From assembly GCA_964486045.1 (NCBI GenBank), contig CAZALK010000021.1, positions 8,684 to 72,683 of the forward strand: a DNA stretch of 64,000 nucleotides. The letters are read 5' to 3'. A model generated the notes under the pieces. That model did not search any database and had not been told where the DNA came from. It saw nothing but the letters and a program-made list of their open reading frames with translations. Positions 1-64,000 of this stretch are shown piece after piece. The translations under genes and the position numbers were made by a program. How positions within the stretch are numbered: the stretch's first letter is position 1; the number at the start of each line of letters is the position of its first letter. Source of the DNA: an uncultured archaeon (GTDB lineage: Archaea > Asgardarchaeota > Lokiarchaeia > Sigyniarchaeales > SOKP01).

Positions 1-124
1 TTGAATCATGTTAAAGATGTAAATAGTTCAATATGTAATAAATTTAATCACACAAAATTATAAAACTCAATAAAAACTTTCTTAATATTGTATTTTCAAA
101 TCGAAATGAAATATTAGAATCTCT

Positions 125-1555
125 GTGTTTTTATTGTTTATAAAAAATGTTTCTAAACTATTAAGAAAAGATTTAGACGAAGAAAAAATTAACTTAAGAA
201 AGTTAGCAATAGAAGCGATTGAGAAGGCTATTAATTCAGTTAACCCTCAACGCTTAATTGAAAAATCAATAAGCATCCAAAATAACATATTAACAATCCA
301 AGATGATGATTATGATCTCAAAAAATTTAAAAAGATTTCCTTTATTGGAGGGGGAAAGGCAACTGCTGAAATGGCATTTTCTCTAGAGAAAATCCTATTA
401 AACTATTCAGATATAGTTTATGATGGAATAATTAACGTTCCAAAAGGGACAGTAAAATCTGAACTAATAGAGAAGAGTAAAATAAAAATAAATTATGCTT
501 CTCATCCTGTTCCTGATATATACGGATTGAAAGGAACAAAATTGATGATAGATATTATTGAATCATCAGATAAAGATGATTTGATTATTATATTAATCTC
601 TGGTGGAGGATCTGCTCTATTACCTCTACCAAAACAAAGTATTAGTCTTCAAGATTTGCAGTTGGTTAATTCTCTTCTTTTAGCAAGTGGTGCATCTATT
701 CACGAAATCAATGCCGTCCGTAAACATTTATCTGATTTTAAAGGTGGCAATCTTGCTAAAAAAGTCTATAATGCAAGTAACGCAACCTTAATTTCTCTAA
801 TTATCTCAGATGTTGTTAAAGATAAATTAGATACTATCGCGTCTGGACCTTCTGTGCCAGATACTACTACTTTTAGTGATGCCATAGAAATTCTTAAGAA
901 CTATAGTATTTATGAGAAAATTCCCATTTCGGTCATAAACTTTTTGGAAGAGGGTTTGCTAGGACATAATCTAGAAACCCCCAAACTTAATAATGTGTGT
1001 TTTAATAAGGTTCATAACTATATAGTAGGTAGCGTTAAGACTGCTGTAGAAGAAGTCGTCTCCTTCTTGGATACGCAAGGATTTGAACCATTTTATTTTT
1101 CGAGTGAAATAGTTGGAGAAGCAGAAATATTTGGAAAATCGTTGTTTAATACTATATCTCAAAAATTGAAGGAAACTTCCAAAGGAAACACTCCTAGTAA
1201 ATTTGCCTTAATCGGGACTGGAGAATTAACTGTAACAATTAAAGGTAAAGGTATTGGGGGTAGGAATCAAGAAATGTTGTTAGGGTTTTTAGACGTTATA
1301 AAGGAACGGGAACTCCCTTTTGATTTTTTGATTATGGGCGCCAATCTTGATGGCATTGAAGGAAATAGCGAAGCAATGGGTGCTCTTATTGACAACTTCG
1401 TGCTAACTCAAATTAAAAAAAACAATATTAATATAAGTAACTACCTGGAAAATAATAATTCGAATAGTTTTTTTAAACTTGTTGAAACTGAAATAGTGAC
1501 TGGACCAACAGGATGTAACGTAAACGATTTGCTCATAATTTTACTACAATTTTAA
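125..1555 (+). CDS. Glycerate 2-kinase / hydroxypyruvate reductase-like protein (DUF4147 + MOFRL family)
   Basis: 476-aa ORF. Family-typical motifs are GGGKATAEMA, SGGGSALL, LSDFKGGNLAK, IASGPSVPD and the C-terminal GTGELTVTIKGKGIGGRNQEMLL. The first codon is GTG and there is no nearby ATG, so the exact start is uncertain. Confidence 0.8.
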   Translation: MFLLFIKNVSKLLRKDLDEEKINLRKLAIEAIEKAINSVNPQRLIEKSISIQNNILTIQDDDYDLKKFKKISFIGGGKATAEMAFSLEKILLNYSDIVYDGIINVPKGTVKSELIEKSKIKINYASHPVPDIYGLKGTKLMIDIIESSDKDDLIIILISGGGSALLPLPKQSISLQDLQLVNSLLLASGASIHEINAVRKHLSDFKGGNLAKKVYNASNATLISLIISDVVKDKLDTIASGPSVPDTTTFSDAIEILKNYSIYEKIPISVINFLEEGLLGHNLETPKLNNVCFNKVHNYIVGSVKTAVEEVVSFLDTQGFEPFYFSSEIVGEAEIFGKSLFNTISQKLKETSKGNTPSKFALIGTGELTVTIKGKGIGGRNQEMLLGFLDVIKERELPFDFLIMGANLDGIEGNSEAMGALIDNFVLTQIKKNNINISNYLENNNSNSFFKLVETEIVTGPTGCNVNDLLIILLQF

Positions 1556-1849
1556 ATATTATTACTAATTTTTACACAGAAAAGTAAATTAAAGTAAATA
1601 TTGTGTGTCCAAAGTGTGGTCATAAATTTATTGAATCTTTTTTTATTACTACGAAATCAAATTGAAGTGTTAACAAATACTCAAATTTCTATAAGAATAT
1701 AACACACTGAATTTTGGTTTAATTGCTATATCTTAAGTATGAAAAATTTTTTAAGGGGTGTAGTAGATTTTATTTTATCGAGTTAACTTTTATTAACTCT
1801 TAAATAAATTTTCAATCTAACTAAAAAAATTAAACACTGGTAAGGAAAA

Positions 1850-3991
1850 ATGGGAAAAAAAGATAAGAAAAAGGTAAAAAAACCATCGCGCATGGGATGG
1901 GATGATTCTGAGAAAAAAGAAGAACTGGTAGCAGACGGATTAAAAAGAACAGATAAAGATGAGGGAAGAGTTGCATTAGTTGACAGAGATACTGCAACAC
2001 CTGTTATTGAGACATACGATGAGGATACTGGACAACTTGAAGGGAGTATTCTCTTGAAGAATGGTAATCGAGAGGGATTATTAGCATTAGTAAAAATCAT
2101 TGAGGATGTCCAAGTAAAACAAGATCATGAGGCGAATGTTGAATCTTTTAGCTTTGGTGGAAAAATTAGTATTGAAAATCCAAGTAAAACAGATCGTTTA
2201 TGGGACATTGACATTTCCCTAGAAAATATAGGTAGTACGAATTTAAAATCGAAGGATATATCAATAAGGGAATTAGGGTCTGAATATCCAGATAACGTTG
2301 ATACCAGAGAATTTGAATTAAAAAAGGACGTGCAAAATCTCTTTCTAGTTAAAGAATTTATCAGTACTCTTTCAGAAGCTAATCAAATCTTAAATATTAA
2401 TGATATTGAAAGAGAATTGTTAAATATTAAAGAAAAATCAGGCAAAATAAAGAAGAAAGTTGTCGTAACCATACCACCAACTACAAAAGAAGATGAAGAT
2501 GATGATGGAGAAACATTGGAAGATGGTGGAACTGCTATTGAAACCGGTTTAGAGACTTTTGGTATTTCTATTGATAGAGAGAATACAATTACATTCGCAA
2601 TTGCATTAAGGAATATGTTTGATAAACCTATTTCCGATATTGAAGTAATTAAAACTATACCAGATGATTTTACAAATCCTGTGGTGCAAGATACAACCGA
2701 AGGAAGAACAGAAATCCAAGGAGATAAAATAATTTGGAAGATAGATAAATTACGACCAGAATATACCGTTTTACTTAAATTTACATGTAGTATTACAGTA
2801 AATGACATCGCTAGAAGAAAAACAGGGACTATTGATGTTTCATATAAGGCTGCATCTTCTTTTGCCGAAGGCTTAGCAATTGATAAATTTGAAGCATATA
2901 CACGAAACAAATTTTATATTGATACGCTTGAAAGAGACGAGGAACCAAACATTTGGGATAATAAATTAATCTTTGATAACTCATCTGATTTCATTATTCA
3001 GCTTTTCAATGCTGATGTATATTCTCCGGATGAGGAGACTAAAAAATTCGTTGATATTGATCCTAATGATGTTCCAATGTTACCATCAGGTGCCCAATGG
3101 CATTCGGTTAAATGGCAATATGAAAGTTCCGATTATCCAACATTTAGGAAGAAACTTGAATTTAGAGTTGTACCTGACTATCAGTATAATGTTAACGTCA
3201 CAGTTTCAATATCAGATGTAATCTTAGAAATAGCAAGTATAACCGGGGAAATGGCTTATAATAAGGTTGAAACTCCAACATATAAAGCTCAAGATGTTAT
3301 AGCTACTCTTAAAATGGCAAATAATGGTTCTGCTCCGTTGAACGAAATCGCAGTTATTCAACAAACTTTCACTGAAGAATACCAACCACCTAAAGTAAAC
3401 GAGATTAAATTAACCTGGGATGGAGATGAAGTCGAACTCTCTTCAGGTGCGGTTAATTTTGAAATGGATGTTTTTACCATTTCTTTAAAAGATCTTAAAG
3501 GCACTAGTACGGGAATGCTTAAACCAGATTCAACTTTAGAATTTCAATACCCAATTCATTGTGTAAATCCGGTACGAGATTCAACATTTGGATCGGAAAT
3601 TCTATTTCACGCAAATACATTTCCTGTCAGCAACGAATTAGAATTTATACCTAAAGTTCCTGTAATTGAAGCTCTTCACATCAGAAGGAAATTCCGTTCA
3701 AGTAAAGAAGTTGTTCCAATTGGAGATCTTGGTAATTATAGAATCATTTTAACCATCGAAAATATTGGTGAATCGAATTTGCATGACCTTGTGTTACTAG
3801 ACAAGGTTCCTGATTCATTTGAGTATACACTAGACAATAGCGCATTAAAACCAAAGATCACTGATGAAGTAGGGCAAGATACCTTAAAATGGGAAATTGA
3901 CGAACTGGAAGTTGGAGATACTCTAGAGATCTCATATGAGATTAGTGGTACTGGTGAATATAGTCCATCAGATGCTCAATTAGCACTATAA
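1850..3991 (+). CDS. Hypothetical protein with repeated DUF11/CARDB-like beta-sandwich modules and a Lys-rich N-terminus, no signal peptide
   Basis: 713-aa ORF with an ATG start. A recurring module recurs at least 4 times, e.g. WDIDISLENIGSTNL..., ITFAIALRNMFDKPISDIEVIKTIPDDF, ATLKMANNGSAPLNEIAVIQ, YRIILTIENIGESNLHDLVLLDKVPDSFEY...TLKWEIDELEVGDTLEISYEISGTG. The N-terminus MGKKDKKKVKKPSR is not a signal peptide. Confidence 0.55.
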   Translation: MGKKDKKKVKKPSRMGWDDSEKKEELVADGLKRTDKDEGRVALVDRDTATPVIETYDEDTGQLEGSILLKNGNREGLLALVKIIEDVQVKQDHEANVESFSFGGKISIENPSKTDRLWDIDISLENIGSTNLKSKDISIRELGSEYPDNVDTREFELKKDVQNLFLVKEFISTLSEANQILNINDIERELLNIKEKSGKIKKKVVVTIPPTTKEDEDDDGETLEDGGTAIETGLETFGISIDRENTITFAIALRNMFDKPISDIEVIKTIPDDFTNPVVQDTTEGRTEIQGDKIIWKIDKLRPEYTVLLKFTCSITVNDIARRKTGTIDVSYKAASSFAEGLAIDKFEAYTRNKFYIDTLERDEEPNIWDNKLIFDNSSDFIIQLFNADVYSPDEETKKFVDIDPNDVPMLPSGAQWHSVKWQYESSDYPTFRKKLEFRVVPDYQYNVNVTVSISDVILEIASITGEMAYNKVETPTYKAQDVIATLKMANNGSAPLNEIAVIQQTFTEEYQPPKVNEIKLTWDGDEVELSSGAVNFEMDVFTISLKDLKGTSTGMLKPDSTLEFQYPIHCVNPVRDSTFGSEILFHANTFPVSNELEFIPKVPVIEALHIRRKFRSSKEVVPIGDLGNYRIILTIENIGESNLHDLVLLDKVPDSFEYTLDNSALKPKITDEVGQDTLKWEIDELEVGDTLEISYEISGTGEYSPSDAQLAL

Positions 3992-4000
3992 AATTTAACA

Positions 4001-4023
4001 TTTTTTTTTAATTTTTTTTTTTT
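4001..4023 (+). terminator. T-run (9 T, A A, 12 T) just downstream of the 1850..3991 stop; candidate archaeal oligo-T terminator
   Basis: The sequence is ttttttttt aa tttttttttttt, starting 10 nt after the TAA stop. Archaeal intrinsic termination at oligo-T tracts is established. Function here is an inference. Confidence 0.5.
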
Positions 4024-4130
4024 CACAATGGTTTAATAAATCTTAAGCAAATTATTAAAGGAATAAACAGAAAAGTTTATTTTACTTATTATCAAAAAAT
4101 TCTATAGTCTATAGGAACTTTTTAGAAATT

Positions 4131-5822
4131 ATGATAAGGAAACGATATCAACTAAATTGGACTTTTGAATGCCCCGATGCGGTTCTTACATGTTCTGTTT
4201 TGAAATGTAGAGATAAAAATTTCTTAGCCTTTGGTGGTCACGATAAAAAATTATATTTAATGGATGAAAAAATGAATATAATTGATGACAGAGAATTTGA
4301 TGGATGGTGCCGATGTAGTTACCCAATTGATTTAGATGGAGATGGCTGTGATGAGGTGCTAGTAGGTGCGGGAGATGGAAATTTCATGGTATTGAAATTG
4401 AATGTAGAAAAGAAAAAACTCGTCGGATTAATGAGATATAAATCTTCTAAAAAAGTTAATTGTTGTATCGCAGGTGACCTAACAAGGGATGGAAATAACG
4501 AGTTAATAATTGGAAGTGAAGATAAGACAATCAAGATTTTTGACAATATTAAAGCAAAGGAACCAAAATTCATTTTCTACTATGATTCTTGGGTTACATC
4601 ATGCACTCTAGGGTTTATGCAATTACCAAATGAAAAAGAACCTCTTTATGGATTGTTAGTTGGTACGAAAAATGGAATGCTTCAGTTAATACGCTTCAAA
4701 GATTATCAGCCTGAAATTGTATGGAATAAGAATTTCTCCTCCCAGATTAATACAATAAAGATTGGGGATGTAATTAATGACGGATTGAATGAAATTATCT
4801 TAGGGAATGATGATTCTACAATGAAAATTCTTAATAGTGAAGGAGAACTACTAAAGGAAATTGAATTGGAAGAAGGACGCCCACTTACTCTATTAATTGA
4901 GGATATAGACGGAGATAAAGCCAACGAAATTGTTGCAGGATGTTCAGATGGTTCATTAAAGGTATTCCATAACCCTGCATTAGATTCAAAAGATATCGAG
5001 TTAAAATGGAAAACAAAAGTTCCAACTTCGATTAAAGATGTTTGTTTTCTTATAAGCGATGAACCAGATTTAAAACATATAGTATTTGGGGGATACGACC
5101 GTACAATTCGGAATGTAACCGATTTTGAATGGGGTAAAAAACAAATTCTTAACATCACTCAAAAGATCCAAGCACCAGATATACAAGAAAGTAAGAAAAA
5201 ATTAGTTGTTGATGATTTCACTAAAGTAAAAGAAGTTCCTTCGAATATTCGAGAATATATTTTTAAAATTTTAAAAGAAAAAGGATATATTAAAGAATTA
5301 GTAAAAGAATTAACAAAATTAGGATATTCCCAGGAAGAAATATCTGAACAATTGGAGATAATGAATATTCAGAAATCTATACTGTATGAGAAAGTAATCT
5401 ATCCTGTTTGGAGTCTCCCGGGTGAAGAAATAGAAAAGAAGGGAGAAATTGAGTTGCCTGTTGAAGAAAAGAAAGTATCAGTTAAACACATGGTAATCGA
5501 GGAGCCAATCAAAACAGGTAAAGAAAAATTAAGAGTAGCCCTAAATACAGAATCTGAAAAGGTTAAATCCTCAGAAAAGATAAAAGCTGAAGAGAAGGCA
5601 ATTCCAACTAAAAAAGTCAGCACTGGGGAATCATTAAAAGAAATTATCATCCAATATTTAAATGAGAATAAATTGGTTGCCACTAAACCTAAATTTATAA
5701 ACGATATAATTGCCAAAGGTTTCCCTAAAAATAGTATTGAAAAAGAAATTAATTCTTTAAAAGAACAAGGATTAATTATTTACTCAAGAGCAAAACCAAA
5801 AGGTTGGAGTCTGGGGAATTGA
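4131..5822 (+). CDS. FG-GAP/VCBS-like beta-propeller protein with C-terminal winged-helix-like modules
   Basis: 563-aa ORF. Blade signatures repeat: DLDGDGCDEVLVGAGDGNFMVL, GDLTRDGNNELIIGSEDKTIKIF, GDVINDGLNEIILGNDDSTMKIL, EDIDGDKANEIVAGCSDGSLKVF, VFGGYDRTIRNV. The C-terminal third is Lys/Glu-rich with two small helical modules (IREYIFKILKEKGYIKELVKEL; LKEIIIQYLNENKLVATKPKFINDIIAKGF...LKEQGLIIYS) that resemble wHTH folds. Confidence 0.6.
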   Translation: MIRKRYQLNWTFECPDAVLTCSVLKCRDKNFLAFGGHDKKLYLMDEKMNIIDDREFDGWCRCSYPIDLDGDGCDEVLVGAGDGNFMVLKLNVEKKKLVGLMRYKSSKKVNCCIAGDLTRDGNNELIIGSEDKTIKIFDNIKAKEPKFIFYYDSWVTSCTLGFMQLPNEKEPLYGLLVGTKNGMLQLIRFKDYQPEIVWNKNFSSQINTIKIGDVINDGLNEIILGNDDSTMKILNSEGELLKEIELEEGRPLTLLIEDIDGDKANEIVAGCSDGSLKVFHNPALDSKDIELKWKTKVPTSIKDVCFLISDEPDLKHIVFGGYDRTIRNVTDFEWGKKQILNITQKIQAPDIQESKKKLVVDDFTKVKEVPSNIREYIFKILKEKGYIKELVKELTKLGYSQEEISEQLEIMNIQKSILYEKVIYPVWSLPGEEIEKKGEIELPVEEKKVSVKHMVIEEPIKTGKEKLRVALNTESEKVKSSEKIKAEEKAIPTKKVSTGESLKEIIIQYLNENKLVATKPKFINDIIAKGFPKNSIEKEINSLKEQGLIIYSRAKPKGWSLGN

Positions 5823-5825
5823 TCC

Positions 5826-6269
5826 CTAATCTGATTTTTTTATGAAAAAATCTTCTACAATCTTCTCAAAATGCTCAAATTGATTTAATTCAGAAAAATT
5901 TACCCCACTAAACTTTTGAACGAATAGTTGTAATATTGGATCTATCCTTTCAAAAAATTTCCTGACTAGTTTATCTGATTTTTTTTTAGACTTATCAGCC
6001 AGACCATACAATATTAAAGATTCTTTCATAGTATTATCGCTGGATTGTACGTCAGCCATTCTAAAGATAAATAATATATTTCCTGACTCCAAATACTCAA
6101 TTGAACTATTACTGAAAGCAGTATCAGCAAATGCATTTATAGCAGATATAAAGGCTCCTCTGAGATCTTTACTTACTCCAAGTTCCTTCTGATCGGGTAG
6201 ACTCTTAAAATCGTGACTAACAAGGACAAATCCTCTAAATACAAAGCCAAGTTCGTAAAGCTCCTTCAA
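5826..6269 (-). CDS. Hypothetical small protein, possible Roadblock/longin-like fold
   Basis: 147-aa ORF with a TTG start, convergent with the propeller gene (3-nt gap). The N-terminal half (GFVFRGFVLVSHDF...RGAFISAINAFADTAF...IEYLESGNILFIFRMADV) has the alternating beta/alpha pattern also seen in the N-terminal domain of the GTPase at 32043..33236. The fold assignment is speculative. Confidence 0.3.
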   Translation of the reverse strand: MKELYELGFVFRGFVLVSHDFKSLPDQKELGVSKDLRGAFISAINAFADTAFSNSSIEYLESGNILFIFRMADVQSSDNTMKESLILYGLADKSKKKSDKLVRKFFERIDPILQLFVQKFSGVNFSELNQFEHFEKIVEDFFIKKSD

Positions 6270-6433
6270 TTTAAGATCAAATCCTTTAATTTCATATAGT
6301 TCCTATTACTAAATTAGAACGATTTTATATATTTAACTTTAAACTAAACTTTAATTAAATTTAAATGAAAACTATTTTAAGGATCATGTAAAATTATTGA
6401 TCATAAATATTTAATATAAGAAGGGAAAATTAT

Positions 6434-7648
6434 ATGAAAGTATTAGCTTTGGGAGGAACCGGGGACATGGGAAGAATGGCTGTAGCTATACTACTTGAAT
6501 CTCCAAATGTAACTTCAATAACAGTTGCAGATAAAAATTATGAACGGGCACAATATCTTGTCGATTTAGTTGGTTCTGAAAAACTAAAGGTGGTAGAAAT
6601 AGATGTTACTCAGAAGACTGACCTTATTAAACTCATTTCATCTCATGATTTAGTCATGAACACTGTTGGTCCTTTTTATAAATTCGCAACCGTAATTCTA
6701 GAAGCTGTTATAGAAGCTAGGAAACCGTATGTGGGTATATGTGATGATTGGAAACCTACATTAGATTTACTCGAAATGGATAATAATGCAAAAAATGCGG
6801 GAATCACTGCAATTATCGGAATGGGTGCAAGTCCGGGAATCACCAACCTAATGGCTGTTATAGCCTGCTCCAAACTTGATAAAGTTGATGAACTTATTAC
6901 TGCTTGGGGTTACGGTATTGGAGAAAGAAGGGGAAATAAACCCAAATATTTTATTGAACCGAAGAAATTTTACAATAAATTTAAAGATATGCCAGTGATT
7001 GCTAATGCTGCTATTATGCATTTATTTTATGAAACTGCTGAAATTATCCCAACCTTTAAAAATGGTAAGATAATTGAGATTAAACCTCTTACAGATGCGA
7101 AACCACTTCAATTTCCTGGCTTTAAGGATACTTATGTTTGTCACATCGGTCATCCAGAACCTGTGACATTATCAAGAGTGTTAAACGTAAATTCCGTTTC
7201 GAACTTGATGTATATGGGTAAGACCATAACGGATATAGTGCGTAAATACACTCTACAGATATCGAATAAAGAGCTTACAGTTGTTGAAGCATCCATTAAA
7301 TTTGGAGAGGAAGTAAGAGAAATGAATAGAAATGAAGAAGTCATCAAAGAATTCATAGATATGCCCCCAGGTTTAAGTGTTATTGCAACAGGAATAAAAG
7401 ACGGAGCTCGAAAAAAAGTTGCAATAGCAAATAATCGTGTTCCATTTGGGGGGATGGCAGGGGTAACATCAATACCACTAGCAATAGTGGTAGAAAAGGT
7501 ACTTAATGGTGAAATAACAAAAAAGGGGGTTCTTACACCAGAAGAAGCAATCTTAGATCCTATAGACTTTTTCGATAGATATGCAAAATATTGTGGAGAT
7601 AATCTAACAAATGAGGATGTTTTGCTCATTAGAGAGGAAGATCTTTAG
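6434..7648 (+). CDS. Saccharopine dehydrogenase-like NAD(P)-binding oxidoreductase
   Basis: 404-aa ORF. It has an N-terminal Rossmann motif (MKVLALGGTGDMGRMAV), NTVGPFYKF and GMGASPGITNLM, which are typical of the saccharopine dehydrogenase family. Confidence 0.7.
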   Translation: MKVLALGGTGDMGRMAVAILLESPNVTSITVADKNYERAQYLVDLVGSEKLKVVEIDVTQKTDLIKLISSHDLVMNTVGPFYKFATVILEAVIEARKPYVGICDDWKPTLDLLEMDNNAKNAGITAIIGMGASPGITNLMAVIACSKLDKVDELITAWGYGIGERRGNKPKYFIEPKKFYNKFKDMPVIANAAIMHLFYETAEIIPTFKNGKIIEIKPLTDAKPLQFPGFKDTYVCHIGHPEPVTLSRVLNVNSVSNLMYMGKTITDIVRKYTLQISNKELTVVEASIKFGEEVREMNRNEEVIKEFIDMPPGLSVIATGIKDGARKKVAIANNRVPFGGMAGVTSIPLAIVVEKVLNGEITKKGVLTPEEAILDPIDFFDRYAKYCGDNLTNEDVLLIREEDL

Positions 7649-7757
7649 TTTGACTAAAATTATTGATTTTATACTTTCTCGATGACAAAACTATAAAATT
7701 AGGTAAAAATATTTCATAAATATTCAAAACAACTACATTGGTGGGTGTGACAAAATT

Positions 7758-8267
7758 ATGGATAACGATTTAGATGCAAAATTTGATGAGAAGATAAAAG
7801 AACTAAAAGAAAAACTACCACATAATGTTTCAGGTGCAAATTGTGCTGAATTAACACTAACTAGCGTTCTAGAAGTTCTTGGTCTCCAAGATTACGTTTA
7901 TAACAACCTTATTATTCCATTTGGTGTCGGATTAGGTGGCTATAAATCTAAGAAAGGCTGGATGGGCCCATGTGGATCAGTAAGTGGAGGATGTGCAGCC
8001 ACCGGGGTCATTTTGGCGGGAAAGGAAAGAATGACAAGCGAATTAAGACCCATGGCATATTATAAATCGGCAAAATTTGCCACAGAATTCGAGAAGGAGT
8101 TTGGATCTGTTGTATGTTCAGAATTATGTGGGTATGATTTGAGCGACCGAAATAATTTTGTTGAATATCAAAAAAACAATACATGGGCTAAAACGTGTAA
8201 TTACTTTGTTATCTGGGCAGTTGATGCAGTAAGAAAAATAATGCAAAAAGAGTTAAGCAATTGGTGA
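7758..8267 (+). CDS. C_GCAxxG_C_C family protein (putative redox-active)
   Basis: 169-aa ORF. The conserved Cys pattern is GANCAELTL, GPCGSVSGGCAATG, GSVVCSELCG and KTCNYF. Confidence 0.65.
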   Translation: MDNDLDAKFDEKIKELKEKLPHNVSGANCAELTLTSVLEVLGLQDYVYNNLIIPFGVGLGGYKSKKGWMGPCGSVSGGCAATGVILAGKERMTSELRPMAYYKSAKFATEFEKEFGSVVCSELCGYDLSDRNNFVEYQKNNTWAKTCNYFVIWAVDAVRKIMQKELSNW

Positions 8268-8494
8268 CAGGAAAATTTCTGTCCATATTATGTTGTTACC
8301 ATATACCATACATAATTTAATTTTTATTTCGTTTAACACTAAATGGTTTTTTTAATCTTATCTAAACTTTTTTTGAAATTTTATTTTTGTTTGAGTTTTT
8401 CTTTTCGAAATTAAAAATTTTTTATACTAATAATTGTATATTAGAATTATTCAAAACTAAAATTTTAATTTTGTAAAGTGAAGGAGAAATAAAA

Positions 8495-8785
8495 ATGAGC
8501 GATACAGATGAGGATCGTTTCTGTCCCTATTGCGGAGTGGCATTAAAGTTTTCAGAGTTTCTGGAAGTTGTGTAAAATCACCCGTATTGGCAGCATATTC
8601 AAACAAAACACCCAGATAAGTATTCTCAGAAGGAAACATGGGTACAGTTATATCAAGATTATTCTTCCCTTGGAATGGACATATCTACGTCAATATTAGT
8701 AATCTCTGAATTGTTTAATGCCACGCCAGATGAAATAAAGTCGTTTTTAGAAAATGCTAATGTAAATTTTGAAGTTAATGATTGA
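8495..8785 (+). pseudogene. Small CxxC/His-rich ORF interrupted by one in-frame TAA (8573..8575)
   Basis: AAGGAG lies at 8481..8486, 8 nt before the ATG at 8495. The translation is MSDTDEDRFCPYCGVALKFSEFLEVV*NHPYWQHIQTKHPDKYSQKETWVQLYQDYSSLGMDISTSILVISELFNATPDEIKSFLENANVNFEVND*. The frame stays open for 69 more codons after the TAA, which is unlikely by chance in this AT-rich DNA. It is either a nonsense-mutated gene or a case of readthrough. Confidence 0.45.
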
Positions 8786-8866
8786 ATTTAGAATTAATGC
8801 ATATATAACTCTTATACTAGAGAATGAAACAACAAACATCTAAATAAGCATTTTACTTCATTAATG

Positions 8867-8941
8867 GTTATTTCAGAATTATTTTATGCAACTAAAGAAG
8901 AAATAAAGTTGTTTTTAGTAAACGCCAAAATTATTAAGTAA
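8867..8941 (+). pseudogene. Orphan duplicated fragment of the C-terminal tail of the 8495..8785 ORF
   Basis: It translates to VISELFYATKEEIKLFLVNAKIIK*, compared with VISELFNATPDEIKSFLENANVNF in the upstream ORF. There is no start codon and stops lie immediately upstream. Confidence 0.5.
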
Positions 8942-9216
8942 CTTTTTGGTGTTAAATATTTTCATCAACCTTCACTTTTAGAACAAAAATAAATAAGAAT
9001 AGAGAGAAAAAATTTTCCATTTGTTGATTCAACTCATCTTTTTCATCTACACTAGTTAAGTATCAGATTACTCACAAATTTAAATTTAAAAGCAAAATTA
9101 TTGAGGAAATAGTAAACAAGATTGAATTATTGCCCTTTATATTAAAGCTGGGATTTACCACATCACTAATCAAACTATTATATTTTAAATGTCTAAAAAA
9201 TAATAAAACTATAAAT

Positions 9217-11115
9217 CTAAGTAGCTTTAGGAATGATTAAGATAAAATTACTTCCCTTAGAATAATCCCCGGTGATTCTATCCTCAACCCAAATTTGTCC
9301 ATTATATGTTTCAATTGCTTTTTTTACTAGCGTTAACCCAATACCCATTCCCTCAGATTGTTTTTCCTCCAAAAAACCTTTATGAAAAATTATTTTTTTT
9401 ATGGAATCAGGTATACCTCTCCCATTATCTCTAAATTCCACTTTTATATAATTAATCTCTTCTTTTTTTTCCTCGGAAAATCTAATCAGAAGTTCTACTG
9501 TAGAATTCTTGTTATATTTTACAGCGTTAACTAATATATTTTCAAATATTTCTCGTAAGATATTATTAGCTTTAACTAAATAGTCTTTCCTGGGAGTATC
9601 CACTTTTACATTTATCTTTTTTAATGTAAAACTTTTTTTCAAGAAATTTATTGAAACCTTCAAAACATCATATATAACTACATTTTTTAAATGTTTTTGA
9701 GATTCTTCAAGCTGGGATAATTTTTGAACGTTTGAAATTAGTTTGGATCCTCTGTGGACTTGATTTTTTATTGACTCAAGCGATTCTTTCAAGTCTAGAG
9801 AAATATCCTTATCTAATGAGTTTATCTCTAAAGTTAACTGAATTACTTGAAGAATATTATTCATATCGTGAGTTATAAGATCTTTATAAAAAGTTGTCCT
9901 CCTAAATGCTTCACGATAATTTTGTTCAGATTCTTTTAATTTCTGTTCTGCTTCCTTATTATTAATATATCCTTTTAAACGGTTTCCAATATCCTTTATT
10001 AAAGATCTTTCTTCTTCAAGAAAAGGCTTATCCTCAAGGTAATAAACCTCAATCTCCAACACTTTTTCATGTATATTTACACTAGAGGACAATTTCCACT
10101 CAGTTATTTTAAAGTTCTCAGTTTTATATTCAACGTTATTTAGAGTTATTCTTGCGCAAGTTATAATGGGAAATTGCCAAGCAGGAGGAATTAATGCAAG
10201 AACACCTTGAAGTAATTCACCAGTCGAAGTGTCTGGATTTTCTGCTAAATCAGAAATTCCATACAAACATGTGAGTTCTTTCACCCGTTCCTTAAGATTA
10301 TTTTCGGATTCTTTTAATAATGCTTCGGCTTTTCGACTATCTGTAATATCAATCCATGAAACTAAATCAGCGAATTTACCTGCGTAAGGGGTAGAATGGG
10401 AATAATTTTCAATCCACTTTATATTACCCGTTTTCGTTATTATTCTAAACTGGTAATTACGAACTATATCTTCTTCCCCAAGTTGTTTTTTTTTAGCTTG
10501 TTCCATAACAAATTCTACAGATTCAGGATGAAATAATTTTCTAAATTCATTTTCAGACCAATTCATCATTTCTTTAGTAGAATAACCAATTATTTTTGCT
10601 AAAGTTTCATTTGCATATTTGATTAATCCATCTTGGACTACACCGATTCCCATGAGAGATTGTTCAGAAATATTTCTAAATTTATCTTCCGATTCCATTA
10701 ATTTCTTTTCTATTAATTTCCGTTCTGTAATATCTACGAATTCCAAAAAAATACATATTGGTTCGTTTTCAGCGTTTTTTATGAGTGTTCCACTCATTTG
10801 TCCCATAAAAAGCCCCCCTTTTCTTGTTCTAAATCGATGTTCACCAACCGAAGAACCCTTAGCTACGATTTTTGAGAGAACGGCGTGAGATCTTTCTATC
10901 GTTCCTCCCCCAAGTTTTAATGAATTTTCCCCAATAAGTTCCTTAAAATTATTATAATTCCAAAATTTTAATAACGCTTTATTAACATAAAGAAAATCCC
11001 AGTTTAAATCTATAATAGCAATAGCATTGATGGATTCATCTAAAACTTTGGATTTTAAATAATCAATATCCAGCTTTTGCTCAATGGAACTTTGTTCATT
11101 CATTTTTCGATTCAT
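9217..11115 (-). CDS. PAS-domain sensor histidine kinase
   Basis: 632-aa ORF. It has two PAS-like modules, each ending in D(I/V)T(E/D)(R/S)K, an H-box-like LITHDMNNILQVI, and an HATPase_c region (NAVKYN, FRDNGRGIP, GMGIGLTLVK). Its start overlaps the glpK stop by 20 nt. Confidence 0.85.
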   Translation of the reverse strand: MNRKMNEQSSIEQKLDIDYLKSKVLDESINAIAIIDLNWDFLYVNKALLKFWNYNNFKELIGENSLKLGGGTIERSHAVLSKIVAKGSSVGEHRFRTRKGGLFMGQMSGTLIKNAENEPICIFLEFVDITERKLIEKKLMESEDKFRNISEQSLMGIGVVQDGLIKYANETLAKIIGYSTKEMMNWSENEFRKLFHPESVEFVMEQAKKKQLGEEDIVRNYQFRIITKTGNIKWIENYSHSTPYAGKFADLVSWIDITDSRKAEALLKESENNLKERVKELTCLYGISDLAENPDTSTGELLQGVLALIPPAWQFPIITCARITLNNVEYKTENFKITEWKLSSSVNIHEKVLEIEVYYLEDKPFLEEERSLIKDIGNRLKGYINNKEAEQKLKESEQNYREAFRRTTFYKDLITHDMNNILQVIQLTLEINSLDKDISLDLKESLESIKNQVHRGSKLISNVQKLSQLEESQKHLKNVVIYDVLKVSINFLKKSFTLKKINVKVDTPRKDYLVKANNILREIFENILVNAVKYNKNSTVELLIRFSEEKKEEINYIKVEFRDNGRGIPDSIKKIIFHKGFLEEKQSEGMGIGLTLVKKAIETYNGQIWVEDRITGDYSKGSNFILIIPKAT

Positions 11116-12595
11116 TTTCTATCAATTGTTTAATCATATTTTGCCATACCATACGTTTTTTACTTCGCATTTGTTGATTATTTTTTGGTTGAAATAATTT
11201 TGAATTCATATTTGAATGCATGTTTAACAGATCTTTAGTTTGCCAAATCCCTAACCCTAAACCAGTTAAATATCCAGTTCCAATACTAGTCATTTCACTT
11301 TCAGAGGATCTTCTAACGGGAATGTTTGAAAAATCACAAATCAATTGATTTACAATATTTGATTGTGATACTCCTCCATCAGTATTTATAGAGTGGAAGG
11401 TAATGCCAGTTTCTTTTTGTATTCCGTCAATAACATCTGTAATACGCATGGCAATTCCTTCAAATATAGCCCGTGCAATGTGAGCCTTTCCTGTAGTCGA
11501 GGACATTCCTTGTATAGAGGCGATAATAGAACTATTAAAATACGGATATTGGATCCCAACTAAGGTGGGTAATATTAATACTTTTTCTGTATCTTGAATT
11601 TGATTTGCTAGTTTATTTAAACTCTCTAGATTCTCTGTTAGTTGAAATATTTGGTTAAACCAGTCAATAAAAGTTCCTACGGTTGCAACAAATCCCTCTA
11701 CGAGATAAGTTGGTTTATTATCAATCACCCATGCTAACGCTGTAATTAATCCAGTTTTTGACACATTTGCACTTTTACCGACATTCATATCAATAAAAGC
11801 ACCAGATCCTAGTGTGATTTTCGCATCTCCCGATTCAAAACAACAATGTCCAAATAAAGATGACTGTTGATCACCTATCACAACTTTTATTGGGATATTT
11901 AAGCCTAATAAATCGATATTTGTTTGACCGTAATCATCAATTGTATTCAGTAACCGAGGAAGTATTTTTTCTGGAATATTGAAAATTTCTAATAGGCCAT
12001 AATTCCATTTTAAATTATAAGGATTTAATAAACCAGTAGATGCATTTGTATAATCTGTTGCATGAACCTCTCCTCCAGTTAATTTATAAATCAACCATGT
12101 ATCTAATGTTCCGAATAATATTTTTCCTGCTTCACATTTTTCTTGTAGTCCATCAATATGTTCCAAAAGCCATTTTAAACGAACAATTGTTAAAAATGGA
12201 TTAAATTGAATTAAAATGCCGGTGGTTGATAATAAAGTGAGAGCTTTTTCATTTTTGTTCATTTGATCACTTGTTTCTGCTGACCTTGTATCTGCCCAGC
12301 TAATAAAATTGATTATAGGTTTACCTGTTTCTTTGTCCCAAAGTACAAATGTAGCTCGTTGGTTGGTAATTCCAATTCCTTTTACTTTATCTGGTGAGGT
12401 AATATTTTGGATGACATCCTGAATTACAGATTGTGTCGTAAACCAGATTTCTTCAGGATCATACTCAATGTATCCCGTTTGAGGTTGTAATATAGAGATA
12501 GTTTTGTATTTATGAGCAATTTTCTTTCCTTCTGAATCAAAAATCGTTGCTCGAATACCTGAAGAACCACAATCAATTATAAGAATAAATTCCAT
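11096..12595 (-). CDS. glpK: Glycerol kinase (FGGY family)
   Basis: 499-aa ORF. GlpK-like blocks are IIDCGSSGIRATIF, GITNQRATFVLWDKETGKP, FGTLDTWLIYKLTGGEVHATDYTNASTGLL, GDQQSSLFGH and TDGGVSQSN. Confidence 0.85.
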   Translation of the reverse strand: MEFILIIDCGSSGIRATIFDSEGKKIAHKYKTISILQPQTGYIEYDPEEIWFTTQSVIQDVIQNITSPDKVKGIGITNQRATFVLWDKETGKPIINFISWADTRSAETSDQMNKNEKALTLLSTTGILIQFNPFLTIVRLKWLLEHIDGLQEKCEAGKILFGTLDTWLIYKLTGGEVHATDYTNASTGLLNPYNLKWNYGLLEIFNIPEKILPRLLNTIDDYGQTNIDLLGLNIPIKVVIGDQQSSLFGHCCFESGDAKITLGSGAFIDMNVGKSANVSKTGLITALAWVIDNKPTYLVEGFVATVGTFIDWFNQIFQLTENLESLNKLANQIQDTEKVLILPTLVGIQYPYFNSSIIASIQGMSSTTGKAHIARAIFEGIAMRITDVIDGIQKETGITFHSINTDGGVSQSNIVNQLICDFSNIPVRRSSESEMTSIGTGYLTGLGLGIWQTKDLLNMHSNMNSKLFQPKNNQQMRSKKRMVWQNMIKQLIENESKNE

Positions 12596-12893
12596 TTTTT
12601 ACATATCACGTCCTTGAGACAGGTATAAAATCTTTTAATACCATTTTTATAAATAAATTTCAAATATTTAAATATTTTTTAATGCGAAAAAATCATAAAT
12701 TTTCTTTCCATCTTTCTTGGAGGGTTTATGGTCCTGAGATTCAAATACACTATAATTTTATATCCACACAACTAAAGAGGAAATCAACCCATTCCTAAAA
12801 AACACTAGTGTTTTAAAATAGAATCTTTTAGTTTTTGATTGTTAAAAATAACAGTTGATAAAAATAAGGGTTAAAAATGATCTAAAAATTCTG

Positions 12894-13181
12894 TTAAAAC
12901 TCTTCTTCCTCATCGCTTTCTTTGAGCAAACCAGCTTGCTTTAATAAATCTTCTACACTATCTCGAGCTTTTATAACTTGCTCATTATCTTTAAGCTTTA
13001 ATTGGTCAATCATAGAGTCAGAAAATTCCATGAGTTTACCTATTGCATCGTTTGAAAATTCTTTTACTTTCTCAGAAGTTTCCTCAATAAAATCTTTCCC
13101 GGATTCTCCAAAGACACTACCAACAAAATCTACGAGAGCCTTATTCATTTTATCAATGAAATTTTCTCTTTCTTCACTCAT
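12894..13181 (-). CDS. Small acidic helical hypothetical protein
   Basis: 95-aa ORF with an ATG start and protein-like composition. The overlapping plus-strand ORF 12922..13203 is S/F/L-rich, as antisense artefacts typically are. Confidence 0.5.
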   Translation of the reverse strand: MSEERENFIDKMNKALVDFVGSVFGESGKDFIEETSEKVKEFSNDAIGKLMEFSDSMIDQLKLKDNEQVIKARDSVEDLLKQAGLLKESDEEEEF

Positions 13182-13398
13182 TTTCTCTTACCTCGTTTTT
13201 TAATTATTGAGTATAATCTTTTTAAATATTAAAATTCATATGATATTTATTATAAATCCAATCTAAATGTAATATTTTACGGTTTGGATATATTATTATT
13301 ATTAAAGCCAATTTTTTTAACAAGCCCTAAATAGAAAAACCTTGCTTCTTATGGCACTTTTACTTGTAAGATTTCTTACTTTCTCAGAAATGGATAAA

Positions 13399-14685
13399 TT
13401 AATCAATTTTTATGGATTTAAAACGGTGAAATGGTGGTTTATGACCTTCTGGGAAAGGAGATTCATAAACTTTGTCTTTAAATGTATTTTTAAACTCATT
13501 CCGTGCGTTTGTTATTAATTCGGGGTTACTAAGAAATTCTAAAGCAGATAAACAGATGATCTGGGCAGCTTTAATCATACCTCTATGTCCAATACCCATT
13601 CCAGAGGTCGCTACATTTTGCCAAGAATGACCCGGAGATCCCACTACATGGCATGCAGTACCAAACTCTCCTAACGGAGTATTCCATGAGACATCTGCAA
13701 CATCCGTAGACCCAGCTGCGACTTTTCCTTTTCCTAAAGGCGGAGCTATTACGGGATAGAGTGGTTCCGAGAGAAATTTCAATGCTACATCTAACATCTC
13801 CGGAGGGACTATCTTTTTTATAGAAGTAACATCTAGTGGAGGTAAAGTCTTTTTTAATTCTTGAGCAAATAGTTGTTCCTCTCTGTTGAATCTTGGGGGC
13901 CCCAATTGTCTCATTTTTTCATAAATTACATTATTCACAACCTCATTACGTATTGGGTTATAGGTTCCATCAATAAAATCAATTTCTAATCGAGTTTCAG
14001 TCATTAATACAGCCTCTTCTGCTACTTTTATTAATCGTTTATATAATTCATCAACTTGGTATCGTTCAGGAGCTCTAACAAAGTAATGTACCTCAGCTTC
14101 AGCGGGAACTATATTCGGAGCAAATCCACCATTTGTAATTACATAATGAAGTCGAGCATCAGATATTATATGTTCTTGAAGGTAATTGGCACCGACATTC
14201 ATCAGCTCTACTGCATCGAGTGCACTACGGCCATTATAAGGGTCTACAGCAGCATGAGCAGTTTTTCCGTAGAATTTAAAGAAGATTGAGTTCAAAGCAG
14301 TGTTAGATTGGACTGCAATGTTATTAACCCAACCGGGATGCCATGTTATAGAAATATCAATATCCTCAAAAAGACCACCGGGACTTATCATATATCCTTT
14401 TGCATTAAAATTTTCCTCTGCAGGACAACCATAATATCTTATTGTTCCTTTTACGTCTCCGGCATCAATTGCTTTTTTAACTGCTAATACACCTGCTACT
14501 CCTGCGGTTCCTAAAAGATTATGACTACATCCATGACCTGGAGCACCTTCCTTTAAAGGTTTTCTTATCTCCCCCGCAACCTGACTTAATCCAGGTAAAG
14601 CGTCATATTCACCTAATATCGCGATAGTTGGTTTACAACTACCATAAGATGCAACAAATGCGGTAGGCATTGCTGCAACTCCCAT
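13399..14685 (-). CDS. M20-family amidohydrolase (AbgB / aminobenzoyl-glutamate hydrolase subunit B-like)
   Basis: 428-aa ORF. Typical blocks are PTAFVASYGS, ILGEYDALPGLSQ, GHGCSHNLLG, YYGCPAEE, HAAVDPYNGRSALDA and GSPGHSWQ. The homologous N-terminal region continues upstream of the called Met (see 14686..14862). Confidence 0.8.
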   Translation of the reverse strand: MGVAAMPTAFVASYGSCKPTIAILGEYDALPGLSQVAGEIRKPLKEGAPGHGCSHNLLGTAGVAGVLAVKKAIDAGDVKGTIRYYGCPAEENFNAKGYMISPGGLFEDIDISITWHPGWVNNIAVQSNTALNSIFFKFYGKTAHAAVDPYNGRSALDAVELMNVGANYLQEHIISDARLHYVITNGGFAPNIVPAEAEVHYFVRAPERYQVDELYKRLIKVAEEAVLMTETRLEIDFIDGTYNPIRNEVVNNVIYEKMRQLGPPRFNREEQLFAQELKKTLPPLDVTSIKKIVPPEMLDVALKFLSEPLYPVIAPPLGKGKVAAGSTDVADVSWNTPLGEFGTACHVVGSPGHSWQNVATSGMGIGHRGMIKAAQIICLSALEFLSNPELITNARNEFKNTFKDKVYESPFPEGHKPPFHRFKSIKID

Positions 14686-14862
14686 CTCAACATTAAATCC
14701 ATTTTCTTTGAGAGTTTTTGCTAATAACTCAGAAGATTTATATTCATAAAATCCCAGTTCAGCAAAACCCCATATTTTATCGCTTATTTCTGTGAAAGTA
14801 TGTTGATTCCTCTTTATCCATTTTGAATATTCACTAAATTTCCTTGCCAGTTTCCTTCACAT
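14686..14862 (-). other. In-frame, start-less N-terminal extension of the M20 gene: ATG (14862..14860), TGA (14859..14857), then 57 open codons
   Basis: The reverse-complement reading is M * RKLARKFSEYSKWIKRNQHTFTEISDKIWGFAELGFYEYKSSELLAKTLKENGFNVE, followed by MGVAAMPTAFV. The segment ISDKIWGFAELGFYEYKSSELLAKTLKENGF matches the usual AbgB N-terminus. There is no ATG, GTG or TTG between the TGA and Met 14685. Confidence 0.6.
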
Positions 14863-15008
14863 TTTTTATTGTTAGTATAATTTAATCATAAATAATTGAG
14901 ATTATCTTTAAAAACTTTACAACCGATAATTTTTTTAGATAGATGTGATAGATAGAAGTATCTTTTATTCAAAATCTTTACAATTTATGCTAATTGTGTG
15001 AACTAATT

Positions 15009-16997
15009 ATGAGTGACGAGAGAAAAAAACTTTGGGAGCCTTCAAAAAAATGGATAAAAAATGCAGAAATAACGCGTTTCATTGAATATGTCAACAGCAT
15101 ATATAAAATGAAAATTAAAGGAGCAAAAGAATTATATCAATGGTCGATCGATTATATTGAGAATTTTTGGGAAGCTATGTGGGATTTTGGTGGTATAATT
15201 GCTTCAAAGAAATATGATAAAGTTGTTGAAGACTTAAATGTATTCCCCGGCACTAAGTGGTTCCCAGGAGCAATGCTCAATTTTGCTGAGAATCTATTAA
15301 GATACAAGGATGACCAATTTGCGTTTATATTTCAAGGTGAATCTAAAAAGACCGAACTAATCACATATGAAAATTTAAACAAACAAGTTGCGAGATTAGC
15401 TCAATCTCTTCGGGAAACTGGGGTGAAAGTAGGAGATAGAGTGGTATCTTATATTCCAAACTTAATTGAAACGCCTACAGCCATGCTAGCCACTACAGCA
15501 ATTGGTGCTATCTGGGCTTCTTGTGGAGCGGAATTACAAGCCAGTGCTGTGATAGATCGATTTGGACAAATTGAGCCAAAAGTACTATTTACTGTCGATG
15601 GGTACTATTACAGAGATAAAGTTTTTGATATTATCCCTAATGTTAAAGAAGTAGTGAAAGCAATTCCTTCGATTGAGAAGGTTGTCGTAGTTTCGTATGT
15701 ATCTGATGGAAAACCAGATATTACCAGTATTCCTAATAGTATTCATTGGGATGAATTTCTTTCTCAAGAAGAAGATCCTAACCTAAATTTTGAACAATTA
15801 CCCTTTAATCATCCTGTATATGTCATGTTTTCAAGTGGAACTACCGGAAAGCCAAAATGTATGGTCCAAGGAGCAGGAGGAGTATTAATTAATCACTTAA
15901 AGGAACTTATTTTAGCAACAGACCTTAGACGATCTGATGTAATAAATTACATAACTGCGCCATCTTGGATGATGTGGAATTGGTTGATTAGTTCTCTGGC
16001 TGTAGGAGCAACTATTTTTATTTATGATGGAAACCCCCTATACCCAACTCCTCTTAGAATGTTTGAACTCATAGAGAAATATAAAATCTCTATTTTCGGC
16101 ACAAGCGCATCTTACTTACATCATCTAATGGGGATTGATGCTAAACCCTCTGAAAAATATGATATAAGTTCCCTGCGAATAATTTCACAAACCGCGTCTA
16201 CTCTTTCTCCTGAAGGATTTGAATATGTGTATAAACGAATAAAACAAGATCTTTTTTTTAATTCTATCAGTGGAGGTACTGACTTTAACGGATGTTTTGC
16301 TTGTGCAGTACCTATTCTTCCTGTATATTCCGGTGAAATACAAGGGAAATCATTAGCTATGAAAGTTCAATCTTATAATGATGATGGTGAAGTAGTTGAA
16401 GATGGACAAGCCGAACTCGTATGCGAAATGCCCTCTCCTTCAATGCCTATTTATTTCTGGGGGGATGACGACAACATGACAAAATATAAAGCTGCATACT
16501 TCGATTTTTTTAAAGAAAAGGGTAAGAATGTGTGGCGCCATGGTGATTATATTGTAATTCATAGCGATACTGGAGGTATTACATTCTGGGGTAGATCTGA
16601 TTCTGTACTCAAACCAAGTGGAGTAAGAATTGGTACAGCAGAAATTTATAATGTGGTTGAACAACTTCCAGAGATAGCAGATTCGCTTGTAATTGGCCAG
16701 AAAATCAGTGGGGATATCCGAATAGTTATGTTTATTTTACTGAATGAGGGATTTAAGTTAACAGATGAATTGAAATTAAAAATTAGAAAAACATTGAGAG
16801 AGAAAACTTCCCCTAGACATGTTCCCAAGCTTATAATACAAGCACCCCCAGATGGTATACCCTATACATTTAGCAATAAAAAAGTTGAGATTGCAGTGAC
16901 CAAGATAATTCATGGAATGACAGTAGCCAATAGAGGTGCTTTAAGAAACCCAGAATCATTAGATTTCTACAAAGAAATGAAGTCCAAACTTCAATAA
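15009..16997 (+). CDS. Acetoacetyl-CoA synthetase (acetoacetate-CoA ligase, AMP-forming)
   Basis: The ORF runs 14994..16997. ATG at 15009 (MSDERKKLWEPS...) is the likelier start. Family blocks are LWEPS...ITRF, WSIDYIENFWEAMWDF, the AMP-binding motif MFSSGTTGKPKCMV, and WRHGDYI...GRSDSVLKPSGVRIGTAEIY. Confidence 0.8.
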   Translation: MSDERKKLWEPSKKWIKNAEITRFIEYVNSIYKMKIKGAKELYQWSIDYIENFWEAMWDFGGIIASKKYDKVVEDLNVFPGTKWFPGAMLNFAENLLRYKDDQFAFIFQGESKKTELITYENLNKQVARLAQSLRETGVKVGDRVVSYIPNLIETPTAMLATTAIGAIWASCGAELQASAVIDRFGQIEPKVLFTVDGYYYRDKVFDIIPNVKEVVKAIPSIEKVVVVSYVSDGKPDITSIPNSIHWDEFLSQEEDPNLNFEQLPFNHPVYVMFSSGTTGKPKCMVQGAGGVLINHLKELILATDLRRSDVINYITAPSWMMWNWLISSLAVGATIFIYDGNPLYPTPLRMFELIEKYKISIFGTSASYLHHLMGIDAKPSEKYDISSLRIISQTASTLSPEGFEYVYKRIKQDLFFNSISGGTDFNGCFACAVPILPVYSGEIQGKSLAMKVQSYNDDGEVVEDGQAELVCEMPSPSMPIYFWGDDDNMTKYKAAYFDFFKEKGKNVWRHGDYIVIHSDTGGITFWGRSDSVLKPSGVRIGTAEIYNVVEQLPEIADSLVIGQKISGDIRIVMFILLNEGFKLTDELKLKIRKTLREKTSPRHVPKLIIQAPPDGIPYTFSNKKVEIAVTKIIHGMTVANRGALRNPESLDFYKEMKSKLQ

Positions 16998-17002
16998 TAA
17001 AA

Positions 17003-17019
17003 TTTTTTTATTTCTTTTT
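17003..17019 (+). terminator. T-rich tract (tttttttatttcttttt) just after the acetoacetyl-CoA synthetase stop
   Basis: It is an oligo-T run 6 nt after the TAA TAA double stop. Terminator function is inferred. Confidence 0.35.
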
Positions 17020-17133
17020 ATCTGAACCTCATTTTCTGCATAAAAAAGAAATATATGTCAAAAAGTAAAAAATATAAGGCTCTTTAACCATAAGTATTTT
17101 GAATTACTTAAAAATTTAAAAATATAGCGAATT

Positions 17134-17328
17134 ATGACTCTAAAACCTATCAAAGAAGATATAATAAAACTCATACAAGAGTTACCCGATGATGCAACAT
17201 TAGAGGATATTCAATATCATCTCTTTGTAAAACAAAAGCTTTTAAGAGCAGAAGAACAAATGAAAGAAGGAAAAACAGTTCCACATGAACAAGTCATGGA
17301 AAAGGCTAGGAAGAAATGGTTCAATTAG
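17134..17328 (+). CDS. Type II antitoxin (addiction-module component paired with RelE/ParE toxins)
   Basis: 64-aa ORF. IKLIQELPDDATLEDIQYHLFVKQKLLRAEEQMKEGKTVPHEQVMEKARKKW matches the common LP(D/E)DA..EDIQY.LYV...I..G......G...HEEV....KW antitoxin pattern. It overlaps the next ORF by 13 nt. Confidence 0.7.
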   Translation: MTLKPIKEDIIKLIQELPDDATLEDIQYHLFVKQKLLRAEEQMKEGKTVPHEQVMEKARKKWFN

Positions 17329-17522
17329 AATGGGCTGAAGAAGCTGAAGAAGATTTAGATGATATACTTTCTTACCTTTCAAAAAGCTCATCTCAATATG
17401 CTAATTTAAGAGACAGGGAATTATTCATTCAAAAATATAGACTAATTTATAGGTTCCTAGAGGAGGATGATAAAATCTTAATAATGATGATAATTCATGG
17501 AAGTAGATTATTGAAATTATAA
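17316..17522 (+). CDS. RelE/ParE-family toxin, short (68 aa), apparently with an internal deletion
   Basis: The N-terminus (EWAEEAEEDLDDILSYLSK) and C-terminus (YRLIYRFLEEDDKILIMMIIHGSR) fit the ParE/RelE pattern. The central ~25 residues (the usual ...L...P..G... segment) appear to be missing. Confidence 0.6.
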   Translation: MVQLEWAEEAEEDLDDILSYLSKSSSQYANLRDRELFIQKYRLIYRFLEEDDKILIMMIIHGSRLLKL

Positions 17523-17528
17523 GATTAT

Positions 17529-17669
17529 CAAACACCTCCTAATGAATTTCCTTATACATTTAACAACAAACAAGTTCAGATTATTGTGACTAAAACTCTC
17601 CTTGGTATGTTAGTTGATAATTGTGGAGCTCATAGGAATCCCGATTCTCTTGATTTTACATGGAAATAG
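17529..17669 (+). pseudogene. Diverged remnant of an acetoacetyl-CoA synthetase 3' end
   Basis: It translates to QTPPNEFPYTFNNKQVQIIVTKTLLGMLVDNCGAHRNPDSLDFTWK*. The C-terminus of the intact gene (16840..16997) reads QAPPDGIPYTFSNKKVEIAVTKIIHGMTVANRGALRNPESLDFYKEMKSKLQ*. The remnant is in frame immediately after the toxin stop and has no start of its own. Confidence 0.7.
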
Positions 17670-17752
17670 AGAATAAACTTTATAGAGATTAAGTATAAAA
17701 AAGTCTAATCTAATATATGTTATAAGAACTAAACCTAAATCTTTAGCATAAA

Positions 17753-19201
17753 ATGCCTATATGCCCTAGATGTAGAACAAGAAATAAATCTACATATAAT
17801 TTTTGTCGAAATTGTGGGAAAAAGATTAAATATTCAATTAAAGACTATAAACCAATAAAAAAGCAGATATCTGAATATAAAATAAATGAATTCATCACAC
17901 TAAAACTTGAAAATGGGAAAACTGTAATCTATATTAAAGGAAAAAAATTCATTCAGTGTAAATATTTATTAATAGAAATTCCAAAAGAGAACATTGAAGA
18001 TTATGATGAATTCATATCAATTGATGACATCAGCGAAACCCTCGATCATACCTTTGAAAAAACTATGAGTTATAATCAAATAAAACCAGAAATCGAATTT
18101 TGGGGTCATTGTTCTAATCTACAAGCCTGGTCTGAAAACACCTATGACACAAGTTTACTCCATAGTAATTTAGCTTTTCCTCTACTAAAAAAATTGACGG
18201 ATGTGGGAGATCCCAAAGCGAAAAGCGTTTTCAAAGATGAAATTGCTGAGAGGTTAACTAATGTTTACACAAATGTTGCTCAATATTTAATTCAAGAGAA
18301 CTATCTTGAATATTTTGATAATGAGGAACTGGAATTATTAATGGAAATATTTTTTGAGCAAATTGAACAGAAATTTAAAGAAAAACAAGGCTTTCTCCTT
18401 GATAAAAGCGAAATGGATATGGTTTTGAATATCATTAAACCTAATTTAAAGAATTCAAAGACTTTTTTACTTAATCATCTAAAACCTGTTGAGAAAATTA
18501 ATAAGGAAACTCATTTGGGTTTTTCTCACAAAGGAAACCGAATTATTGTTGTAGGTTTTAATCGATGTGGATTAAAAATCCTGCCCCCTTCCATAGGATA
18601 TCTAAAACAGTTAGAAGAACTCTATTTAACCGAAAATAAACTTAAGAATCTTCCAGAATCGATAGGGAATTTAAATTCTCTGAAAAAGCTCGATTTAAGT
18701 GATAATCACATAATAGAACTTCCTAGTGAAATTGAAAACTTAACTAACCTTAAAGAATTATATTTAGACCATAATATCATTACTTCTATATCTGGTTCGA
18801 TTGCTAAATTAAGAAACCTAGAGGTTTTATCAATATGGGGTAATCAATTAAGGAATTTACCAAAAAACATGAATAACTTGGATTCATTAAAAGTTTTAGG
18901 TCTGAGCTATAATCAATTGGAAGAATTTCCCAATCTTACAACAGGCTTTAAAAATCTCGAAATTTTAGATTTAAGTAATAATATAATTAAAAAAATACCA
19001 GAAACTATTTACAATTTAAAATCGTTAAAAGTTCTATGGTTAAATAATAATCCAATTAATAAAATTACAGAAAGTTTATTGGATCTTCAATCTCTCTCAG
19101 ATTTGTATATCGTAAACACACCGATAGCTTCCAAAGGGGATAATGAAATTAAAAAAATCTTTAGACTTTTGGAATCAAAAGATATTAATATCTGGAAATA
19201 G
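17753..19201 (+). CDS. Zinc-ribbon + leucine-rich-repeat (LRR) protein
   Basis: 482-aa ORF. The N-terminus is CPRCRTRNKSTYNFCRNCGKK. The C-terminal half has about 9 tandem 23-aa LRRs (LPPSIGYLKQLEELYLTENKLKNLPESIGNLNSLKKLDLSDNHIIELPSEIENLTNLKELYLDHN...). Confidence 0.8.
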   Translation: MPICPRCRTRNKSTYNFCRNCGKKIKYSIKDYKPIKKQISEYKINEFITLKLENGKTVIYIKGKKFIQCKYLLIEIPKENIEDYDEFISIDDISETLDHTFEKTMSYNQIKPEIEFWGHCSNLQAWSENTYDTSLLHSNLAFPLLKKLTDVGDPKAKSVFKDEIAERLTNVYTNVAQYLIQENYLEYFDNEELELLMEIFFEQIEQKFKEKQGFLLDKSEMDMVLNIIKPNLKNSKTFLLNHLKPVEKINKETHLGFSHKGNRIIVVGFNRCGLKILPPSIGYLKQLEELYLTENKLKNLPESIGNLNSLKKLDLSDNHIIELPSEIENLTNLKELYLDHNIITSISGSIAKLRNLEVLSIWGNQLRNLPKNMNNLDSLKVLGLSYNQLEEFPNLTTGFKNLEILDLSNNIIKKIPETIYNLKSLKVLWLNNNPINKITESLLDLQSLSDLYIVNTPIASKGDNEIKKIFRLLESKDINIWK

Positions 19202-19227
19202 AAAAATTATTTTTAGTTTACATTTGA

Positions 19228-19914
19228 TCATTTCATCTTTGTTCGAAAACTCTCAAATATTAATAACACTCCAATGATTAACGAAGAAGGCGCAGCAATT
19301 ATAGTTACGTTTAACAATAGATCTGTTGTTCCAGTAATGACAGGATAGCCCGCTAATATTTCTGGTCTTATAATGCATCCCAACCCAATAAATATTGCAC
19401 CAATAATTATTTTTATTGTCGTCTTTTTAGTTGCATCTGAATTTCTCAAAAATATTACTAGAAATATATAGGGAATGAACGATGTTCCAAAGAAAATCAT
19501 TATGAGAACAAATACAGGCAAACTGGTAAAACCTAGCAGTATTACTATAATGAAAGGAATTACTCCTGCAAAATAATGTCTTTCATAAGTTATCTTATTC
19601 ATAACTTTTTCTAAATGGATGATTTTGTTCCAAAAAGGGAAAAATAGTATCATTATTCTAATTCTAAGCAGTAAATTCGAAATTTCAATATTAGTCAAAA
19701 AAAATACTGAAAGAATGTTTATTATATTTTCGAACCCAATAAAAAAATAAAACATTTCCCATGAAAATAAGTCATTATAGAAATGGAAATCTCGCTCTTT
19801 TGTAAACCTTTTAGAAATGTATAGTTTATTTATGATCAATAATGCAAACATAATTGATAAAAAAGCACTTACGGTGAATAGTATCACACTTATTATTACT
19901 AGGCTCATAATCAT
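19228..19914 (-). CDS. Polytopic membrane protein, function unknown
   Basis: 228-aa ORF with about 6-7 hydrophobic segments of TM length (e.g. LVIISVILFTVSAFLSIMFALLII, VIPFIIVILLGFTSLPVFVLIMIFFG). Confidence 0.55.
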   Translation of the reverse strand: MIMSLVIISVILFTVSAFLSIMFALLIINKLYISKRFTKERDFHFYNDLFSWEMFYFFIGFENIINILSVFFLTNIEISNLLLRIRIMILFFPFWNKIIHLEKVMNKITYERHYFAGVIPFIIVILLGFTSLPVFVLIMIFFGTSFIPYIFLVIFLRNSDATKKTTIKIIIGAIFIGLGCIIRPEILAGYPVITGTTDLLLNVTIIAAPSSLIIGVLLIFESFRTKMK

Positions 19915-19935
19915 CTCTCTAGGTGAAATTAAAAA

Positions 19936-21231
19936 TTATTTAAGGTAAAATAATAGAACTGGCACTAGATGGCTTTTTAGTGATAATCGTTCATTTTTCA
20001 CCTGATTTACTAATCTTCCAGCCATCATATTAATAGAATCTTCAGCTAAATCGAGATTAAAGATTTTTCTGTAGCTAGGTTTATCTGGGTTTATAATAAT
20101 TTTTTTTTGCCACTGAAGACCCACGGCATTAGCTTGGAGTTGTAATCCAGCTAAAGCCATCCCGGCTTCAATTTCTGCCCAGTATCTCGGATTCATAAAC
20201 GCCTTCCCTATTTTACTATGCATAAAACCTGAACATGGCGCTTTACGATCAATACACAGTAAAATTAAGCAGTTTGATAAATCAATTCCAAATTCCTCTT
20301 CAATTTCAGTTTTTGAATTGTCGGTAGTAAATTCTTGGATAAAATGATCATAATTCACCTCCGTATTTACCCGAACCCATCTATTTAGCGCGGAAAATCC
20401 TACAGGATTATAAATATAACCTCCTTTTGGTAGATCGGCAAAATTTTCTACAAATACCATTGGATAAACAGAATAACCAGCACAACCTGAAGCATGAACT
20501 CGCCCATAACCAAATTTTTCTATACCGTCTCGATTACCATGAGTTGTATGATCAGTTTCCCCTTGGCATGCCCAGAGTAATTGGGATAGATCATGCATTG
20601 ATATGTTATTAGGAATCCGTTTTTCAATTTTATCATAAATTACAGAATCTAAAGGCACACCTTCATAAGATCCATTATATATCCCGCGATTTTTATAACA
20701 ATCTGGAGTATCAAGGAGAAATGTTCCTTCTTCCAACTCGCTTTGGTACGGTTTTGATGAATCTTCTACTAATTCACCACGATCTCTGCCTCGTACTGCA
20801 ACCGAGTATAGCCATACATGATTTTGATTTGTAACCTTATTTATGAGTTTATTTAATTTTTTTGGTGGTCTTGCACGTTGGGAGATACCAAGCCCCAAAC
20901 TTCCTACTTTTAATGAAAGATATTGCCAGCATAGTCCTACGCGAATTAAATCCTCCAAATCTATTGTATCTTTCCAAAATAATTCTGGATAGAGTTCCAT
21001 ACTATGAGTAGTTTTCTCCTTATCTGTAACTAATGTAAATTCTTTACTATTATATTTGTATATACCACCAGTATAATCATCCCCATCGGGAAGCACAATA
21101 AATAAATTATTTGCTTGCGCAGCTTGAAGTGTCGATTTACAAATCTTTAAAATGTCTTGTAACGGTAAGGGTTGACCTTCACCAGAAGAATCTTTACGAC
21201 TTGCTAGACAACCTTGTAGACTCATTTTCAT
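19936..21231 (-). CDS. SagB/ThcOx-like nitroreductase-fold protein (two-lobed)
   Basis: 431-aa ORF. LSQLLWACQGETD...RVHASGCAGYSVYPMVFVENFADLPKGGYIYNPVGFSAL resembles the SagB-type signature (LS.LLW...G.t...R..PS.GalYp.E.Y.v...v.gL..G.Y.Y.p). The N-terminal half has a weaker echo (GGIYKYNSKEFTLV). Confidence 0.45.
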   Translation of the reverse strand: MKMSLQGCLASRKDSSGEGQPLPLQDILKICKSTLQAAQANNLFIVLPDGDDYTGGIYKYNSKEFTLVTDKEKTTHSMELYPELFWKDTIDLEDLIRVGLCWQYLSLKVGSLGLGISQRARPPKKLNKLINKVTNQNHVWLYSVAVRGRDRGELVEDSSKPYQSELEEGTFLLDTPDCYKNRGIYNGSYEGVPLDSVIYDKIEKRIPNNISMHDLSQLLWACQGETDHTTHGNRDGIEKFGYGRVHASGCAGYSVYPMVFVENFADLPKGGYIYNPVGFSALNRWVRVNTEVNYDHFIQEFTTDNSKTEIEEEFGIDLSNCLILLCIDRKAPCSGFMHSKIGKAFMNPRYWAEIEAGMALAGLQLQANAVGLQWQKKIIINPDKPSYRKIFNLDLAEDSINMMAGRLVNQVKNERLSLKSHLVPVLLFYLK

Positions 21232-21586
21232 AATATTTTGTTTTCAAACTTTGAAATTAAAGACAAAATAAAGCGTTTATCATCTTTTTTTAGTGAAAGA
21301 AAATAATTTAAGACTTTCTAATTTGATAAAGTGGTAACTTTTCGAATTAAGTTATGGATTGACTAAACCTCGTGAAGATTATATAAAATTTCCTAAATTT
21401 TCCCATACTCTATTAACGAGAGAAGATTTTATTTGAAAATAAAATGTCTGAAAAGTAAATTAGAAAATTCTAATAATTAAAAAAAAAGATAAGATTTGAT
21501 AACAATTGCAAAACAGATTTTTACTATTATTATTTTTTTCTTACAATAATTTATTCCTTTTTGTAGCTTTTTATAGATTCATAGAA

Positions 21587-21859
21587 CTAAAAGCGGAAAT
21601 TTCCTCTACCGCCTCTATTATATGGGCTAGGAGGTGCTTTTTCAGTGACAACAACGTTGCTTGCTTGAGGTCCTTTTTGACCATCAACTACCTCAAACTC
21701 AACTTTATCATTTTCGTTCAAAGTTTTATATTCGTCATCTCTTCCACTTAATGCGCTGTAATGAACAAATACATCAGTTCCTTCCTCACTGTTTATAAAT
21801 CCATAACCTTTTCGGCTATTAAACCATTTTACTGTTCCTTTTACCAATTTCAAAACCAA
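21587..21859 (-). CDS. Cold-shock domain (CspA-family) protein with a short Arg/Gly C-terminal tail
   Basis: 90-aa ORF with a TTG start. It has [15 protein letters not shown] (RNP1) and VFVHYSAL (RNP2). The tail is [16 protein letters not shown]. Confidence 0.85.
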
Positions 21860-21876
21860 ATTTTTAATTATTGATA

Positions 21877-21900
21877 CAGTACTTTAATTTTCAAGTACTG
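21877..21900 (-). promoter_or_regulatory. Perfect 8-bp stem / 8-nt loop hairpin in the leader of the csp gene
   Basis: The plus strand reads cagtactt-taattttc-aagtactg. The hairpin ends 17 nt upstream of the TTG start at 21859. A regulatory role (for example a thermosensing leader as in bacterial cspA) is speculation. Confidence 0.3.
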
Positions 21901-22201
21901 ATTTTGTAAAGAAACAAGGAATAATAAAGTTTGACTTTTTTGAGATATTTTAAGAAATAATCTATATAAGTTCTACATTAATGGTTGTGAGAAGTAAAAA
22001 GTTGAGATTTGATTTTCTGAAAAATAAAGATTCCTTTGAAAATAAAACCCGATGATCGATCTCACATAAATATTTCACAAACCTCGTTAAAAAAATTACT
22101 CGAAGATGGTTTAGAAATAAAAAACTTTAAGTCCAAAAAAGATAATTTTTACTCAAAAATTTTGAGTAGCATTATTAGTAGGCATATAGTAATAAAGAGA
22201 A

Positions 22202-22609
22202 TTAGTAACTTCTTCTCCCTTTTTTGTTAATGCCACCACTACGGCCTTTTCCACCTCCAGGACCGCCTTTACGACTGCCTCCACCACGACCGCCTCCACC
22301 ACGACCGCCTCCACCACGACCGCCTCCACCACGACCGCCTCCACCACGACCGCCGTAACTACCACGTGAGCTTAGTTGTGGGGGGGCTTTTTTAGTTACA
22401 ACAACATTATTTGCTTGAGGACCTTTTTCACCTTGTACTACATCAAATTCGACTTCGTCCCCTTCATTTAATGTTTTATACTCATCCTCATCTCCAGCTA
22501 ATGCTGAAAAATGTACAAAAATATCATTTCCATCCTCCGAATTTATAAATCCAAAGCCTTTACCGCTATTAAACCACTTTACTGTTCCTGTTACCAATTT
22601 TTTTACCAA
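22202..22609 (-). CDS. Cold-shock domain protein with a long RGG/Gly-Arg repeat tail
   Basis: 135-aa ORF with a TTG start. It has [15 protein letters not shown] (RNP1) and IFVHFSAL (RNP2). The tail is [43 protein letters not shown]. Confidence 0.85.
22276..22350. repeat. Five tandem copies of a 15-bp unit (cgcctccaccacgac) encoding the GGRGG repeats
   Basis: Read directly: tgcctccaccacgac followed by 4 perfect cgcctccaccacgac units. The alternative-frame ORF 22153..22365 (VVVEA repeats) is an artefact of this repeat. Confidence 0.9.
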
Positions 22610-22873
22610 TTTTATTTTAATTTTTTATATGTGTGACAGAATCAATCAAAAGAAATAAATGAATGTTTTTGAAATTGAAAAGATTCAAGTAATGTTGAAA
22701 TTGTTTTAGACCTTGAAAGTAAAGAGCAAATCAATAAAATCTATAAGAAGGTCATAACCTAATTTAATTAATCAACTCTAATTGGGAGCCTGGTTTCGTT
22801 AGTTTTACATTAATGGGATTAATATAAAAAATTAAACTTCAAGAAGGTATATAAAGCCTATATTTTTTCTCGT

Positions 22874-24559
22874 TTATTTTCGAAGACTTGAAATCTCCTT
22901 TGAATATACCTTGAAAAACCATTTTATTTGGTTTTGAAAGAAGAATCTCTCTCGTAAAACATCATAATGAGATTTTTCCCTTAAACTTGTTAATTTAGCT
23001 ATATCTTCAGATTTAATATTACCCTCTTCAATTAGATTCATTCGGCATTTAAACTGATCTACCATCTCTATTGGTCTGAGGATAATTGTAATTGCTTTTG
23101 AAATTTTGGTTAACAATTTTTGAAGCTCCTTCTCTTGAAAATCAGGTAGATTTTGAATTTCCTTTAGAAATTCCCTAATTCGATTTAGCAATATTTTTGT
23201 TTTGAAATAGCTTATTAATTCTTTTGGTTTCAATATTTCTGAGAGGAATTTTAATATCCTAACAATTGCGTTCTTTTCTATGTTATTATTCTTCAACTCA
23301 ATATTTAATTTCGTCAAAAATTGCTGTTTTAGAAATTCCTTATATTTTATTATAATAGCTTTCGTTTCTTTTCGGTCACTACAAATTTCTAGTATCTCAC
23401 CCTTGGGGGTGGAATATGTAAATCCATTTCCTTCTGGTCCCAATCCTCCGAACAATACCATTGATAAGTTATAAAATTTGTAATGATTTTTTACCGACAT
23501 GAGTTTAATCAAGTTTTTTTCAAGGTTATTTATTGATACCAAATGAGTTCTTTGTTTAAATTCAATTTCAACAAACTTCTTATTATTTTTATTTCCTTTA
23601 TTTTCTAATCTCGAATACTCCTTTTGGAATGCATCAAAAAACTCCTCTATTCTTCCTAAATTCTCAACTCTCAAACCATATATTGTGTAATTATTAAAAA
23701 ACCTCATAAGTTGATCTTCATTATAAAAAAAATCGTATCCTTCTTCAGTGGACATTGATGACTTAAATAATTCTAATATGTTCTTCAACATTGAATCATA
23801 AACAAAATAAATTAAGGAATCTGAAACATTACCAAATAAATCCCGTAAATTACTTACAATTAAGGTATTTTTTTTAATTTCTTCCATAATTTTGAACTTT
23901 TTAAGGGGAATATCCCTTTTGAGTAAATTATACTCGTTAAAAATTTTTAGTACTTTAAAGATATCCCCAATCTGACCTCTTGTTATTCCATTTAGATGTA
24001 TGGTAGATAGGTGTTCAAATCGCTTTGGGATTTTGGTGACATCAATAAAAATGTCTAGATTAACAGAAGAATCAAGTAAAAGTTTAAAAAGTTCAAATTT
24101 CCTTGTTCTAAGCAACTTTGATAATACTTTATAAAAATTTTGATCCACGATTTTATGAATTCTCTCATTTAATTCTATTTCTGAATCTTGAATTGGATTA
24201 TTTTCTGAAATATAATAGAGAGCTCTTTTAATTTCAAGAATATTCCCCACCTTAAGAGAATCTATTATCCTCTGTATTTTCAAAGAGATCATGATAGCTT
24301 GAAGTACATATAGGTAACAATCAGAAATTAAATTTACTATATTATTATGAATAAAGGAAGGATCAGTTTTATAATGACTAATTAACTTTAATATCCAGAG
24401 ACTCAAGACCTCCGTAATACTCGTATGACTAAATTTGAATTTTATAATATCGTAAAAATGGATGATATACAGGTGTCGATACCTCAATCTAGTCATTTTA
24501 CTATAGGCTCTTCTCCTTATTATGCTCATCAACATGCCTTGGGAATTGATATTTACCAA
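22874..24559 (-). CDS. Large Lys/Ile/Leu-rich hypothetical protein
   Basis: 561-aa ORF with no motif I recognise. Its first ~45 codons overlap the divergent ORF 24425..25378. An internal Met at 24292 (MISLKIQRIID...) is an alternative start. However, the frame is open for 89 codons upstream of it, which is unusual by chance in AT-rich DNA. Confidence 0.5.
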   Translation of the reverse strand: MVNINSQGMLMSIIRRRAYSKMTRLRYRHLYIIHFYDIIKFKFSHTSITEVLSLWILKLISHYKTDPSFIHNNIVNLISDCYLYVLQAIMISLKIQRIIDSLKVGNILEIKRALYYISENNPIQDSEIELNERIHKIVDQNFYKVLSKLLRTRKFELFKLLLDSSVNLDIFIDVTKIPKRFEHLSTIHLNGITRGQIGDIFKVLKIFNEYNLLKRDIPLKKFKIMEEIKKNTLIVSNLRDLFGNVSDSLIYFVYDSMLKNILELFKSSMSTEEGYDFFYNEDQLMRFFNNYTIYGLRVENLGRIEEFFDAFQKEYSRLENKGNKNNKKFVEIEFKQRTHLVSINNLEKNLIKLMSVKNHYKFYNLSMVLFGGLGPEGNGFTYSTPKGEILEICSDRKETKAIIIKYKEFLKQQFLTKLNIELKNNNIEKNAIVRILKFLSEILKPKELISYFKTKILLNRIREFLKEIQNLPDFQEKELQKLLTKISKAITIILRPIEMVDQFKCRMNLIEEGNIKSEDIAKLTSLREKSHYDVLRERFFFQNQIKWFFKVYSKEISSLRK

Positions 24560-25378
24560 TCTCTGTCTTTAGACGAATACGAAGTACTTAGTCCAATCTC
24601 GGGAGAAATATTAAAGGTAAAAATTTTGTTAGCCCCGCGACCTAAATTTATTGGGGGAATCGATAAAGATTATCTTATTTTAGTCAGCAATCCTCATAAT
24701 CGTAAAATTACTTATAAAATCATGCATGTTAAACCTTATGATATTCGATCTGGACAGCAAATAAGAGTAGGAGATCCAATAGGAAAAACGATTCGAAATG
24801 GTTACTTTGCTTATTGGTCAAGTCCTCACTTACATTTAGAGATTAGACCCTCTAATGATGCTATTCGTGCTAGTGGTGGGAGAACCTTTTCATTAGCGTT
24901 TAATAAGAATAAAAGTAGAAATAATATTGAAGAACGTAAATATGAAAAAATACCTATAAAAGTCCATTCGGTTTATCCTGAATTTTACCTGGCTAGATTT
25001 TCAGAAAGACTATATAAATTTATAGATCCTATTTATGGTGTTAAAGTAAGGGTAAATAAAGAGGAATGCATACTAGATGGAGGTATACCTCATTATAAAA
25101 ATGGCACACTTATCTCCTATGGTTGTTTTGAAAGAGAAAAAAACAAATCAATTTATTTTGAAAATCAAATAATTGGAAGATTGAATGATTCAAGGGCTCA
25201 ATTTGGTTTTTTTAAATTTGATTCTTCACTAAAATTTTGTCTAAATGGGGAGGAAATTCGCGGAATTTCACTTTATTTAGCGAATTTCATACCGTTAATA
25301 AAGATTATACCATATAAAGATAACAATATTGCCTTAAACACTAACTCTACCTCACTATTAACCATTTTACCTCCTTAA
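24425..25378 (+). CDS. M23/LytM-like metallopeptidase-domain protein
   Basis: 317-aa ORF. YAHQHALGIDIY (an HxxxD-like motif with one extra residue), SPISGEILKV and SSPHLHLEIRP (HxH motif) follow the order of M23 family motifs. The C-terminal ~170 aa are unrecognised. The start is uncertain; Met at 24458 is an alternative. Confidence 0.5.
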   Translation: MTKFEFYNIVKMDDIQVSIPQSSHFTIGSSPYYAHQHALGIDIYQSLSLDEYEVLSPISGEILKVKILLAPRPKFIGGIDKDYLILVSNPHNRKITYKIMHVKPYDIRSGQQIRVGDPIGKTIRNGYFAYWSSPHLHLEIRPSNDAIRASGGRTFSLAFNKNKSRNNIEERKYEKIPIKVHSVYPEFYLARFSERLYKFIDPIYGVKVRVNKEECILDGGIPHYKNGTLISYGCFEREKNKSIYFENQIIGRLNDSRAQFGFFKFDSSLKFCLNGEEIRGISLYLANFIPLIKIIPYKDNNIALNTNSTSLLTILPP

Positions 25379-25413
25379 GAGGGAAAATAATAGAACCAAT
25401 AATATATGAGGGT

Positions 25414-26883
25414 TTAATACGCGTTAATTTTTTTTAATGATGCTTTTAGGACACTTTCGAATTTATTGCAAATAAAATCAGCATCTTCATCCGAAATACC
25501 GAGTGGAGGTTTGATCTTTATTAAATTCCGCATTAGAATCTTTCCAGAACCACTAAGATATGGCATACTAGGACCAAAGAAGATATTTTGTCTTTCTCCC
25601 TCATGTAATACTTCTTCCATTAAATCTGTAAAAGGTTCCCTTGATTTTTGATCCTTTACTAGCTCAATACCAATAAACAATCCTGGACCTCTTATATCAC
25701 CAATAACATTATAACTTTCCTGAAATTCTTTTAATCTCTTAGTAATTTGTTGTCCTCGCTTTTCACAGTTTTCCCCTAGTTTTGCCCTTTCAATGACCAT
25801 GAATGATGCAAGTCCTCCAGTACAACCAATTGGTGTATTACAAAATGTTGTGTGATCTTCAGCACCAATAAATCTTTTTTTAATTTTTGTAGATGCCACC
25901 ATGGCTCCTAACGGAAATCCTCCACCAAGAGCTTTTGTAAAACACATCATGTCAGGCGAAACATCAATTTTTAGCTCTTTTTCATACTTTTCTGTGAGGG
26001 TAAAATATTTACCACATCTCCACACAGCGGTCTGAGATTCATCATATATTACAAATATTTTTTCTTGTTCACAGGCTTCTCGTAATTTTATAAGGAAATC
26101 TGGTGGAAATGGGATGTGACCTCCTGCAGCCTGCCAAGGTTCGAGTATTACACCAGCAAGCTTTCTCGTGGTTAAGCCCATTAAATATTCCTTAACTAAA
26201 TCAAAACATTCTAAATTACATTCAGGATCCTTTTTACCATAAAACCCATTTTTATATCTCCATAAACATCGATAACAATAGGGTTGTGGCACTCTAGTAA
26301 AAAAGTCAATTCCAAACGGTCTAAATCTTGTTATAGTGTGGAATGGTTGAGAAGCTGTTAACATAGCGAGTGTATTGCCGTGATACCCTCCCCGAAAAGT
26401 AAGAAAATGATCACCTCCCTTTGATGCTATTAGAGCAAGTTTTACAGCAGCTTCAATTGCCAAACTACCCCCTTCATTATTAATATGAACTCTACCGCCT
26501 TTTAATTTCCCAGGGGATAGATCAGCTAACTTGTTGACAAACTTAGCTCGTGCTGGAGATACTACATCTGATTTGACATGAGTTAATCTGCTCATTTGTT
26601 CAGCGACAGCAAAATTTACATCTGGGTTAGCAAACCCTAAAGCTAATGTCCAATTCTGAGATGTACAATCAATCATCTCGGAAGTTTCTCCTGTTTTAAA
26701 ATCTCTTACTACAACCCAAGGAGAACCAGGTTCTTTAGCTTCAATCAACACTTTATTTCCATAATAATTGTTCAAACAGTGGTTATCAAAAAGTAGTAAT
26801 TCTTCTTCATTTACACCAGCAGATATTGCGCGTAATTCCTCCTTACTTAAAACTTTTGGATTAAAATCAACCATTTTAGACAC
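25414..26883 (-). CDS. Class III PLP-dependent aminotransferase
   Basis: 489-aa ORF. It has GGSLAIEAAVKLA, YHGNT, VIYDESQTAVWRCGKYF (cf. DEVQTGFGRTGK) and the PLP-Lys block FTKALGGGFPLGA. Confidence 0.75.
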   Translation of the reverse strand: MSKMVDFNPKVLSKEELRAISAGVNEEELLLFDNHCLNNYYGNKVLIEAKEPGSPWVVVRDFKTGETSEMIDCTSQNWTLALGFANPDVNFAVAEQMSRLTHVKSDVVSPARAKFVNKLADLSPGKLKGGRVHINNEGGSLAIEAAVKLALIASKGGDHFLTFRGGYHGNTLAMLTASQPFHTITRFRPFGIDFFTRVPQPYCYRCLWRYKNGFYGKKDPECNLECFDLVKEYLMGLTTRKLAGVILEPWQAAGGHIPFPPDFLIKLREACEQEKIFVIYDESQTAVWRCGKYFTLTEKYEKELKIDVSPDMMCFTKALGGGFPLGAMVASTKIKKRFIGAEDHTTFCNTPIGCTGGLASFMVIERAKLGENCEKRGQQITKRLKEFQESYNVIGDIRGPGLFIGIELVKDQKSREPFTDLMEEVLHEGERQNIFFGPSMPYLSGSGKILMRNLIKIKPPLGISDEDADFICNKFESVLKASLKKINAY

Positions 26884-27002
26884 TAATTTAATGATTAAAT
26901 TAAGTAGATATTATTTATAACAACATATACAAAATTAATATTATGAATCACGCATTAATATTTAAAAGAAGATATTAAATTTCATATTCTACAAAATCTT
27001 GC

Positions 27003-28517
27003 TTATTTATTTTGTTCTATGTTTATTGGAAGGGTAAAATAAAAGGTAGAACCTTTATTTCTTCCTTCAGATTCGACCCATATCTTTCCTCCATGTAATT
27101 CTACAATCTTTTTTGAAATGTATAATCCAAGACCAGACCCATCGGATACTATATTTAATCCTTGCCCATACCTTTCAATTTTTCCGAATTGCTCAAACAA
27201 CCTCCCTTTTTCCTCCTTAGTGAAACCGATTCCATTATCCTTAATTGAAACTAAAAAAGAATTATCCTGAATTTCAGATTTAATATCAATTCTGCCATTT
27301 ATTGGAGTATACTTAATTGCATTAGTAATTAGGTTCGATAACACTTGATGAATTTGTTCCTTTTCAAAGTTAGATATTAATTCTTCATGAATTTGTAAAT
27401 CCACTGAATGATTACGTAATTTTATAAAACCACGTAATTCGTTGACGCAAAATCTGATTAAGAAAGATAAGTCTTCTTCTGTTTTTTTTAATTGAACAGA
27501 TTTAGTATCAAGTTCTGCTGTTTTCAAAATATCTCGAATCAAATTCTCCAATCTGACGCATCCTTGATTAATTTCTCCAATTGTACTTAGGATATAATCA
27601 TCAAGATTATCACTATATAATTCTAATAAAAGACTTGAGAAACCCTTGATAGATACTAAAGGAGTTTTTAACTCATGAGAAGTTCTTCTTAATAATTCAG
27701 ATTTTATTTTATTTAATTTTTTTAATTCTTGTTCTGCTTCTTTAATTGTCGTAATATTTTGGCTGATCACTTGAATTATTACTTTATCACCTAATTTAAT
27801 TAGAGAAGCATACAAATAAATCCAAATTAAACTTCCATCCTTGTTGTAAACTTGGATTTCCTGTGGTTCTGAAGTACCATTTTTTATTAAATTTTTAAAT
27901 CCTTTTGCGACTATAGGTAAATACCTTTCAGGAATAGCAGAGAGTTCTGTAAAGGGTTTACCAATAAGATCCTTTTTACTATATCCTGCTCCTACTTCAT
28001 GAGCACGATTTACATCTATTATCTTTCCAGTCATATCAACCAAACCAACAGCGAATGGAGAATTATCAAAAAGTGCCCGGTATTTTTGTTCTGACTCTCG
28101 TAATGCATCCTCCGCTTGTTTTTTTGTTGTAATATCCGTAATAATATGAACTGCTCCTATGAGCTGACCTTCTGTATCACCAAAAACAGGATCTACAGAA
28201 ATTTCGAGCCATTTTCCATCCAAATTTTTGATAGAAGTTTCTTTGTGACCTGAAGTCCGCATCTGTGACATAGGACACCAATCAACTAGTTGGTTAGTAC
28301 CATGAACGAGTTCCCAACATTTATGACCAATTATTTCATTAAAATCTGATATCCCTAAGAACTCCAAGGTTGCATTATTACATAGTAGAATTTTATGATC
28401 CATATCAATAAGGAAAACAACTTCACTCATAGCATCAATAGTAGTCCTCCATTGAGTTATATTAAGTTTTAGCGATAATATTTTATAATTATTAGACTTA
28501 TCTTCTGAATTTTCCAC
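27003..28517 (-). CDS. PAS-domain sensor histidine kinase (paralog family A)
   Basis: 504-aa ORF with two PAS modules, the HisKA H-box TSHELKTPLVSIKGF, and HATPase_c (NAIKYTP, DNGIGF, GSGLGLYISKKIVELHGGKIWVESEGRNKGSTFYFTLP). Confidence 0.85.
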   Translation of the reverse strand: MENSEDKSNNYKILSLKLNITQWRTTIDAMSEVVFLIDMDHKILLCNNATLEFLGISDFNEIIGHKCWELVHGTNQLVDWCPMSQMRTSGHKETSIKNLDGKWLEISVDPVFGDTEGQLIGAVHIITDITTKKQAEDALRESEQKYRALFDNSPFAVGLVDMTGKIIDVNRAHEVGAGYSKKDLIGKPFTELSAIPERYLPIVAKGFKNLIKNGTSEPQEIQVYNKDGSLIWIYLYASLIKLGDKVIIQVISQNITTIKEAEQELKKLNKIKSELLRRTSHELKTPLVSIKGFSSLLLELYSDNLDDYILSTIGEINQGCVRLENLIRDILKTAELDTKSVQLKKTEEDLSFLIRFCVNELRGFIKLRNHSVDLQIHEELISNFEKEQIHQVLSNLITNAIKYTPINGRIDIKSEIQDNSFLVSIKDNGIGFTKEEKGRLFEQFGKIERYGQGLNIVSDGSGLGLYISKKIVELHGGKIWVESEGRNKGSTFYFTLPINIEQNK

Positions 28518-28586
28518 GTTATGTTTACCCTAATATATTTCCAATCAAAAATTTAATCAAAAAGTATTAAAAATATAAGATATATC

Positions 28587-28601
28587 ATATTTAACCGTTT
28601 G
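28587..28601 (-). promoter_or_regulatory. TATA-containing upstream motif shared by the three paralogous PAS kinases (weakest copy)
   Basis: The plus strand reads atatttaaccgtttg, so the sense strand contains TTAAATA. It lies 71-77 nt upstream of the start at 28517. See 36623..36655 and 41591..41623. Confidence 0.3.
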
Positions 28602-29088
28602 TACTTTACTCTATAATAATTTTAAAGATTTCTAAAACCAGCTCTAAGGAAATATACAAATGTGTCATAATTTAGAATAGAAATCTGTTTAAATAATCAA
28701 ATGATAATAAATGGTGTAGATTTGAAAATTACCTAAAATTTATTAAAAAAGATAAAGAATCTAGTATTATGGTTTTAAATAAAACTACGACCGTTCTAAC
28801 AATAAAGACATCATTTTCTTTATTAGATCTGCTGGCAGTTTTATTATTATAAGCGAAATAATCCATGTTATCTCGTTCTTTTAAATTTTTCATGGGTTTT
28901 TACGCTAAGAATCAAACGTTTAAATGAACGTGATAAAAGGTGTTGAAATTAATCCAATAACAAATACTAAAAATAATGAGAATAACCTTAACGAGGGAGT
29001 AGAAAAATGTATAATCCTCAAGAAAAAAAACCAAAGGTAAAAAAAATGGGAACATGCGAAAACAAGCAAAAAAGGAGCGCAAACTTAG

Positions 29089-31944
29089 ATGAATCAAAGC
29101 ACATACAATTATAAGAAAAGTGAGAAAAAATGGCAGAAAAAATGGGCCGAAGCAGGTCTATTTGAGGCAGATAAAGATGATAGAGAAAAATATTTCATCA
29201 ATTTCCCTTTCCCTTATTTGAATGGAGCTCCGCATTTAGGTCATGGTTATAGTTTACTGAAAGCGGAAGTAATGGCTAGATTTCAAAGAATGATGGGGAA
29301 AAATGTATTGTTTCCATTCGCTTTTCATGCAACTGGTGAACCCATCGTAGGTGTTGCAAAAAGAATCAAAGCAGGTGATGAATCTCAAATTAGAGCTTTA
29401 AAGATATCAGGAGTCTCTGAAAAAGAAATTCTAAAATTTAAAGATCCCGAATACATTGTTAATTATTTCAAAAACAAATGGATTGAGGCAACAACGACAT
29501 TAGGATTGGCTATCGACTGGCGCAGGCAATTTGTAACAACACAATTAACTCCAACATTTTCAAAATTTGTAGAATGGCAATATAGGAAATTAAAAAAAGA
29601 TGGTTATGTAGTTCAAGGATCCCATCCTGTAATTTGGTGTCCAGCAGATCAAAATCCAACCGGAGATCATGATCGATTGGAAGGAGAAGGGGCTCGTGTA
29701 GTGGATTTTATTGTTATTAAATTTTATTCTAAGGAACACGATGCTTTTTTCCTACCTGCTACTTTGAGACCTGAAACAACTTATGGCGTCACTAATATGT
29801 TTGTGCATCCTGAAGCGTCATATGTTAAAGTAACCATCAATGGTGAAAAAGTTATTATATCAAAAGATGTTGTAATTAAGTTTAAAGATCAGCAATTTGA
29901 AGTTGGAGATATTGAAGAAGTAGCAACTAGCGAACTAATTGGGACATATCTTACTAATCCAGTTAATAATGATCAGGTTATAGTCTTACCTGGTGATTTT
30001 ATAGATACAGCTGGTTCAACTGGGGTTGTTATGTCAGTACCTGCGCATGCACCTATGGATTGGATTACTTTGAAAAATTTACAGGATAATCCTGATAGTT
30101 TGAAAATTTGGGGTATTGGTCAGGATGAATTGACATCAATCAAACCAATTGCCTTGATCAAAGTAGAGGGATATGGTGAATTTCCTGCTGGTGAGGAAAT
30201 CGAAAATCGTAATATCACTTCTCGTGATGATCCGGATGTAAAAGAAGCAACTAGAAAAGTTTACCGAAAAGAACATAATTCTGGGAAACTGCTTGCAATA
30301 ACTGGAAAATACAAAGATATGACGGTAGAGTCAGTAAAAGACAAGATCATTGATGATTTTATTAACGATAATTTTGCATTCATTTTAAAAGAACCCGGAG
30401 AACCTGTTGTTTGCAGGTGTGGTACTAGAAATCATGTTAAATATCTAGAAAACCAGTGGTTTTTGAAATTCTCAGATACTGAGTGGAAAGACAAAACTCA
30501 CAAATTGTTGGATGAAATGGATGTTTTCCCAACTGAAGCTCGAAAAGCATTCCACAATACAGTTGATTGGTTAGAAAATAAAGCGTGTGCCCGCAGATCT
30601 GGTTTAGGAACCCCCATGCCCTGGGATACTGGTTGGATAATAGAAACTTTGTCAGATTCAGTCATCTATATGGCGTATTATATCATTTCCAAATATGTCA
30701 ATGATGGACGGTTCACATTAGAATACTCAACTGATGAGGTATTTGAGTTCATATTATTGGGTAGTGGTGATCCAAAAATTATTAGTGATGAAGTTGGTAT
30801 TAATCACTCATTGTTAGAAGAAATTCGAGAAGAATTAGTTTATTTCTATCCTTTTAATTTAAGAACATCAGGTAAGGATTTACTAACAAATCATTTGACT
30901 TTTATGTTAATGCATCACACCGCAATTTTTCAAGAAGAGTTTTGGCCGTTGGGTGTTGCTGTTAATGGTTATGTAGCAATCGATAGTGTAAAAATGTCTA
31001 AAAGGCTGGGAAACTTCAAAACTATTGAAGATATTGTCAAAGCATTTGGAGTAGATGCAACAAGATTGGGGTTCTTGATCGCTGGAGAGGGATTAAAAGA
31101 TGCTTCTTTCTCTTTAGGTGAGGCTGAAAGTTATGTCAAATGGATCCAGAACTTGTATGAAATGGCTTTAGAGGATGTAGACGATGAAGAAGAAAAACAA
31201 ATTGACCAATGGTTAGTTTCACGTATTCAAAAACAAATTGGGACAACTCTAAATTCCCTTTCCAAATTGAACACGAGAAGTGCTTTTCAATCAGCATATC
31301 ATAAAACTCTGCAGGATATCCGTTGGTATTTGAAAAGGCGAGGATCAAAAGGTCCAGCATATTCATATGCCCTGGAAACTATTATTTTGCTAGTTTGTCC
31401 TTTCATTCCCCATGTCGTTGAAGAAATTTGGGCTATTAAAGGAAATTCAGGTTTTGCATCAAATGCTTCATTTCCTACTGTTGATAAAACTAAAATCATC
31501 AAGGATTCAGAATATGCTGAAAAATTCTTAAGTTCATTTATTGATGACATAAAAAATTTGAAAAGTTTCTTGTTAGAAAAGGAAAATAAACAATTGGAAA
31601 AAATTGAAGTGTTTATTGCTCCAAAATGGATGTATCCAATTTACTCTGAAGCACGTGAAAATGGGTTGAATGACTTAGTTAAGCGAATAATGCAAAATCC
31701 TAACATACGAAAAATTGGAAAAGGTGCAGTTAAATATGCTCAAGATTTAGTGAAAGATGGAGCACCTCCTGATTTTCCATGGAGCCATTCAGCTGCAATC
31801 CAAATCCTGAATGAAGCAAAAGAATACATTGAGAAGCAAGTAAATGCATCAATTGAGATTTTCGAAGCTGAAAATTCATCTCATAGAAAAGCAAAAGCAG
31901 CAATACCTAGGAGACCAGGTATCAACTTTATTTTGAGGTTATAA
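29089..31944 (+). CDS. leuS: Leucyl-tRNA synthetase, archaeal/eukaryal type
   Basis: 951-aa ORF. It has FPFPYLNGAPHLGHGYS (HIGH), FPFAFHATGEPI (archaeal-type rather than the bacterial GWDAFGLPAE) and the KMSKS motif VKMSKRLGN. Confidence 0.9.
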   Translation: MNQSTYNYKKSEKKWQKKWAEAGLFEADKDDREKYFINFPFPYLNGAPHLGHGYSLLKAEVMARFQRMMGKNVLFPFAFHATGEPIVGVAKRIKAGDESQIRALKISGVSEKEILKFKDPEYIVNYFKNKWIEATTTLGLAIDWRRQFVTTQLTPTFSKFVEWQYRKLKKDGYVVQGSHPVIWCPADQNPTGDHDRLEGEGARVVDFIVIKFYSKEHDAFFLPATLRPETTYGVTNMFVHPEASYVKVTINGEKVIISKDVVIKFKDQQFEVGDIEEVATSELIGTYLTNPVNNDQVIVLPGDFIDTAGSTGVVMSVPAHAPMDWITLKNLQDNPDSLKIWGIGQDELTSIKPIALIKVEGYGEFPAGEEIENRNITSRDDPDVKEATRKVYRKEHNSGKLLAITGKYKDMTVESVKDKIIDDFINDNFAFILKEPGEPVVCRCGTRNHVKYLENQWFLKFSDTEWKDKTHKLLDEMDVFPTEARKAFHNTVDWLENKACARRSGLGTPMPWDTGWIIETLSDSVIYMAYYIISKYVNDGRFTLEYSTDEVFEFILLGSGDPKIISDEVGINHSLLEEIREELVYFYPFNLRTSGKDLLTNHLTFMLMHHTAIFQEEFWPLGVAVNGYVAIDSVKMSKRLGNFKTIEDIVKAFGVDATRLGFLIAGEGLKDASFSLGEAESYVKWIQNLYEMALEDVDDEEEKQIDQWLVSRIQKQIGTTLNSLSKLNTRSAFQSAYHKTLQDIRWYLKRRGSKGPAYSYALETIILLVCPFIPHVVEEIWAIKGNSGFASNASFPTVDKTKIIKDSEYAEKFLSSFIDDIKNLKSFLLEKENKQLEKIEVFIAPKWMYPIYSEARENGLNDLVKRIMQNPNIRKIGKGAVKYAQDLVKDGAPPDFPWSHSAAIQILNEAKEYIEKQVNASIEIFEAENSSHRKAKAAIPRRPGINFILRL

Positions 31945-32042
31945 GGTTTAAATATTCGAAGGCTGTATTCTCAAAAATTCTTAGGAAATCCTTAAAAGCT
32001 GATTAATCTTTAGAAGAACATAACATAATCTAATGAGTCTAC

Positions 32043-33236
32043 TCACAACTTATTTTTTTGTATAGTCTTTAAAATATCTAAGTATTTAATAACATCTCTC
32101 GTATCACTTTTACCTATACAGAAATCTAATTGTTTAGTAAAATAATTGTTAATAAGTTTCAATTGGGGGCTTGAAATTATAAATTTTGAACCATCTTCTA
32201 TTTGTTTGTCTATTACAGAATCTTTTTCTGCCTCAATATTAGTGTTGATAATTTGAAGAGCGATCCACTCAAAAACACTCTCAATGTTTTCATTGGTTTT
32301 AGCTGAAGTCTCCATATAATAAACCTCTAATTCTTTAGCTAAATCCATTCCTTCTTTGGCAGAAACTTCTCTAATATCACTTAAATCTACCTTATTTCCT
32401 ACAAGGATTAAAATAGTTTTGGGTAAAGCAACCCTCTTTATAATATCATACCATTTTCTTACATTTTCAAATGATTCTCTGCTTGTCATATCATAAACAA
32501 TTATTCCTGCGCGTGAATCAGTTAAATAATCCGGCCACAAGCGTTGGAATTGGTTTTGTCCTGCTAAATCCCATATCATGAATTTTACAGAAATTTTTAA
32601 TTCCTTGAATTCACATTCTTTTTTAGTTATAAACGTTCCGATTGTTGCTTTATAATCACCTTTAAATATATCATGGACATATCTTTGAGCCATACTTGTT
32701 TTTCCTACTCCTCCATCACCGATAAGGCTAAGTTTGTAAACATAGTCAGGAGAATGTGATTTTTTCTGATAATAGTCTAATTTATGTTTTAGTTTTTCCA
32801 CTTCTGTATCCCTTCTAATTTTAGGAATGACGGGACTAACCGGTAATTCCCCATCAATAATCCGTGCTACTTTGTCGGCTGCTAAATATGTATACGGAAA
32901 AACATCATCAATGAAAGTTGCTGGGCTTAGAATTGAAACCAACACATTCTCTGAGCCGGCTTCGCAAAATATAAAACGATACTTGTCTGTATCAAATGTT
33001 CCTGCTCCAAAAGTTCCTAAATCAAAATCTTGAGTGATTTTTTTAAGAATTAATTCAACCAAAGAGCTAAATGCTCCTACAAATTTTTTTTCATCTATTT
33101 CTTCAGAATCTCTTGTTAAAATATCAACAACTAGACCTTCATTCCCTACGACTAAAACTGAGATTAAAGACTCTCCCACTTCTTGCATATACCATTTAAA
33201 TAGAGCTAATAGTTTCTCTTTATCGATGTAAGTCAT
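32043..33236 (-). CDS. Roadblock/LC7-like domain fused to a Ras/Rab-like small GTPase
   Basis: 397-aa ORF. All five G motifs are present: G1 LIGDGGVGKTS, G2 YKATIGT, G3 WDLAGQ, G4 GNKVDL, G5 ETSAK. The N-terminal ~130 aa (LISVLVVGNEGLVVDIL...FVGAFSSLVELILK...YRFIFCEAGSENVLVSIL) has a Roadblock/MglB-like pattern. There is a C-terminal extension of ~70 aa. Confidence 0.8.
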   Translation of the reverse strand: MTYIDKEKLLALFKWYMQEVGESLISVLVVGNEGLVVDILTRDSEEIDEKKFVGAFSSLVELILKKITQDFDLGTFGAGTFDTDKYRFIFCEAGSENVLVSILSPATFIDDVFPYTYLAADKVARIIDGELPVSPVIPKIRRDTEVEKLKHKLDYYQKKSHSPDYVYKLSLIGDGGVGKTSMAQRYVHDIFKGDYKATIGTFITKKECEFKELKISVKFMIWDLAGQNQFQRLWPDYLTDSRAGIIVYDMTSRESFENVRKWYDIIKRVALPKTILILVGNKVDLSDIREVSAKEGMDLAKELEVYYMETSAKTNENIESVFEWIALQIINTNIEAEKDSVIDKQIEDGSKFIISSPQLKLINNYFTKQLDFCIGKSDTRDVIKYLDILKTIQKNKL

Positions 33237-33432
33237 TATACTATGCCCAGTGGTTTTATAAGTTTCTACATTGTCTTACAAAAAACAGTTTTTATTTTAA
33301 TTAGAATAATAATAAAGTTTGAATATTTTAATTCTTTTAAATGGAAAATGACAAAAAAAGTTAAAAACAATTTATACAGCAAGGACTTTAAACCGTAATT
33401 TACATTTCTTAAACAATTGTTTAATATTAATT

Positions 33433-36400
33433 CTATAGTATTGGTAAAGAGAAAAAAAACGTGCATCCTTTATTCTTCCCTTCAGATTCCACCCAAATGT
33501 TTCCTCCATGAAGCTCAACGATCTTTTTAGAAATATAGAGGCCCAACCCGGAACCTTCGGATATCACATCTAATCCTTTTCCATATCGTTCTATTTTACC
33601 AAATTTCTTAAAGATTTTTGTTATTTCCTCTTCAGTTAAACCTATACCATTATCTTTCACTGAAATTATATACAAATTTTCCCTTATTTCTGAGTTAATT
33701 TTAATTATGCCTTTAGGTGGTGTATATTTAATTGAGTTGCTCAATAAATTCATCAGCACCTCGTAGATTCTTTCTTTTTCAAATCGAGTTATCATCGAGT
33801 CTTGAATTTCTAAGATTAGTTCATGATTTCTATTAGCTACTAATCCTTGTAAATCATTTAAACAAAACCTTATTAAAAAAGATAAATTTTCTTTGGATTT
33901 GTTTAACCCCATTTCTCCAGACTCTAACTTAGAAGTCTTTAAAAGATCCTTTATTAAAGATTCAAGTCGAAAACACCCTGATTTTATCTCATGTAAAATA
34001 GAGATCGTATAAAAATCAAATTCTTCTAATCTTTGTTGTAACAACAAATCTGCATAACCCTTTATTGAAACTAATGGTGTTTTTAATTCGTGTGAGGTTC
34101 TGCTAAGAAGGTCTGATTTAAGTCTATTTATTTCTTTTAAATTTTCTTCCACTTCCTTTTGATTAGTAATATCTACCATTGACGATAGTATGGCCTTCTT
34201 ATTTAGATAAATTATTGGTTTTGAATGAATTTCAACCCATTTTATTTTCCCTGATTTAGTCAAAATTCTACAGCTATACTTAAAAGCAGTATCATAATCA
34301 CCAAATTGTCTTTCTCTTAGTAATTTCATTATAAATGGTAGATCATCTTGGTGTATAATTTTTGTAGCTTCTTCAGCAGACCAGGAAAAAATTTCTTCAA
34401 TAGAATATTCAATAATATTTGATACGGCTAAATTTGAAAAAATTATTTTTCCATCAAAAGTAATTGTAATACCTAATGATGATTGTTCAGCGATTGTTCT
34501 GAATTTATCTTCTGATTCGCTTAATTTTTCTTCAGCTTTCTTGCGTTCGGTAATGTCTTGAAACGAATTAATATACTTTACTTCCACTCCTATGGTTTGA
34601 GCTGCAGAACTCATGGAAAGCCACATCCTGGAACCATCAGTGCGTTTTGAAAGGAATTCAAAGTCTTTTACATACCCATTCTTTTCAAGTAATTTAACGA
34701 AAAGGTCTCTTTCTTCTTCATAATAATAGAAATCTCTTGCGGGTGTTTGTAACATTTGTTCTTTAGAGGTGTATCCAAACATTTTTACTGCTTCTGAATT
34801 GGTTTCAAGAATCTTTCCTTCAGGACTACTAATAGAAATACCAACAGGTACTGCTTCCATGAGAGTCTTTAACTTATGCTCAGATATACGAACTTCCTCT
34901 TCCATATTCTTCTGTTCAGTTATGTCGTTGGAAAAACCAATAATTCCGGAAACATTTCCTTTTTCATTCATGATAGGAATCTTACTAGTTAGAACCCACT
35001 TTCTTCCTTCAGCTGTATCCCATGGTTCAACAATGTTTAGTTTAGATTTACCTGTTTTAATAACCTCTAAATCATCATCCCAATATGCTTGAGCTTCCTG
35101 TTTTGGATAAAGATCGAACAAACTTCTGCCCATTAACTCCTCTTTAGATTTATTGTGCGCATCAGCTAGATATTTATTTACTCGAATGAAATTATTTTGA
35201 GAATCTTTATAAAATAGCAGTCCAGGGATATGATCTAAGATCATTTCCATTTCTTTGCTTAATTCTTTATATTTCTTTTCTGAATCTCTTAATTTTTGTT
35301 CTGATATTTTTTTTTCATTAATATCTTCGATTATCGCTATAAAATATTTCGGCTCTCCCGAAGGTTCTCTCACAAGAGATCCAGTAAGATTAATCCATAC
35401 TATAGAGTTATCCTTACAAATATATCTCTTTTCCATTGAAAATCTCTGGATTTTATTATCTAAAACTTGGGAAACGTATTCTAAATCTTCATCAAGGTCT
35501 TTTGGGTGGGTTATCTCTTGAAAAGTTAAATTAATCAGTTCTTCATATGAATATTTTACAATGTCACAGAGCCGTTGGTTTACTCTTAGAAAAGTACCAT
35601 TTATAGTAGTGTGTGCAATACCAACGGGAGCTAGTTCAAAGGTTGATCGAAATCGTTCCTCACTTTCGATAAGGGCTTTCTCAGATCGTTTTCTTTCGGA
35701 AATCTCTCGTACTATTGTTAAAGCCATGTTCTTACCATTAAGCCAAAAAAGATGAGAACTTGCTTCTACGTCTATTTTTTCACCATTTTTTTTTATATCC
35801 ACCGTCTCGAAAGTTAGATCTCCTTTTTCACGAAGTGTTTTGGGTACTTTTAAGGTTTTATTTAAATGAGTTGGTTCATTTAAATCGTACGGAGTCATTT
35901 TTAGTAGTTCTTCATTATTGTAACCAAACATTTGACAAGCTTTTTCATTTACTTTAATGAACTTTCCCAGATTATTATCATCATAAATTTCATGCAAAAA
36001 AATAGCATCATTAGCGTTCTCAAAAAGCATCCGGAATTCTTCTTCTGATATTTCTAATTCTTCCGTTCTTTCTATTATTTTTTGCTCTAGGTTTTTATTT
36101 AAATGTTGCAGTTTTTCTTTCGAATCAATTAACTTCTGCTCTGCATTTTTACGAGAAGTTATATCTTGGACTTGAACAAGGTAATTACTAATGGTCTCCA
36201 TGTTGTTGAGAAATAACGGAGTGATTAATACATCAAGATAAATCTTGCCCGATTTAGTAGTGTTGTATAAATTCTGACTTTTTACTAAATCAAAATCAAA
36301 TATACTTTCATATCTTATAGTTTTATGTTGTTTCAATTTAAGAAGATATTCAGGAGGTATATTTGGGTCACTAAATAAATCAAATCCCTTTATTTTATCC

Positions 36401-36555
36401 TTATTTTGAACACCAAATAATTCCATACATGAGTGATTCACATCAAATAATTTTCCATTAGAATCAAAGAGTTCAATCCCTATTGGAGAATCATCATAAA
36501 TAGCTTCAAATATATTTTTAGCTCTTTTTCCATCATACTTGTTTGATTCAATCAA
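33433..36555 (-). CDS. Multi-PAS sensor histidine kinase (paralog family A)
   Basis: 1040-aa ORF with a TTG start. It has about 6-7 PAS/PAC modules separated by coiled-coil linkers (D(I/V)T(E/S)RK...E.KL..SE..(F/Y)R), the H-box TSHELKTPLVSIKGY, and HATPase_c (NSIKYTP, DNGIGL, GSGLGLYISKKIVELHGGNIWVESEGKNKG). Confidence 0.85.
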   Translation of the reverse strand: MIESNKYDGKRAKNIFEAIYDDSPIGIELFDSNGKLFDVNHSCMELFGVQNKDKIKGFDLFSDPNIPPEYLLKLKQHKTIRYESIFDFDLVKSQNLYNTTKSGKIYLDVLITPLFLNNMETISNYLVQVQDITSRKNAEQKLIDSKEKLQHLNKNLEQKIIERTEELEISEEEFRMLFENANDAIFLHEIYDDNNLGKFIKVNEKACQMFGYNNEELLKMTPYDLNEPTHLNKTLKVPKTLREKGDLTFETVDIKKNGEKIDVEASSHLFWLNGKNMALTIVREISERKRSEKALIESEERFRSTFELAPVGIAHTTINGTFLRVNQRLCDIVKYSYEELINLTFQEITHPKDLDEDLEYVSQVLDNKIQRFSMEKRYICKDNSIVWINLTGSLVREPSGEPKYFIAIIEDINEKKISEQKLRDSEKKYKELSKEMEMILDHIPGLLFYKDSQNNFIRVNKYLADAHNKSKEELMGRSLFDLYPKQEAQAYWDDDLEVIKTGKSKLNIVEPWDTAEGRKWVLTSKIPIMNEKGNVSGIIGFSNDITEQKNMEEEVRISEHKLKTLMEAVPVGISISSPEGKILETNSEAVKMFGYTSKEQMLQTPARDFYYYEEERDLFVKLLEKNGYVKDFEFLSKRTDGSRMWLSMSSAAQTIGVEVKYINSFQDITERKKAEEKLSESEDKFRTIAEQSSLGITITFDGKIIFSNLAVSNIIEYSIEEIFSWSAEEATKIIHQDDLPFIMKLLRERQFGDYDTAFKYSCRILTKSGKIKWVEIHSKPIIYLNKKAILSSMVDITNQKEVEENLKEINRLKSDLLSRTSHELKTPLVSIKGYADLLLQQRLEEFDFYTISILHEIKSGCFRLESLIKDLLKTSKLESGEMGLNKSKENLSFLIRFCLNDLQGLVANRNHELILEIQDSMITRFEKERIYEVLMNLLSNSIKYTPPKGIIKINSEIRENLYIISVKDNGIGLTEEEITKIFKKFGKIERYGKGLDVISEGSGLGLYISKKIVELHGGNIWVESEGKNKGCTFFFSLPIL

Positions 36556-36622
36556 AATTTCTCATCCCCTTTTCAATTTTGAATTGAAGGAGGTACTATA
36601 ATTGCAAATCTTATACCAATAT

Positions 36623-36655
36623 CTAACAAAAGAAGTTGTATTTAATCGTTTGGTT
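36623..36655 (-). promoter_or_regulatory. Conserved 33-nt upstream motif containing a TATA-like TTAAATA (sense strand)
   Basis: ctaacaaaagaagttgtatttaatcgtttggtt matches 41591..41623 at 28 of 33 positions. The TATA-like heptamer sits 84-90 nt upstream of the start codon in both genes. Confidence 0.4.
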
Positions 36656-36860
36656 TACTAAACTATCACATTATGTTTAAAAAATGTTTAATTTATTCTT
36701 TAACTCTTAATAGTGAAAATTCAATACAAATAATTTAGAAATGAAAAAATGGAATTGAGCTTGTAATTAAATTAAAATAAAAAAAACCTACCATGATTGT
36801 TTAAAGAGTAGAAAATTTATCTCATTCTAATGAAATATTTTTGTAATAATTATCCATTTA

Positions 36861-39800
36861 TCATTTTCTGCTTATAATCGGTAAAGAAAAGTAGAATGTA
36901 GATCCTTCATTTCTACCTTTAGATTCCACCCATATTTTTCCACCATGAAGTTCAATCATTTTTTTTGAGATATAGAGACCTAAGCCAGAGCCCTCAGAAA
37001 TCACGTCTAGACCTTTACCGTATCGTTCCACTTTCCCAAATTTTTTGAAAATTTTCGATTTTTCATGCTCCGTTAAACCAATTCCATCATCTGTTATTGA
37101 AATTATATACTGATTATCTCTAATTTCTGAATTAATTTTGATTTTCCCATTTGAGGGAGTATACTTTATAGAATTGCCTAAGAGATTTATGATTACTTCA
37201 TAGATTTTTTCCTTTTCAAATTGCGTAACCATGTTCTCTTGAATTTCTAAAATTAACTCATGTTTTCTAGTTTCTATTAACCCTTGTAAATCTTTAACAC
37301 AAAATCTTAACAAAAATGATAGATCTTCTTCTGATTTACTTAATTTAATATCTCCAGATTCTAATTTTGAAGTTTCTAAAAGGTCCTTTATTAATGATTC
37401 AAGTCGGGAACATCCCTGCTTAATTTCATGTAATACTGAGATTGTGTAGAAGTTAAGTTCATCATAATGTTGACTCAAAAGTAAATCTGCGTAACCTTTT
37501 ATTGAAACTAATGGTGTTTTTAATTCATGTGATGTTCTAGTAAGTAGGTCAGATTTTAATTTGCTGACTTCTTTTAACTCTTCCTCCACTTGTTTTTTAG
37601 AAGTTACATCTATTAAGGTTGATAGAGTTGCACTCTTTCCAAGATATATAATGGGTTTTGTAAAAATTGAGACCCATTTAACTTTCCCTAATTTTGAGTT
37701 TATTCTTAATTCTAATTGACCTACAGAATCATAAAAACCGGGTTGTCTCCCTTTAATTTTTTCAAGCATAAATGGTAGATCCTCTTTATATATGATTTTA
37801 GTTAAATTTTCTGCTCCCTGGTTGTAAATTTCTTCTATAGAATATTCAATAATTTCTGAAACGGCTTTATTTGCGAATTTTACATATCCGTCTTGTTGGA
37901 TAATTACACCAATCGAAGATTGTTCAGCTATAGTTCTAAATTGTTCTTCTGATTCCTTCAATTTTTGTTCTGTTTTTTTTCGGGTTGTTATATCTAAAAG
38001 AGAAGTTATAACTTTCGACCAAGTTGTTTCGAAACCTGGAATAATCAAAGTCCTCATATAAATGTATATTGTATCTCCTGTGAGAGTTTTTGTAACAACT
38101 TCAGATTCGTAGGTTGTATTTCCCCCTATCAAAGATAATAATTCTAGTTTATTGGTCGTGATTGCTTCTGGATTTGTAGAATGAAATGAGTCTTTTTCAA
38201 ATTGATTTTTCAAATCAAAAATTTCTTTCTTGCTTCTGGATTTGTATAACTCAACAATTTTATTATTAACATCTATTAATTTGATCTTAGAGAGACATTT
38301 AATAACTACTTCAGGATTTTCATCAAAATATTTCTCAAAAGATTTTATTCCTGAAGCTTTTAATTTATCTACATAATTTTTCATATCAGAATAATCTTGT
38401 TCTAATAAGGCAATAGGAGAATTTTCAAATAATTCTCGATATCTTTTTTCTGAATCTTTCAGTTTTTCCTCAATTTCTTTCTCTTCGGTAATATCTTTAG
38501 CGATACAGAGAATTCCTTCATTTATAGGGTATACACTCACTTCGTAATAAGCCCCACGACCATCTGGATGCGTAAAAAACTCAGTTACACGTTCAGCATT
38601 CCTATTGTTTATCACTTTTTCATATGTCTTGAAAAAAAGGGTTTTTTCAATACCAGGAAAAACATCGAAGATTTTTTGACCTAATAAATTCTCAACAGGC
38701 ATATGGACAATTTTCTCAGCGTTATTATTTACAATTATATATTCCCAATCTCTATTTAAGGCATAAACAGCATCTGTAATAGATTCGAGTAGCATTCTAT
38801 ATTGATTTGAAAGGTTCCTATATTTTTCTTCTGAGTCTTTTAATTCCTGTTCAGCTTTTATACGATCAGTTATATCAACAGCTAATGCGATTATTCCTTT
38901 TACAATTCCATTTTCATCAATATAGGGGATTTTACTAGTATTAGCCCACTTTCTACCGCTTGATGTTTCCCAAGGTTCAATGATATTAAGTTTCGGTTTT
39001 TTATTTTTTATAACTTCTAAATCATCTTCCCAATATGTTTGAGCCTCATCATAAGGATAAATTTCAGAAGCACTCTTACCTTCAATTTCTTCTTTTTTTA
39101 AGTTATGACCATCAGCCATAAATTTATTAATCCGTAAAAAATTATTTTCAGTGTCTTTATAAGCAATAACCGCTGGTATGTGATCAAAAATCACTTCTAA
39201 TTCATTAGCGAGATGTCTATACAGTATTTCTGATTCTATTAGTTTTTGCTGAGCTTTCTTGCGTTTGGTGATGTCAGTATTTACTGAAACAAGAACTTTG
39301 CCATACTCGGGATGATCAAAGACTGAAACATTAACATAGCTCCAAAATAACGTTCCGTTTTTCTTAATATTTTTAATTTCCCCATGCCATTCTCCTGTTT
39401 CTGATAATATTCCCATAATAGTTTTTTTCGTTTCCTCAGGATTTTTGTCTGTGGGTGCATTAATAATTGCGATATCTTTTCCAATCAGTTCTCCGGGATT
39501 ATAACCAAACATTTCCTCTAATGCAGGATTAGCATAGACAATTATCCCATCATCGATTCGAGCAAGTTGTACACCCTCACTGACATTTGTCATGATTTCA
39601 CTATGTAATCGTAATTCTTCCTCTCTTTCCTTGCGTTCTGTAACATCTTGGAAAGAATTGATATAAACTGTTTGATCTTCGGTTTTTTGTTCAATAGAAG
39701 TTATTAAACCCCAGAAAACTTTGCCATCCTTCCGCGTAAATTTGGCTTCAAAATCTTTTACTAGCCCTTGTTCATGTAATATAATAAATCTTTCTCTATC

Positions 39801-41522
39801 CTTTGGATCGCTATACCGAGTTAAAACGGGTAATTTTAGGAACTCTTCCTTTGAATTTATACCGAAAACCTTGAAAGCTTGTGAATTACATTCAACGACC
39901 CTTCCTTCGGGCGTGGTGATGGAAATTCCAACGGGAACGGCTTCAATCAAATCTATTAATCTTTTCTCCGACTCTCTGATCTTATCTTCGGCTTTTTTCT
40001 TCTCAGTAATATCTCTATTGGTAGCTACAATGCCAATTCGATTCCCGTCATCATCTTTAATTAAAGAAACAGATGATAGAATATCAATAAGTGTACCATC
40101 CTTATGTTGTTGAATTACTTCACCCTTCCAAAATCCTTCCTTAAGAATTCGGTTCAAATTAACCTCTTTATTACCGTTTGGGTATGCTAACGGAATTATT
40201 TCTGATAAGGTCTTCCCAATTACTTCTTTTGCCTTCCAGCCATATATTAATTCAGCAGCTTTATTCCAAGATACTATTTTAAAGCTTAAATCAGTAGAAA
40301 TAATCCCATCAGATACATTTTCAACAAGTTTTGCTTGATATCTTAATCTCTCCTCTGATTTTTTACTCCATGAAATATCTGACCAAAAACCGACTAATTC
40401 AACCGGATTTCTTTTTTCATCAGTAATCAGTTTAATCTCATTTCGCATCCAATGATGGTTTCCATCTTTAAACTTGAATCTATATTCAAACCCTAAATTT
40501 TTCTCCTTTGATATTTTTGAAAGTCTTAACAGTACGAAATCTTTATCATCTGGATGAATATTCTTTAACCATAATTCAGAATCCTCAACAAATTCTTCAG
40601 CTGAATACCCAGTTAAATTCTTTACATTTTTACTAAAAAAAGTTCCACTATAATCCCCTGATGGTTTGGAAGTGTAAAAAATTGTAGGTCCCGATGATGT
40701 CAAATAATCTAATTTATCCTTTAAATTTTTTAACCTTAGCTCAGCCGTTTTACGTCTTGAAATATTCACAACTATAGAACGTGACTCTATTAATTTATGT
40801 TCTTGATCCAGGATTGGATTCACTGTTAAACTTATCCAAACAAGTTCACCATTTTTTTTTTGCATTTGGAGTTCTTCATCTTGAATTATTTCCCCTTTTA
40901 ACAAGCCATTAAATAATCTTTTAGCTTTAGAAATGCCATTGGCATTTTTTCCATATAAGTCTAGGTCTTTCATTTCTAATAATTCTTCTTTTGAATAACC
41001 TAAGAGATTCTCGGCTGCTTTATTAAATCTTTGAATTGATTTATCAGCACCTATGGAGAAGTAGGCATTTGGAGCATTTTCATACAAATCCTGATAAAGC
41101 TCTTCTGATACTTTTAAATAATTTTCCATTTTTCTCTGCTCAATGATTTCTGTAAAATCTTTTAAAATTATCAAGAATTTAACGGTTCTGTTATAATCGA
41201 CGGTTTTTTGTACATAAAATTCAAAAATCTTGACAACCCCAAGTTTATGTTTGAATTTTAACCGAGTCGAATCTGTTTTATTATCAGGACAATTCTTTAA
41301 CGTATAAATAGCTACTTCGAGATCTTCCTCATATATAAAATCTAATAAAGAATTTCCTTGTAATTCATCATTAGAATATCCCAGCAACTTCAAAAGAGGT
41401 AATTGACTCGCGTATTCGACCACATAATCCTGATTTATAATAAAAAGTGGTTCATCTATACTTTCTGTTATCATTTCAAAAGATTCTTCAAAAATCCTTA
41501 ATTTTTCTTGTACTTCGACCAA
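36861..41522 (-). CDS. Giant multi-PAS sensor histidine kinase (paralog family A)
   Basis: 1553-aa ORF with a TTG start. It has about 10 PAS/PAC modules and the same kinase core as 33433..36555 and 27003..28517 (TSHELKTPLVSIKGYADLLL; GSGLGLYISKKMIELHGGKIWVESKGRNEG). Confidence 0.85.
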   Translation of the reverse strand: MVEVQEKLRIFEESFEMITESIDEPLFIINQDYVVEYASQLPLLKLLGYSNDELQGNSLLDFIYEEDLEVAIYTLKNCPDNKTDSTRLKFKHKLGVVKIFEFYVQKTVDYNRTVKFLIILKDFTEIIEQRKMENYLKVSEELYQDLYENAPNAYFSIGADKSIQRFNKAAENLLGYSKEELLEMKDLDLYGKNANGISKAKRLFNGLLKGEIIQDEELQMQKKNGELVWISLTVNPILDQEHKLIESRSIVVNISRRKTAELRLKNLKDKLDYLTSSGPTIFYTSKPSGDYSGTFFSKNVKNLTGYSAEEFVEDSELWLKNIHPDDKDFVLLRLSKISKEKNLGFEYRFKFKDGNHHWMRNEIKLITDEKRNPVELVGFWSDISWSKKSEERLRYQAKLVENVSDGIISTDLSFKIVSWNKAAELIYGWKAKEVIGKTLSEIIPLAYPNGNKEVNLNRILKEGFWKGEVIQQHKDGTLIDILSSVSLIKDDDGNRIGIVATNRDITEKKKAEDKIRESEKRLIDLIEAVPVGISITTPEGRVVECNSQAFKVFGINSKEEFLKLPVLTRYSDPKDRERFIILHEQGLVKDFEAKFTRKDGKVFWGLITSIEQKTEDQTVYINSFQDVTERKEREEELRLHSEIMTNVSEGVQLARIDDGIIVYANPALEEMFGYNPGELIGKDIAIINAPTDKNPEETKKTIMGILSETGEWHGEIKNIKKNGTLFWSYVNVSVFDHPEYGKVLVSVNTDITKRKKAQQKLIESEILYRHLANELEVIFDHIPAVIAYKDTENNFLRINKFMADGHNLKKEEIEGKSASEIYPYDEAQTYWEDDLEVIKNKKPKLNIIEPWETSSGRKWANTSKIPYIDENGIVKGIIALAVDITDRIKAEQELKDSEEKYRNLSNQYRMLLESITDAVYALNRDWEYIIVNNNAEKIVHMPVENLLGQKIFDVFPGIEKTLFFKTYEKVINNRNAERVTEFFTHPDGRGAYYEVSVYPINEGILCIAKDITEEKEIEEKLKDSEKRYRELFENSPIALLEQDYSDMKNYVDKLKASGIKSFEKYFDENPEVVIKCLSKIKLIDVNNKIVELYKSRSKKEIFDLKNQFEKDSFHSTNPEAITTNKLELLSLIGGNTTYESEVVTKTLTGDTIYIYMRTLIIPGFETTWSKVITSLLDITTRKKTEQKLKESEEQFRTIAEQSSIGVIIQQDGYVKFANKAVSEIIEYSIEEIYNQGAENLTKIIYKEDLPFMLEKIKGRQPGFYDSVGQLELRINSKLGKVKWVSIFTKPIIYLGKSATLSTLIDVTSKKQVEEELKEVSKLKSDLLTRTSHELKTPLVSIKGYADLLLSQHYDELNFYTISVLHEIKQGCSRLESLIKDLLETSKLESGDIKLSKSEEDLSFLLRFCVKDLQGLIETRKHELILEIQENMVTQFEKEKIYEVIINLLGNSIKYTPSNGKIKINSEIRDNQYIISITDDGIGLTEHEKSKIFKKFGKVERYGKGLDVISEGSGLGLYISKKMIELHGGKIWVESKGRNEGSTFYFSLPIISRK

Positions 41523-41590
41523 GATTTCTCAACCTCAACTAATTTCAATAAAGATAGGTAAAAAATGATATCTGATAATTATATCAATAA

Positions 41591-41623
41591 CTAACAAAAG
41601 TATTTGTATTTAACACTTTGGTT
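41591..41623 (-). promoter_or_regulatory. Conserved 33-nt upstream motif containing a TATA-like TTAAATA (sense strand)
   Basis: The sequence is ctaacaaaagtatttgtatttaacactttggtt. The heptamer lies 85-91 nt upstream of the start at 41522. It is the paralogous copy of 36623..36655. Confidence 0.4.
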
Positions 41624-41678
41624 AAAGGCTTATCTAGGTAAAAGCTATTTAAATGGATATTCAAAAGTGTATTAATCT

Positions 41679-42614
41679 TTATTCTATGCCATAAACTTGG
41701 TGAGGTACGAGATATTTTGGAAATTTATCAATTAATCTTAGTCTGGTGGTAAAACATAGATGACATTCATCAACATACTTTTTTTCATGTTCTATATCAT
41801 ATTCTCTAACTAATTGAGCTGGACCTCCTCTAATTAGGGGTCCGCATATCGGGTGAGACTCAGCATCATAACCATCAATCAAATCTGATAGTGGAGTCTT
41901 CCAAAAGTTTCCAATGCTTAGACCTTGACAAATATGTGCATTTCCAAAAGAATCTAAATGAATTCTTCCGAGTTCCTTAAAATCTTCATGTGGGCATTCA
42001 ATTAATTCATCCCATGGTCTCTTGGGTAAACCTTTAATCAACTTTTCAACGGATCTTCCTTTAAACATCGCTCCTCCACCTATTACAGGATTTCCTTTTA
42101 CTTGATCCTTTTCAGTTTTAACTGTAGGTTTATCAATACAAATTGTTAAAACAGGTAATTTAAGATTTTCAGCTGCCTTTTTTGCATTTTTCGATAAATT
42201 TTCTTTTTCATTTTCGTAATGGAATGTGTCATCGCTTACACTAAAATCATCTATGCCAGATTCTGAAAAAGATTTAAGCCAGATTTCTGCATCCTCAATA
42301 CTAGTTGCCCAAAATGAATTGGTTACTATTCCGGTTTTAAATCCATGTTTTTTTGCAAGCTTCACCCCTTCGATCATTATAGGATAATACAGAAATGGTT
42401 CATCTCCTTCGAAATAAATCCACTCAACTGTCCCAATTTTCTTCACTTCATTGATAACACTTCTAATTTGTTCTAAAGTGAACGTCCCTTTAGTACTTGG
42501 ACTGCAGTATAAAAAACAATGATCACATGCATAATTACATGCATATATTAATAAAAAATGGATACCTTTCAACATTTTTGCTTTCACGAATGATGTTATT
42601 TTTATGTCAATCAA
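41679..42614 (-). CDS. Radical SAM protein with a Cys-rich C-terminal (SPASM/twitch-like?) region
   Basis: 311-aa ORF. The CX3CX2C motif is IYACNYACDHCF. Later Cys residues occur in ECPHEDF, HICQG, HPICGP and DECHLCF. Met14 (MLKGIHF...) is an alternative start. Confidence 0.7.
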   Translation of the reverse strand: MIDIKITSFVKAKMLKGIHFLLIYACNYACDHCFLYCSPSTKGTFTLEQIRSVINEVKKIGTVEWIYFEGDEPFLYYPIMIEGVKLAKKHGFKTGIVTNSFWATSIEDAEIWLKSFSESGIDDFSVSDDTFHYENEKENLSKNAKKAAENLKLPVLTICIDKPTVKTEKDQVKGNPVIGGGAMFKGRSVEKLIKGLPKRPWDELIECPHEDFKELGRIHLDSFGNAHICQGLSIGNFWKTPLSDLIDGYDAESHPICGPLIRGGPAQLVREYDIEHEKKYVDECHLCFTTRLRLIDKFPKYLVPHQVYGIE

Positions 42615-42704
42615 TTTTCATTCTTAAATAAAATTATTTAATTAATTTTCATTAAGTCTCATAGAATTAAAACTAAAAAAAATGATTTTAATGGGATCAA
42701 TAAT

Positions 42705-43895
42705 ATGATAGAATTTACAGAAGAGCAAGAATTAATACGAGAAAGTGTAAAAGAATTTGCTCAAAAGAAAATTGCTCCAATCGCACTTGACATGGAGAAG
42801 AACAAAAAAATACCAGATGATATTATCAAAGGTATGGCAGAATTAGGTTTACTTGCATGTACAGCTGATCCTGCTTATGGTGGCTCTGGATTAAATGCCG
42901 TTACTGCTGGAGTAATAGCCGAAGAATTAGCTAAAGGAGACTGTACTGGTTCAACATGCGTATTTTACTTAGTTCAAGCCGCATGGGGATATCTACTTAA
43001 CAAATATGGCACCGAGGAAGCTAAAAAAGAAATATTTCCAAAGGCAACTAGCGGTGATTGGTTTCTCGGAATAGCTACAACAGAAAGTGGCGGTGGTACT
43101 GATGTTGTTGGGGGAAAGACTACCATAAAGAAAGATGGGGATTCATTTATTGTTAATGGAGAAAAAATGTATATTAGTGGTGTTAGAGAAGCTGTAACCA
43201 ATGGTGGAGGGCACATTACTATTGCTCATCAATCTCCGGAGTTGGGTTCAAGGGGTATGACGGTATTCTACCTACCTTTAACAGTTGAAGGAATTACACC
43301 TACCTACATTGATGATTTAGGTCGAGAAGGAATCTCTTGTGGTGGGTTTTCAATTGATAACGTAAAAATCCCTCAACATTATATACTCGGTGAAGAAAAT
43401 AAGGGTTTCTATATTATCCATGAAGGGTATGAATATGCGAGAGCTTTGATTGCAGTTATTTGCGCTGCTGCTGGATTGAAATCACTAGAAAATGGAATGA
43501 ATTATGTGAAAGAAAGAAAGGTGTTTGGAAAACCTTTGGCAAAATTCCAAGAAATAAACTTTAGATTAGCAGAACACTATACAAAGTTAGAAATGCTGAA
43601 AAGGTTGGGCTATGAAGCGTTAAGAGCTATTGATTTGGAACAAGAAGGAAAAGGAAATAGGTTTGAAACAAGTAAAATTGTAGCAATGTCAAAAATGTTT
43701 GCTTCTGATTGGGCCTGTGAAGCAATTAACGATGTTATTCAATGGCAAGGAGCTTTTGGATATTCTAGAGAATGCCCTGATCAAGCAGCTTGGCGAGCTG
43801 TTAGGTCGTTTTCATTAGCTGAAGGCACGCGTGAAGTTATGAAAATGATTGTAGCAAGAGAGCTTCTTGGAAAGGAATTGACATCATATAAATAA
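42705..43895 (+). CDS. Acyl-CoA dehydrogenase (short/medium-chain or butyryl-CoA dehydrogenase-like)
   Basis: 396-aa ORF. It has FTEEQELIRESVKEFAQKKIAP, TESGGGTDV, NGEKMYISG, YEYARALIA, ERKVFGKPLAKFQ and the C-terminal EGTREVMKMIVAREL, which contains the catalytic-Glu region. Confidence 0.85.
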   Translation: MIEFTEEQELIRESVKEFAQKKIAPIALDMEKNKKIPDDIIKGMAELGLLACTADPAYGGSGLNAVTAGVIAEELAKGDCTGSTCVFYLVQAAWGYLLNKYGTEEAKKEIFPKATSGDWFLGIATTESGGGTDVVGGKTTIKKDGDSFIVNGEKMYISGVREAVTNGGGHITIAHQSPELGSRGMTVFYLPLTVEGITPTYIDDLGREGISCGGFSIDNVKIPQHYILGEENKGFYIIHEGYEYARALIAVICAAAGLKSLENGMNYVKERKVFGKPLAKFQEINFRLAEHYTKLEMLKRLGYEALRAIDLEQEGKGNRFETSKIVAMSKMFASDWACEAINDVIQWQGAFGYSRECPDQAAWRAVRSFSLAEGTREVMKMIVARELLGKELTSYK

Positions 43896-43981
43896 TATCA
43901 ATAACTTTTTTTTATATTTTTAATAGTATTTAAATTAATCTTGAAAAGATTAAGTGTTTCTAAAAAGAAATTTTCATAATT

Positions 43982-44767
43982 ATGAGATTTATTGTATGTG
44001 TTAAGCAAGTTCCTGAAACAAACGACCTTAAATTTGATCCAGATACAAATAAAGTATTGCAAGAAGGAGTGTCAACAATTATCAACCCGTTCGACCAGTT
44101 TATTTTAGAGGAAGCAATTAAAATAAAACAGGAAGGAGATGAAATTATTGCCATTTCTATTGGGGATGCTGAGACAAAAAGTACATTAATGAGATGTTTT
44201 GCATTAGGTGCGGATAAGGGGATCCTACTAGATGATGATAATTTTCAGAATTCCGATACTTTTGCTACAGCTAATATCCTAGCAACTACGATAAATAAAA
44301 TCGGTGAGTATAATATTATTTTTTGTGGGAATTCATCTTTTGACACTGGATCAAGCCAGGTTGGGCCTGAATTAGCTGCAATATTAAATATTCCTCAGGT
44401 AACCTATGCCGAAAGCGTTGAGAATGTTGAAAATGGGAAGATAAAAATAAAAACCCAAACAGATGAGGGTTATAGGATAATAGAAGCAGAGCTTCCATTA
44501 GTTATTGCTGGGATTCCACCTTCGTCATTTCAACCTCGCATCCCACCATTACCAAAAATATTAGCTGCTCGGAAGAAACCATTTGAAGTTTGGAAATTGG
44601 AGGACATCGAAGCTGACAAAACTAAATTTGGTTCAGATGGATCGTTAATCAAGATAATTAAACTTTATAAACCCCTGAAGCGAGAAGAAGGGATAATTAT
44701 TACCGATGAACCACAAACCGCTGTAGAGAAGTTAATGGATTTATTAGGCAAGGATAAGGTGATCTAA
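43982..44767 (+). CDS. etfB: Electron transfer flavoprotein, beta subunit
   Basis: 261-aa ORF. It has MRFIVCVKQVPE, NPFDQFILEEAIKIK, GADKGILL, GNSSFDTGSSQVGPELAAILNIPQVTY and the C-terminal region. Confidence 0.85.
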   Translation: MRFIVCVKQVPETNDLKFDPDTNKVLQEGVSTIINPFDQFILEEAIKIKQEGDEIIAISIGDAETKSTLMRCFALGADKGILLDDDNFQNSDTFATANILATTINKIGEYNIIFCGNSSFDTGSSQVGPELAAILNIPQVTYAESVENVENGKIKIKTQTDEGYRIIEAELPLVIAGIPPSSFQPRIPPLPKILAARKKPFEVWKLEDIEADKTKFGSDGSLIKIIKLYKPLKREEGIIITDEPQTAVEKLMDLLGKDKVI

Positions 44768-44844
44768 TTATCACAAAAAGTAAAGATATTTGGGTATATG
44801 TAGAAATTAAGAAATCAAATATTAGGGGAGTTACCTTTGAATTA

Positions 44845-45771
44845 TTGGGGAAGGCTAAAGAATTAGCAGAAAATTCTGTCAATAAAGTATGTATGATTAT
44901 TCTTGGAAGAGATTGTTCAAGGTTCTGTGAAGAACTTTCTTATCATAATATAGATAAAATATATTTATGTGAAAATGAAATATTGGAGGATTACCTAACT
45001 GAAACATATTCTCCTATTCTAATTAACCTAATTAAAAAATATACACCAAATATACTATTATTTCCAGCAACCAAAATTGGGAGAGATTTAGCTCCAAGAG
45101 TTGCAGCATCATTGGAAACAGGCTTAACAGCAGACTGTGTTGACTTGAAAGTTCAAGATGGAAATTTAGTGCAGACTCGTTCTGTTTATGGTGGTAATTA
45201 CTTAGCAGATATAATCTGCCCAGACAGAAGACCTCAAATCACATCAGTAAGACCAAATGTTATGGAAAAATCTGAACCAACTGAGAAGAATCAACCTGAA
45301 ATTATAAATTTTCCATTGGAATTAGATTTAGACCAGCTTAAAACAAGAGTAATTGAAGAAATCAAAACAACAACATTAGATGTAAAACCTATTGATGAAG
45401 CTGATATTATCGTATCTGGGGGTAGGGGTATCGGGAGTAAAGAAAATTTTAGATTAATTGAGGAATTAGCAGAAGTATTAAATGCAGCAGTTGGTGCTAG
45501 CAGAGCATCTGTAGATGCAGGATGGATTTCAAAATCATGTCAAGTGGGACAAAGTGGTACAGTAGTTTGCCCTAACATCTATATAGCATGTGGTATATCA
45601 GGAACAACTCAACATTTAGTAGGTATGAGGAGTAGTAAGAGGATTATTGCCATAAACAAGGACCCCAATGCTCCTATATTTGATGTGTGTGATTATGGTA
45701 TTGTAGGTGACTTCAAAGTTATTGTCCCCCTATTAACTGAAGGTTTTAGAAAAAAATTAGCCAAAGATTAA
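44845..45771 (+). CDS. etfA: Electron transfer flavoprotein, alpha subunit (called start is probably too far downstream)
   Basis: 308-aa ORF from TTG 44845. The FAD-binding block is VSGGRGIGSKENF...AAVGASRASVDAGW...QVGQSGTVVCPNIYIACGISGTTQHLVGM. In-frame sequence upstream (44767..44844: IITKSKDIWVYVEIKKSNIRGVTFELL) matches the usual EtfA N-terminus but contains no ATG, GTG or TTG. Confidence 0.8.
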   Translation: MGKAKELAENSVNKVCMIILGRDCSRFCEELSYHNIDKIYLCENEILEDYLTETYSPILINLIKKYTPNILLFPATKIGRDLAPRVAASLETGLTADCVDLKVQDGNLVQTRSVYGGNYLADIICPDRRPQITSVRPNVMEKSEPTEKNQPEIINFPLELDLDQLKTRVIEEIKTTTLDVKPIDEADIIVSGGRGIGSKENFRLIEELAEVLNAAVGASRASVDAGWISKSCQVGQSGTVVCPNIYIACGISGTTQHLVGMRSSKRIIAINKDPNAPIFDVCDYGIVGDFKVIVPLLTEGFRKKLAKD

Positions 45772-45806
45772 TTCAGATATTACTAAATCTAATTAAATTG
45801 TTTATT

Positions 45807-47030
45807 ATGAATAAAGTTGCTATCATAGGGGTTGGACATACTAAATTTGGCCGAATAGAAGATAAAGGATTGATAGATTTATTATCTGAAGCATCTTTAG
45901 GTGCGTTAGAAGATTCTAACACTAATGATATAGATTTTGATTCTGTTTTTGTGGGATGTATGGGTTCAGATGCATTTAATCAAATTACTGGGGTTGCTAG
46001 TGCTCTCGTAGATAGAATTAATCTAATTCCCGCTGCCGCAGATCAGATTAAAAATGGCCCTGCAAGTGGTGGCTCAGCTGTTAAGGCAGGTTTTCAAGCA
46101 ATTGCATCGGGAATGAGTGATTTAGTATTAGTCGTGGGAGGTGAAAAAATGACCCATATTAAGACACCTGGGTTTATTACTTCATATGTGGCTACTATTA
46201 CCCATCATCAAGCTGAAAGACGTCATGGAGTTTCAATTCCCTCACTAACAGGAATGTTGATGAGAACTTATATTGAAAGGTATAACGCAAAACTTGATTG
46301 GTTTTCAGACATCGTAATAAAAAATCATAAGAATGGTGCTTCAAATCGGTTTGCTCACTTCCAAAGGACTATCGAAGATTTTATGAAAAATAGCATTCAG
46401 AAAGGAAAAGGAAATTGGGAAAATGTTTATGATTTCTTAACTGATGATAAGGTTAATCCAATAATTGCTGATCCCATAAGACTTTTTAATAGCTGTCCTA
46501 TCTCAGATGGAGCTGCCGCGTTAGTACTATGTAATGCTGATATAGCGAAGAAATATTGTGATACTCCTATATTAATTTCTGGTATTGGTCAAGCAACAGA
46601 TACGCATATCCTTTATGAACGCGATGATATTTTAACGTTAAAAGCTTTGAGAATTTGTTCCGATAAAGCATATCGGATGGCAAAAAAGTCAGCTCAAGAC
46701 ATAGATGTATGTGAAGTACATGATGCGTTTACCATATTAGAAGTCATCCAAAGTGAAGATTTGGGATTTTTCAAAAAGGGTGAAGGTGCTAAGGCTGCGC
46801 ATGAAGGTTTAACGGAAATTGGTGGTAAAATTCCAATCAATCCATCCGGAGGCTTGAAAGCTCGAGGACATCCTTTAGGTGCTACTGGTGTAGCTCAAGT
46901 TGTTGAGTTGGTATGGCAATTGAGAGGAGAAGCGGGTAAGAGACAAGTAGATGGTGCGCAATCAGGAATAACTTGTAATTTCGGAGGATTCGGCAACAAT
47001 ATTATCTCCATACTCGTAGAAAGGCTATAA
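45807..47030 (+). CDS. Thiolase-fold protein (archaeal acetyl-CoA C-acetyltransferase / SCP-x-like thiolase)
   Basis: The ORF runs 45798..47030, with ATG at 45807 (MNKVAIIGVGHTKFG). It has NGPASGGSAV, VGGEKM, CPISDGAAALVL, VCEVHDAFTILE, NPSGGLKARGHPLGATG and CNFGGFG. Its end overlaps the birA end by 6 nt (convergent). Confidence 0.8.
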   Translation: MNKVAIIGVGHTKFGRIEDKGLIDLLSEASLGALEDSNTNDIDFDSVFVGCMGSDAFNQITGVASALVDRINLIPAAADQIKNGPASGGSAVKAGFQAIASGMSDLVLVVGGEKMTHIKTPGFITSYVATITHHQAERRHGVSIPSLTGMLMRTYIERYNAKLDWFSDIVIKNHKNGASNRFAHFQRTIEDFMKNSIQKGKGNWENVYDFLTDDKVNPIIADPIRLFNSCPISDGAAALVLCNADIAKKYCDTPILISGIGQATDTHILYERDDILTLKALRICSDKAYRMAKKSAQDIDVCEVHDAFTILEVIQSEDLGFFKKGEGAKAAHEGLTEIGGKIPINPSGGLKARGHPLGATGVAQVVELVWQLRGEAGKRQVDGAQSGITCNFGGFGNNIISILVERL

Positions 47031-47777
47031 AATTCTTTTTATTCTTGTTAAGTCATCAATCGTTAAATTTAAAGTATTATCACCTTTCCTAAATTGCATT
47101 ACTCCCTCATGATTAATTCCTTTACAAAAATATCTCTTTGAATCATCAAGAATGACTTCCCTTTCATAAATTCTCAAATATTGATTATATTCCTGGATTA
47201 ATTGTTGAGTTTCTTTTTCATTGTGTTCCGTAATTGGTGAAAAGTAGTGCTTTACGCGAGAACGTATCTGTTGAGCAAATTGATCTAACGAAACTTCTTT
47301 TTTTATTATGTCTTTGATGGATATTGTAATCGATTTTAGATTATTTGGCATCGCATTACTTGAGTTATTTAAATTTACTCCCATTCCAATCAAAAGATAA
47401 TTTCTTCGAGGACTTACAATATAATCAATTAGGATTCCTGCAAGTTTTTTATTTTCATACAATAAATCATTTGGCCACTTAATTTGAACTACTAAATTAT
47501 ATTCCTCTTTAATAACTCGTGTTAGCATGATAGCAGTAAAATAATGAAATAGAGCTAATTGTGATTTATTTAAATCTAATGAAATAGAAATTCCAAGAGT
47601 TGCCCAAAATCCCCCCTCCGGGGAAACCCAATCATCTTCTCTCCTTCCACGCCCTTTAGTTTGGATTTTAGCAATTAATAATATTGATGGGTAATAATCA
47701 TTTTTTAGGTATTCAACTACAGCATCTTGGGTAGAGCTTGTTTTATCAATGTGAATAATCTTTATTTTAGAAAGCAT
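47025..47777 (-). CDS. birA: Biotin-[acetyl-CoA-carboxylase] ligase, no N-terminal HTH (group I)
   Basis: 250-aa ORF. It has TSSTQD, the biotin/ATP loop TKGRGRREDDWVSPEGG, and IKWPNDLLYENKKLAGIL. Confidence 0.8.
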   Translation of the reverse strand: MLSKIKIIHIDKTSSTQDAVVEYLKNDYYPSILLIAKIQTKGRGRREDDWVSPEGGFWATLGISISLDLNKSQLALFHYFTAIMLTRVIKEEYNLVVQIKWPNDLLYENKKLAGILIDYIVSPRRNYLLIGMGVNLNNSSNAMPNNLKSITISIKDIIKKEVSLDQFAQQIRSRVKHYFSPITEHNEKETQQLIQEYNQYLRIYEREVILDDSKRYFCKGINHEGVMQFRKGDNTLNLTIDDLTRIKRIL

Positions 47778-48100
47778 TTCAAATCGAATTTATTGTACAA
47801 GTTATTAATTAATTAGCTAGTTATTATTGAAAAGTGTATCCATTTAAATATCTTTAACTTTCAAATCTCAACATCATAAACATTTTTGCTTAAACTTGAA
47901 ACTCCCTTATTCTACAATATTTTTTTTTATTTTTTTCCAAACGATTATCTCGGTCATTGAACTTAATAAAAATCCGAGGAAATTTTAATAAAGCCATGTA
48001 AAATTTAATACTTTTGATAGTGTGTTATCATGTAAAAATTTTATAAATTAATCTTTGATAAAAATAATAATTTGTTTAATTAAATAGTTGAAGAATTAAG

Positions 48101-49672
48101 ATGATTCTAAAAGATAACGAGTCAAAAGACAACTTCAAAATTACTGAAAAACTGCAAGAGTTGAGAGAAGAATCCCGAATTGGAGGCGGAAAAGAACGTA
48201 TTGATACTCAACATAAGAAAGGTAAGCTAACAGCTCGAGAAAGGATTGAATTGTTAGTAGACTATGAGTCATTTATCGAAATTGGCTCGTTGGTTAAGCA
48301 TCGCTCCTACAAATTTGGATTAGAGAATAAAAGATTTCTTGGAGATGGAGTTGTCACTGGTTATGGAACAATAAATGGCCGAAAAGTGTTCATTTATAGC
48401 CAAGATTTTACAGTACTTGGTGGAACTATTGGAAAAGCTCATGCTCAAAAAATATGCAAAATTATGGATTTAGCATTAAAAATGGGATGTCCTGTGATCG
48501 GTCTAATAGATTCGGGAGGTGCTCGGATCCAAGAAGGCGTTGATGCATTAGATGGATTAGGAGATATATTTTATCGAAATGTACAGGCATCAGGAATTAT
48601 TCCTCAAATATCTGTAGTTTTAGGTACTTCTGCTGGAGGAGCTGCCTATAGTCCAGCATTAACCGATTTTCTTATTATGGGTGGAAAAAACGCCTTTATG
48701 TTTATCACAGGACCTCAAGTGGTTAAATCAGTAACGGGAGAAGATGTGTCATTTTTGGGATTAGGAGGCCCTGAAATTCACTCAACAATTTCTGGTGTTT
48801 GTCACAGAGTTGCGGATACTGAAGAAGAAGCACTAGAACTCGTTAGGAAATTATTAACTTACTTGCCATCAAATAATTTAGATGATCCCCCGTCCCCTTT
48901 AGAAAAATTTAATGCAATGGATCCTTATCTATTAAATAAAGTTGTGCCCGAAAGTGAAAATGAACCGTATGATATGGAAACATTAATTAATTTAGTTGTT
49001 GATCAAGAATCATTCTTCGAAATTTTCCCTAATTGGGCTAAAAATATCGTTATTGGGTTTGGAAGGATAGAGAATCAAACAGTGGGTATTATTGCTAACC
49101 AACCGCTATATCTAAGTGGTGCAATTGATTATAATGCATCTGATAAAGCCGCTAGGTTTATTCGATTTTGTGATTCATTCAATATTCCTCTAATAACACT
49201 TGTTGATGTTCCGGGATTTATACCAGGGATAAAACAAGAAAATTCAGGAATTATCAGACACGGCGCCAAATTAATTTATGCTTATTCTGAGGCAACTGTA
49301 GTAAAAATTACGGTAATTATCCGTAAAGCTTATGGAGGAGCATATATTGTAATGAACTCAAAACAGTTAGGTTCAGATATCAATTTAGCTTGGAATTCTG
49401 CTCAAATTGCTGTTATGGGTGCAGAAGGAGCTTGCAAAATTCTTTTTCGAAATCATTTAAAGGAGACAGAAGATCCTGATAAAATGTTAAAAGAATTCAC
49501 AGAAGAATACAGGAAAGAATTTTCTAATCCATATCATGTAGCTGAAAAGGGACAAATAGACAAAGTAATTTTTCCACATGAGACTCGTCTTGAAATCGTT
49601 AAAAGCTTGAAATTTTTTGAAACAAAACGTGATCAGTCTCCTAAGCGAAAACACGGGATTTCTCCTGTTTAA
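48101..49672 (+). CDS. Acyl-CoA carboxylase carboxyltransferase subunit (PccB/AccD-like, fused N- and C-CT halves)
   Basis: 523-aa ORF. It has GGGKERIDTQHKKGKLTARERI, GDGVVTGYGTINGRKVFIYSQDFTVLGGT, DSGGARIQEG, GTSAGGAAYSPALTDF, GRIENQTVGIIANQP, PLITLVDVPGF and RKAYGGAYIVM. Confidence 0.85.
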   Translation: MILKDNESKDNFKITEKLQELREESRIGGGKERIDTQHKKGKLTARERIELLVDYESFIEIGSLVKHRSYKFGLENKRFLGDGVVTGYGTINGRKVFIYSQDFTVLGGTIGKAHAQKICKIMDLALKMGCPVIGLIDSGGARIQEGVDALDGLGDIFYRNVQASGIIPQISVVLGTSAGGAAYSPALTDFLIMGGKNAFMFITGPQVVKSVTGEDVSFLGLGGPEIHSTISGVCHRVADTEEEALELVRKLLTYLPSNNLDDPPSPLEKFNAMDPYLLNKVVPESENEPYDMETLINLVVDQESFFEIFPNWAKNIVIGFGRIENQTVGIIANQPLYLSGAIDYNASDKAARFIRFCDSFNIPLITLVDVPGFIPGIKQENSGIIRHGAKLIYAYSEATVVKITVIIRKAYGGAYIVMNSKQLGSDINLAWNSAQIAVMGAEGACKILFRNHLKETEDPDKMLKEFTEEYRKEFSNPYHVAEKGQIDKVIFPHETRLEIVKSLKFFETKRDQSPKRKHGISPV

Positions 49673-49693
49673 TATTTATAATTGTTGATTTTT

Positions 49694-52600
49694 ATGAAGA
49701 AGAGAAAAGATGTTTTAGATATTTTAGGCAAGGGAAGGATTCCCATATGGGGTTATTCGCCAAAGGGTATAACTGATCCTGCACTTTCAATTGAAATTTG
49801 CCGAATGGGAGGTGTTGGTTTAGTTGATCTTGAAGGATTGAACATAAATCAATGCCAAACACTTCTTAATAAGTGTTTTACGTTAATGTCTTCTGATCAT
49901 TTATGGGGAATTAGAGTATCTACCAATGAAATTCTTAATTATCTTGAATTTCAAGATGTGGTCCCAATTATTATCTGTGCGTTTTCACCAGATTCAAAAG
50001 ATATTGCAAAGTTGAAAAAAACCTCAAATTTACTCCTTTCTGAAGTTTCTTATTTAGAAGAAGCTTATAAAAATGCAGATTGGGCTGAATTATTTCTTGT
50101 AAAAGGAAGTGAAGCAGGGGGAATGGTTGGTGTAAAAAATAGCTTTATTCTTATTCAAGAATTTTTTAAAGCTGGACTCTCTTTTGTAATCCAAGGGGGA
50201 TTTGGAGTATTCAATATCTCCTCAGCCTTTATTGGTGGTGCTTTAGGTGTAGTTGTAGAAAGCCAGCTATTTCTTCTTCCTGAATGTCCGCTAAGTCCTG
50301 AATTTAAAGATTATATCAAGACCATTGAAGAGACCGATTTTTACATTTTTAAAGAAACATCACGGTTTAATTACCGTTTAATTGGAAAGTTAGCTAATAA
50401 ATCTATTCGCTCATTAAAAGAAATTGAAAAAAAAGAATTTTCAAAACTCAATGAAGAATTCCATGCAGAACTTGGTAACCTAAAAGAGAAGCTTAAAACG
50501 AAAATAAATGAACTCGCAAATAATCAGAAAATTTATTCTGATCTTGAACCAAAACATTCTTGGCTACCTAGCGACCAAGGTATTACTTTTGCGAAATTTA
50601 TTCTCGATTCGTTCAATAATTTAGAAAATTTTTTACAGAGTATACCAAAGATAATTCAGAAACAGTTAGAAAGTGTTAAGGAACGGTGGCCGTTTGCGAA
50701 AAATTCTGATTTTGCCAAGAATTTTAATATCATTTATCCTGTTATTCAAGGTCCGATGGCGAATGTTTCTGATCACATTGCTTTTGCTACAAAAATTGCT
50801 GAAAATGGGGCACTTCCAATATTCGCTCTCGGTGGTTTACTGGAAAATGAAGCTTCTGCTTTATTGAGTGAAGCTAAATCGAGTAAATTATCTGAGACCT
50901 CATATGGATCAGGGATCATTGGCCTAGAGGCAGTTAAAGCTCGTAGGGAGGAGCATCTTAAGTTAATTTCTAAATTTGGCCCTAAAATCACACTAGTCGC
51001 GGCTGGATCCGTCGATTTAGGTTTACGAGTCAAAAATCTTGGAAATACCGTATTAATTCATACACCCGCTTTATCAATGTTCAAGGATGCCTTAAAAAAA
51101 CACCTTGATTTTATGATTTTAGAAGGGAGTGAGTGTGGAGGTCATTTTGGGATTCTTTCTTCTTTTATTTTATGGGAATGTATTTTGGAATATTTATATA
51201 TAAGCAAGCAAGAGAGAAAAGAAAAAGTCAATCTTATTTTCGCCGGTGGTATCATAAATGATATAAGCACCGCGATGCTTGCTGGCATGATTGGAGAGCA
51301 CCTTGATATTATTAACCCTGGAATTCAAATGGGTACTGCTTATTTATTGAGTGAAGAGATTGTTAACACTCAAGCATTATCACCAGTTTATCAAGCACTA
51401 TTATTGAATAATTCATGTACAACCGTAATTGGAACGAGCGTAAATACTCGTGCAAGAGTAATCCCTTCAGAATTTGCGTTTAATACTATAAAAAATGAAA
51501 ATTTACGGAAAACTCAAGGGATTTCTATTTCAGAACGAAAGGAAATGTTCGAAAAAGATAATTTAGGAGCATTAAGAATTGCTACAAAAGCAGAAATTTG
51601 GAATGAAAATCACATTGAAGGAAGTGGTACTACGCAATTTATTCCTACATCTAATAAAAGACAATTAACTGATGGGGCTTTTATGACAGGTGAATCAATT
51701 GCACTACAAAAAACATTAAGAAGCATATCTCAAATTCATTACGATGTCATAGAGGGAGGTAGAAAATCCTTTAATATAAAGGTATCTCAACTTTTTAATG
51801 AAATCTTGGAATACAAACCAAAGAAAAGTGAAAAAAAAATGGGAAGTGGTGTATCTTTTGGAAAAAAAGTTGCTATTATTGGGTTAGGTGGGATTTTTCC
51901 GGATGCTGAAAACATTCCAAAATTCTGGGAAAATATCAAAAATAAAAAATACTCAATTATAGAAGTTCCAAATGAAAGGTGGGATCCTGAAATATTCTAT
52001 AATAAAGATCACTCCGTCCCCGAAAAAACCTACACAAAAATCGGTGGATTTATCAAAAACTTTGAATTCAAGTCAATTAAATATCGCATCCCTCCAAAAA
52101 TGGCAGAAAGGATGGATTTAGTCCAAAAATTGGCTGTTAAAACTGCAGAAGAAGCACTTATCGATGCGGGGTATCCTACTAATGCGAAACAACGGTTACC
52201 TATTGCAACTATAGTTGGTAACTCCTCTGGAGGAGATGCTCAACGTCTCAGTAATAAACGCATAATTTTTAGTGAGATTAAATACAGAATTAACGAAGCT
52301 AGTTCTCAAAAGATTCTAAACCAAGATCAAAAAAATAATCTTCTAAACTTCCTTGAAGAGAAAATTGTAAAACAAATTCCAACGATTAATGAAGATTCCA
52401 TGCCCGGTGAATTATCAAATATTATTGCAGGCAGAGTAGCAAATGTATTTAATCTAACAGGCAAGAGTATGTCAATAGACGCTGCTTGTGCTTCAAGTTT
52501 AGCTGCTATCGATACTGCTATTAATGGGTTACTTGTGAAGGATTATGACGCTGTTTTAGTAGGTGGTTCAGATAGTTCAATGGATCCACAGACTTTCATA

Positions 52601-55600
52601 AAATTCTGTAAAATTGGGGCTTTATCTGAAAACGGTTCTTATCCTTTTGATGCTCGTGCAGATGGATTTATTATGGGGGAAGGAGCAGGATTTATGGTTT
52701 TAAGACTACTTGAGGATGCTATACGAGATAAAAATAAGATTTATGCTATCATTAGTGGATATGGAGGTTCTTCTGATGGAAAAGGAAAGGGAATTACAGC
52801 TCCAAACCCTGATGGACAAAGGTTAGCTATTGAGCGAGCTTTAAATGATAGTAATACCAAACCATCAGAGATTCAATATCTTGAATGTCATGGAACTTCT
52901 ACAATCGTTGGAGATGCTACTGAATTGAACGTACTAAAACAATTTTTCTCTGGCAGAGATATGAATCAAAAATTAGCGATTGGGTCAATAAAAAGTCAAA
53001 TTGGGCATCTCAAAAGTGCATCCGGTATCGCAGGTATCATCAAGAGTGTACTAGCATTACACCATAAGATAATTCCCCCTTCAGTAAATTATGTTACTCC
53101 TAACCCTTCAATAGATTGGGAGACAAGCCCATATTATGTTAATACTGAACCTATTAGTTGGATATCCCCTGAAGATAACATAAGAAGAGCAGGGGTATCT
53201 TCATTTGGATTTGGCGGAACTAATTATCATGTTATTCTTGAAGAATTTATTCCTCAATTATATGATGCAACTCCTTTTGCTAGTCAAAAAGATCCAATTC
53301 CCGATAATTTACTCGATTCTATTCCTTCTACTATTGCGGTTTCTCCAGAGCTTTGCTTTTTATTCAGCGGTCAAGGAAGCCAATATGTAGGAATGGCTAA
53401 AGAGTTATATCAAAAATATCAAATTATAAAGAATACACTTGACAATGCTAATGAAATATGCAAAAATTTTGGTGGATTCGATTTACTTGAAATAATATTC
53501 GGATCTCCAGAAATAACTGAAGAGGAAAGCTCAAACAAATTACGCCAAACTCAATATACTCAACCTGCTATTTATTCAGTTGAGATGGCGTTATATAACC
53601 TTTTTTATTCAAAAGGAATTATCCCGGGGTTAGTCGGAGGTCATAGTCTTGGAGAATTTGCAGCATTGGTTACTGCTGGTGTATTAAATTTTGAGGATGG
53701 TTTGAAAGTAGTAATAACTCGAGGAAAAGCTATGGCGGAATTACCCCCTGGAGTTGAATGTACTATGGCTGCTATCTTTGCATCTTCAGAAATTGTTGAA
53801 AAAACATTAAAGGAACTATCTGTAGAAAATGTTTCAATTTCTAATTATAATTCAACTTCACAAATAGTTATAGCAGGTGAAGTCTCTGAAATTGAGTCCG
53901 CAGTGAGTACTTTCTCAGAAAAAGGGATCCGGGCTATAAAATTAAACGTTTCAAATGCGTTTCACTCTAAATATGTTGCTCATGCTGAGGAAAAGTTGAA
54001 ATCATTTCTTAAATCAATCAAGTTTAACACCCCCAGAATTCCAGTATTTAGTAATGTTACTGGGAAAATCTACCCGGAAGATCCTGAAAAAATTAAATCA
54101 ATTCTTCTTAAACAAATTACATCTCCTGTAAGGTGGGTTGATGAAACTTTAAATATTTATCACCATGGGGGCAGAAAATTTCTGGAAATAGGACCGAAAA
54201 AAGCTCTGTTCTTCTTTACTAAAGATATTTTAAAGAAACATAAAAATATTGAAGTAAATTATACACTTTCACCAAAAGCTCCCGAAGGAGAACACATTCA
54301 GAAAATCCTTGAGCAGTTTAAGACTCTTGCACCAAAAAAATCCGTTGAACCTGTTAAGACTGCATTACAATCTCAACAAGTTTCTAAGTCAAGTTTAACT
54401 CCAACTTCTACTAGAGTTCCTACAACCCAATTTATTCCTAGATCTAATGATGAAATAAATAAAATAAGACAATTACCTTTCTTTAATGAATTTTTGGAAG
54501 AGCAAAAAGAATTATTATCTTCAGTTCTAATTCAAGGATTTCAAAGCTATATGAAGAAATATCAATCTTCTTTTAAACAACCGTCCACTTTAGATGGACC
54601 CAAATTCAATGCTGATCCTATTATGATAACTGGAGTAGGATTGGGACTTCCTGGAAAAAATCGGAATGTTTTTGATGATCAAAATATTGATGATATTCTC
54701 CACGGAATAAATTTAATTGAACCAGTAGGGAAAGAATTTGAAACTCAATTACTCCAACAGAATATCATTCGGTTAGAAAAATCACCAAATGGGAATGCTA
54801 CATTTCAACCTGTAGATGAATTATCTAAAGTTATACACCTTGCAGGGCAATTGGGAAAATTTAATCCCACCGATGATTATCAATTTGATGCTAAAATGCT
54901 AAATGCTTTAGATATTACTTATCAACTCGCAATTTGTGCTGGATATGATGCGTTAAAGGATGCGGGTATTCCTTTAGTGCGAACTAGAATTAAAACGTCT
55001 ACGGGTAAGATTTTACCTGGTGATTGGGTATTACCCGAAGATATTCAAGATGAGACAGGAATTGTCTTTGCATCCGCATTTCCGGGATTGGACAATTTCA
55101 CAGATGAGTTATCATCCAAATCTGATGGTGACGCTTCGGAGAGGGATAATAATTTTAACCGTGCATTTTTGTTTCGAGTATTATCAATGGGTCATTCTCA
55201 GTTTGCCCAATTAATAAAAGCAAAGGGCCCAAACACAGCCGTTAATGCAGCTTGTGCCTCTACACCTCAAGCTATAGGGGTTGCAGAAGATTGGATACGA
55301 ACAGGCAGATGTAAAAGGGTAATTGTAATTTCTGCTGATAATGTTACAAGCAAAAATCTTTTTCAATGGATTGGCGCTGGATTTCTAACAAGTGGGGCAG
55401 CAACAACACAATCTCGATGGGAAGATGCAGTTCTCCCATTTGGTAAAGGGAGAAATGGGATCATAATAGGTGCTGGAGCAGGTGCATTTGTTATTGAACA
55501 AGAGTCTGAAGCTAAAGCCCGAGGCGTAAAACCAATAGTAGAAATCCTTGGAACTTCTTTTGTAAATAGCGCATATCATGGAACTCGACTGGATAAAGCC

Positions 55601-58600
55601 CATATTAGTCGAAAATTAGATGAATTCGTTACAGAAATGGTGGAAAGGCATGGTATTACTAAAAATGAAATGGCTAATGAGGGAATGTTTGTAAGTCATG
55701 AAACATATTCCCCAGCTCGAGGAGGAAGTGCTGAATCTGAACTAGATGCTTTAGAACAAACTTTTGGTAAAAATGCTTATGATATAGTAATAGTCAATAC
55801 TAAAGGTTACACGGGTCATGCAATGGGAGCAGGAATTGAAGAAGCAGTAGCGATAAAATCCATGGAGAGGGGTATTATTCCTCCCGTAGCAAATTTGAAA
55901 AGAATTGATCCAAATTTTAAAAAATTTAAATTTGCCAAAGGTTCAAATGAAAGGAAAAAATATGCCCTACGTCTAGCTGCTGGGTTTGGTTCTCAACTCG
56001 CTCTTGTTTTGTTCCGTTTAGTTTCTTATAATAATCGGTTAGGTAAAATTGAGTATAGTCGTTGGCTTCAAAAAATAGGAGGAGGTATGAAGCATTTGTT
56101 TGATGATGGAAGAGTATTAAAGATGAACACAGAGCTTATTAAACCTACCCAAACATCTTTATCACCAAATTCAAAGGAAACTACTCAAAGATCAGATATT
56201 ATTGAAACGATTGATATCTCAAATCAAATCAAACAAATTATTTCATCAAAAACAGGCTATGATCCTGGCGATATTGAAGAAGATTATGATTTGGAAGAAG
56301 ACCTTGGAATTGATACCGTAAAGCAGGCAGAAATTTTTGGAGAAATTCGAGAAAAATGGAATATTGAAATTGATGATTCATTCAATTTAGCAGATTATCG
56401 AACAATTAATGCTATTGTTCAAATGCTTACTGAATTTTTGGATTCTGATACTTCCTCCAGTACAGTTGTTTTTAGTCCAGATAACAGACAACTTGAAGAA
56501 AAACTAATTCAGATTATTTCTGAAAAAACAGGGTATGACACCGAAGATATTGATGTGAATTTTGATCTGGAAGAAGATTTAGGTATCGATACTGTGAAAC
56601 AAGCAGAAATTTTTGGGGAAATGCGAAATTTTCTGAAGATCCCAGAAGAAACAGAAATAAATCTAGCAGGATTAAAAAGTATTAAAGACATAATTCAACA
56701 AATTCAAGAAAACTTAAATATCCAAAGTATAAAAACCGATACTGATGTTCCACAAAAAGACATAACTACGGAAATGGGTGAAACTTCAAATACAAAACAA
56801 GTGAGTAATGTGGTGAAGAAGATCATTGCCGACAAAACAGGCTATGAAATTTCGGATATTGAGGATTCTTATGACTTAGAAGAAGATTTGGGGATTGATA
56901 CAGTAAAACAAGCTGAGATTTTCGGTGAATTGCGAGAGTTTTATAATCTAGAAGAATCTATTGAGATCAATTTGACAGAAATACGCACACCTTCTGAGAT
57001 AACAAATTTTATTATGCAGTTTGTGAGTAAAACTCTAAAATTAGAGGAAGAAAAATTAGAGATCCCTATAAATATGGGAAAATCCTTAGAGAAACTGGAG
57101 GAGGACGTTGAGGAAGAGATTTACGTCTCACAAGTAATTCCTTCTCGTATTTTTAACCTACAATCTTCCAAAAAGATTCCAAAATTTAAGAATTTTGAAG
57201 CACTTATATTAAATATTAATTCAAGTTTATCAAATTACCAAAATTTACGTGAAGACTTCCAAAAAATAGGATTAAAAACTCAAATTTTCGACATTACTAG
57301 TGAAGAAAATTACATAAAAGATCTAAAAAATACAAAAAGTGAATCTCTTTTAGATGGTGATTTTAAAGTTATCATCCTAGTTGTTCCAGACAATACTCAA
57401 TATTCCCTCAATGATAGTTTGTCTTTTTTTGACAGTTTATTTATTATTTTTCAATCATTAAATATTTCTATTATAGAAAAAATCATTATTCTTTCTCCAG
57501 AAAGCTACTTCGGGTGGGAACAAGGGGCTAACGCTCTCTCTTCTAGTATTGGTGCTTTCATCAAATCTATTAATAGAGAGTTTCAAATACCAATCAAGCA
57601 CATTTACTCGGTGAATCCGGAGCAAATTAACCAAGAAATTTTAATATGGGATAATATTGAAGAGGTAGCCTATAAAGATAACATTCGGTATACATTGTTA
57701 AGAAAAAAAATAGAAGAATTTCCTAAACAAGGTAACTATTCAATAACAAAAGATGATGTATTATTGGCCACAGGAGGTGCCCAGGGAATCACTTTTGCTT
57801 GTATAGACGAATTGACGAATAGTATTAAACCACACCTGATATTACTAGGATTGGCCCCTTATGAGGATTCATTACATGAATACCTACATCAATCTCCAGA
57901 AAAATTAGAGGAAAAGAAGCAAGAAATAACTATTTTGATGAAGTCTAAACAGGAAAAGGTAACTCCTGTTATGATTAAAAGAGAATGGAAAAATTTTCAA
58001 GATAAATTGGATACTCTTCGAAACGTAGAAAGTTTAAGGAATAAGGGTTTAGAAGTCCAATATTACGCAGTTGATGTAACCAACGACGAAAAAATGCAAA
58101 AAACATTCCAACAAATCCATAAAGACGTTGAAAAACCAATAACGATCGTCGTTCATGGAGCTGGTATCGAAGAATCAAAGAGTTTTCTGAAGAAAAATTT
58201 GAAGATGGCCCATTTAGTTGTTAATGTTAAAGTAGGAGGCTTTTTAAATGTTCTCAAGCATTTAGAACTTCAAAACATGAAATTATTTATGGCATTTTCA
58301 TCAGTTGCTGGGCGTTATGGCAATCAAGGTCAAATTGATTATGCTTTTGCAAATGCTTATTTATCAAGGCTGGCTTGGGACTATTCTCAGCGAAAAATCC
58401 CATTCTTAGCTATAGATTGGACAGCTTGGGCAGGTATTGGAATGGCCACTCAGGGTTCAACCCTACAAATCCTTACTCAAGCAGGAGTTGTCCCTGTCCC
58501 ACCACAAATTGGTGTTAATATATTTTCCAAATTACTATTAAATAATTTCAAAGGAGAATATATTGTTGGTGGAAAACTGGGGATTTTTGAAGAAAAACTA

Positions 58601-60187
58601 AATGTTACTAAAACAATTAACAAATTGGAATTTCCGATGATAGATAAAATGAATTATCAACCAGATTTTATCATTGGTTCAAACACCCTAAACTCTGAAT
58701 TTGACATTTATTTACACGATCATCAAATTCAGCAAAAACCAGTATTCCCTGGTGTAATGGTTCTGGAAACTTTCGCAGAATTCTATAACAATGTATTTGA
58801 AAAACCCATGGCTTCTATTTCAAAAGTTAACTTCCACACTCCCTTAAAAATTCCATTAAACAAGCCAGTTGAAGTTGAACTGAAGTATAATTATTCTAAC
58901 AATGAAATTACTCTTTTATCGAAGACTTATCCTCTTGTTTTGAAAGGAAAACCCCTAATTAAGGAACACTTCAATGCAGAGCTTGGAAAATCAATAAAAA
59001 AAATGAAATGGAAAAAGGAACCTATTTTAGAACCATTAATCCCTCTACTTGATAAAAACGATATATACGAGATTTTCTTCCATGGAAAAAGTTTCCAAGT
59101 GTTAGATGAAATTATTCAACTAGAAAATGGAAAAATAATAGCAAAAGTTGATATTCCAACAACTTCACTAACCAGAAATAGTGAAGGAGATAAATTTCAA
59201 CTCGAACCATTAGCAATAGAAAGTATTTTTCAAACAGCCGCATTGTTTGATGTTATTGTTAATAATCACATATCTCTTCCCTCTAAAATTTCCACTCTTG
59301 AAATATTATCAAACCAAAAACCGAAATACATAGTTGCTAAATTTTTGAAAAAAGATAAAGAACGTTCATACTATAATTCTGTGATCTTGGATGAAAATCA
59401 CGAGATTATTATGAAAGTTTCAAATCTGGAAATTATCCATTCTCCACTTTCATTTGACATATCAGAAAGTCTATCTAATTATTTAGCTACATTAAAAGAA
59501 TATTATCTTCTTAAAAATGGTAAGAACTCTAACATTTTTCACATCCTTCCTATTGAGAAATTAAAACTTTTATATCAAACAGATCCAAAATTTTTAGAAA
59601 CTCATCTAACTGAATATGAAATTGATGCTTCCAAAAGATTTAGAAATGAAAAACGAAAACTCGAATATTTTTCAGGAATTATTACTGCGAAAGAATGTTA
59701 TATAAGACAATCACCTGAAATTCTCTCTTATCACGATATTGAAATTCAAAAGAATGAAAAAGGAAAACCTTTCTATTATTCAAACAATACTAAGCAGAAA
59801 ATCCCAATTAATCTTTCAATTAGCCATTCACATGAATTTTCTGTAGCAATCATGAGTAAAAACCAAGTTGGGATCGATTTAGAGATAATAGAATCACGAT
59901 CTCCTTCTTTCTATAAAGAAGTGTTTACTGAATCTGAGATAGAGTTAATTTCGGAAAATAATAAATTAGGTACTCTATATTTTACTGCTAAAGAAGCCTT
60001 TTCAAAAGCGATTGGGGAAGGTTTTAATGTTAATTTTCGTGATGTTGAATTAAAGTATAATGAAAAGCAGAAGAAATTTTCTTTGATCGCTAAAAAAGAT
60101 CAACCAGAATTCAATAAAAAATTCAAAAAATTAATATTAAAATCTGAATTCACTGAAAAATATGTGATATCTTATTGCGAGATTTAA
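49694..60187 (+). CDS. Type I iterative FAS/PKS-like megasynthase (PUFA-synthase-like): NMO-like barrel, ER, KS, AT, KS, ACP x3, psiKR/KR, DH, PPTase
   Basis: A single uninterrupted frame runs 49682..60187 (3501 codons from TTG). ATG at 49694 is the likelier start, 21 nt after the carboxyltransferase stop. Domain motifs are listed in the separate domain features. Residue numbers follow the 49682 ORF-track translation. Confidence 0.9.
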   Translation: MKKRKDVLDILGKGRIPIWGYSPKGITDPALSIEICRMGGVGLVDLEGLNINQCQTLLNKCFTLMSSDHLWGIRVSTNEILNYLEFQDVVPIIICAFSPDSKDIAKLKKTSNLLLSEVSYLEEAYKNADWAELFLVKGSEAGGMVGVKNSFILIQEFFKAGLSFVIQGGFGVFNISSAFIGGALGVVVESQLFLLPECPLSPEFKDYIKTIEETDFYIFKETSRFNYRLIGKLANKSIRSLKEIEKKEFSKLNEEFHAELGNLKEKLKTKINELANNQKIYSDLEPKHSWLPSDQGITFAKFILDSFNNLENFLQSIPKIIQKQLESVKERWPFAKNSDFAKNFNIIYPVIQGPMANVSDHIAFATKIAENGALPIFALGGLLENEASALLSEAKSSKLSETSYGSGIIGLEAVKARREEHLKLISKFGPKITLVAAGSVDLGLRVKNLGNTVLIHTPALSMFKDALKKHLDFMILEGSECGGHFGILSSFILWECILEYLYISKQERKEKVNLIFAGGIINDISTAMLAGMIGEHLDIINPGIQMGTAYLLSEEIVNTQALSPVYQALLLNNSCTTVIGTSVNTRARVIPSEFAFNTIKNENLRKTQGISISERKEMFEKDNLGALRIATKAEIWNENHIEGSGTTQFIPTSNKRQLTDGAFMTGESIALQKTLRSISQIHYDVIEGGRKSFNIKVSQLFNEILEYKPKKSEKKMGSGVSFGKKVAIIGLGGIFPDAENIPKFWENIKNKKYSIIEVPNERWDPEIFYNKDHSVPEKTYTKIGGFIKNFEFKSIKYRIPPKMAERMDLVQKLAVKTAEEALIDAGYPTNAKQRLPIATIVGNSSGGDAQRLSNKRIIFSEIKYRINEASSQKILNQDQKNNLLNFLEEKIVKQIPTINEDSMPGELSNIIAGRVANVFNLTGKSMSIDAACASSLAAIDTAINGLLVKDYDAVLVGGSDSSMDPQTFIKFCKIGALSENGSYPFDARADGFIMGEGAGFMVLRLLEDAIRDKNKIYAIISGYGGSSDGKGKGITAPNPDGQRLAIERALNDSNTKPSEIQYLECHGTSTIVGDATELNVLKQFFSGRDMNQKLAIGSIKSQIGHLKSASGIAGIIKSVLALHHKIIPPSVNYVTPNPSIDWETSPYYVNTEPISWISPEDNIRRAGVSSFGFGGTNYHVILEEFIPQLYDATPFASQKDPIPDNLLDSIPSTIAVSPELCFLFSGQGSQYVGMAKELYQKYQIIKNTLDNANEICKNFGGFDLLEIIFGSPEITEEESSNKLRQTQYTQPAIYSVEMALYNLFYSKGIIPGLVGGHSLGEFAALVTAGVLNFEDGLKVVITRGKAMAELPPGVECTMAAIFASSEIVEKTLKELSVENVSISNYNSTSQIVIAGEVSEIESAVSTFSEKGIRAIKLNVSNAFHSKYVAHAEEKLKSFLKSIKFNTPRIPVFSNVTGKIYPEDPEKIKSILLKQITSPVRWVDETLNIYHHGGRKFLEIGPKKALFFFTKDILKKHKNIEVNYTLSPKAPEGEHIQKILEQFKTLAPKKSVEPVKTALQSQQVSKSSLTPTSTRVPTTQFIPRSNDEINKIRQLPFFNEFLEEQKELLSSVLIQGFQSYMKKYQSSFKQPSTLDGPKFNADPIMITGVGLGLPGKNRNVFDDQNIDDILHGINLIEPVGKEFETQLLQQNIIRLEKSPNGNATFQPVDELSKVIHLAGQLGKFNPTDDYQFDAKMLNALDITYQLAICAGYDALKDAGIPLVRTRIKTSTGKILPGDWVLPEDIQDETGIVFASAFPGLDNFTDELSSKSDGDASERDNNFNRAFLFRVLSMGHSQFAQLIKAKGPNTAVNAACASTPQAIGVAEDWIRTGRCKRVIVISADNVTSKNLFQWIGAGFLTSGAATTQSRWEDAVLPFGKGRNGIIIGAGAGAFVIEQESEAKARGVKPIVEILGTSFVNSAYHGTRLDKAHISRKLDEFVTEMVERHGITKNEMANEGMFVSHETYSPARGGSAESELDALEQTFGKNAYDIVIVNTKGYTGHAMGAGIEEAVAIKSMERGIIPPVANLKRIDPNFKKFKFAKGSNERKKYALRLAAGFGSQLALVLFRLVSYNNRLGKIEYSRWLQKIGGGMKHLFDDGRVLKMNTELIKPTQTSLSPNSKETTQRSDIIETIDISNQIKQIISSKTGYDPGDIEEDYDLEEDLGIDTVKQAEIFGEIREKWNIEIDDSFNLADYRTINAIVQMLTEFLDSDTSSSTVVFSPDNRQLEEKLIQIISEKTGYDTEDIDVNFDLEEDLGIDTVKQAEIFGEMRNFLKIPEETEINLAGLKSIKDIIQQIQENLNIQSIKTDTDVPQKDITTEMGETSNTKQVSNVVKKIIADKTGYEISDIEDSYDLEEDLGIDTVKQAEIFGELREFYNLEESIEINLTEIRTPSEITNFIMQFVSKTLKLEEEKLEIPINMGKSLEKLEEDVEEEIYVSQVIPSRIFNLQSSKKIPKFKNFEALILNINSSLSNYQNLREDFQKIGLKTQIFDITSEENYIKDLKNTKSESLLDGDFKVIILVVPDNTQYSLNDSLSFFDSLFIIFQSLNISIIEKIIILSPESYFGWEQGANALSSSIGAFIKSINREFQIPIKHIYSVNPEQINQEILIWDNIEEVAYKDNIRYTLLRKKIEEFPKQGNYSITKDDVLLATGGAQGITFACIDELTNSIKPHLILLGLAPYEDSLHEYLHQSPEKLEEKKQEITILMKSKQEKVTPVMIKREWKNFQDKLDTLRNVESLRNKGLEVQYYAVDVTNDEKMQKTFQQIHKDVEKPITIVVHGAGIEESKSFLKKNLKMAHLVVNVKVGGFLNVLKHLELQNMKLFMAFSSVAGRYGNQGQIDYAFANAYLSRLAWDYSQRKIPFLAIDWTAWAGIGMATQGSTLQILTQAGVVPVPPQIGVNIFSKLLLNNFKGEYIVGGKLGIFEEKLNVTKTINKLEFPMIDKMNYQPDFIIGSNTLNSEFDIYLHDHQIQQKPVFPGVMVLETFAEFYNNVFEKPMASISKVNFHTPLKIPLNKPVEVELKYNYSNNEITLLSKTYPLVLKGKPLIKEHFNAELGKSIKKMKWKKEPILEPLIPLLDKNDIYEIFFHGKSFQVLDEIIQLENGKIIAKVDIPTTSLTRNSEGDKFQLEPLAIESIFQTAALFDVIVNNHISLPSKISTLEILSNQKPKYIVAKFLKKDKERSYYNSVILDENHEIIMKVSNLEIIHSPLSFDISESLSNYLATLKEYYLLKNGKNSNIFHILPIEKLKLLYQTDPKFLETHLTEYEIDASKRFRNEKRKLEYFSGIITAKECYIRQSPEILSYHDIEIQKNEKGKPFYYSNNTKQKIPINLSISHSHEFSVAIMSKNQVGIDLEIIESRSPSFYKEVFTESEIELISENNKLGTLYFTAKEAFSKAIGEGFNVNFRDVELKYNEKQKKFSLIAKKDQPEFNKKFKKLILKSEFTEKYVISYCEI
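49733..50326 (+). other. Megasynthase domain 1: short NMO/FabK-like TIM-barrel lacking the conserved His
   Basis: About aa 18-215. It has ICRMGGVGLVDL, LWGIRV, LVKGSEAGGMVG (Met148, ATG 50123..50125, sits where the family has GGH), VIQGGFG, and GALGVVVESQLFLLPEC. Confidence 0.55.
50726..51751 (+). other. Megasynthase domain 2: FMN-type enoyl reductase (NMO / FabK / PfaD-like)
   Basis: About aa 349-690. It has NIIYPVIQGPMANVSDHIAFATKIAENGALPIFALGG, ILEGSECGGHFG (His488, CAT 51143..51145), IFAGGIINDISTAMLAGM and IQMGTAYLLSEE. Confidence 0.75.
51863..53245 (+). other. Megasynthase domain 3: ketosynthase KS1 (Cys-His-His)
   Basis: It has KKVAIIGLGGIFPDA, IDAACASSLAAI (Cys936, TGT 52487..52489), YLECHGTSTIVGD (His1070, 52889..52891), SQIGHLKSASG (His1109, 53006..53008) and SSFGFGGTNYHVILEE. 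Confidence 0.9.
53351..54215 (+). other. Megasynthase domain 4: acyltransferase (malonyl-CoA:ACP transacylase type)
   Basis: It has LCFLFSGQGSQYVGM, QTQYTQPAIY, GHSLGEFAAL (Ser1322, AGT 53645..53647), NVSNAFHSKYV and PVRWVD. Confidence 0.9.
54614..56020 (+). other. Megasynthase domain 5: second ketosynthase KS2, divergent but with an intact Cys-His-His
   Basis: It has DPIMITGVGLGLPG, GPNTAVNAACASTPQAIG (Cys1858, TGT 55253..55255), FVSHETYSPARGGSAESELDAL (His aligned to the CHGT of KS1), NTKGYTGHAMGAG and LAAGFGSQLALVLF. Confidence 0.8.
56216..56440 (+). other. Megasynthase domain 6a: ACP repeat 1 (PfaA-type) with Thr at the expected Ser position
   Basis: The sequence is IISSKTGYDPGDIEEDYDLEEDLGIDTVKQAEIFGEIRE. 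Thr2212 is encoded by ACC at 56315..56317. Confidence 0.8.
56492..56716 (+). other. Megasynthase domain 6b: ACP repeat 2 with Thr at the expected Ser position
   Basis: The sequence is IISEKTGYDTEDIDVNFDLEEDLGIDTVKQAEIFGEMRN. Thr2304 is encoded by ACT at 56591..56593. Confidence 0.8.
56801..57036 (+). other. Megasynthase domain 6c: ACP repeat 3 with Thr at the expected Ser position
   Basis: The sequence is IIADKTGYEISDIEDSYDLEEDLGIDTVKQAEIFGELRE. Thr2407 is encoded by ACA at 56900..56902. Confidence 0.8.
57361..58590 (+). other. Megasynthase domain 7: ketoreductase (structural psiKR sub-domain + catalytic KR)
   Basis: The psiKR part is FKVIILVVPDN...IIILSPESYFGWEQGANALSSSIGAFIKSINREF. The catalytic part starts at about 57752 with VLLATGGAQGITFACI, VVHGAGI and FSSVAGRYGNQGQIDYAFANAYL (Tyr2887, TAT 58340..58342). 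Confidence 0.8.
58636..59460 (+). other. Megasynthase domain 8: PKS-type (double hot-dog) dehydratase
   Basis: YLHDHQIQQKPVFPGVMVLE follows the HxxxGxxxxP-type motif with Gln in place of Gly (His3014, CAT 58721..58723). A later LEPLAIESIFQTAALF corresponds to the DxxxQ-like motif, here ExxxQ. Confidence 0.7.
59607..60184 (+). other. Megasynthase domain 9: C-terminal 4'-phosphopantetheinyl transferase
   Basis: It has RFRNEKRKLEYFSGIITAKECYIR, KNEKGKPFY, LSISHSHEFSVAIMS, VGIDLEIIESR, FTESEIELI and LYFTAKEAFSKAIGEGF. The last two match the PPTase motifs GIDxE and W/FxxKEAxxKxxG. Confidence 0.8.
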
Positions 60188-60220
60188 TTTTTGATTGTCG
60201 TTATAAACTCGGTGTAAATC

Positions 60221-61000
60221 ATGGAAAAAATCATAATAGAAATTAAGGTACGCTCTGAAATTTTACACAGTATTCTTTTTTTACCTGAATCCAAGAATGG
60301 TAAACTCTTCCCTCTCGTTATCCGTGTTAATGGGTTGCCAGGAAAATCACCCGAAGAAGATGAGCAAAGATTTGCACAATATTTTATAGAAAATAACATT
60401 GCTTATTTCACTTACGATCATCAAGGAGTAAGAACGAGTACTGGAGTTTTCACCTATTATGATGCTCAAGCAAATATTGAAGAAGTAATAAATATTTTAG
60501 TCCATAATCCAAAAATTAATCCATTAAAAATTGGATTGCTGGGTGAAAGTTTTGGTGGGGCAATGATTCTTTGCCATGCCGTTAGAGATAAACGAGTAAA
60601 ATGTCTTGCTGTTCGCTCGCCAGTTTTTGACACCGAAATTATCCCTAAAAATCCGTTGTTTAAGTTTTTCATAAGAGCGTTGACTCGAAATAAGGAAATG
60701 AGGTTTGCAGATATTGATTTTAAGAAAGAATATTCTAAACAAACTAAGCAATTTAATCCTGACAAATTAGCTAATTTTTTAACAAAACCATTTTATCTAA
60801 TCGCAGGAAATAAAGATGCGTTATTCCCAGAAAAAGGATTTCATGAGCTTTTTAACAAAGTTAAATCTAAGGAGAAAAAAATTGAGATACTTGATGGGGC
60901 GAACCATAATTTTACTGATAAAAATCATTTTCAAACAATGTGTGAGAAGGTCGTTGAATTTTTTAATATTCATCTAGTATCAAATAATAAAAATCTATAA
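60221..61000 (+). CDS. Alpha/beta-hydrolase (candidate thioesterase/releasing enzyme for the megasynthase)
   Basis: 259-aa ORF starting 33 nt after the megasynthase stop. The nucleophile elbow is LLGESFGGAM, the acid candidate is AGNKDALFP, and the His candidate is DGANHNF. A thioesterase role is inferred from position only. Confidence 0.6.
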   Translation: MEKIIIEIKVRSEILHSILFLPESKNGKLFPLVIRVNGLPGKSPEEDEQRFAQYFIENNIAYFTYDHQGVRTSTGVFTYYDAQANIEEVINILVHNPKINPLKIGLLGESFGGAMILCHAVRDKRVKCLAVRSPVFDTEIIPKNPLFKFFIRALTRNKEMRFADIDFKKEYSKQTKQFNPDKLANFLTKPFYLIAGNKDALFPEKGFHELFNKVKSKEKKIEILDGANHNFTDKNHFQTMCEKVVEFFNIHLVSNNKNL

Positions 61001-61013
61001 AGAGAGAATATTC

Positions 61014-61490
61014 ATGCAAAGACAAGTCAAATTTCGCGGAAGAGACTATATCATCACTCCGCTAGACGATGGAAAATTAAAGGTTGATGATCATATTTAT
61101 TCCCCAATAGTGATTCAAGAGACTGCAAAATTATATCGAGTGACATTTGAGGATTGCCAGTTTAATTTGGAACTTATTGATGGAAAATTGTTTTTAGAGG
61201 GTGAAGAAATTGATATTGAAATAAAACCCTATTTAAAAGCAGTAGATTCTGGTTCTGCAAGCCAAGTAGCGAAAATGGTTATAGTAAGGGCTCCTATTCC
61301 CGGGAAAATTTTACAAATTTTAACACGGGAGAACGAACGTGTTGAAAAAGAACAGCTAATTCTTATATTAGAAGCGATGAAAATGAAAAATAGGATATTA
61401 TCTCCTATAAAGGGTACTATTACACAAATTTTTGTTGATGTTGATGAGAATGTTGGACAAGATCAACAGTTAATTAAAATTGAAAATTAG
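61014..61490 (+). CDS. Biotin carboxyl carrier protein (biotinyl domain) with an unrecognised N-terminal ~80 aa
   Basis: 158-aa ORF starting 13 nt after the hydrolase stop. The C-terminal biotinyl domain is APIPGKILQILTRENERVEKEQLILILEAMKMKNRILSPIKGTITQIFV. The biotinyl-Lys123 of the AMKM motif is AAA at 61380..61382. Confidence 0.85.
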   Translation: MQRQVKFRGRDYIITPLDDGKLKVDDHIYSPIVIQETAKLYRVTFEDCQFNLELIDGKLFLEGEEIDIEIKPYLKAVDSGSASQVAKMVIVRAPIPGKILQILTRENERVEKEQLILILEAMKMKNRILSPIKGTITQIFVDVDENVGQDQQLIKIEN

Positions 61491-61500
61491 ATTTTGTTAC

Positions 61501-62979
61501 TTATCGGACCTGCTCAATTTTAGCATAATCCCGCCATTTAGTAGATGTTTTTGAGATAGTTTGAATTGGCTGAATTGAATAATTAAGCTCTTTGACGAAT
61601 TGAAAAACCGCTGCTAACTTTTTTCTTTCAAGATCTTTCAAATCCTTTATAATGTTTGTTCGAACTAAGAAGTCGGTGGATAGATCCCCTTTTTTAAATT
61701 CTTTTGTTTCTACTATTACTTTATGCAAGTCTAAATTGGTGTTAATCCCTGAAATGGCTAATTCTTTTAAAGCACTAATGGAAAGATTTATTGCTCTCTT
61801 CCTTGTTTTCCCCCAAACTATTAATTTCCCAATTAATGAATCAAAATTGTGAGGAATTACATAATTTGGATATATATGACTATCAAATCGGACTTTTGGG
61901 CCACCTGGAACGATTAAGCGAGTAATTTTCCCATTCTGAGGCATGAACGAATTATTAGGATCTTCAGCATTTATTCGAAATTCAATCGCGTGACCGTTAA
62001 ATGAAATTTCCTCTTGTGTGAAGCTTAAAGGTTTGTTTGAAGCGATACTTAATTGTTCTTCAACTAAATCTATACCTGTTACCATTTCAGTAACTACATG
62101 TTCCACTTGGATCCTTGGGTTTACTTCATTAAAATAGAGCTTGTTATCCTTCCAAAGAAATTCAGCTGTACCTACATTTGAATATCCTAATTCACGGGCT
62201 AATAAGCATGTTTTTTCCCCTAAATCATTAACGATTTCTCTCGGTAAAAATGAAGGGGCTTCCTCAATAAGTTTTTGATGCGATCGTTGGATCGTACATT
62301 CCCGATCCCCTAAATGGACGATATTCCCAAAATTATCTCCCATAAATTGAATTTCTACATGGCGGGGAGCATTAACTGATTTTTCAATTAATACTTCTTC
62401 ACGACCAAAATATTTTAAGGCAATTAATTGGCATCCCTCCATAGCAATCTTCAAATCATCCTCAGCTTCCACAATTTCCATTCCTCGACCTCCACCTCCG
62501 AAAGCTGCCTTAATAATTATAGGATAACCAATTTTATTCGCAATTGTTATTGCTTCTTTTAATGTTTTTACAAATCCATCTGAACCAGGTAGTACTGGTA
62601 ACCCAACTTTTTCACCAAGTTTTTTGGCCTGAACCTTATTACCTAAGAAATCAATAATATCCGGGCTAGGTCCTATAAAGGTTTTTCCCAATTTTATTAT
62701 TTCTCTAGCAAATTCTGCATTTTCACTTAAAAACCCATATCCGGGATGGACAGCATCAGCCTTAGAACGCTCAATTATGTCAAGTAGTTTTGGAATGTTT
62801 AAATAAGTACACTCAACTGACTCCTCTCCAATGCAATATGCTTCATCTGCCATTTTTACATGTAAAGAATCTTTGTCTTCTTCACAAAATACAGCAATGG
62901 ACCTTAAGTTTTTTATCCGGCAAGCACGTATCACTCGAACGGCGATTTCTCCTCGATTAGCAATTAATACTGAATGCAT
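61501..62979 (-). CDS. accC: Biotin carboxylase (ATP-grasp) subunit of acyl-CoA carboxylase
   Basis: The ORF runs 61501..62991, with ATG at 62979 (MHSVLIANRGEIAVRVIRA). It has HPGYGFLSENAEFA, IIKAAFGGGGRGM, HVEIQFMGD, ERECTIQRSHQKLIEEAP, GTAEFL, NPRIQVEHVVTE and EFRINAEDP. It has a C-terminal extension of about 45 aa. Its stop lies 10 nt from the BCCP stop (convergent). Confidence 0.9.
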   Translation of the reverse strand: MHSVLIANRGEIAVRVIRACRIKNLRSIAVFCEEDKDSLHVKMADEAYCIGEESVECTYLNIPKLLDIIERSKADAVHPGYGFLSENAEFAREIIKLGKTFIGPSPDIIDFLGNKVQAKKLGEKVGLPVLPGSDGFVKTLKEAITIANKIGYPIIIKAAFGGGGRGMEIVEAEDDLKIAMEGCQLIALKYFGREEVLIEKSVNAPRHVEIQFMGDNFGNIVHLGDRECTIQRSHQKLIEEAPSFLPREIVNDLGEKTCLLARELGYSNVGTAEFLWKDNKLYFNEVNPRIQVEHVVTEMVTGIDLVEEQLSIASNKPLSFTQEEISFNGHAIEFRINAEDPNNSFMPQNGKITRLIVPGGPKVRFDSHIYPNYVIPHNFDSLIGKLIVWGKTRKRAINLSISALKELAISGINTNLDLHKVIVETKEFKKGDLSTDFLVRTNIIKDLKDLERKKLAAVFQFVKELNYSIQPIQTISKTSTKWRDYAKIEQVR

Positions 62980-63168
62980 CACAAAAATCAAAATGAAATT
63001 TAATTAATAACGTTAATTACTTGTTTGATTAAATAATTATGTGTTTTATTAAAAATTGATGATTTTTTTAATATTAGATAAAAATTAAATTAGTTAAAGA
63101 AGCTTCTATTAATTATTAATCCACTTCTAAACAAGATTTTGAAGATAGTAAATTAGAAATAAGTATAA

Positions 63169-64000
63169 TTAAAGAAACTGCTCTATTTCCACCAGAAAAA
63201 GATTTCCAATTGAGAGCCATTTTTCTTTTGTTTCCAAATCAACAACTTCATTTTCTGTAAGTTCTATTCCTTTTTCAAGATTCATAATCGCTAACTCGTA
63301 GTTTTCTAGTTCTCGATAGCAAATTCCTAATTTAATATAAGTCTGGTGAACATACCAATTGTCACTTTCTAATTCTAGTGCTTCTAAGAACTCTCCAGCT
63401 GCTTCCTCATATTCTTCAAAATACATTAAAATCTCTCCGTATGTATCGTGATATATTCCATTATCAGGAAAACGACTAACTAAATCCTCAATTATCTTTA
63501 AAGATTCTTCTTTTTTGTCTAAATATTGTAACCAGTATGCTTTATAATTTACTAAATCATTATCTTCAGGATATTTTATGATCAATTCTTCAATAATCTC
63601 AAGTCCAGCCTCAACTTCTTGCATTCTTCGAAGAACAGATGCTCTTTTCATTTTTATCTCTTTTTCACTTTTAGGAAAAATTTTCGACATTTCGTCTAAC
63701 GCCTCTAATACTTCACTAAACAATTCGTAGTAGATCAATACTTTAATTTTTGAATAATATAAATCAATTTTCTCTGGATTTGCTTGAATTTCCTCAGATA
63801 TTTCTTTAATTTCTTGTTCGTAATGACCTTCTATGCCCTCAGTGCTCTTTGACTGAAATATATCAACCATATCTTGCCATATTATTCCCTCTAATTTGTC
63901 TAATGTTTCTTTCAATTCTACTTTTGCTTCGATTTTATATGCTAAATAATTAATGTAATCAGGTAAAAACTGTCGTAAGGAATTTTTTAATTTTTTATCG
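63169..64000 (-). CDS. TPR-repeat protein (5' end runs off the window)
   Basis: The ORF track starts at TTG 63915, but the frame remains open to position 64000 (…DKKLKNSLRQFLPDYINYLAYKIEAKVE-LKETLDK…). TPR-like helical pairs include YYSKIKVLIYYELFSEVLEALDEM, YKAYWLQYLDKKEESLKIIEDL, YHDTYGEILMYFEEYEEAAGEFLEAL and YIKLGICYRELENYELAIMNLEKGI. Confidence 0.65.
   Translation of the reverse strand, partial: DKKLKNSLRQFLPDYINYLAYKIEAKVELKETLDKLEGIIWQDMVDIFQSKSTEGIEGHYEQEIKEISEEIQANPEKIDLYYSKIKVLIYYELFSEVLEALDEMSKIFPKSEKEIKMKRASVLRRMQEVEAGLEIIEELIIKYPEDNDLVNYKAYWLQYLDKKEESLKIIEDLVSRFPDNGIYHDTYGEILMYFEEYEEAAGEFLEALELESDNWYVHQTYIKLGICYRELENYELAIMNLEKGIELTENEVVDLETKEKWLSIGNLFLVEIEQFL

What the first reader, a model, noticed from the sequence alone, without database searches (positions are those of the whole stretch)
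47025..62991. Self-contained malonyl-CoA supply, megasynthase and hydrolase island in an archaeal-looking genome
The gene order read from the sequence is birA (-), carboxyltransferase (+), 3.5k-aa megasynthase (+), alpha/beta-hydrolase (+), BCCP (+), then biotin carboxylase (-). Gaps inside the plus-strand block are only 21, 33 and 13 nt, which fits one transcript. The accC stop is 10 nt from the BCCP stop.

Together these genes cover four steps:
- Making malonyl-CoA: BC, BCCP with an AMKM biotinyl-Lys, CT and a biotin ligase.
- Running a full reducing elongation cycle on a carrier protein: KS, AT, ACP, KR, DH and ER.
- Activating the carrier: the fused PPTase.
- Plausibly releasing the product: the hydrolase.

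It is established that archaea generally lack ACP, holo-ACP synthase and FAS systems and build isoprenoid ether lipids. Here an ACP-dependent system sits on the same contig as an archaeal-type LeuRS and Asgard-like signature genes. By eye it shares their AT-rich, Lys/Ile/Asn-rich composition.

I infer that this organism may make fatty-acyl or polyketide chains de novo. That would bear on the lipid-divide and eukaryogenesis debates. I do not know of a description of this exact island.
Basis: partly seen in the sequence, partly recalled or inferred. Interest (0 to 1): 0.92.

Follow-up and report, generated by a model that had tools for sequence, protein, structure and literature searches.

The report
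Asgard archaeal fatty-acyl megasynthase gene cassette
A Loki-lineage Asgard archaeon carries an intact gene cassette for making malonyl-CoA and building reduced acyl chains on a carrier protein, which is rare in archaea, but it belongs to a product-unknown lipid-synthase family already seen in bacteria.

Summary
All six genes, the 21, 33, 13 and 10 nt gaps and every claimed domain are present and intact.

The contig is archaeal and not chimeric:
- Island and flanks have the same composition (tetranucleotide r=0.90, codon-usage r=0.95).
- The CT, megasynthase, hydrolase, BCCP and BC cassette recurs in 18 Asgard species genomes. Two of these are closed Heimdallarchaeum chromosomes.
- One Loki relative has it beside the proteasome/exosome operon.

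The 3497-aa enzyme reads ER'-ER-KS-AT-KS2-ACPx3-KR-DH-PPTase. By architecture it matches the "Type R" Pfa-like secondary lipid synthases (Shulse and Allen 2011). These occur in many bacterial phyla and in Thermoplasmatota, often linked to ACC genes, and their product is unknown. It is not a PUFA synthase and shows no special affinity to eukaryotic FAS.

The most likely function is iterative, fully reducing synthesis of a saturated or hydroxylated acyl chain from malonyl-CoA. A conserved Asgard-specific α/β-hydrolase probably releases the product.

This holds family-wide across more than 110 proteins. E. coli ACP S36T cannot be modified, so a Thr-linked arm is implied but unproven.

I rate it a new member of a known kind, of moderately high interest.

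The parts
47025..47777 (-). Biotin-protein ligase (BirA catalytic type, no repressor domain), 250 aa. It is divergent from the CT gene.
   Evidence: PF03099 E=1.4e-18. TIGR00121 scores 134.6 bits against a cutoff of 83.1. The same birA(-)/CT(+) arrangement occurs in Loki relative L026.
47778..48100 (.). AT-rich divergent intergenic region of 323 nt between birA and CT. It is the presumed promoter region for both directions.
   Evidence: Read from the sequence. Promoter function is inferred and was not tested.
48101..49672 (+). Carboxyltransferase subunit of a biotin-dependent acyl-CoA carboxylase (single-chain PccB/AccD5/MmdA type), 523 aa.
   Evidence: PF01039 scores 616 bits. TIGR01117 scores 726 bits, below its equivalog cutoff. 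It is 63-64% identical to the CT directly upstream of the megasynthase in Heimdall and Loki loci, 53% to bacterial L024 and 47% to Thermoplasmatales L027.
49694..60187 (+). All-in-one iterative type I synthase, 3497 aa, with order ER'-ER-KS1-AT-KS2-ACP1-ACP2-ACP3-KR-DH-PPTase.
   Evidence: The best family model is TIGR02813 PfaA, 938 bits against a cutoff of 1010. The exact protein is on a 136-kb public contig.
49694..50683 (+). ER-like domain 1, a divergent NMO/FabK-like barrel (residues 1-330).
   Evidence: Pfam NMO matches two stretches. The FabK model gives E=1e-4. The AF2 model shows a beta/alpha pattern but has low confidence.
50702..51589 (+). ER domain 2, a FabK-type FMN enoyl reductase (residues 337-632).
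   Evidence: TIGR03151 FabK E=2.6e-16. The top Foldseek hits are FabK structures, E=4e-10. It is not an orthologue of the PfaD-like ER of bacterial cluster L024.
51863..53248 (+). KS1 (residues 724-1185), with Cys in DAACASS, His in CHGTST and His in GHLKSASG.
   Evidence: PF00109 and PF02801. Motifs located. The best PDB matches are PKS KS-AT didomains.
53354..54268 (+). Acyltransferase (residues 1221-1525), with GHSLG and an xAFH (NAFHS) motif typical of malonyl-specific ATs.
   Evidence: PF00698 scores 163 bits. TIGR00128 FabD scores 251 bits. Motifs located. The specificity rule comes from established PKS AT knowledge.
54494..56038 (+). KS2 (residues 1601-2115), FabF-like. This is the domain called 'CLF' in Type R, but it has a complete Cys-His-His-Lys set.
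   Evidence: TIGR03150 FabF scores 155 bits. The catalytic residues are invariant in 112/112 family members for Cys and the first His, and in 111/112 (one gap) for the second His and Lys.
56201..57028 (+). Three tandem ACP domains. The attachment-site residues are Thr2208, Thr2300 and Thr2403, with codons ACC at 56315, ACT at 56591 and ACA at 56900.
   Evidence: PF00550. The PfaA ACP region gives E=1.9e-43. The Thr aligns on the phosphopantetheine Ser of solved ACPs. No DNA-level tandem repeat was found.
57191..58432 (+). Ketoreductase with its structural subdomain (residues 2500-2913), with TGGAQGIT and S...Y...N motifs.
   Evidence: PF08659 E=4.5e-29. The PfaA KR region gives E=2.1e-43. Motifs located.
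58676..59431 (+). PKS-type double-hotdog dehydratase (residues 2995-3246), with His in DHQIQ..PVFPG and an ESxxQ motif. No FabA-type isomerase is present.
   Evidence: PF21089 and PF14765. These columns are invariant in alignment A1.
59504..60184 (+). Two-half (Sfp/HetI-like) 4'-phosphopantetheinyl transferase fused at the C-terminus, with GIDLE and TAKEAFSKA motifs.
   Evidence: PF01648. TIGR00556 scores 57 bits against a cutoff of 45, and HetI gives E=3e-13. The first half aligns to AcpS structures.
60221..61000 (+). α/β-hydrolase of 259 aa (GESFG nucleophile elbow, Ser110), the presumed product-releasing thioesterase or acyltransferase.
   Evidence: Hydrolase_4, Peptidase_S9, DLH and BAAT_C hits. 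It is conserved at this position at 42-69% identity, with GESFG, in Loki and Heimdall loci. It is absent from the bacterial and Thermoplasmatales clusters examined. The nearest PDB entries are esterases and lipases.
61014..61490 (+). Biotin carboxyl carrier protein of 158 aa, with AMKM (biotinyl-Lys123).
   Evidence: PF00364. Motif located. Orthologues with AMKM occur in L007, L012 and L019.
61501..62991 (-). Biotin carboxylase. The public gene call is 61501-62979 (492 aa). It is convergent with BCCP.
   Evidence: Three BC domains. NF006367 scores 592 bits against a cutoff of 597. It is 56-73% identical to the BC at the same position in Asgard loci.

Best explanation
This is a vertically maintained Asgard-archaeal version of a Pfa-like 'Type R' secondary lipid synthase cluster, with its own acetyl-CoA carboxylase.

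Proposed mechanism:
1. BirA biotinylates BCCP at the AMKM lysine.
2. BC and CT convert acetyl-CoA to malonyl-CoA.
3. The C-terminal Sfp-like PPTase domain converts the three tandem ACPs to their holo form. Because the ACPs have Thr at the attachment position, this is presumably an O-phosphopantetheinyl-threonine.
4. The FabD-like AT loads malonyl units.
5. Two catalytically complete ketosynthases extend the chain iteratively.
6. KR, the PKS-type DH and the FabK-type ER reduce each β-carbon.
7. The conserved downstream α/β-hydrolase off-loads the product.

Because there is no FabA-type dehydratase/isomerase, the product is most likely a saturated chain. If reduction is sometimes skipped, it would be hydroxy- or trans-enoyl.

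Shown here: gene content, intact motifs, family membership by architecture, archaeal residence and conservation. Inferred: activity, Thr modification, malonyl-CoA as the ACC product, chain type and the hydrolase's role.

Family:
- The order KS-MAT-'CLF'-ACPn-KR plus PPTase, with ACC linkage, matches the Type R description.
- Unfused bacterial clusters have the same parts and ACC genes.
- All-in-one relatives occur in a Bradymonadaceae/Lujinxingiaceae bacterium and a Thermoplasmatales archaeon, both with the domain order confirmed, and by length and motifs in Bdellovibrionota.

Archaeal residence:
- 18 of 18 related loci in GTDB species genomes are Asgard, including closed chromosomes CP084167 and CP084166.
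- The same five-gene order is found in those loci.
- L026 places birA-CT-synthase beside the proteasome/SBDS/exosome/L37ae/Pcc1 genes.
- The window's LeuRS is archaeal type, at 972 bits.
- Composition is uniform.

Co-evolution of the cassette: CT, BC, BCCP and hydrolase are each closer between Loki and Heimdall than to the non-Asgard cluster-linked copies.

KS2 neighbour-joining tree: Loki 99, Heimdall 90 and Loki+Heimdall 76 bootstrap.
Against: - No expression, protein or lipid data exist.
- The ACPs lack the canonical Ser. E. coli ACP S36T cannot be phosphopantetheinylated (PMC3340395), so carrier activation needs an unprecedented Thr modification.
- No Type R product has been determined. 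I found no follow-up.
- The CT family model (mmdA/PccB type) does not distinguish acetyl- from propionyl-CoA.
- The hydrolase is a generic esterase-like fold.
- The tree is neighbour-joining only, and support for all Asgard sequences together is weak (23%).
- The genome scan used a motif derived from Asgard sequences, so its all-Asgard result is partly by design.
Confidence: 0.8

Rival explanations
1. The synthase makes a specialised polyketide-like secondary metabolite, such as a signalling or defensive lipid, wax or glycolipid precursor. On this reading it does not make a bulk fatty acid, and it says little about membrane composition.
For: - The family was defined as 'secondary lipid' synthases with uncharacterised products.
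- Distribution across bacteria and archaea is patchy, which is typical of accessory clusters.
- One bacterial relative sits next to WS/DGAT and AdhE-like genes, suggesting wax-type products.
- BGC surveys file Asgard PKS genes as natural-product clusters.
Against: - A full KR-DH-ER set with tandem ACPs and a dedicated ACC is fatty-acid-like.
- No tailoring genes (methyltransferases, cyclases, glycosyltransferases) occur in the conserved Asgard cassette.
- The distinction from the main explanation concerns the fate of the product, not the chemistry.
Confidence: 0.3
2. The island is bacterial contamination or an assembly chimera joined to archaeal sequence.
For: - The contig is from a metagenome assembly.
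- The family is mostly bacterial.
Against: - Composition is uniform across the junctions.
- The megasynthase was read on two contigs of 50-200 kb with mostly the same neighbouring genes. Whether they come from independent assemblies is not shown.
- An orthologous cassette occurs in two closed Heimdallarchaeum chromosomes and 16 other Asgard genomes.
- L026 links it physically to core archaeal informational genes.
- The nearest bacterial homologues are only about 50% identical.
Confidence: 0.01
3. The carrier domains are dead because Thr cannot be modified. On this reading the megasynthase is inactive, or it works on CoA- or pantetheine-bound substrates without a tethered arm.
For: - S36T abolishes modification of E. 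coli ACP.
- I found no paper describing Thr phosphopantetheinylation.
Against: - The Thr and its surrounding DLG[IV]DTVKQ[AV]E motif are conserved in essentially every ACP of more than 110 family proteins across domains.
- The three window sites use synonymous codons ACC, ACT and ACA, which indicates selection for Thr.
- A PPTase is always fused or adjacent.
- All catalytic motifs of the other domains are intact.
Confidence: 0.05
4. The BC/BCCP/CT/BirA genes serve central metabolism, for example propionyl-CoA carboxylation or methylmalonyl-CoA decarboxylation. On this reading they are only coincidentally next to the synthase.
For: - The CT's best model is the mmdA/PccB subfamily.
- Archaeal acyl-CoA carboxylases are known from autotrophic pathways (own knowledge; acetyl-CoA carboxylase saci_0260-0262 is mentioned).
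Against: - CT sits immediately upstream of the synthase in Loki, Heimdall and Thermoplasmatales.
- ACC genes sit inside or beside unfused bacterial clusters and in Koribacter.
- The AT motif is malonyl-type.
Confidence: 0.1

Closest known systems
Type R secondary lipid synthase (pfaA homologue KS-MAT-CLF-ACP3-6-KR plus pfaE), Shulse and Allen 2011, PMC3098273
   Same: - It has the same core domain order, tandem ACPs and a dedicated PPTase.
- ACC genes are associated with it.
- The product is uncharacterised.
- Hits from the same phyla (Acidobacteria/Solibacter, Elusimicrobia, Chloroflexi) share the KS2 and the Thr-type ACP motif.
   Different: - Here the ER didomain and the PPTase are fused to the synthase.
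- A complete ACC plus BirA and an α/β-hydrolase are in the cassette.
- The host is an Asgard archaeon.
- The 'CLF' is shown to keep Cys-His-His.
- The Thr attachment residue is not mentioned in that paper.
Canonical PUFA synthase PfaABCDE (Shewanella, Moritella, thraustochytrids)
   Same: - It has a PfaA-like KS-AT-ACPn-KR-DH core. TIGR02813 is the best model at 938 bits.
- It has an FMN TIM-barrel ER of the NMO superfamily.
- It has an Sfp-type PPTase.
   Different: - There is no PfaC-type KS-CLF with FabA-like DH/isomerase domains and no PfaB.
- The score is below the PfaA cutoff of 1010.
- The ER is closer to FabK than to PfaD.
- The ACP motif is DTVKQAE, not DSIKRVEIL.
- Polyunsaturated products are therefore not expected.
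Fungal and CMN-bacterial type I FAS
   Same: - It is a large multidomain synthase with an FMN-dependent TIM-barrel ER and a C-terminal PPTase domain (own knowledge).
- It has a full reducing cycle.
   Different: - The domain order is entirely different, and there is no MPT/AT pair.
- By sequence the KS-AT is closest to PKS and Pfa enzymes. The best PKS scores 480 bits and human FAS 198 bits.
Three-subunit biotin-dependent acyl-CoA carboxylase of archaea and actinobacteria (AccC, AccB, PccB type)
   Same: It has separate BC, a small BCCP with AMKM, and a single-chain ~520-aa CT of the PF01039 family.
   Different: - Here it is embedded in a synthase cassette with its own BirA.
- Substrate preference is untested.
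ACP-independent archaeal fatty acid synthesis (ketothiolase/DUF35-based complex), bioRxiv 10.1101/2024.07.05.601840
   Same: Both give archaea a route to fatty acyl chains. That paper notes abundant KT/DUF35 pairs in Asgard genomes.
   Different: - That route uses CoA thioesters, non-decarboxylative thiolase condensation and no ACP.
- The cassette here is malonyl-dependent and carrier-protein-dependent. That paper says archaea lack such systems.

Membership tests
Type R Pfa-like secondary lipid synthase | pfaA homologue with the order KS-MAT-second KS-like ('CLF')-tandem ACPs-KR | tested here: met
   KS 724-1185, AT 1221-1525, KS2 1601-2115, three ACPs 2170-2445, KR 2500-2913.
Type R Pfa-like secondary lipid synthase | Dedicated PPTase encoded with the synthase | tested here: met
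   An ACPS/Sfp-like domain is fused at residues ~3290-3497.
Type R Pfa-like secondary lipid synthase | KS groups phylogenetically with the reference Type R sequences (Koribacter, Solibacter, Roseiflexus, Elusimicrobium) | tested here: inconclusive
Family hits labelled Solibacter, Acidobacteria, Elusimicrobiaceae and Chloroflexi share the architecture and ACP motif.
Type R Pfa-like secondary lipid synthase | Product is a fatty acyl chain | not testable with these tools
   The product is unknown even for the bacterial members.
Canonical PUFA synthase (PfaABCDE) | PfaA reaches the TIGR02813 trusted score | tested here: not met
   938.4 bits against a cutoff of 1010.1.
Canonical PUFA synthase (PfaABCDE) | PfaC-type KS-CLF with two FabA-like dehydratase/isomerase domains | tested here: not met
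   Only PKS-type PS-DH was found. No FabA-like domain occurs in the protein or the cassette.
Canonical PUFA synthase (PfaABCDE) | ACP motif LGIDSIKRVEIL with Ser | tested here: not met
   All three ACPs read LGIDTVKQAEIFG.
Biotin-dependent acetyl/acyl-CoA carboxylase | BC, BCCP with a biotinyl-Lys motif, and CT all present | tested here: met
   (AMKM at 121). BC scores 592 bits against a subfamily cutoff of 597, just below.
Biotin-dependent acetyl/acyl-CoA carboxylase | Acetyl-CoA is the substrate and malonyl-CoA the product | not testable with these tools
   It is inferred only from synteny and from the malonyl-type AT motif NAFH.
Sfp-type phosphopantetheinyl transferase | Two pseudo-symmetric halves with the (V/I)G(I/V)D and (F/W)(S/T)xKE(A/S)xxK motifs | tested here: met
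   GIDLE at 3393 and TAKEAFSKA at 3431. The first half aligns to AcpS. HetI gives E=3e-13.
Acyl carrier protein (PP-binding) | Conserved Ser at the N-terminus of helix II as the phosphopantetheine attachment site | tested here: not met
   Thr2208, Thr2300 and Thr2403 align on the Ser of PigH, ACP and AcpM. The fold and sequence family are otherwise met (PF00550 E=6e-18).
Asgard archaeal genome | Contig carries archaeal informational genes, and its closest relatives are Asgard | tested here: met
   LeuRS leuS_arch scores 972 bits. Homologues at 65-87% identity are labelled Promethearchaeota, and one comes from the LCGC14 marine sediment metagenome. A Ras-family GTPase and LRR proteins are present.

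The most novel reading that the evidence does not exclude
The common ancestor of the Loki and Heimdall lineages already had a complete, malonyl- and carrier-protein-dependent fatty acid synthase. Its products enter the cell's own membrane or storage lipids. If so, some Asgard archaea make bacterial/eukaryote-type acyl chains de novo.

A second, independent novelty concerns the whole family. It would use an O-phosphopantetheinyl-threonine arm, a modification I could not find described. I put the probability of that at about 0.6 on its own.
Probability: 0.2. Interest if true: 0.9.

Novelty: new member of a known kind. Interest (0 to 1): 0.62.

Why it matters
Archaea are generally held to lack ACP, holo-ACP synthase and type I/II FAS. 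A 2024 study of archaeal fatty acid synthesis restates this.

Here a complete ACP-type synthase with its own malonyl-CoA supply is conserved as a unit in two deep Asgard lineages, including closed genomes. That gives the 'lipid divide' question a concrete, clonable target. Expressing about 15 kb of DNA should show whether these archaea can make acyl chains, and which ones.

The importance is tempered. The system belongs to an accessory, bacteria-rich family of unknown product. It is unrelated in architecture to eukaryotic FAS, so it does not by itself explain the eukaryotic membrane.

The family-wide Thr at the carrier attachment site is a separate biochemical puzzle that can be tested cheaply by mass spectrometry.

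Tried and rejected
- **Full-length search:** a homologue search with the whole 3501-aa protein timed out. I used domain blocks instead.
- **Myxobacterial lead:** the ~1390-aa 'KS-AT' hits (P0019, Stigmatella) proved to be KS-KS-AT proteins of a different multi-gene PKS cluster. I dropped them.
- **ER orthology:** I tested whether the N-terminal ER is an orthologue of the PfaD-like ER of bacterial cluster L024. It is not; only weak local matches were found.
- **Hydrolase orthology:** I tested whether the hydrolase matches the one in L024. It does not, at 18% identity and E=0.056.
- **Upstream genes:** I considered the ACAD-ETFβ-ETFα-thiolase genes (42705-47030) as part of the cassette, because bacterial L025 has ETF/ACAD next to its synthase. 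Loki relative L026 has unrelated genes there, so I left them out.
- **Null results:** no DNA tandem repeats in the ACP region and no tRNAs in the window.
- **Structure model:** the AF2 model of the ER didomain had low confidence (pLDDT 53). I used only its top fold matches.
- **Literature:** searches for Asgard plus PUFA synthase, Heimdallarchaeota plus ACP, Type R follow-ups and Thr phosphopantetheinylation found nothing relevant.
- **Failed look-up:** a gene-context look-up for the Bradymonadaceae relative found no record.

Full report
**Observation**

- birA-like gene, 47025-47777 (-)
- carboxyltransferase, 48101-49672 (+)
- one uninterrupted giant ORF ending at 60187 (+)
- α/β-hydrolase, 60221-61000 (+)
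- BCCP, 61014-61490 (+)
- biotin carboxylase, 61501-62991 (-)

The spacings of 21, 33 and 13 nt and the 10-nt stop-to-stop distance are correct. The public gene call starts the giant gene at ATG 49694 (3497 aa) and the BC gene at 62979. Pfam and NCBIfam confirm every assignment. BCCP carries AMKM and the hydrolase carries a GESFG nucleophile elbow.

**Anatomy of the megasynthase**

Domain scans of the whole protein and of seven segments give this order:
- ER-like barrel (1-330)
- FabK-type ER (337-632)
- KS1 (724-1185)
- malonyl-type AT (1221-1525, with GHSLG and NAFH)
- a second FabF-like KS (1601-2115)
- three ACPs (2170-2445)
- KR (2500-2913)
- PKS-type DH (2995-3246)
- a two-half Sfp/HetI-like PPTase (about 3290-3497)

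Supporting points:
- Both KS domains keep the Cys-His-His set. In KS2, Cys and the first His are invariant in 112 of 112 family members; the second His and Lys are present in 111 of 112, with one gap. KS2 is therefore a real ketosynthase, not a Cys-less chain-length factor.
- An AlphaFold model of the first 700 residues was of low confidence (pLDDT 53). Its best structural matches were still FabK enoyl-ACP reductases at E=4e-10, followed by nitronate monooxygenases, trans-AT PKS ER domains and PfaD.
- The best family model for the whole protein is PfaA (TIGR02813), at 938 bits against a cutoff of 1010.
- There is no FabA-type dehydratase/isomerase.

**Is it really archaeal?**

Yes, on several lines of evidence.
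- **Composition.** GC is flat across the window. Island against the rest gives tetranucleotide r=0.90, RSCU r=0.95 and GC3 0.224 against 0.229. Bacterial relatives correlate at only 0.2-0.5.
- **Source contig.** The exact protein lies on a 136-kb contig from sample SAMN11268109. It was read on two contigs of 50-200 kb with mostly the same neighbours. The window's LeuRS is on the same contig and on four further contigs, including a short one from the Logan assembly of SRR8799001.
- **Archaeal marker.** The window's LeuRS is the archaeal type, with leuS_arch at 972 bits and leuS_bact at 131 bits.
- **Close homologues.** Fragments 65-87% identical to the DH-PPTase end come from 'Promethearchaeota' MAGs and from the LCGC14 marine sediment metagenome. 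In NCBI taxonomy this phylum contains the class Promethearchaeia, within the kingdom Promethearchaeati; equating it with the Loki lineage is my own reading.
- **Genome scan.** A scan of one genome per GTDB species returned 18 loci, all Asgard. Five are Loki-lineage and thirteen Heimdall-lineage, including the closed chromosomes of Ca. Heimdallarchaeum endolithica and Ca. H. aukensis. The search motif came from Asgard sequences, so exclusivity is partly by design. The presence in closed genomes is not affected by that.
- **Conserved order.** The order CT, synthase (3350-3519 aa), ~255-aa hydrolase, BCCP, BC(-) is conserved in those loci.
- **Physical linkage.** In Loki relative L026, birA(-)-CT-synthase lies next to proteasome α, SBDS, exosome subunits, L37ae and Pcc1.
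- **Co-evolution.** Every cassette protein is closer between Loki and Heimdall than to the cluster-linked copies in a bacterium or a Thermoplasmatales archaeon. CT is 63-64% against 47-53%. BC is 56-58% against 39-45%. The hydrolase is 42-47%, and BCCP is 36-40%.
- **Phylogeny.** A neighbour-joining tree of KS2 gives Loki 99, Heimdall 90 and Loki+Heimdall 76 bootstrap.

Contamination and chimerism are effectively excluded. A single old acquisition or ancestral presence, followed by vertical descent, is the simplest reading.

**What family is it?**

KS-AT searches find bacterial relatives at about 47-52% identity. The family-specific KS2-ACP block finds 820 proteins. They come from:
- Asgard groups: Loki, Thor, Hod and Heimdall
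- Thermoplasmatota, including Poseidoniaceae
- many bacterial phyla: Acidobacteriota, Myxococcota, Chloroflexota, Actinomycetota, Desulfobacterota, Spirochaetota, Calditrichota and others

Two unfused bacterial clusters show the same parts list:
- L024 has BioY, CT, BC, BCCP, KS-AT-KS, ACPx4, KR-DH, PPTase and a PfaD-like ER.
- L025 has ETF/ACAD, KS-AT-KS, ACP-KR-DH, a multidomain ACC and PPTase.

This matches the 'Type R' secondary lipid synthase of Shulse and Allen 2011. That type is a pfaA homologue, KS-MAT-CLF-ACP(3-6)-KR, followed by a PPTase gene. It occurs in Acidobacteria, Elusimicrobia and Chloroflexi, has an ACC gene inside the Koribacter cluster, and its product is uncharacterised. 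I could not compare directly with their reference sequences.

An exhaustive search with the ER didomain found 528 representative clusters at E<=1e-30. Almost all match at the N-terminus of 2000-4041-aa proteins. Fused forms with the same ACP type occur in uncultured Desulfobacter (3896 aa) and Desulfobacteraceae. Forms that also have a C-terminal PPTase motif occur in Bdellovibrionota (3072 aa). Pfam confirms the full domain order, including the PPTase, in a Bradymonadaceae/Lujinxingiaceae bacterium (3626 aa) and a Thermoplasmatales archaeon (3247 aa). In the Thermoplasmatales genome, CT again sits directly upstream and a BC-BCCP fusion is divergent.

The all-in-one architecture and the ACC linkage are therefore not Asgard inventions. 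Among the clusters examined, only the Asgard ones have the downstream hydrolase; a divergent birA was seen in the window and in L026.

**The unexpected feature**

All three ACPs read DLGIDTVKQAEIFGE. Alignment to solved ACPs puts the Thr on the phosphopantetheine-bearing Ser.
- The three Thr codons are ACC, ACT and ACA, and the region has no DNA-level repeat. This is neither an error nor a recent copy.
- Nearly all ACPs of the Asgard orthologues have Thr. Heimdallarchaeum has Ser, Thr, Ser.
- So do those of 113 family proteins, of the unfused bacterial clusters and of the large bacterial fused forms.
- A sister class of ER-didomain synthases keeps the canonical GIDSIKRVEIL.
- E. coli ACP S36T cannot be modified and is non-functional (PMC3340395).
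- I found no paper describing Thr phosphopantetheinylation.

A PPTase is always fused or adjacent, and every other catalytic motif is intact. The most economical reading is that the family's own PPTase makes a Thr-linked arm. That is inference and needs mass spectrometry.

**Mechanism**

The mechanism is shown as far as genes and motifs go, and inferred beyond that.
1. BirA, BC, BCCP and CT supply malonyl-CoA.
2. The PPTase primes the ACPs.
3. The AT loads malonyl units.
4. KS1 and KS2 elongate the chain. They may divide the work by chain length, as the two KS of PUFA synthases do.
5. KR, DH and the FabK-type ER fully reduce each unit.
6. The hydrolase releases or transfers the chain.

Without a FabA-like isomerase, a saturated or hydroxylated chain is expected, not a PUFA.

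**Comparison and novelty**

It works like a Pfa-type iterative synthase and fits Type R by architecture. It fails the defining tests for a canonical PUFA synthase: no PfaC, a sub-cutoff PfaA score and a different ACP motif. Its KS-AT resembles PKS and Pfa enzymes far more than animal FAS, at 480 against 198 bits.

Prior notice exists. NCBI labels fragments as type I PKS in Asgard MAGs. Chen et al. 2020 reported a PKS cluster with PUFA-like KS in a Heimdallarchaeota MAG. Recent work on archaeal fatty acid synthesis still states that archaea lack FAS I/II and, nearly always, ACP and its synthase. I found no description of the conserved cassette.

I rate it a new member of a known kind. It is of moderately high interest because it makes the question of acyl-chain synthesis in Asgard archaea directly testable.

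**Limits**
- There are no expression or lipid data.
- The tree is neighbour-joining only.
- Taxon labels are those of MAG depositors.
- The distribution within Asgard is known only from one motif-based scan.

Noticed in passing
window 56315-56317, 56591-56593, 56900-56902; also L004-L021, L024 14457-16718, L025 14370-18545: The phosphopantetheine attachment residue of every ACP is Thr (motif DLG[IV]DTVKQ[AV]E). This holds across the bacterial and archaeal family. A sister class of ER-fused synthases has the canonical Ser motif GIDSIKRVEIL. E. coli ACP S36T is unmodifiable, so a Thr-linked arm is implied.
   Followed up: yes
window 42705-47030 (+): Acyl-CoA dehydrogenase, ETF-β, ETF-α and an archaeal-type thiolase lie directly upstream of birA. 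A bacterial relative (L025) also has ETF and ACAD next to its synthase. Loki relative L026 has proteasome/exosome genes and a histidine kinase there instead, so the linkage is not conserved.
   Followed up: partly
L020 1-3615 and 3449-11635 (Ca. Heimdallarchaeum aukensis PM71, CP084166): In this closed genome the orthologous megasynthase is split into two overlapping ORFs (1205 and 2729 aa). This suggests a frameshift, either a pseudogene or a sequencing error.
   Followed up: no
L027 4417-17744 (Thermoplasmatales archaeon SW_10_69_26): A non-Asgard archaeon has a divergent BC-BCCP fusion, a CT and a 3247-aa all-in-one synthase with a fused PPTase and Thr-type ACPs. Poseidoniaceae (MG-II) sequences form a separate clade (bootstrap 100). 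The family has therefore entered archaea more than once.
   Followed up: partly
window 54494-56038: The domain that the Type R description calls a chain-length factor keeps Cys and the first His in all 112 family members examined, and the second His and Lys in 111 of 112 (one gap). The family therefore has two active ketosynthases per chain.
   Followed up: yes
window 32043-33236 (-), 17753-19201 (+), 4131-5822 (+): Three eukaryote-like signature proteins are present. They are a Ras-family GTPase with a ~165-aa N-terminal extension, a leucine-rich-repeat protein and a BBS7/FG-GAP-like β-propeller.
   Followed up: no
window 33433-36555 (-), 36861-41522 (-), also 9217-11115 and 27003-28517: Four PAS-domain histidine kinases are present. 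Two are very large (1040 and 1553 aa) with many tandem PAS domains.
   Followed up: no
window 14994-16997 (+), 41679-42614 (-), 22202-22609 (-): Three further genes stand out. One is an acetoacetate-CoA ligase at 825 bits, above its cutoff. One is a radical-SAM protein with weak YydG-like and viperin-like matches. One is a 135-aa cold-shock-domain protein.
   Followed up: no
P0139, P0194, P0249 (Heimdallarchaeota-labelled fragments): A second Heimdall-labelled KS2 group branches apart from the main Loki+Heimdall clade, near Thermoplasmata sequences. It may be a paralogue or a separate acquisition. Support for all Asgard sequences together is only 23%.
   Followed up: partly

What the first reader, a model, noticed from the sequence alone, without database searches (positions are those of the whole stretch)
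49694..60187. Single-polypeptide ER-KS-AT-KS-ACP3-KR-DH-PPTase: a domain order I cannot match to known FAS or PUFA-synthase layouts
The core KS-AT-(ACP)n-KR-DH segment and the ACP sequence style (EKTGY...DLGID.(I/V)K..EI(L/F)G) resemble the PfaA subunit of bacterial PUFA / secondary-lipid synthases.

This protein differs in three ways. A PfaD/FabK-type FMN enoyl reductase is fused at the N-terminus. A PfaE-like PPTase is fused at the C-terminus. A second KS is inserted between the AT and the ACPs.

I see no FabA-type DH/isomerase pair, no CLF and no TE domain. It is also unlike metazoan FAS, which uses an MDR-type ER and has KS-MAT-DH-ER-KR-ACP-TE. It is unlike fungal or CMN-bacterial FAS in domain order, although those share the FMN-type ER and (in fungi) a fused PPTase.

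I infer that the absence of a FabA-like isomerising DH predicts a saturated or trans-unsaturated product rather than a PUFA.
Basis: partly seen in the sequence, partly recalled or inferred. Interest (0 to 1): 0.9.

Follow-up and report, generated by a model that had tools for sequence, protein, structure and literature searches.

The report
Archaeal all-in-one fatty-acid-type megasynthase
One 3,497-residue gene in an Asgard archaeon close to the ancestry of eukaryotes encodes every step of a fatty-acid-type assembly line, sits inside an operon that makes its building block, and has carrier domains with threonine where all known carriers have serine.

Summary
Window 49694-60187 (+) is one intact 3,497-aa ORF whose domain order is confirmed by HMMs, with corrections.

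- The N-terminus holds two FabK-like barrels. ER1 lacks the catalytic His and ER2 keeps it.
- The second KS is FabF-like, and its Cys-His-His is invariant in the family.
- All three ACPs carry Thr where the phosphopantetheine Ser should be.

The claim that the layout matches nothing known is only partly right. The core KS-AT-KS-ACPn-KR plus PPTase is the uncharacterised "Type R secondary lipid synthase" of Shulse & Allen 2011, who labelled the second KS a "CLF". This gene is a variant with the ER pair and the PPTase fused on.

The host is archaeal: the contig carries an archaeal LeuRS and a Ras-like GTPase. The same ~3,500-aa gene and its operon (carboxyltransferase, synthase, hydrolase, BCCP, with biotin carboxylase and biotin ligase alongside) recur in Hodarchaeales and Heimdallarchaeum genomes. 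Relatives occur in Thorarchaeota, Thermoplasmatota and many bacteria.

Best reading: a self-activating iterative synthase that builds a mostly saturated long acyl chain from malonyl-CoA. The product and its fate are unknown.

I found no paper describing this enzyme in Archaea or describing Thr-type ACPs. Verdict: new variant of a known, uncharacterised kind. Interest is high.

The parts
49694..60187 (+). Megasynthase ORF, 3,497 aa: ER1-ER2-KS1-AT-KS2-ACP3-KR-DH-PPTase
   Evidence: The same gene appears in three assemblies.
49694..50653 (+). ER1: degenerate FabK/NMO-like barrel. It reads 'SEAGGMVG', with Met144 at the position of the FabK catalytic His.
   Evidence: Pfam NMO 36 bits. Alignment to ER2. 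This position is never His in 27 tandem-ER sequences. The AF2 model is confident over residues 1-200.
50696..51613 (+). ER2: FabK-type FMN enoyl reductase. It reads 'SECGGHFG', with His484.
   Evidence: Pfam NMO and TIGR03151. PDB FabK alignments. Foldseek best match is FabK 2z6i, TM-score on target 0.71. The His is invariant.
51863..53251 (+). KS1: PKS/PfaA-type ketosynthase with Cys932, His1066 and His1105.
53357..54268 (+). AT: motifs GHSLG (Ser1318) and NAFH, the malonyl-type pattern.
   Evidence: (FabD model, 251 bits).
54614..56023 (+). KS2: FabF-like ketosynthase with Cys1854, His2002 and His2042. This is the domain called 'CLF' in the Type R description.
   Evidence: PDB FabF alignments. 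The fabF model gives 154 bits. Cys is kept in 143 of 144 family representatives and both His in 144 of 144.
56225..56428 (+). ACP1: LGIDTVKQAE, with Thr2208 (nt 56315-56317) at the phosphopantetheine Ser position.
56501..56704 (+). ACP2: Thr2300 (nt 56591-56593).
56810..57013 (+). ACP3: Thr2403 (nt 56900-56902).
57764..58432 (+). KR catalytic subdomain, with GGAQGI and Tyr2883/Asn2887. About 200 aa between ACP3 and the KR match no domain model.
58676..59431 (+). PKS-type double-hotdog DH, with His3010 and the motif E3176xxxQ3180.
   Evidence: Pfam PKS_DH_N and PS-DH. Conservation across the family.
59552..60178 (+). Sfp-type PPTase with two ACPS subdomains. Motifs present: VGIDLE, FTAKEAFSK, KGKP, LSISH.
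48101..49672 (+). Acyl-CoA carboxylase carboxyltransferase subunit. It ends 22 nt before the megasynthase start.
   Evidence: Conserved synteny.
60221..61000 (+). Alpha/beta hydrolase with a GESFG nucleophile elbow. Candidate chain-releasing enzyme.
   Evidence: It lies directly downstream of the synthase in every Asgard locus whose sequence extends past the synthase gene.
61014..61490 (+). Biotin carboxyl carrier protein.
61501..62991 (-). Biotin carboxylase (AccC-type).
47025..47777 (-). Biotin-protein ligase.
42705..47030 (+). Acyl-CoA dehydrogenase, ETF-beta, ETF-alpha and thiolase. They are associated with the block, but their role is unresolved.
   Evidence: ACAD and ETF also lie upstream of the homologous synthase in a Chloroflexi MAG.

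Best explanation
The gene encodes a working, self-contained iterative type I synthase of the 'Type R secondary lipid synthase' lineage, carried by an Asgard (Hodarchaeales-type) archaeon.

Proposed cycle (inferred from domain content unless marked):
1. The flanking biotin-dependent carboxylase (CT, BCCP, BC, with its own biotin ligase) makes malonyl-CoA.
2. The C-terminal Sfp-type PPTase converts the three tandem ACPs to the holo form in cis. The hydroxyl at the canonical site is threonine, so phosphopantetheine is most likely attached to Thr.
3. The malonyl-type AT loads the ACPs.
4. Two catalytically competent ketosynthases carry out the condensations: KS1 (PKS/PfaA-type) and KS2 (FabF-like). 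They probably act at different chain-length stages, as the two KSs of PUFA synthases do.
5. KR, the PKS-type DH and the FabK-type ER2 complete each reduction. ER1 serves as a non-catalytic partner barrel.
6. With a full reductive loop and no FabA-type isomerising DH, the product should be a saturated or mostly saturated long acyl chain.
7. The conserved downstream alpha/beta hydrolase probably releases the chain.

Shown here: domain identities, intact and conserved catalytic residues, the operon and its conservation, the archaeal host, and the family relationship.
Inferred: Thr as the attachment site, the division of labour between the two KSs, the ER1 role, the release step, and the product.
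For: Domains and order:
- Searches support every domain and its position.
- Every catalytic motif is present in this protein.

Conservation across 50%-identity cluster representatives:
- KS2 keeps Cys in 143 of 144 and both His in 144 of 144. KS1 keeps Cys in 88 of 88.
- AT keeps GHSxG and xAFH, KR keeps Tyr and Asn, DH keeps His and E/DxxxQ, and the PPTase keeps D, E and KE.
- The ER2 His is invariant, and the ER1 position is never His.
- The ER region models as alpha/beta barrels. Its best structural match is FabK.

Operon:
- CT, synthase, hydrolase and BCCP are separated by gaps of only 13-33 nt, with BC and the biotin ligase adjacent.
- The block is conserved in seven further Asgard loci at 61-86% protein identity.
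- An ACC gene also accompanies the bacterial Type R cluster in Koribacter (PMC3098273), and ACC genes accompany the clusters in L014 and L015.

Thr as acceptor:
- Thr aligns with the phosphopantetheine Ser of PigH, AcpM and other ACPs.
- 349 of 367 ACP domains in 129 representatives have Thr, and 16 have Ser.
- The Heimdallarchaeaceae enzymes carry Ser, Thr, Ser in their three ACPs.
- A dedicated PPTase is always fused or adjacent (PMC3098273).
- The three Thr codons in this gene differ (ACC, ACT, ACA).

Host:
- The LeuRS at 29089-31944 scores 972 bits against the archaeal model and 131 against the bacterial one.
- The closest loci are all Asgard MAGs.
- Gene GC is 33.3% against 31.9% for the window, so the gene is not compositionally foreign.
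Against: - No product, expression or modification data exist for any member of this family. Shulse & Allen list the Type R product as uncharacterised.
- Phosphopantetheine on threonine has no precedent that I know of. From memory, the E. coli ACP S36T mutant is not modified by AcpS. Nothing on the topic was found in the paper library.
- The polypeptide has no TE or acyltransferase domain, and the hydrolase is only generically an alpha/beta hydrolase.
- An ACAD plus ETF set sits next to the synthase here and in a Chloroflexi relative. The model does not need it. It may mean an extra redox step, such as desaturation or an alternative enoyl reduction.
- PUFA synthases show that an ER can skip cycles, so full saturation is not guaranteed.
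- The CT subunit scores best against a methylmalonyl-CoA decarboxylase/propionyl-CoA carboxylase-type model, below its cut-off, so the carboxylase substrate is not proven.
Confidence: 0.6

Rival explanations
1. It is the primary and only de novo fatty-acid synthase of the archaeon. It would supply acyl chains for ester-type or mixed membrane lipids, and it would have been inherited vertically within Heimdallarchaeia.
For: - The gene sits in a housekeeping-like arrangement with the carboxylase and biotin ligase.
- It is conserved across Hodarchaeales, Heimdallarchaeaceae and other Heimdallarchaeota, with GC close to that of the host.
- The literature states that Archaea lack FAS I and FAS II and nearly always lack ACP and AcpS (10.1101/2024.07.05.601840), so no competing ACP-dependent system is expected.
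- Shulse & Allen propose that some secondary-lipid synthases act as the core FAS where FAS II is incomplete.
Against: - No glycerol-phosphate acyltransferase lies in the neighbourhood.
- The Ca. Heimdallarchaeum genomes lack 1-acyl-sn-glycerol-3-phosphate acyltransferase (PMC8813620).
- Tandem ACPs and PfaA-like domains are typical of accessory 'secondary' lipids.
- I could not inspect the whole genome.
Confidence: 0.2
2. It feeds a specialised neutral lipid. Specifically, it would supply long acyl chains to the OleABCD head-to-head hydrocarbon pathway, as Pfa synthases do in Shewanella.
For: - A preprint reports the complete OleABCD pathway as a trait specific to a Hodarchaeales guild (10.1101/2024.07.04.601786).
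- pfa-type clusters co-occur with ole genes in 55% of the genomes surveyed, and pfa genes are required for the Shewanella olefin (PMC3098273).
- The hydrolase could free the acid for CoA activation.
Against: - No ole gene is in this 64-kb window or in the 10-kb flanks of the related loci.
- I did not test co-occurrence in the same genomes.
- The synthase is also present in Heimdallarchaeaceae and Thermoplasmatota, lineages the Ole report does not cover.
Confidence: 0.15
3. It is a polyketide-type synthase that makes a partly reduced product such as a polyene, a hydroxy-acid or an alkyl chain for a phenolic or glycolipid. Its ER would act only in some cycles, and the ACAD/ETF pair would add or remove a double bond.
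For: - KS1 is closest to modular and iterative PKS ketosynthases in the PDB.
- The DH is PKS-type.
- The layout KS-AT-ACP-KR-DH-PPTase is that of the enediyne polyene synthases (own knowledge).
- ACAD and ETF are conserved next to the synthase in two distant lineages.
Against: - A full reductive loop with a conserved catalytic ER is fused into the protein.
- No tailoring, cyclase or glycosyltransferase genes are nearby.
- The close link to the carboxylase points to bulk malonyl-CoA use.
Confidence: 0.15
4. It is a bacterial contig mis-binned into Asgard genomes, or an assembly chimera or decaying pseudogene.
For: - The nearest non-archaeal relatives are bacterial.
- Many database relatives are fragments or frameshifted.
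Against: - The same contig carries an archaeal-type LeuRS, a Ras-family GTPase and other Asgard-typical genes.
- Three independent assemblies give the identical 3,497-aa ORF.
- Five further species-level genomes carry intact ORFs of 3,492-3,525 aa in the same synteny.
- The closed Ca. Heimdallarchaeum endolithica genome has a 3,515-aa orthologue.
- All catalytic residues are intact.
Confidence: 0.02

Closest known systems
Type R secondary lipid synthase (Shulse & Allen 2011, PLoS One 6:e20146; Koribacter, Solibacter, Elusimicrobium, Roseiflexus)
   Same: - One PfaA homologue carries KS-MAT-second KS ('CLF')-tandem ACPs-KR.
- A dedicated PPTase is associated.
- The PPTase motifs match the published pattern: P1a is KGKP, P1b' is LSISH, and P0 is absent.
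- There is an occasional link to acetyl-CoA carboxylase genes.
- The product is unknown.
- Bacterial relatives of this gene come from the same phyla.
   Different: - Here a pair of FabK-like domains is fused at the N-terminus and the PPTase is fused at the C-terminus.
- A PKS-type DH is recognised after the KR.
- The host is an archaeon.
- The domain published as 'CLF' keeps an invariant Cys-His-His, so it is a real ketosynthase.
- The Thr-for-Ser change in the ACPs was not reported.
PfaA subunit of bacterial PUFA synthases (TIGR02813)
   Same: - It is the best-scoring NCBIfam model at 938 bits.
- The KS-AT-tandem ACP-KR-DH(PKS-type) order is shared.
- The ACP sequence style is shared.
   Different: - The score is below the curated cut-off of 1010.
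- No PfaB is present, and no PfaC with KS-CLF and FabA-type DH domains.
- The ER is FabK-like and fused, rather than a separate PfaD.
- A second KS lies inside the same polypeptide.
- The ACPs carry Thr.
Enediyne polyene synthases (PKSE: SgcE, CalE8), KS-AT-ACP-KR-DH-PPTase (own knowledge)
   Same: - It is an iterative type I synthase related to PfaA.
- It carries an integrated C-terminal Sfp-type PPTase that self-activates the enzyme.
   Different: - PKSE has one ACP, no ER and no second KS, and it makes a conjugated polyene.
- No enediyne-associated genes are present here.
FabK, the FMN-dependent enoyl-ACP reductase II
   Same: - ER2 shares the TIM-barrel fold and the catalytic His motif E(C/A)GGH.
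   Different: - TIGR03151 gives 59.5 bits against a cut-off of 453, so ER2 is not an equivalog.
- The domain is fused into a megasynthase.
- It is preceded by a degenerate paralogous barrel.
Fungal and CMN-bacterial type I FAS
   Same: - It has an FMN-type TIM-barrel ER.
- In fungi the PPTase is in cis.
- It is a single-system de novo synthase.
   Different: - The domain order and domain families are entirely different.
- No family beyond those listed for this protein (KS, AT, ACP, KR, PKS-type DH, NMO-type ER, PPTase) was hit in Pfam.
- KS, AT, KR and DH here are PKS/PfaA-type.

Membership tests
Type R secondary lipid synthase (Shulse & Allen 2011) | PfaA homologue with the order KS-MAT-'CLF'-ACP(3-6)-KR | tested here: met
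   KS1-AT-KS2-ACP3-KR by Pfam and NCBIfam. The same core is found in most of the long (1,900 aa or more) cluster representatives.
Type R secondary lipid synthase (Shulse & Allen 2011) | Dedicated PPTase immediately downstream | tested here: met
   An Sfp-type PPTase is present, fused to the C-terminus rather than encoded as a separate gene. Fused and unfused forms both occur in the family.
Type R secondary lipid synthase (Shulse & Allen 2011) | PPTase motifs: P1a x(G/D)xP, P1b' hShxH, no P0 hRxhLS | tested here: met
   Read directly from the translation: 'KGKP' and 'LSISH' are present, and no hRxhLS motif lies upstream. The motif definitions come from PMC3098273.
Type R secondary lipid synthase (Shulse & Allen 2011) | The proximal KS groups with Type R KS domains in a phylogeny | not testable with these tools
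   The reference sequences (Roseiflexus, Koribacter, Solibacter, Elusimicrobium) could not be fetched. The support is indirect: bacterial KS2 relatives at 42-50% identity come from Chloroflexales, Acidobacteria and Elusimicrobiota.
Type R secondary lipid synthase (Shulse & Allen 2011) | The second KS-like domain is a chain-length factor, that is, it lacks the active-site Cys | tested here: not met
   KS2 has Cys1854, His2002 and His2042. Cys is kept in 143 of 144 family representatives and both His in 144 of 144. This bears on the published label, not on homology.
PUFA synthase PfaA (TIGR02813) | Whole-protein score at or above the curated cut-off | tested here: not met
   938.4 bits against a cut-off of 1010.1.
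PUFA synthase (pfaABCDE system) | Partner PfaC with KS-CLF and two FabA-type DH/isomerase domains, plus PfaB | tested here: not met
   No FabA-type DH or CLF was found in the protein or in any ORF scanned across the 64-kb window.
Enediyne PKSE | KS-AT-single ACP-KR-DH-PPTase with no ER and no second KS | tested here: not met
   This protein has three ACPs, two ER-like domains and a second KS.
FabK (TIGR03151 equivalog) | Score at or above the cut-off, and the catalytic His | tested here: inconclusive
   ER2 scores 59.5 bits against a cut-off of 453, so it is not an equivalog. The catalytic His and the fold are conserved. ER1 lacks the His.
Canonical acyl carrier protein (PP-binding) | Conserved Ser at the start of helix II as the phosphopantetheine acceptor | tested here: not met
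   Pfam PP-binding matches all three domains. The Ser position is Thr in all three and in 95% of family ACPs.
Fungal/CMN type I FAS | The characteristic domain families and order (AT-ER-DH-MPT-ACP-KR-KS) | tested here: not met
   The order differs. The Pfam scan hit only the KS, AT, ACP, KR, PKS-type DH, NMO-type ER and PPTase families.

The most novel reading that the evidence does not exclude
Heimdallarchaeia, including the Hodarchaeales placed next to eukaryotes, make fatty acids de novo with an ACP-dependent type I synthase. That synthase runs on threonine-linked phosphopantetheine, a post-translational linkage not described before, and has been inherited within the group since before the eukaryotic lineage split off. 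On this reading the archaeal partner in eukaryogenesis already had a bacterial-style route to fatty acyl chains.
Probability: 0.2. Interest if true: 0.95.

Novelty: new variant of a known kind. Interest (0 to 1): 0.75.

Why it matters
Current accounts state that Archaea have neither FAS I nor FAS II and almost never have ACP or an ACP synthase (10.1101/2024.07.05.601840). How the eukaryotic lineage moved from isoprenoid to fatty-acyl membranes (the 'lipid divide') is still open.

This gene bears on that question in four ways:
- It packs all the chemistry of a fatty-acid synthase, its carrier domains and their activating enzyme into one ORF.
- It is co-transcribed with the enzyme that makes malonyl-CoA.
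- It is conserved across the archaeal groups nearest to eukaryotes.
- Because everything is in one ORF, its function can be tested directly by heterologous expression, and Hodarchaeales cultures now exist for lipid analysis.

Separately, the family-wide use of Thr at the phosphopantetheine site would, if confirmed, extend a rule of carrier-protein biochemistry that has been treated as universal. It would also explain why these synthases always bring their own PPTase.

The analysis also corrects the published 'CLF' label for this family. The domain is an active second ketosynthase.

Tried and rejected
Searches that failed or were limited:
- The whole-protein homologue search timed out.
- The word-indexed homologue search returned only fragments of 340-860 aa. 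It did not return even the query's own 3,497-aa protein. Those hits therefore could not give architectures. I used the representative search with my own phmmer domain map.

Hypotheses tested and dropped or left open:
- I thought the 250-350-aa N-termini of high-GC bacterial members might be acyl-CoA dehydrogenase domains, as the Kibdelosporangium gene call suggested. The ACAD query did not hit them. By eye they look like single ER1-type degenerate barrels. I did not confirm this with HMMs.
- The ACAD-KS 'fusion' in L015 lies in a frameshift-ridden assembly and may be an artefact.
- True CLF status for KS2 is rejected.
- A PfaD-type ER is rejected in favour of FabK-type.
- Contamination or chimera is rejected.

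Literature searches that found nothing relevant:
- A description of this enzyme in Asgard archaea.
- Threonine as a phosphopantetheine acceptor.
- Later characterisation of Type R.

Other limits:
- No tRNA genes were found in the window.
- The KS2 tree is a neighbour-joining tree built on Kimura-corrected distances, without bootstrap support. I use it only for coarse grouping.
- The AF2 model of ER1-ER2 has a mean pLDDT of 66 and low-confidence linkers. I did not analyse contacts between the two barrels.
Full report
**Observation.** A single ORF runs from ATG 49694 to the stop at 60187 on the + strand and encodes 3,497 aa. An in-frame TTG lies at 49682. Gene callers found the identical 3,497-aa product in two ENA assemblies and one Logan assembly, so it is not an assembly artefact.

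Pfam and NCBIfam scans of the whole protein and of nine sub-segments give this domain map:

| Domain | Residues (approx.) |
|---|---|
| NMO/FabK-like barrel 1 (ER1) | 1-320 |
| NMO/FabK-like barrel 2 (ER2) | 335-640 |
| KS1 | 724-1186 |
| AT | 1222-1525 |
| KS2 | 1641-2110 |
| Three PP-binding (ACP) domains | 2178-2440 |
| KR | 2691-2913 |
| PKS-type DH (PKS_DH_N plus PS-DH) | 2995-3246 |
| Sfp-type PPTase, two subdomains | 3287-3495 |

No FabA-type DH, CLF or TE domain is detected.

**Refinements to the observation.**
- The ER region is a tandem of two related barrels. The two halves align to each other.
  - ER2 aligns to crystallised FabK enzymes, with 'ECGGHFG' on FabK's 'ESGGHVG' catalytic-His motif.
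  - ER1 reads 'SEAGGMVG' at the same place.
  - In an alignment of 27 tandem-ER proteins from archaea and bacteria, the ER2 His is invariant. The ER1 position is M, I, L, W, R, K or F and never His.
- An AlphaFold2 model of residues 1-720 has a mean pLDDT of 66, with alpha/beta barrel segments at 80-92. It matches FabK best (2z6i, TM-score on target 0.71). PfaD scores much lower at 0.34.
- KS2 is most like type II FabF enzymes. It has Cys1854, His2002 and His2042.
- All three ACPs read 'EEDLGIDTVKQAEIFGE'. The Thr aligns with the phosphopantetheine Ser of PigH, AcpM and other ACPs. The three Thr codons are ACC, ACT and ACA.

The remaining catalytic motifs are all present:
- KS1 DAACASS / HGTST / GH
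- AT GHSLG and NAFH
- KR GGAQGI and YAFAN
- DH HxxxQxxxxP and ExxxQ
- PPTase VGIDLE and FTAKEAFSK

**Host and context.** The window is archaeal.
- The LeuRS at 29089-31944 scores 972 bits on the archaeal model (cut-off 648) and 131 bits on the bacterial model.
- The contig also carries a Ras-family GTPase, an LRR protein, a BBS7-like propeller and several PAS-rich histidine kinases.

The synthase lies in a tight operon:
- The carboxyltransferase (48101-49672) ends 22 nt before the synthase.
- An alpha/beta hydrolase with a GESFG elbow (60221-61000) starts 33 nt after it.
- BCCP (61014-61490) follows 13 nt later.
- The biotin carboxylase (61501-62991, minus strand) and a biotin-protein ligase (47025-47777, minus strand) flank the block.
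- Upstream lie an acyl-CoA dehydrogenase, ETF-beta, ETF-alpha and a thiolase (42705-47030).

Gene GC is 33.3% against 31.9% for the window.

**Relatives.**
- A scan of one genome per GTDB species with KS2 found seven loci, all Asgard MAGs labelled Promethearchaeota, Candidatus Hodarchaeota or uncultured archaeon.
  - Five of them carry an intact ORF of 3,492-3,525 aa with the identical domain order and three Thr-ACPs.
  - The block ligase / CT / synthase / hydrolase / BCCP / BC is conserved at 61-86% protein identity.
- The ER1-ER2 segment retrieved only Asgard fragments. They come from Promethearchaeota, a 'Candidatus Thor...' MAG, Heimdallarchaeota, and the LCGC14 marine-sediment metagenome.
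- An exhaustive search of 1.84 billion cluster representatives with KS2 found 538 clusters at E below 1e-30.
- My phmmer domain map shows that most long members are KS1-AT-KS2-ACPn-KR-DH, with or without the PPTase. About twenty representatives add ER1-ER2 at the N-terminus.
- Cluster look-ups named some of these:
  - Ca. Heimdallarchaeum endolithica UJG44031.1 is 3,515 aa, comes from a closed 3.3-Mb genome, and has the identical order.
  - Ca. H. aukensis, Heimdallarchaeaceae and Heimdallarchaeota MAGs, and an 'Asgard group archaeon' (MEA2070463.1) carry it too.
  - A Thorarchaeota MAG and Thermoplasmatales/Thermoplasmatota MAGs also have relatives.
  - A Bradymonadales bacterium (MBA2665313.1) has ER1-ER2-KS1-AT-ACP2-KS2-KR-DH-PPT.
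  - GenBank names are generic, for example 'SDR family NAD(P)-dependent oxidoreductase'.
- In a neighbour-joining KS2 tree, the Hodarchaeales, Heimdall, Thor and Thermoplasmatota sequences fall in one region of 30-50 leaves, apart from the bulk of the bacterial sequences. The tree has no support values.
- Bacterial relatives at 42-50% identity come from Chloroflexi, Acidobacteria, Actinobacteria, Myxococcota, Elusimicrobiota and others.
- Two bacterial loci also place carboxylase genes, and ACAD with or without ETF, beside the synthase.

**Identification.** Shulse & Allen (2011; PMC3098273) defined twenty types of pfa-like 'secondary lipid' clusters. Their Type R has these features:
- one pfaA homologue with KS-MAT-CLF-ACP(3-6)-KR, followed by a PPTase gene
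- found in Koribacter, Solibacter, Elusimicrobium and Roseiflexus
- product unknown
- in Koribacter, interrupted by an acetyl-CoA carboxylase gene

The core architecture, the PPTase motif pattern (KGKP, LSISH, no P0 motif) and the phyla of the bacterial relatives all fit. I could not fetch the reference proteins, so placement in their KS tree remains untested.

Two published descriptors need correction for the family as a whole. The 'CLF' keeps Cys in 143 of 144 representatives and both His in 144 of 144, so it is a real ketosynthase. A PKS-type DH with a conserved His and E/DxxxQ follows the KR.

**The threonine carriers.**
- In 129 cluster representatives, 349 of 367 ACP domains have Thr at the acceptor position and 16 have Ser.
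- The Heimdallarchaeaceae enzymes have Ser, Thr, Ser in their three ACPs. This argues that both residues serve the same role.
- Ser and Thr codons differ by one base, so the 95% preference for Thr looks selected.
- A dedicated PPTase is always fused or adjacent.
- I found nothing on Thr acceptors in the paper library.
- From memory, the S36T mutant of E. coli ACP is not a substrate of AcpS.

Attachment to Thr is therefore an inference, but it is the simplest one.

**Mechanism proposed.**
1. The carboxylase supplies malonyl-CoA.
2. The cis PPTase primes the Thr-ACPs.
3. The malonyl-type AT loads them.
4. KS1 and KS2 share the condensations.
5. KR, DH and ER2 complete each cycle, with ER1 as a non-catalytic partner barrel. 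FabK-type reductases work as dimers, and a recent title reports that thraustochytrid PUFA-synthase ER domains form a stable heterodimer (PMC13311796, listed; I did not read that paper).
6. The downstream hydrolase releases the chain.

Open questions:
- the fate of the product
- the role of ACAD and ETF
- the chain length
- the division of labour between the two KSs

**Rivals.** The main alternatives are a primary FAS for membrane lipids, a supplier of acyl chains for the OleABCD hydrocarbon pathway, and a partly reducing PKS.
- The OleABCD pathway is reported as specific to a Hodarchaeales guild (10.1101/2024.07.04.601786).
- The Ca. Heimdallarchaeum genomes lack a 1-acylglycerol-3-phosphate acyltransferase (PMC8813620). 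This weighs against a simple bacterial-type phospholipid route.
- Contamination or pseudogenisation is excluded.

**Novelty and interest.** The kind of system is known, as Type R, but it is uncharacterised. The variant is new in four respects:
- the fully fused ER-ER...PPTase form
- its conservation with a carboxylase operon across Heimdallarchaeia and other Archaea
- the active second KS
- the Thr carriers

None of these appears in the literature I could search, including the genome papers for the organisms that carry the gene. A 2024 preprint states that Archaea lack FAS I and FAS II and nearly always lack ACP and its synthase. This gene family is a clear exception, and it is a directly testable one.

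Noticed in passing
window 32043-33236 (-): A 397-aa protein with a Ras/Roc/Arf-family small GTPase domain at aa 167-329, behind an N-terminal extension of about 165 aa. This is typical of Asgard 'eukaryotic signature' GTPases.
   Followed up: no
window 4131-5822 (+): A 563-aa beta-propeller protein whose best Pfam hits are the BBS7 beta-propeller (2.2e-22) and the BBS2 middle region. A BBSome-like propeller in an archaeon.
   Followed up: no
window 42705-47030 (+); L014 545-4133: Acyl-CoA dehydrogenase, ETF-beta, ETF-alpha (and here a thiolase) sit directly upstream of the carboxylase/synthase block. ACAD and ETF also lie upstream of the homologous synthase in an Ardenticatenaceae (Chloroflexi) MAG, and an ACAD is called as fused to KS1 in a frameshifted Kibdelosporangium assembly. 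The functional link is unexplained.
   Followed up: partly
Family representatives P0149, P0159, P0164, P0170, P0176, P0249 (N-terminal 250-350 aa): Many bacterial members that lack ER2 still begin with a domain carrying the ER1-style degenerate motif, for example 'GREAGG' or 'GLEAAG'. The non-catalytic barrel therefore seems to be the ancestral, conserved part. This was judged by eye only.
   Followed up: partly
P0147 / P0154 / P0131 (cluster look-ups): Relatives of the synthase occur in Thermoplasmatales/Thermoplasmatota and Thorarchaeota MAGs. Fragments are labelled Halobacteriales and Methanobacteriota. ACP-dependent megasynthases are therefore more widespread in Archaea than the literature states.
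   Followed up: partly
window 9217-11115 (-), 27003-28517 (-), 33433-36555 (-), 36861-41522 (-): Four PAS-rich sensor proteins in one 64-kb window, one of them 1,553 aa. Three have recognised histidine-kinase domains. For the 1,553-aa one only its many PAS domains were listed.
   Followed up: no
window 41679-42614 (-): A radical SAM protein with weak similarity to YydG-type peptide epimerases and prokaryotic viperins. It is also present next to the cluster in L003/L004 and near the one in L009.
   Followed up: no
window 22874-24559 (-), 19936-21231 (-), 19228-19914 (-): Three sizeable ORFs (561, 431 and 228 aa) with no Pfam match at E of 1e-5 or better.
   Followed up: no
L002 5879-11861 (GCA_048937635.1): In this Asgard MAG the orthologous synthase is split into two gene calls between KS1 and AT, with overlapping reading frames. 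This is probably a frameshift in the assembly rather than a true split.
   Followed up: no

What the first reader, a model, noticed from the sequence alone, without database searches (positions are those of the whole stretch)
56216..57036. All three ACP repeats carry Thr instead of the phosphopantetheinyl-Ser (LGIDTV rather than LGIDS(I/L))
The three carrier-domain cores are identical: DLEEDLGIDTVKQAEIFGE. In PfaA-type and other ACPs the residue after the Asp (DSL / GIDSI) is the invariant Ser that receives 4'-phosphopantetheine.

Here it is Thr in every repeat, encoded by three different codons: ACC at 56315, ACT at 56591 and ACA at 56900. The Thr therefore appears to be maintained at the protein level while synonymous sites drifted. 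It is not a single sequencing error or a very recent copy. No Ser occurs elsewhere in the motif or at the start of helix II.

There are three possible explanations:
- The fused PPTase has co-evolved to modify Thr.
- The carriers are loaded in some other way.
- The carriers are inactive, which is hard to reconcile with an otherwise intact 10.5-kb frame.

I am not aware of a natural carrier-protein family that uses Thr.
Basis: partly seen in the sequence, partly recalled or inferred. Interest (0 to 1): 0.88.

Follow-up and report, generated by a model that had tools for sequence, protein, structure and literature searches.

The report
Carrier domains with threonine attachment site
The three carrier domains of this Asgard-archaeal fatty-acid/polyketide megasynthase have threonine where characterised carrier proteins have the serine that holds the phosphopantetheine arm; the same swap is conserved across many bacterial and archaeal lineages, which points to an apparently undescribed threonine-linked version of this modification.

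Summary
ORF 49682..60187 encodes ER-ER-KS-AT-KS2-ACP×3-KR-DH-PPTase. All three ACP cores read DLEEDLGIDTVKQAEIFGE, with Thr codons ACC, ACT and ACA.

HMMER alignment to solved ACPs puts the Thr on the phosphopantetheine Ser. An AlphaFold model (pLDDT 93) puts it at the first residue of helix II.

The Thr is not an error and is not peculiar to this gene. It marks a large family of KS-AT-KS2-ACPn-KR-DH(-PPTase) synthases, often next to acetyl-CoA carboxylase genes. The family occurs in Acidobacteriota, Chloroflexota, Actinomycetota, Myxococcota, Gemmatimonadota, Elusimicrobia, Poseidoniales and Asgard archaea. Its layout matches the uncharacterised "Type R secondary lipid synthase" of Shulse & Allen 2011, who do not discuss the attachment residue.

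Relatives carry hundreds of Thr sites using all four ACN codons. Ser is rare. It appears in mixed S-T-S arrays (Heimdallarchaeum) and in one all-Ser enzyme nested inside the Thr clade.

A catalytically intact Sfp-type PPTase is fused or adjacent in most loci. The best explanation is that Thr is the phosphopantetheine acceptor. This is inferred, not shown. I found no paper describing it. It can be tested directly by mass spectrometry.

The parts
49682..60187 (+). Megasynthase ORF, 3501 aa from TTG at 49682. The ENA gene call starts at ATG 49694 and gives 3497 aa. Domain order: ER-ER-KS1-AT-KS2-ACP×3-KR-DH-PPTase.
   Evidence: ORF list, translation, Pfam domains. NCBIfam PfaA model TIGR02813 scores 938 bits, below its cut-off of 1010. 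The same gene is recorded on ENA scaffold_48.
49739..51589 (+). Two nitronate-monooxygenase / FabK-like enoyl-reductase-type regions, about aa 20-300 and aa 345-636.
   Evidence: Pfam NMO, two stretches. NCBIfam FabK model TIGR03151 matches aa 345-636.
51863..53251 (+). KS1, a ketosynthase with an intact Cys-His-His triad (DAACASS, ECHGTST, QIGHLKS).
   Evidence: Pfam ketoacyl-synt, Ketoacyl-synt_C and KAsynt_C_assoc. Motif alignment.
53357..54268 (+). Malonyl-type acyltransferase (AT).
   Evidence: Pfam Acyl_transf_1, 163 bits. NCBIfam FabD, 251 bits.
54749..56131 (+). KS2, a second KS-like domain between AT and the ACPs (approximate limits). This is the position Shulse & Allen call 'CLF'. 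Here it keeps Cys-His-His (NAACAST, VSHETYS, YTGHAMG).
   Evidence: Second ketoacyl-synt stretch and an ACP_syn_III hit. Motif alignment. Conserved position in relatives.
56204..56437 (+). ACP repeat 1. The attachment-site residue is Thr, codon ACC at 56315-56317.
   Evidence: PF00550, 38.3 bits. PDB alignment. AF2 pLDDT 93 with Thr as first residue of helix II. Codon check.
56480..56713 (+). ACP repeat 2. The attachment-site residue is Thr, codon ACT at 56591-56593.
   Evidence: PF00550, 25.7 bits. Family HMM, 83 bits. Codon check.
56789..57022 (+). ACP repeat 3. The attachment-site residue is Thr, codon ACA at 56900-56902.
   Evidence: PF00550, 26.9 bits. Family HMM, 86 bits. Codon check.
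57764..58432 (+). Ketoreductase (KR).
   Evidence: Pfam KR, 102 bits.
58676..59431 (+). PKS-type dehydratase (DH).
   Evidence: Pfam PKS_DH_N and PS-DH.
59549..60184 (+). C-terminal Sfp-type (two-lobed) 4'-phosphopantetheinyl transferase domain. Motifs ISHSH, GIDLE and TAKEAFSK.
   Evidence: Pfam ACPS (two stretches) and AASDHPPT_N. PDB hits to AcpS, human AASDHPPT and Sfp. Residues equivalent to Sfp H90, D107, E109, E151 and K155 are conserved.
48101..49672 (+). Acyl-CoA carboxylase carboxyltransferase subunit. Inferred role: malonyl-CoA supply.
   Evidence: Pfam Carboxyl_trans, 616 bits. NCBIfam. ACC parts accompany 26 of 40 related loci.
60221..61000 (+). α/β-hydrolase. Candidate chain-releasing thioesterase (inferred).
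   Evidence: Pfam Hydrolase_4 and Peptidase_S9. Same position in L004, L007 and L011.
61014..61490 (+). Biotin carboxyl carrier protein.
   Evidence: NCBIfam BCCP models. Biotin_lipoyl.
61501..62991 (-). Biotin carboxylase.
   Evidence: Pfam Biotin_carb_N, CPSase_L_D2 and Biotin_carb_C.
47025..47777 (-). Biotin/lipoate protein ligase.
   Evidence: Pfam BPL_LplA_LipB.

Best explanation
**What the enzyme is.** The three domains are working acyl carrier domains of an iterative type-I fatty-acid/polyketide-like synthase. Its modules are ER-KS-AT-KS2-ACP3-KR-DH. Neighbouring acetyl-CoA carboxylase genes would supply malonyl-CoA.

**Proposed mechanism.** In this enzyme family the hydroxyl that receives 4'-phosphopantetheine from CoA is the Thr at the N-terminus of helix II, not the usual Ser. 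The transfer is carried out by the enzyme's own Sfp-type PPTase, which here is fused at the C-terminus. The product would be O-(4'-phosphopantetheinyl)-threonine. The thiol arm would then carry malonyl and growing acyl chains between KS, KR, DH and ER as in any FAS or PKS.

**What is shown:**
- Thr occupies the Ser position.
- Thr is conserved family-wide.
- The carriers are the only ones in the enzyme.
- The PPTase is intact and is genetically coupled to the carriers.
- Ser and Thr interchange naturally at this site.

**What is inferred:**
- That Thr is actually modified.
- That the cognate PPTase does the modifying.
- Any reason for preferring Thr. Possibilities are orthogonality to housekeeping PPTases or ACP hydrolases, and the greater resistance of Thr phosphodiesters to β-elimination.
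For: **1. Position of the Thr.** HMMER alignment to solved ACPs puts Thr on the Ppant Ser. The AF2 model (pLDDT 93.1) puts it as the first residue of helix II. The fold matches ACPs at TM 0.87.

**2. Selection for Thr.**
- In the window the core is identical with 11-13 synonymous changes per 57 nt and three different Thr codons.
- In 82 loci there are 226 Thr sites using ACG, ACC, ACT and ACA, against 5 Ser.
- In a set retrieved with a KS2-plus-ACP query, 376 of 380 ACP domains have Thr and the other 4 are alignment gaps.
- In the ACP domains of the 150 best hits of an exhaustive HMMER search there are 440 Thr against 185 Ser. The Ser ones are mostly PfaA-type GIDSIKRVE domains.

**3. These are the only carriers.** No other PP-binding domain is found in the protein or in the window.

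**4. A dedicated PPTase.** It is fused here and in L004, L007 and L011. A PPTase lies within 10 kb in 30 of 40 full-length related loci, and 10 of those are fusions. The residues equivalent to Sfp D107, E151 and K155 are identical in all aligned cluster PPTases; E109 and H90 are conserved in most (49 and 48 of 53 aligned sequences). Archaea generally lack ACP and AcpS (established knowledge). A PPTase fused to an all-Thr-ACP enzyme therefore has no other obvious substrate.

**5. Natural interchange at the same site.**
- Heimdallarchaeaceae enzymes carry S-T-S arrays in one protein with one fused PPTase (P0235, P0181, L007).
- Myxococcota enzymes carry S,T,T (L005, L006).
- An all-Ser Heimdallarchaeota enzyme with the same architecture (P0166, GIDSVKVAEIF) nests inside the Thr clade in a KS1 neighbour-joining tree.
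- Sister ACPs read LEADLGIDSVKQAEI, identical to the Thr motif except for S.
Against: - There is no biochemical evidence of any kind. No mass spectrometry, structure or genetics exists for any family member that I could find.
- From memory, not from a tool: Ser→Thr mutants of spinach ACP-I (S38T) and E. coli ACP (S36T) are not phosphopantetheinylated by E. coli AcpS. Thr acceptance is therefore not a default property of PPTases.
- I could not identify a PPTase feature that explains Thr acceptance. The only column separating the one all-Ser enzyme from 48 Thr-cluster PPTases is Gly→Ala at the position of Sfp G105. That is n=1, and Gly is the general PPTase consensus anyway.
- 10 of 40 full loci show no PPTase within 10 kb at the sensitivity used.
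- Two of the homologue searches were biased towards the DTVKQ words.
- The neighbour-joining tree is unbootstrapped and midpoint-rooted.
Confidence: 0.65

Rival explanations
1. The Thr carriers are never loaded. They are structural or decoy ACP-like domains, and chain building uses a separate Ser-type ACP encoded elsewhere or uses CoA thioesters.
For: Canonical AcpS does not modify S→T ACP mutants (from memory). Degenerate ACP-like domains with D, Q, G, A or P at the site do occur inside some arrays (P0157, P0163, P0220, P0168, P0173). Non-acceptor ACP folds are therefore tolerated in this family.
Against: Thr, and the whole DLGIDTVKQAE helix-II face, is invariant over hundreds of domains in many phyla. 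That is unlike the degenerate domains, which lose the motif. No other carrier is present in the protein, the window or the related loci. A PPTase is fused or adjacent. Tandem arrays of 3-6 copies are kept, as in PfaA, where copy number scales output (established knowledge).
Confidence: 0.07
2. The carriers are loaded, but not as Ppant on Thr by the linked PPTase. Either a different prosthetic group is used (for example the phosphoribosyl-dephospho-CoA type of citrate lyase and malonate decarboxylase ACPs), or a different residue or enzyme is involved.
For: No direct evidence. It is allowed only because nothing about the modification has been measured. 10 of 40 loci lack a detectable nearby PPTase.
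Against: The linked enzyme is a standard Sfp-type PPTase with all catalytic residues. No gene for an alternative prosthetic-group transferase was found among the annotated neighbours. No other conserved Ser, Thr or Lys candidate exists. The one exception is T17 of the TGY motif, which Ser-type relatives such as the Heimdallarchaeota all-Ser ACPs share.
Confidence: 0.08
3. The Thr is a sequencing, assembly or annotation artefact, or a recent inactivating mutation copied between repeats.
For: None beyond the rarity of the feature.
Against: Three different codons are used and the repeats are only about 50% identical. The identical protein is on two contigs. Thr is found in independent MAGs, complete genomes and cultured isolates sequenced by different groups.
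Confidence: 0.01

Closest known systems
PfaA tandem ACP domains of bacterial PUFA synthases (NCBIfam TIGR02813)
   Same: Both are tandem arrays of about 75-aa ACPs separated by linkers. Both share the EKTGY...DLE.DLGID motif frame and a KS-AT...ACPn-KR-DH order. In both the acceptor sits at the start of helix II. The whole protein scores 938 bits on the PfaA model.
   Different: PfaA has GIDSIKRVEI with Ser. This family has GIDTVKQAEI with Thr. Here a second KS domain lies between AT and the ACPs, ER and PPTase are fused, and there are no FabA-type DH/isomerase domains. The score is below the model's cut-off of 1010.
'Type R' secondary lipid synthase (Shulse & Allen 2011, PMC3098273)
   Same: [quoted passage not shown] Both occur in Acidobacteria, Elusimicrobia and Chloroflexi. 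Both have a PPTase with the hShxH (P1b') motif, here ISHSH. The product is unknown in both.
   Different: The paper never mentions the Ser→Thr change: it has 0 occurrences of 'threonine' or 'serine'. The window's version is archaeal (Asgard), has N-terminal ER domains and a fused PPTase, and its 'CLF' keeps Cys-His-His. I did not test the named Type R strains directly. I tested only family-level relatives (Korobacteraceae, Bryobacteraceae).
Enediyne PKSE (SgcE/CalE8 type)
   Same: Both are iterative type-I enzymes with KS-AT-ACP-KR-DH and a C-terminal integrated PPTase that self-activates the ACP (from memory).
   Different: PKSE has a single Ser-type ACP, no KS2 and no ER. It was not compared by sequence here.
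PigH tandem ACPs (PDB 5y08)
   Same: It is the best solved-structure match to ACP1 (E 3.6e-11). It shares the TGY...LE.DLGIDSV motif and a tandem arrangement.
   Different: It has Ser at the site and belongs to prodigiosin biosynthesis, not to a PfaA-like synthase.
Engineered Ser→Thr ACP mutants (spinach ACP-I S38T, E. coli ACP S36T)
   Same: Thr sits at the attachment position of an otherwise normal ACP.
   Different: Those are laboratory mutants reported not to be modified by E. coli AcpS (from memory). Here Thr is the natural, selected state and is paired with its own Sfp-type PPTase.

Membership tests
Acyl carrier protein / PP-binding domain (PF00550) | Sequence match above the Pfam gathering score | tested here: met
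   38.3, 25.7 and 26.9 bits against a cut-off of 20.8.
Acyl carrier protein / PP-binding domain (PF00550) | Small helical-bundle ACP fold with the acceptor at the N-terminus of helix II | tested here: met
   AF2 pLDDT 93.1, helix II starts at residue 38. Foldseek TM 0.87 to ACPs.
Acyl carrier protein / PP-binding domain (PF00550) | Conserved Ser in the (D/H)S(L/I) motif as Ppant acceptor | tested here: not met
   Thr in all three repeats and in nearly all family members.
Acyl carrier protein / PP-binding domain (PF00550) | Actually carries 4'-phosphopantetheine | not testable with these tools
   Needs mass spectrometry of the protein.
PfaA-type PUFA synthase (TIGR02813) | Score above the curated cut-off | tested here: not met
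   938.4 bits against a cut-off of 1010.1.
PfaA-type PUFA synthase (TIGR02813) | KS-MAT-ACPn-KR(-DH) order with partner PfaB, PfaC (FabA-type DH) and PfaD | tested here: not met
   A KS2 is inserted before the ACPs, and ER and PPTase are fused. No Pfam or NCBIfam match to a FabA-type DH was listed for the megasynthase or the annotated neighbours.
Type R secondary lipid synthase (Shulse & Allen 2011) | pfaA homologue with KS-MAT-CLF-ACP(3-6)-KR | tested here: met
   KS1-AT-KS2-ACP3-KR-DH. Definition read.
Type R secondary lipid synthase (Shulse & Allen 2011) | Associated PPTase with P1b' motif hShxH | tested here: met
   Fused PPTase with ISHSH. Motif definition read.
Type R secondary lipid synthase (Shulse & Allen 2011) | KS domain falls in the Type R clade of their KS tree | not tested
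   The named Type R proteins (Koribacter, Solibacter, Elusimicrobium, Roseiflexus) could not be fetched. Only relatives from the same families were seen.
Sfp-type 4'-phosphopantetheinyl transferase | Two ACPS-like lobes in one chain | tested here: met
   Pfam ACPS ×2 and AASDHPPT_N. The two halves align to AcpS.
Sfp-type 4'-phosphopantetheinyl transferase | Catalytic and Mg-binding residues (Sfp H90, D107, E109, E151, K155) | tested here: met
   All are present in the window. D107, E151 and K155 are identical in every aligned cluster PPTase; E109 is E in 49 of 53 and H90 is H in 48 of 53 aligned sequences.
Sfp-type 4'-phosphopantetheinyl transferase | Transfers Ppant to a carrier-protein Ser | not testable with these tools
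   The only cis substrates have Thr. An enzyme assay is needed.

The most novel reading that the evidence does not exclude
O-(4'-phosphopantetheinyl)-threonine is a natural, previously unrecognised form of the carrier-protein modification. A dedicated Sfp-type PPTase installs it. It is used as the standard state by a whole family of iterative type-I lipid/polyketide synthases spread across many bacterial phyla and into Asgard and Poseidoniales archaea. The Thr is positively selected, for example to make the carriers orthogonal to housekeeping PPTases and ACP hydrolases, or to stabilise the linkage.
Probability: 0.55. Interest if true: 0.88.

Novelty: new variant of a known kind. Interest (0 to 1): 0.8.

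Why it matters
**A textbook rule.** Serine as the phosphopantetheine attachment site is treated as invariant for fatty-acid, polyketide and non-ribosomal peptide carrier proteins. It is built into motif definitions such as the PROSITE phosphopantetheine pattern and into Ser→Ala 'dead carrier' controls.

**What a Thr-using family would change.**
- It would add a new post-translational modification.
- It would define a PPTase–carrier pair that may be orthogonal to Sfp and AcpS, which is useful for labelling and pathway engineering.
- Genome-mining rules that treat non-Ser carriers as inactive would misjudge a widespread family.

**Lipid biology.** The family's product is still unknown, yet the family occurs in abundant environmental lineages: Acidobacteriota, Chloroflexota, Poseidoniales and Asgard archaea. 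In Asgard archaea a self-contained malonyl-CoA-plus-synthase island bears on the question of bacterial-type acyl lipids in the archaeal relatives of eukaryotes.

**Testability.** Cultured carriers exist (Planobispora takensis NBRC 109077, Nonomuraea rosea JCM 17326, Amycolatopsis sp.), so the question can be tested directly.

Tried and rejected
1. **Literature searches.** I searched for the motif (GIDTVK, DTVKQ, LGIDT and similar) and for Thr-linked phosphopantetheine, S36T, and Asgard PKS or ACP. No paper describes Thr-type ACPs. All ten searches are used and the library lacks most subscription journals, so absence is not proof.
2. **An alternative acceptor.** There is no other conserved Ser. 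The invariant T17 belongs to the TGY motif, which Ser-type relatives share. Rejected.
3. **Another carrier in the window.** None was found down to E = 10.
4. **A PPTase signature for Thr acceptance.** I compared 48 Thr-cluster PPTases with the all-Ser enzyme P0166 and the mixed Heimdallarchaeum enzymes. The only invariant column that differs in P0166 is G→A at the position of Sfp G105; two further differing columns (Sfp positions 40 and 74) are only 83-90% conserved among the Thr-cluster PPTases. With n=1 this is not interpretable.
5. **A flawed table.** A quick architecture-by-residue contingency table counted KS1 as KS2 because overlapping hits were not resolved. I discarded it and used the overlap-resolved architectures.
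6. **Bias in the early searches.** The first homologue search and the genome scan are biased towards the DTVKQ words or pattern. I therefore relied on the exhaustive HMMER search and, with the caveat that its query also contained ACPs, on the KS2-plus-ACP set for Ser/Thr proportions.
7. **No docking model.** I did not attempt an AF2 model of ACP docked to the PPTase. The tools fold one chain or alignment only, and I had no tool-eligible homologues for a PPTase alignment.
Full report
**Observation**

The window carries a 3501-codon ORF at 49682..60187 on the + strand. The ENA gene call starts at ATG 49694. Pfam resolves the protein into these domains:
- two nitronate-monooxygenase/FabK-like enoyl-reductase regions
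- KS
- AT
- a second KS-like domain (KS2)
- three PP-binding domains
- KR
- a PKS-type DH
- a C-terminal ACPS/AASDHPPT-type phosphopantetheinyl transferase

The three carrier cores are identical, DLEEDLGIDTVKQAEIFGE. The residue after the Asp is Thr, encoded by ACC (56315), ACT (56591) and ACA (56900), all in frame. Outside the core the repeats are only 47-55% identical in protein. Inside the 57-nt core there are 11-13 differences per pair, all synonymous.

**Does the Thr occupy the Ser position?**

Yes, by three lines of evidence:
- phmmer against all PDB chains aligns 'eedlgidTvkqaei' on 'esdlgidSvsva' (PigH), 'ddlgadSldl' (an ACP) and 'ddldidSlsm' (AcpM) without gaps.
- An AlphaFold2 model of repeat 1, built on an alignment of 18 family domains, has mean pLDDT 93.1 and helices at 2-17, 38-52 and 68-77. 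The Thr is residue 38, the first residue of helix II.
- The model superposes on solved ACPs at TM 0.87 and rmsd 1.5-1.7 Å.

No other Ser is conserved in the family. No other ACP-like ORF exists in the 64-kb window.

**Not an error and not a one-off**

A word-indexed search with the tri-ACP segment returned 445 proteins. The 120 best all carry LE(A/E/G)(D/E)LG(I/V)DTVKQAE. That search favours shared 5-mers, so I ran less biased tests:

| Test | Result |
|---|---|
| Exhaustive HMMER search of 1.84 billion cluster representatives with one ACP repeat | 3614 hits at E≤1e-3, 1612 at E≤1e-10 |
| ACP domains in the 150 best of those proteins, plus three Thr-type proteins (635 domains) | 440 Thr, 185 Ser |
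| Proteins retrieved with a Kouleothrix segment spanning KS2 and the three ACPs (so still partly ACP-biased) | 376 of 380 ACP domains have Thr; the other 4 are alignment gaps. Includes Korobacteraceae and Bryobacteraceae proteins |
| ACP domains in the 82 loci then held (236 domains) | 226 Thr (ACG 114, ACC 86, ACT 15, ACA 11), 5 Ser, 1 Gly |

Hosts include:
- Promethearchaeota, Hodarchaeota and Heimdallarchaeota
- Poseidoniales
- Myxococcota, Acidobacteriota, Gemmatimonadota, Chloroflexota, Elusimicrobia and many Actinomycetota
- the cultured strains Amycolatopsis sp. NPDC021455, Nonomuraea rosea JCM 17326 and Planobispora takensis NBRC 109077

The window itself is ENA scaffold ZHAO22-1_SAMN11268109 scaffold_48. 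Its nearest relatives are Promethearchaeota and Hodarchaeota MAGs whose ACP domains are 80-83% identical. It also encodes a Ras-family GTPase, which fits an Asgard archaeon.

**What the Thr goes with**

Thr-type ACPs sit almost exclusively in one architecture: KS1-AT-KS2-ACPn-KR-DH. It occurs as one polypeptide or split into several genes.
- Of 40 loci with a full 20 kb, 30 have a PPTase within 10 kb, and 10 of those are fusions.
- 26 of the 40 have acetyl-CoA carboxylase components.

Ser-type hits are mainly classical PfaA (KS-AT-ACPn-KR) with GIDSIKRVE. Helix II differs as a block. The Thr type reads T-V-K-Q-A-E. The PfaA type reads S-I-K-R-V-E.

The layout and host range match the 'Type R secondary lipid synthase' of Shulse & Allen 2011. 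That type is defined as KS-MAT-CLF-ACP(3-6)-KR plus a downstream PPTase, with an ACC gene in Koribacter. It was found in Acidobacteria, Elusimicrobia and Chloroflexi, and its product is unknown. The paper contains no occurrence of 'threonine' or 'serine'.

**Evidence that Thr is the acceptor**

1. These are the only carriers of a synthase that has every other module.
2. The linked PPTase is a normal Sfp-type enzyme.
   - Both ACPS lobes are present.
   - The residues equivalent to Sfp H90, D107, E109, E151 and K155 are present in the window. D107, E151 and K155 are identical in all aligned cluster PPTases; E109 and H90 are conserved in most.
   - In an archaeon such a fused PPTase has no other obvious substrate. 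This rests on established knowledge that archaea generally lack ACP and AcpS.
3. Ser and Thr interchange naturally at this exact position inside the family.
   - Heimdallarchaeaceae enzymes, including Ca. Heimdallarchaeum aukensis and H. endolithica, have S-T-S arrays with one fused PPTase.
   - Myxococcota enzymes have S,T,T.
   - One Heimdallarchaeota enzyme of identical architecture (P0166, MCY3414055.1) has all Ser (GIDSVKVAEIF). It nests deep inside the Thr clade in a KS1 neighbour-joining tree.
   - Some sister ACPs read LEADLGIDSVKQAEI, identical to the Thr motif but for the Ser.

The simplest reading is that the two residues do the same job. Within the main clade Thr is nevertheless held far more strictly than neutral S/T exchange would allow, given that a single nucleotide change converts ACN to TCN or AGY.

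**What remains unproven**

- Nothing here shows that Thr is modified.
- From memory, E. coli AcpS does not load S→T mutants of spinach or E. coli ACP. A Thr-accepting PPTase would therefore be a real specialisation.
- I could not find its signature. The only invariant Thr-cluster PPTase column that differs in the one all-Ser enzyme is Gly→Ala at the position of Sfp G105. That is n=1, and Gly is the general consensus anyway.
- Ten of 40 loci lack a detectable nearby PPTase.
- The tree has no bootstrap support and is midpoint-rooted.

**Rivals**

| Rival | Assessment | Weight |
|---|---|---|
| Unloaded decoy domains | Unlikely. The whole helix-II face is conserved and no other carrier exists. 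True degenerate domains in some arrays (D, Q, G, A or P at the site) lose the motif. | 0.07 |
| A different prosthetic group, residue or enzyme | Cannot be excluded, but nothing supports it. | 0.08 |
| Artefact | Excluded. | 0.01 |

**Known or new?**

The synthase family was catalogued in 2011 but is uncharacterised. A PKS in a Heimdallarchaeota MAG was noted in 2020 without any analysis of carrier domains. I found no description of Thr-type carrier domains or of Thr-linked phosphopantetheine in ten full-text searches. The library is incomplete.

I file this as a new variant of a known kind: an ACP family with a Thr attachment site and its own PPTase. It is of high interest because it contradicts an assumed invariant and can be settled with one mass-spectrometry experiment.

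Noticed in passing
window 54749-56131: The KS-like domain between AT and the ACPs is called a chain-length factor in the Type R description. Here it keeps a full Cys-His-His triad (NAACAST, VSHETYS, YTGHAMG), so it may be a second active ketosynthase.
   Followed up: partly
window 42705-62991: The megasynthase sits in a self-contained lipid island. Its genes are acyl-CoA dehydrogenase, ETF β and α, thiolase, biotin ligase, carboxyltransferase, the megasynthase, an α/β-hydrolase, BCCP and biotin carboxylase. The CT, hydrolase, BCCP and BC genes recur in Hodarchaeota and Heimdallarchaeota loci. This is notable for archaea, which are generally held to lack ACP-dependent fatty-acid synthesis.
   Followed up: partly
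L002 3376-5041 and window 42705-43895: Acyl-CoA dehydrogenase genes lie directly upstream of the synthase in a bacterial (Actinomycetes) split cluster that has no fused ER, and also in the Asgard window, there with ETF. An ACAD/ETF pair might substitute for or assist the enoyl-reduction step.
   Followed up: no
L007 (Ca. Heimdallarchaeum aukensis CP084166.1), P0235, P0181: These proteins carry mixed arrays with Ser, Thr and Ser acceptors in three consecutive ACPs of one protein. The Thr domain is the one most like the window's ACPs. L007 also shows a second copy of the PPTase, hydrolase and BCCP genes.
   Followed up: partly
P0157, P0163, P0220, P0168, P0173; L052: Some arrays contain one degenerate ACP-like domain with D, Q, G, A or P at the acceptor position and a decayed helix-II motif. 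It is often the last domain before KR. It may be a conserved non-carrier 'pseudo-ACP'.
   Followed up: no
P0166 PPTase domain (Heimdallarchaeota MCY3414055.1): This is the only all-Ser enzyme with the family architecture. It has Ala where all 48 Thr-cluster PPTases, and Sfp, have Gly, immediately before the catalytic (I/V)D×E motif. It is a single case and is suggestive only.
   Followed up: partly
window 32043-33236 (-): A 397-aa protein with a Ras/Roc/Arf-family small GTPase domain. This is a eukaryotic-signature protein typical of Asgard archaea and is consistent with the taxonomic placement.
   Followed up: no
window 33433-41522 (-) and 9217-11115 (-): Three large multi-PAS histidine kinases of 1553, 1040 and 632 aa, with up to about five PAS domains each.
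   Followed up: no
window 49682-49694: The mechanical ORF starts at TTG 49682, but the deposited gene call starts at ATG 49694 (MKKRKD...). The ATG version is the one on record in the public collection.
   Followed up: yes
P0200, P0206 (KS1-KS1-AT-ACP×4, all Thr): A small group of Thr-type enzymes falls outside the main Thr clade in the KS1 neighbour-joining tree, next to Ser-type enzymes. This may be an independent Ser→Thr change or a rooting artefact.
   Followed up: no
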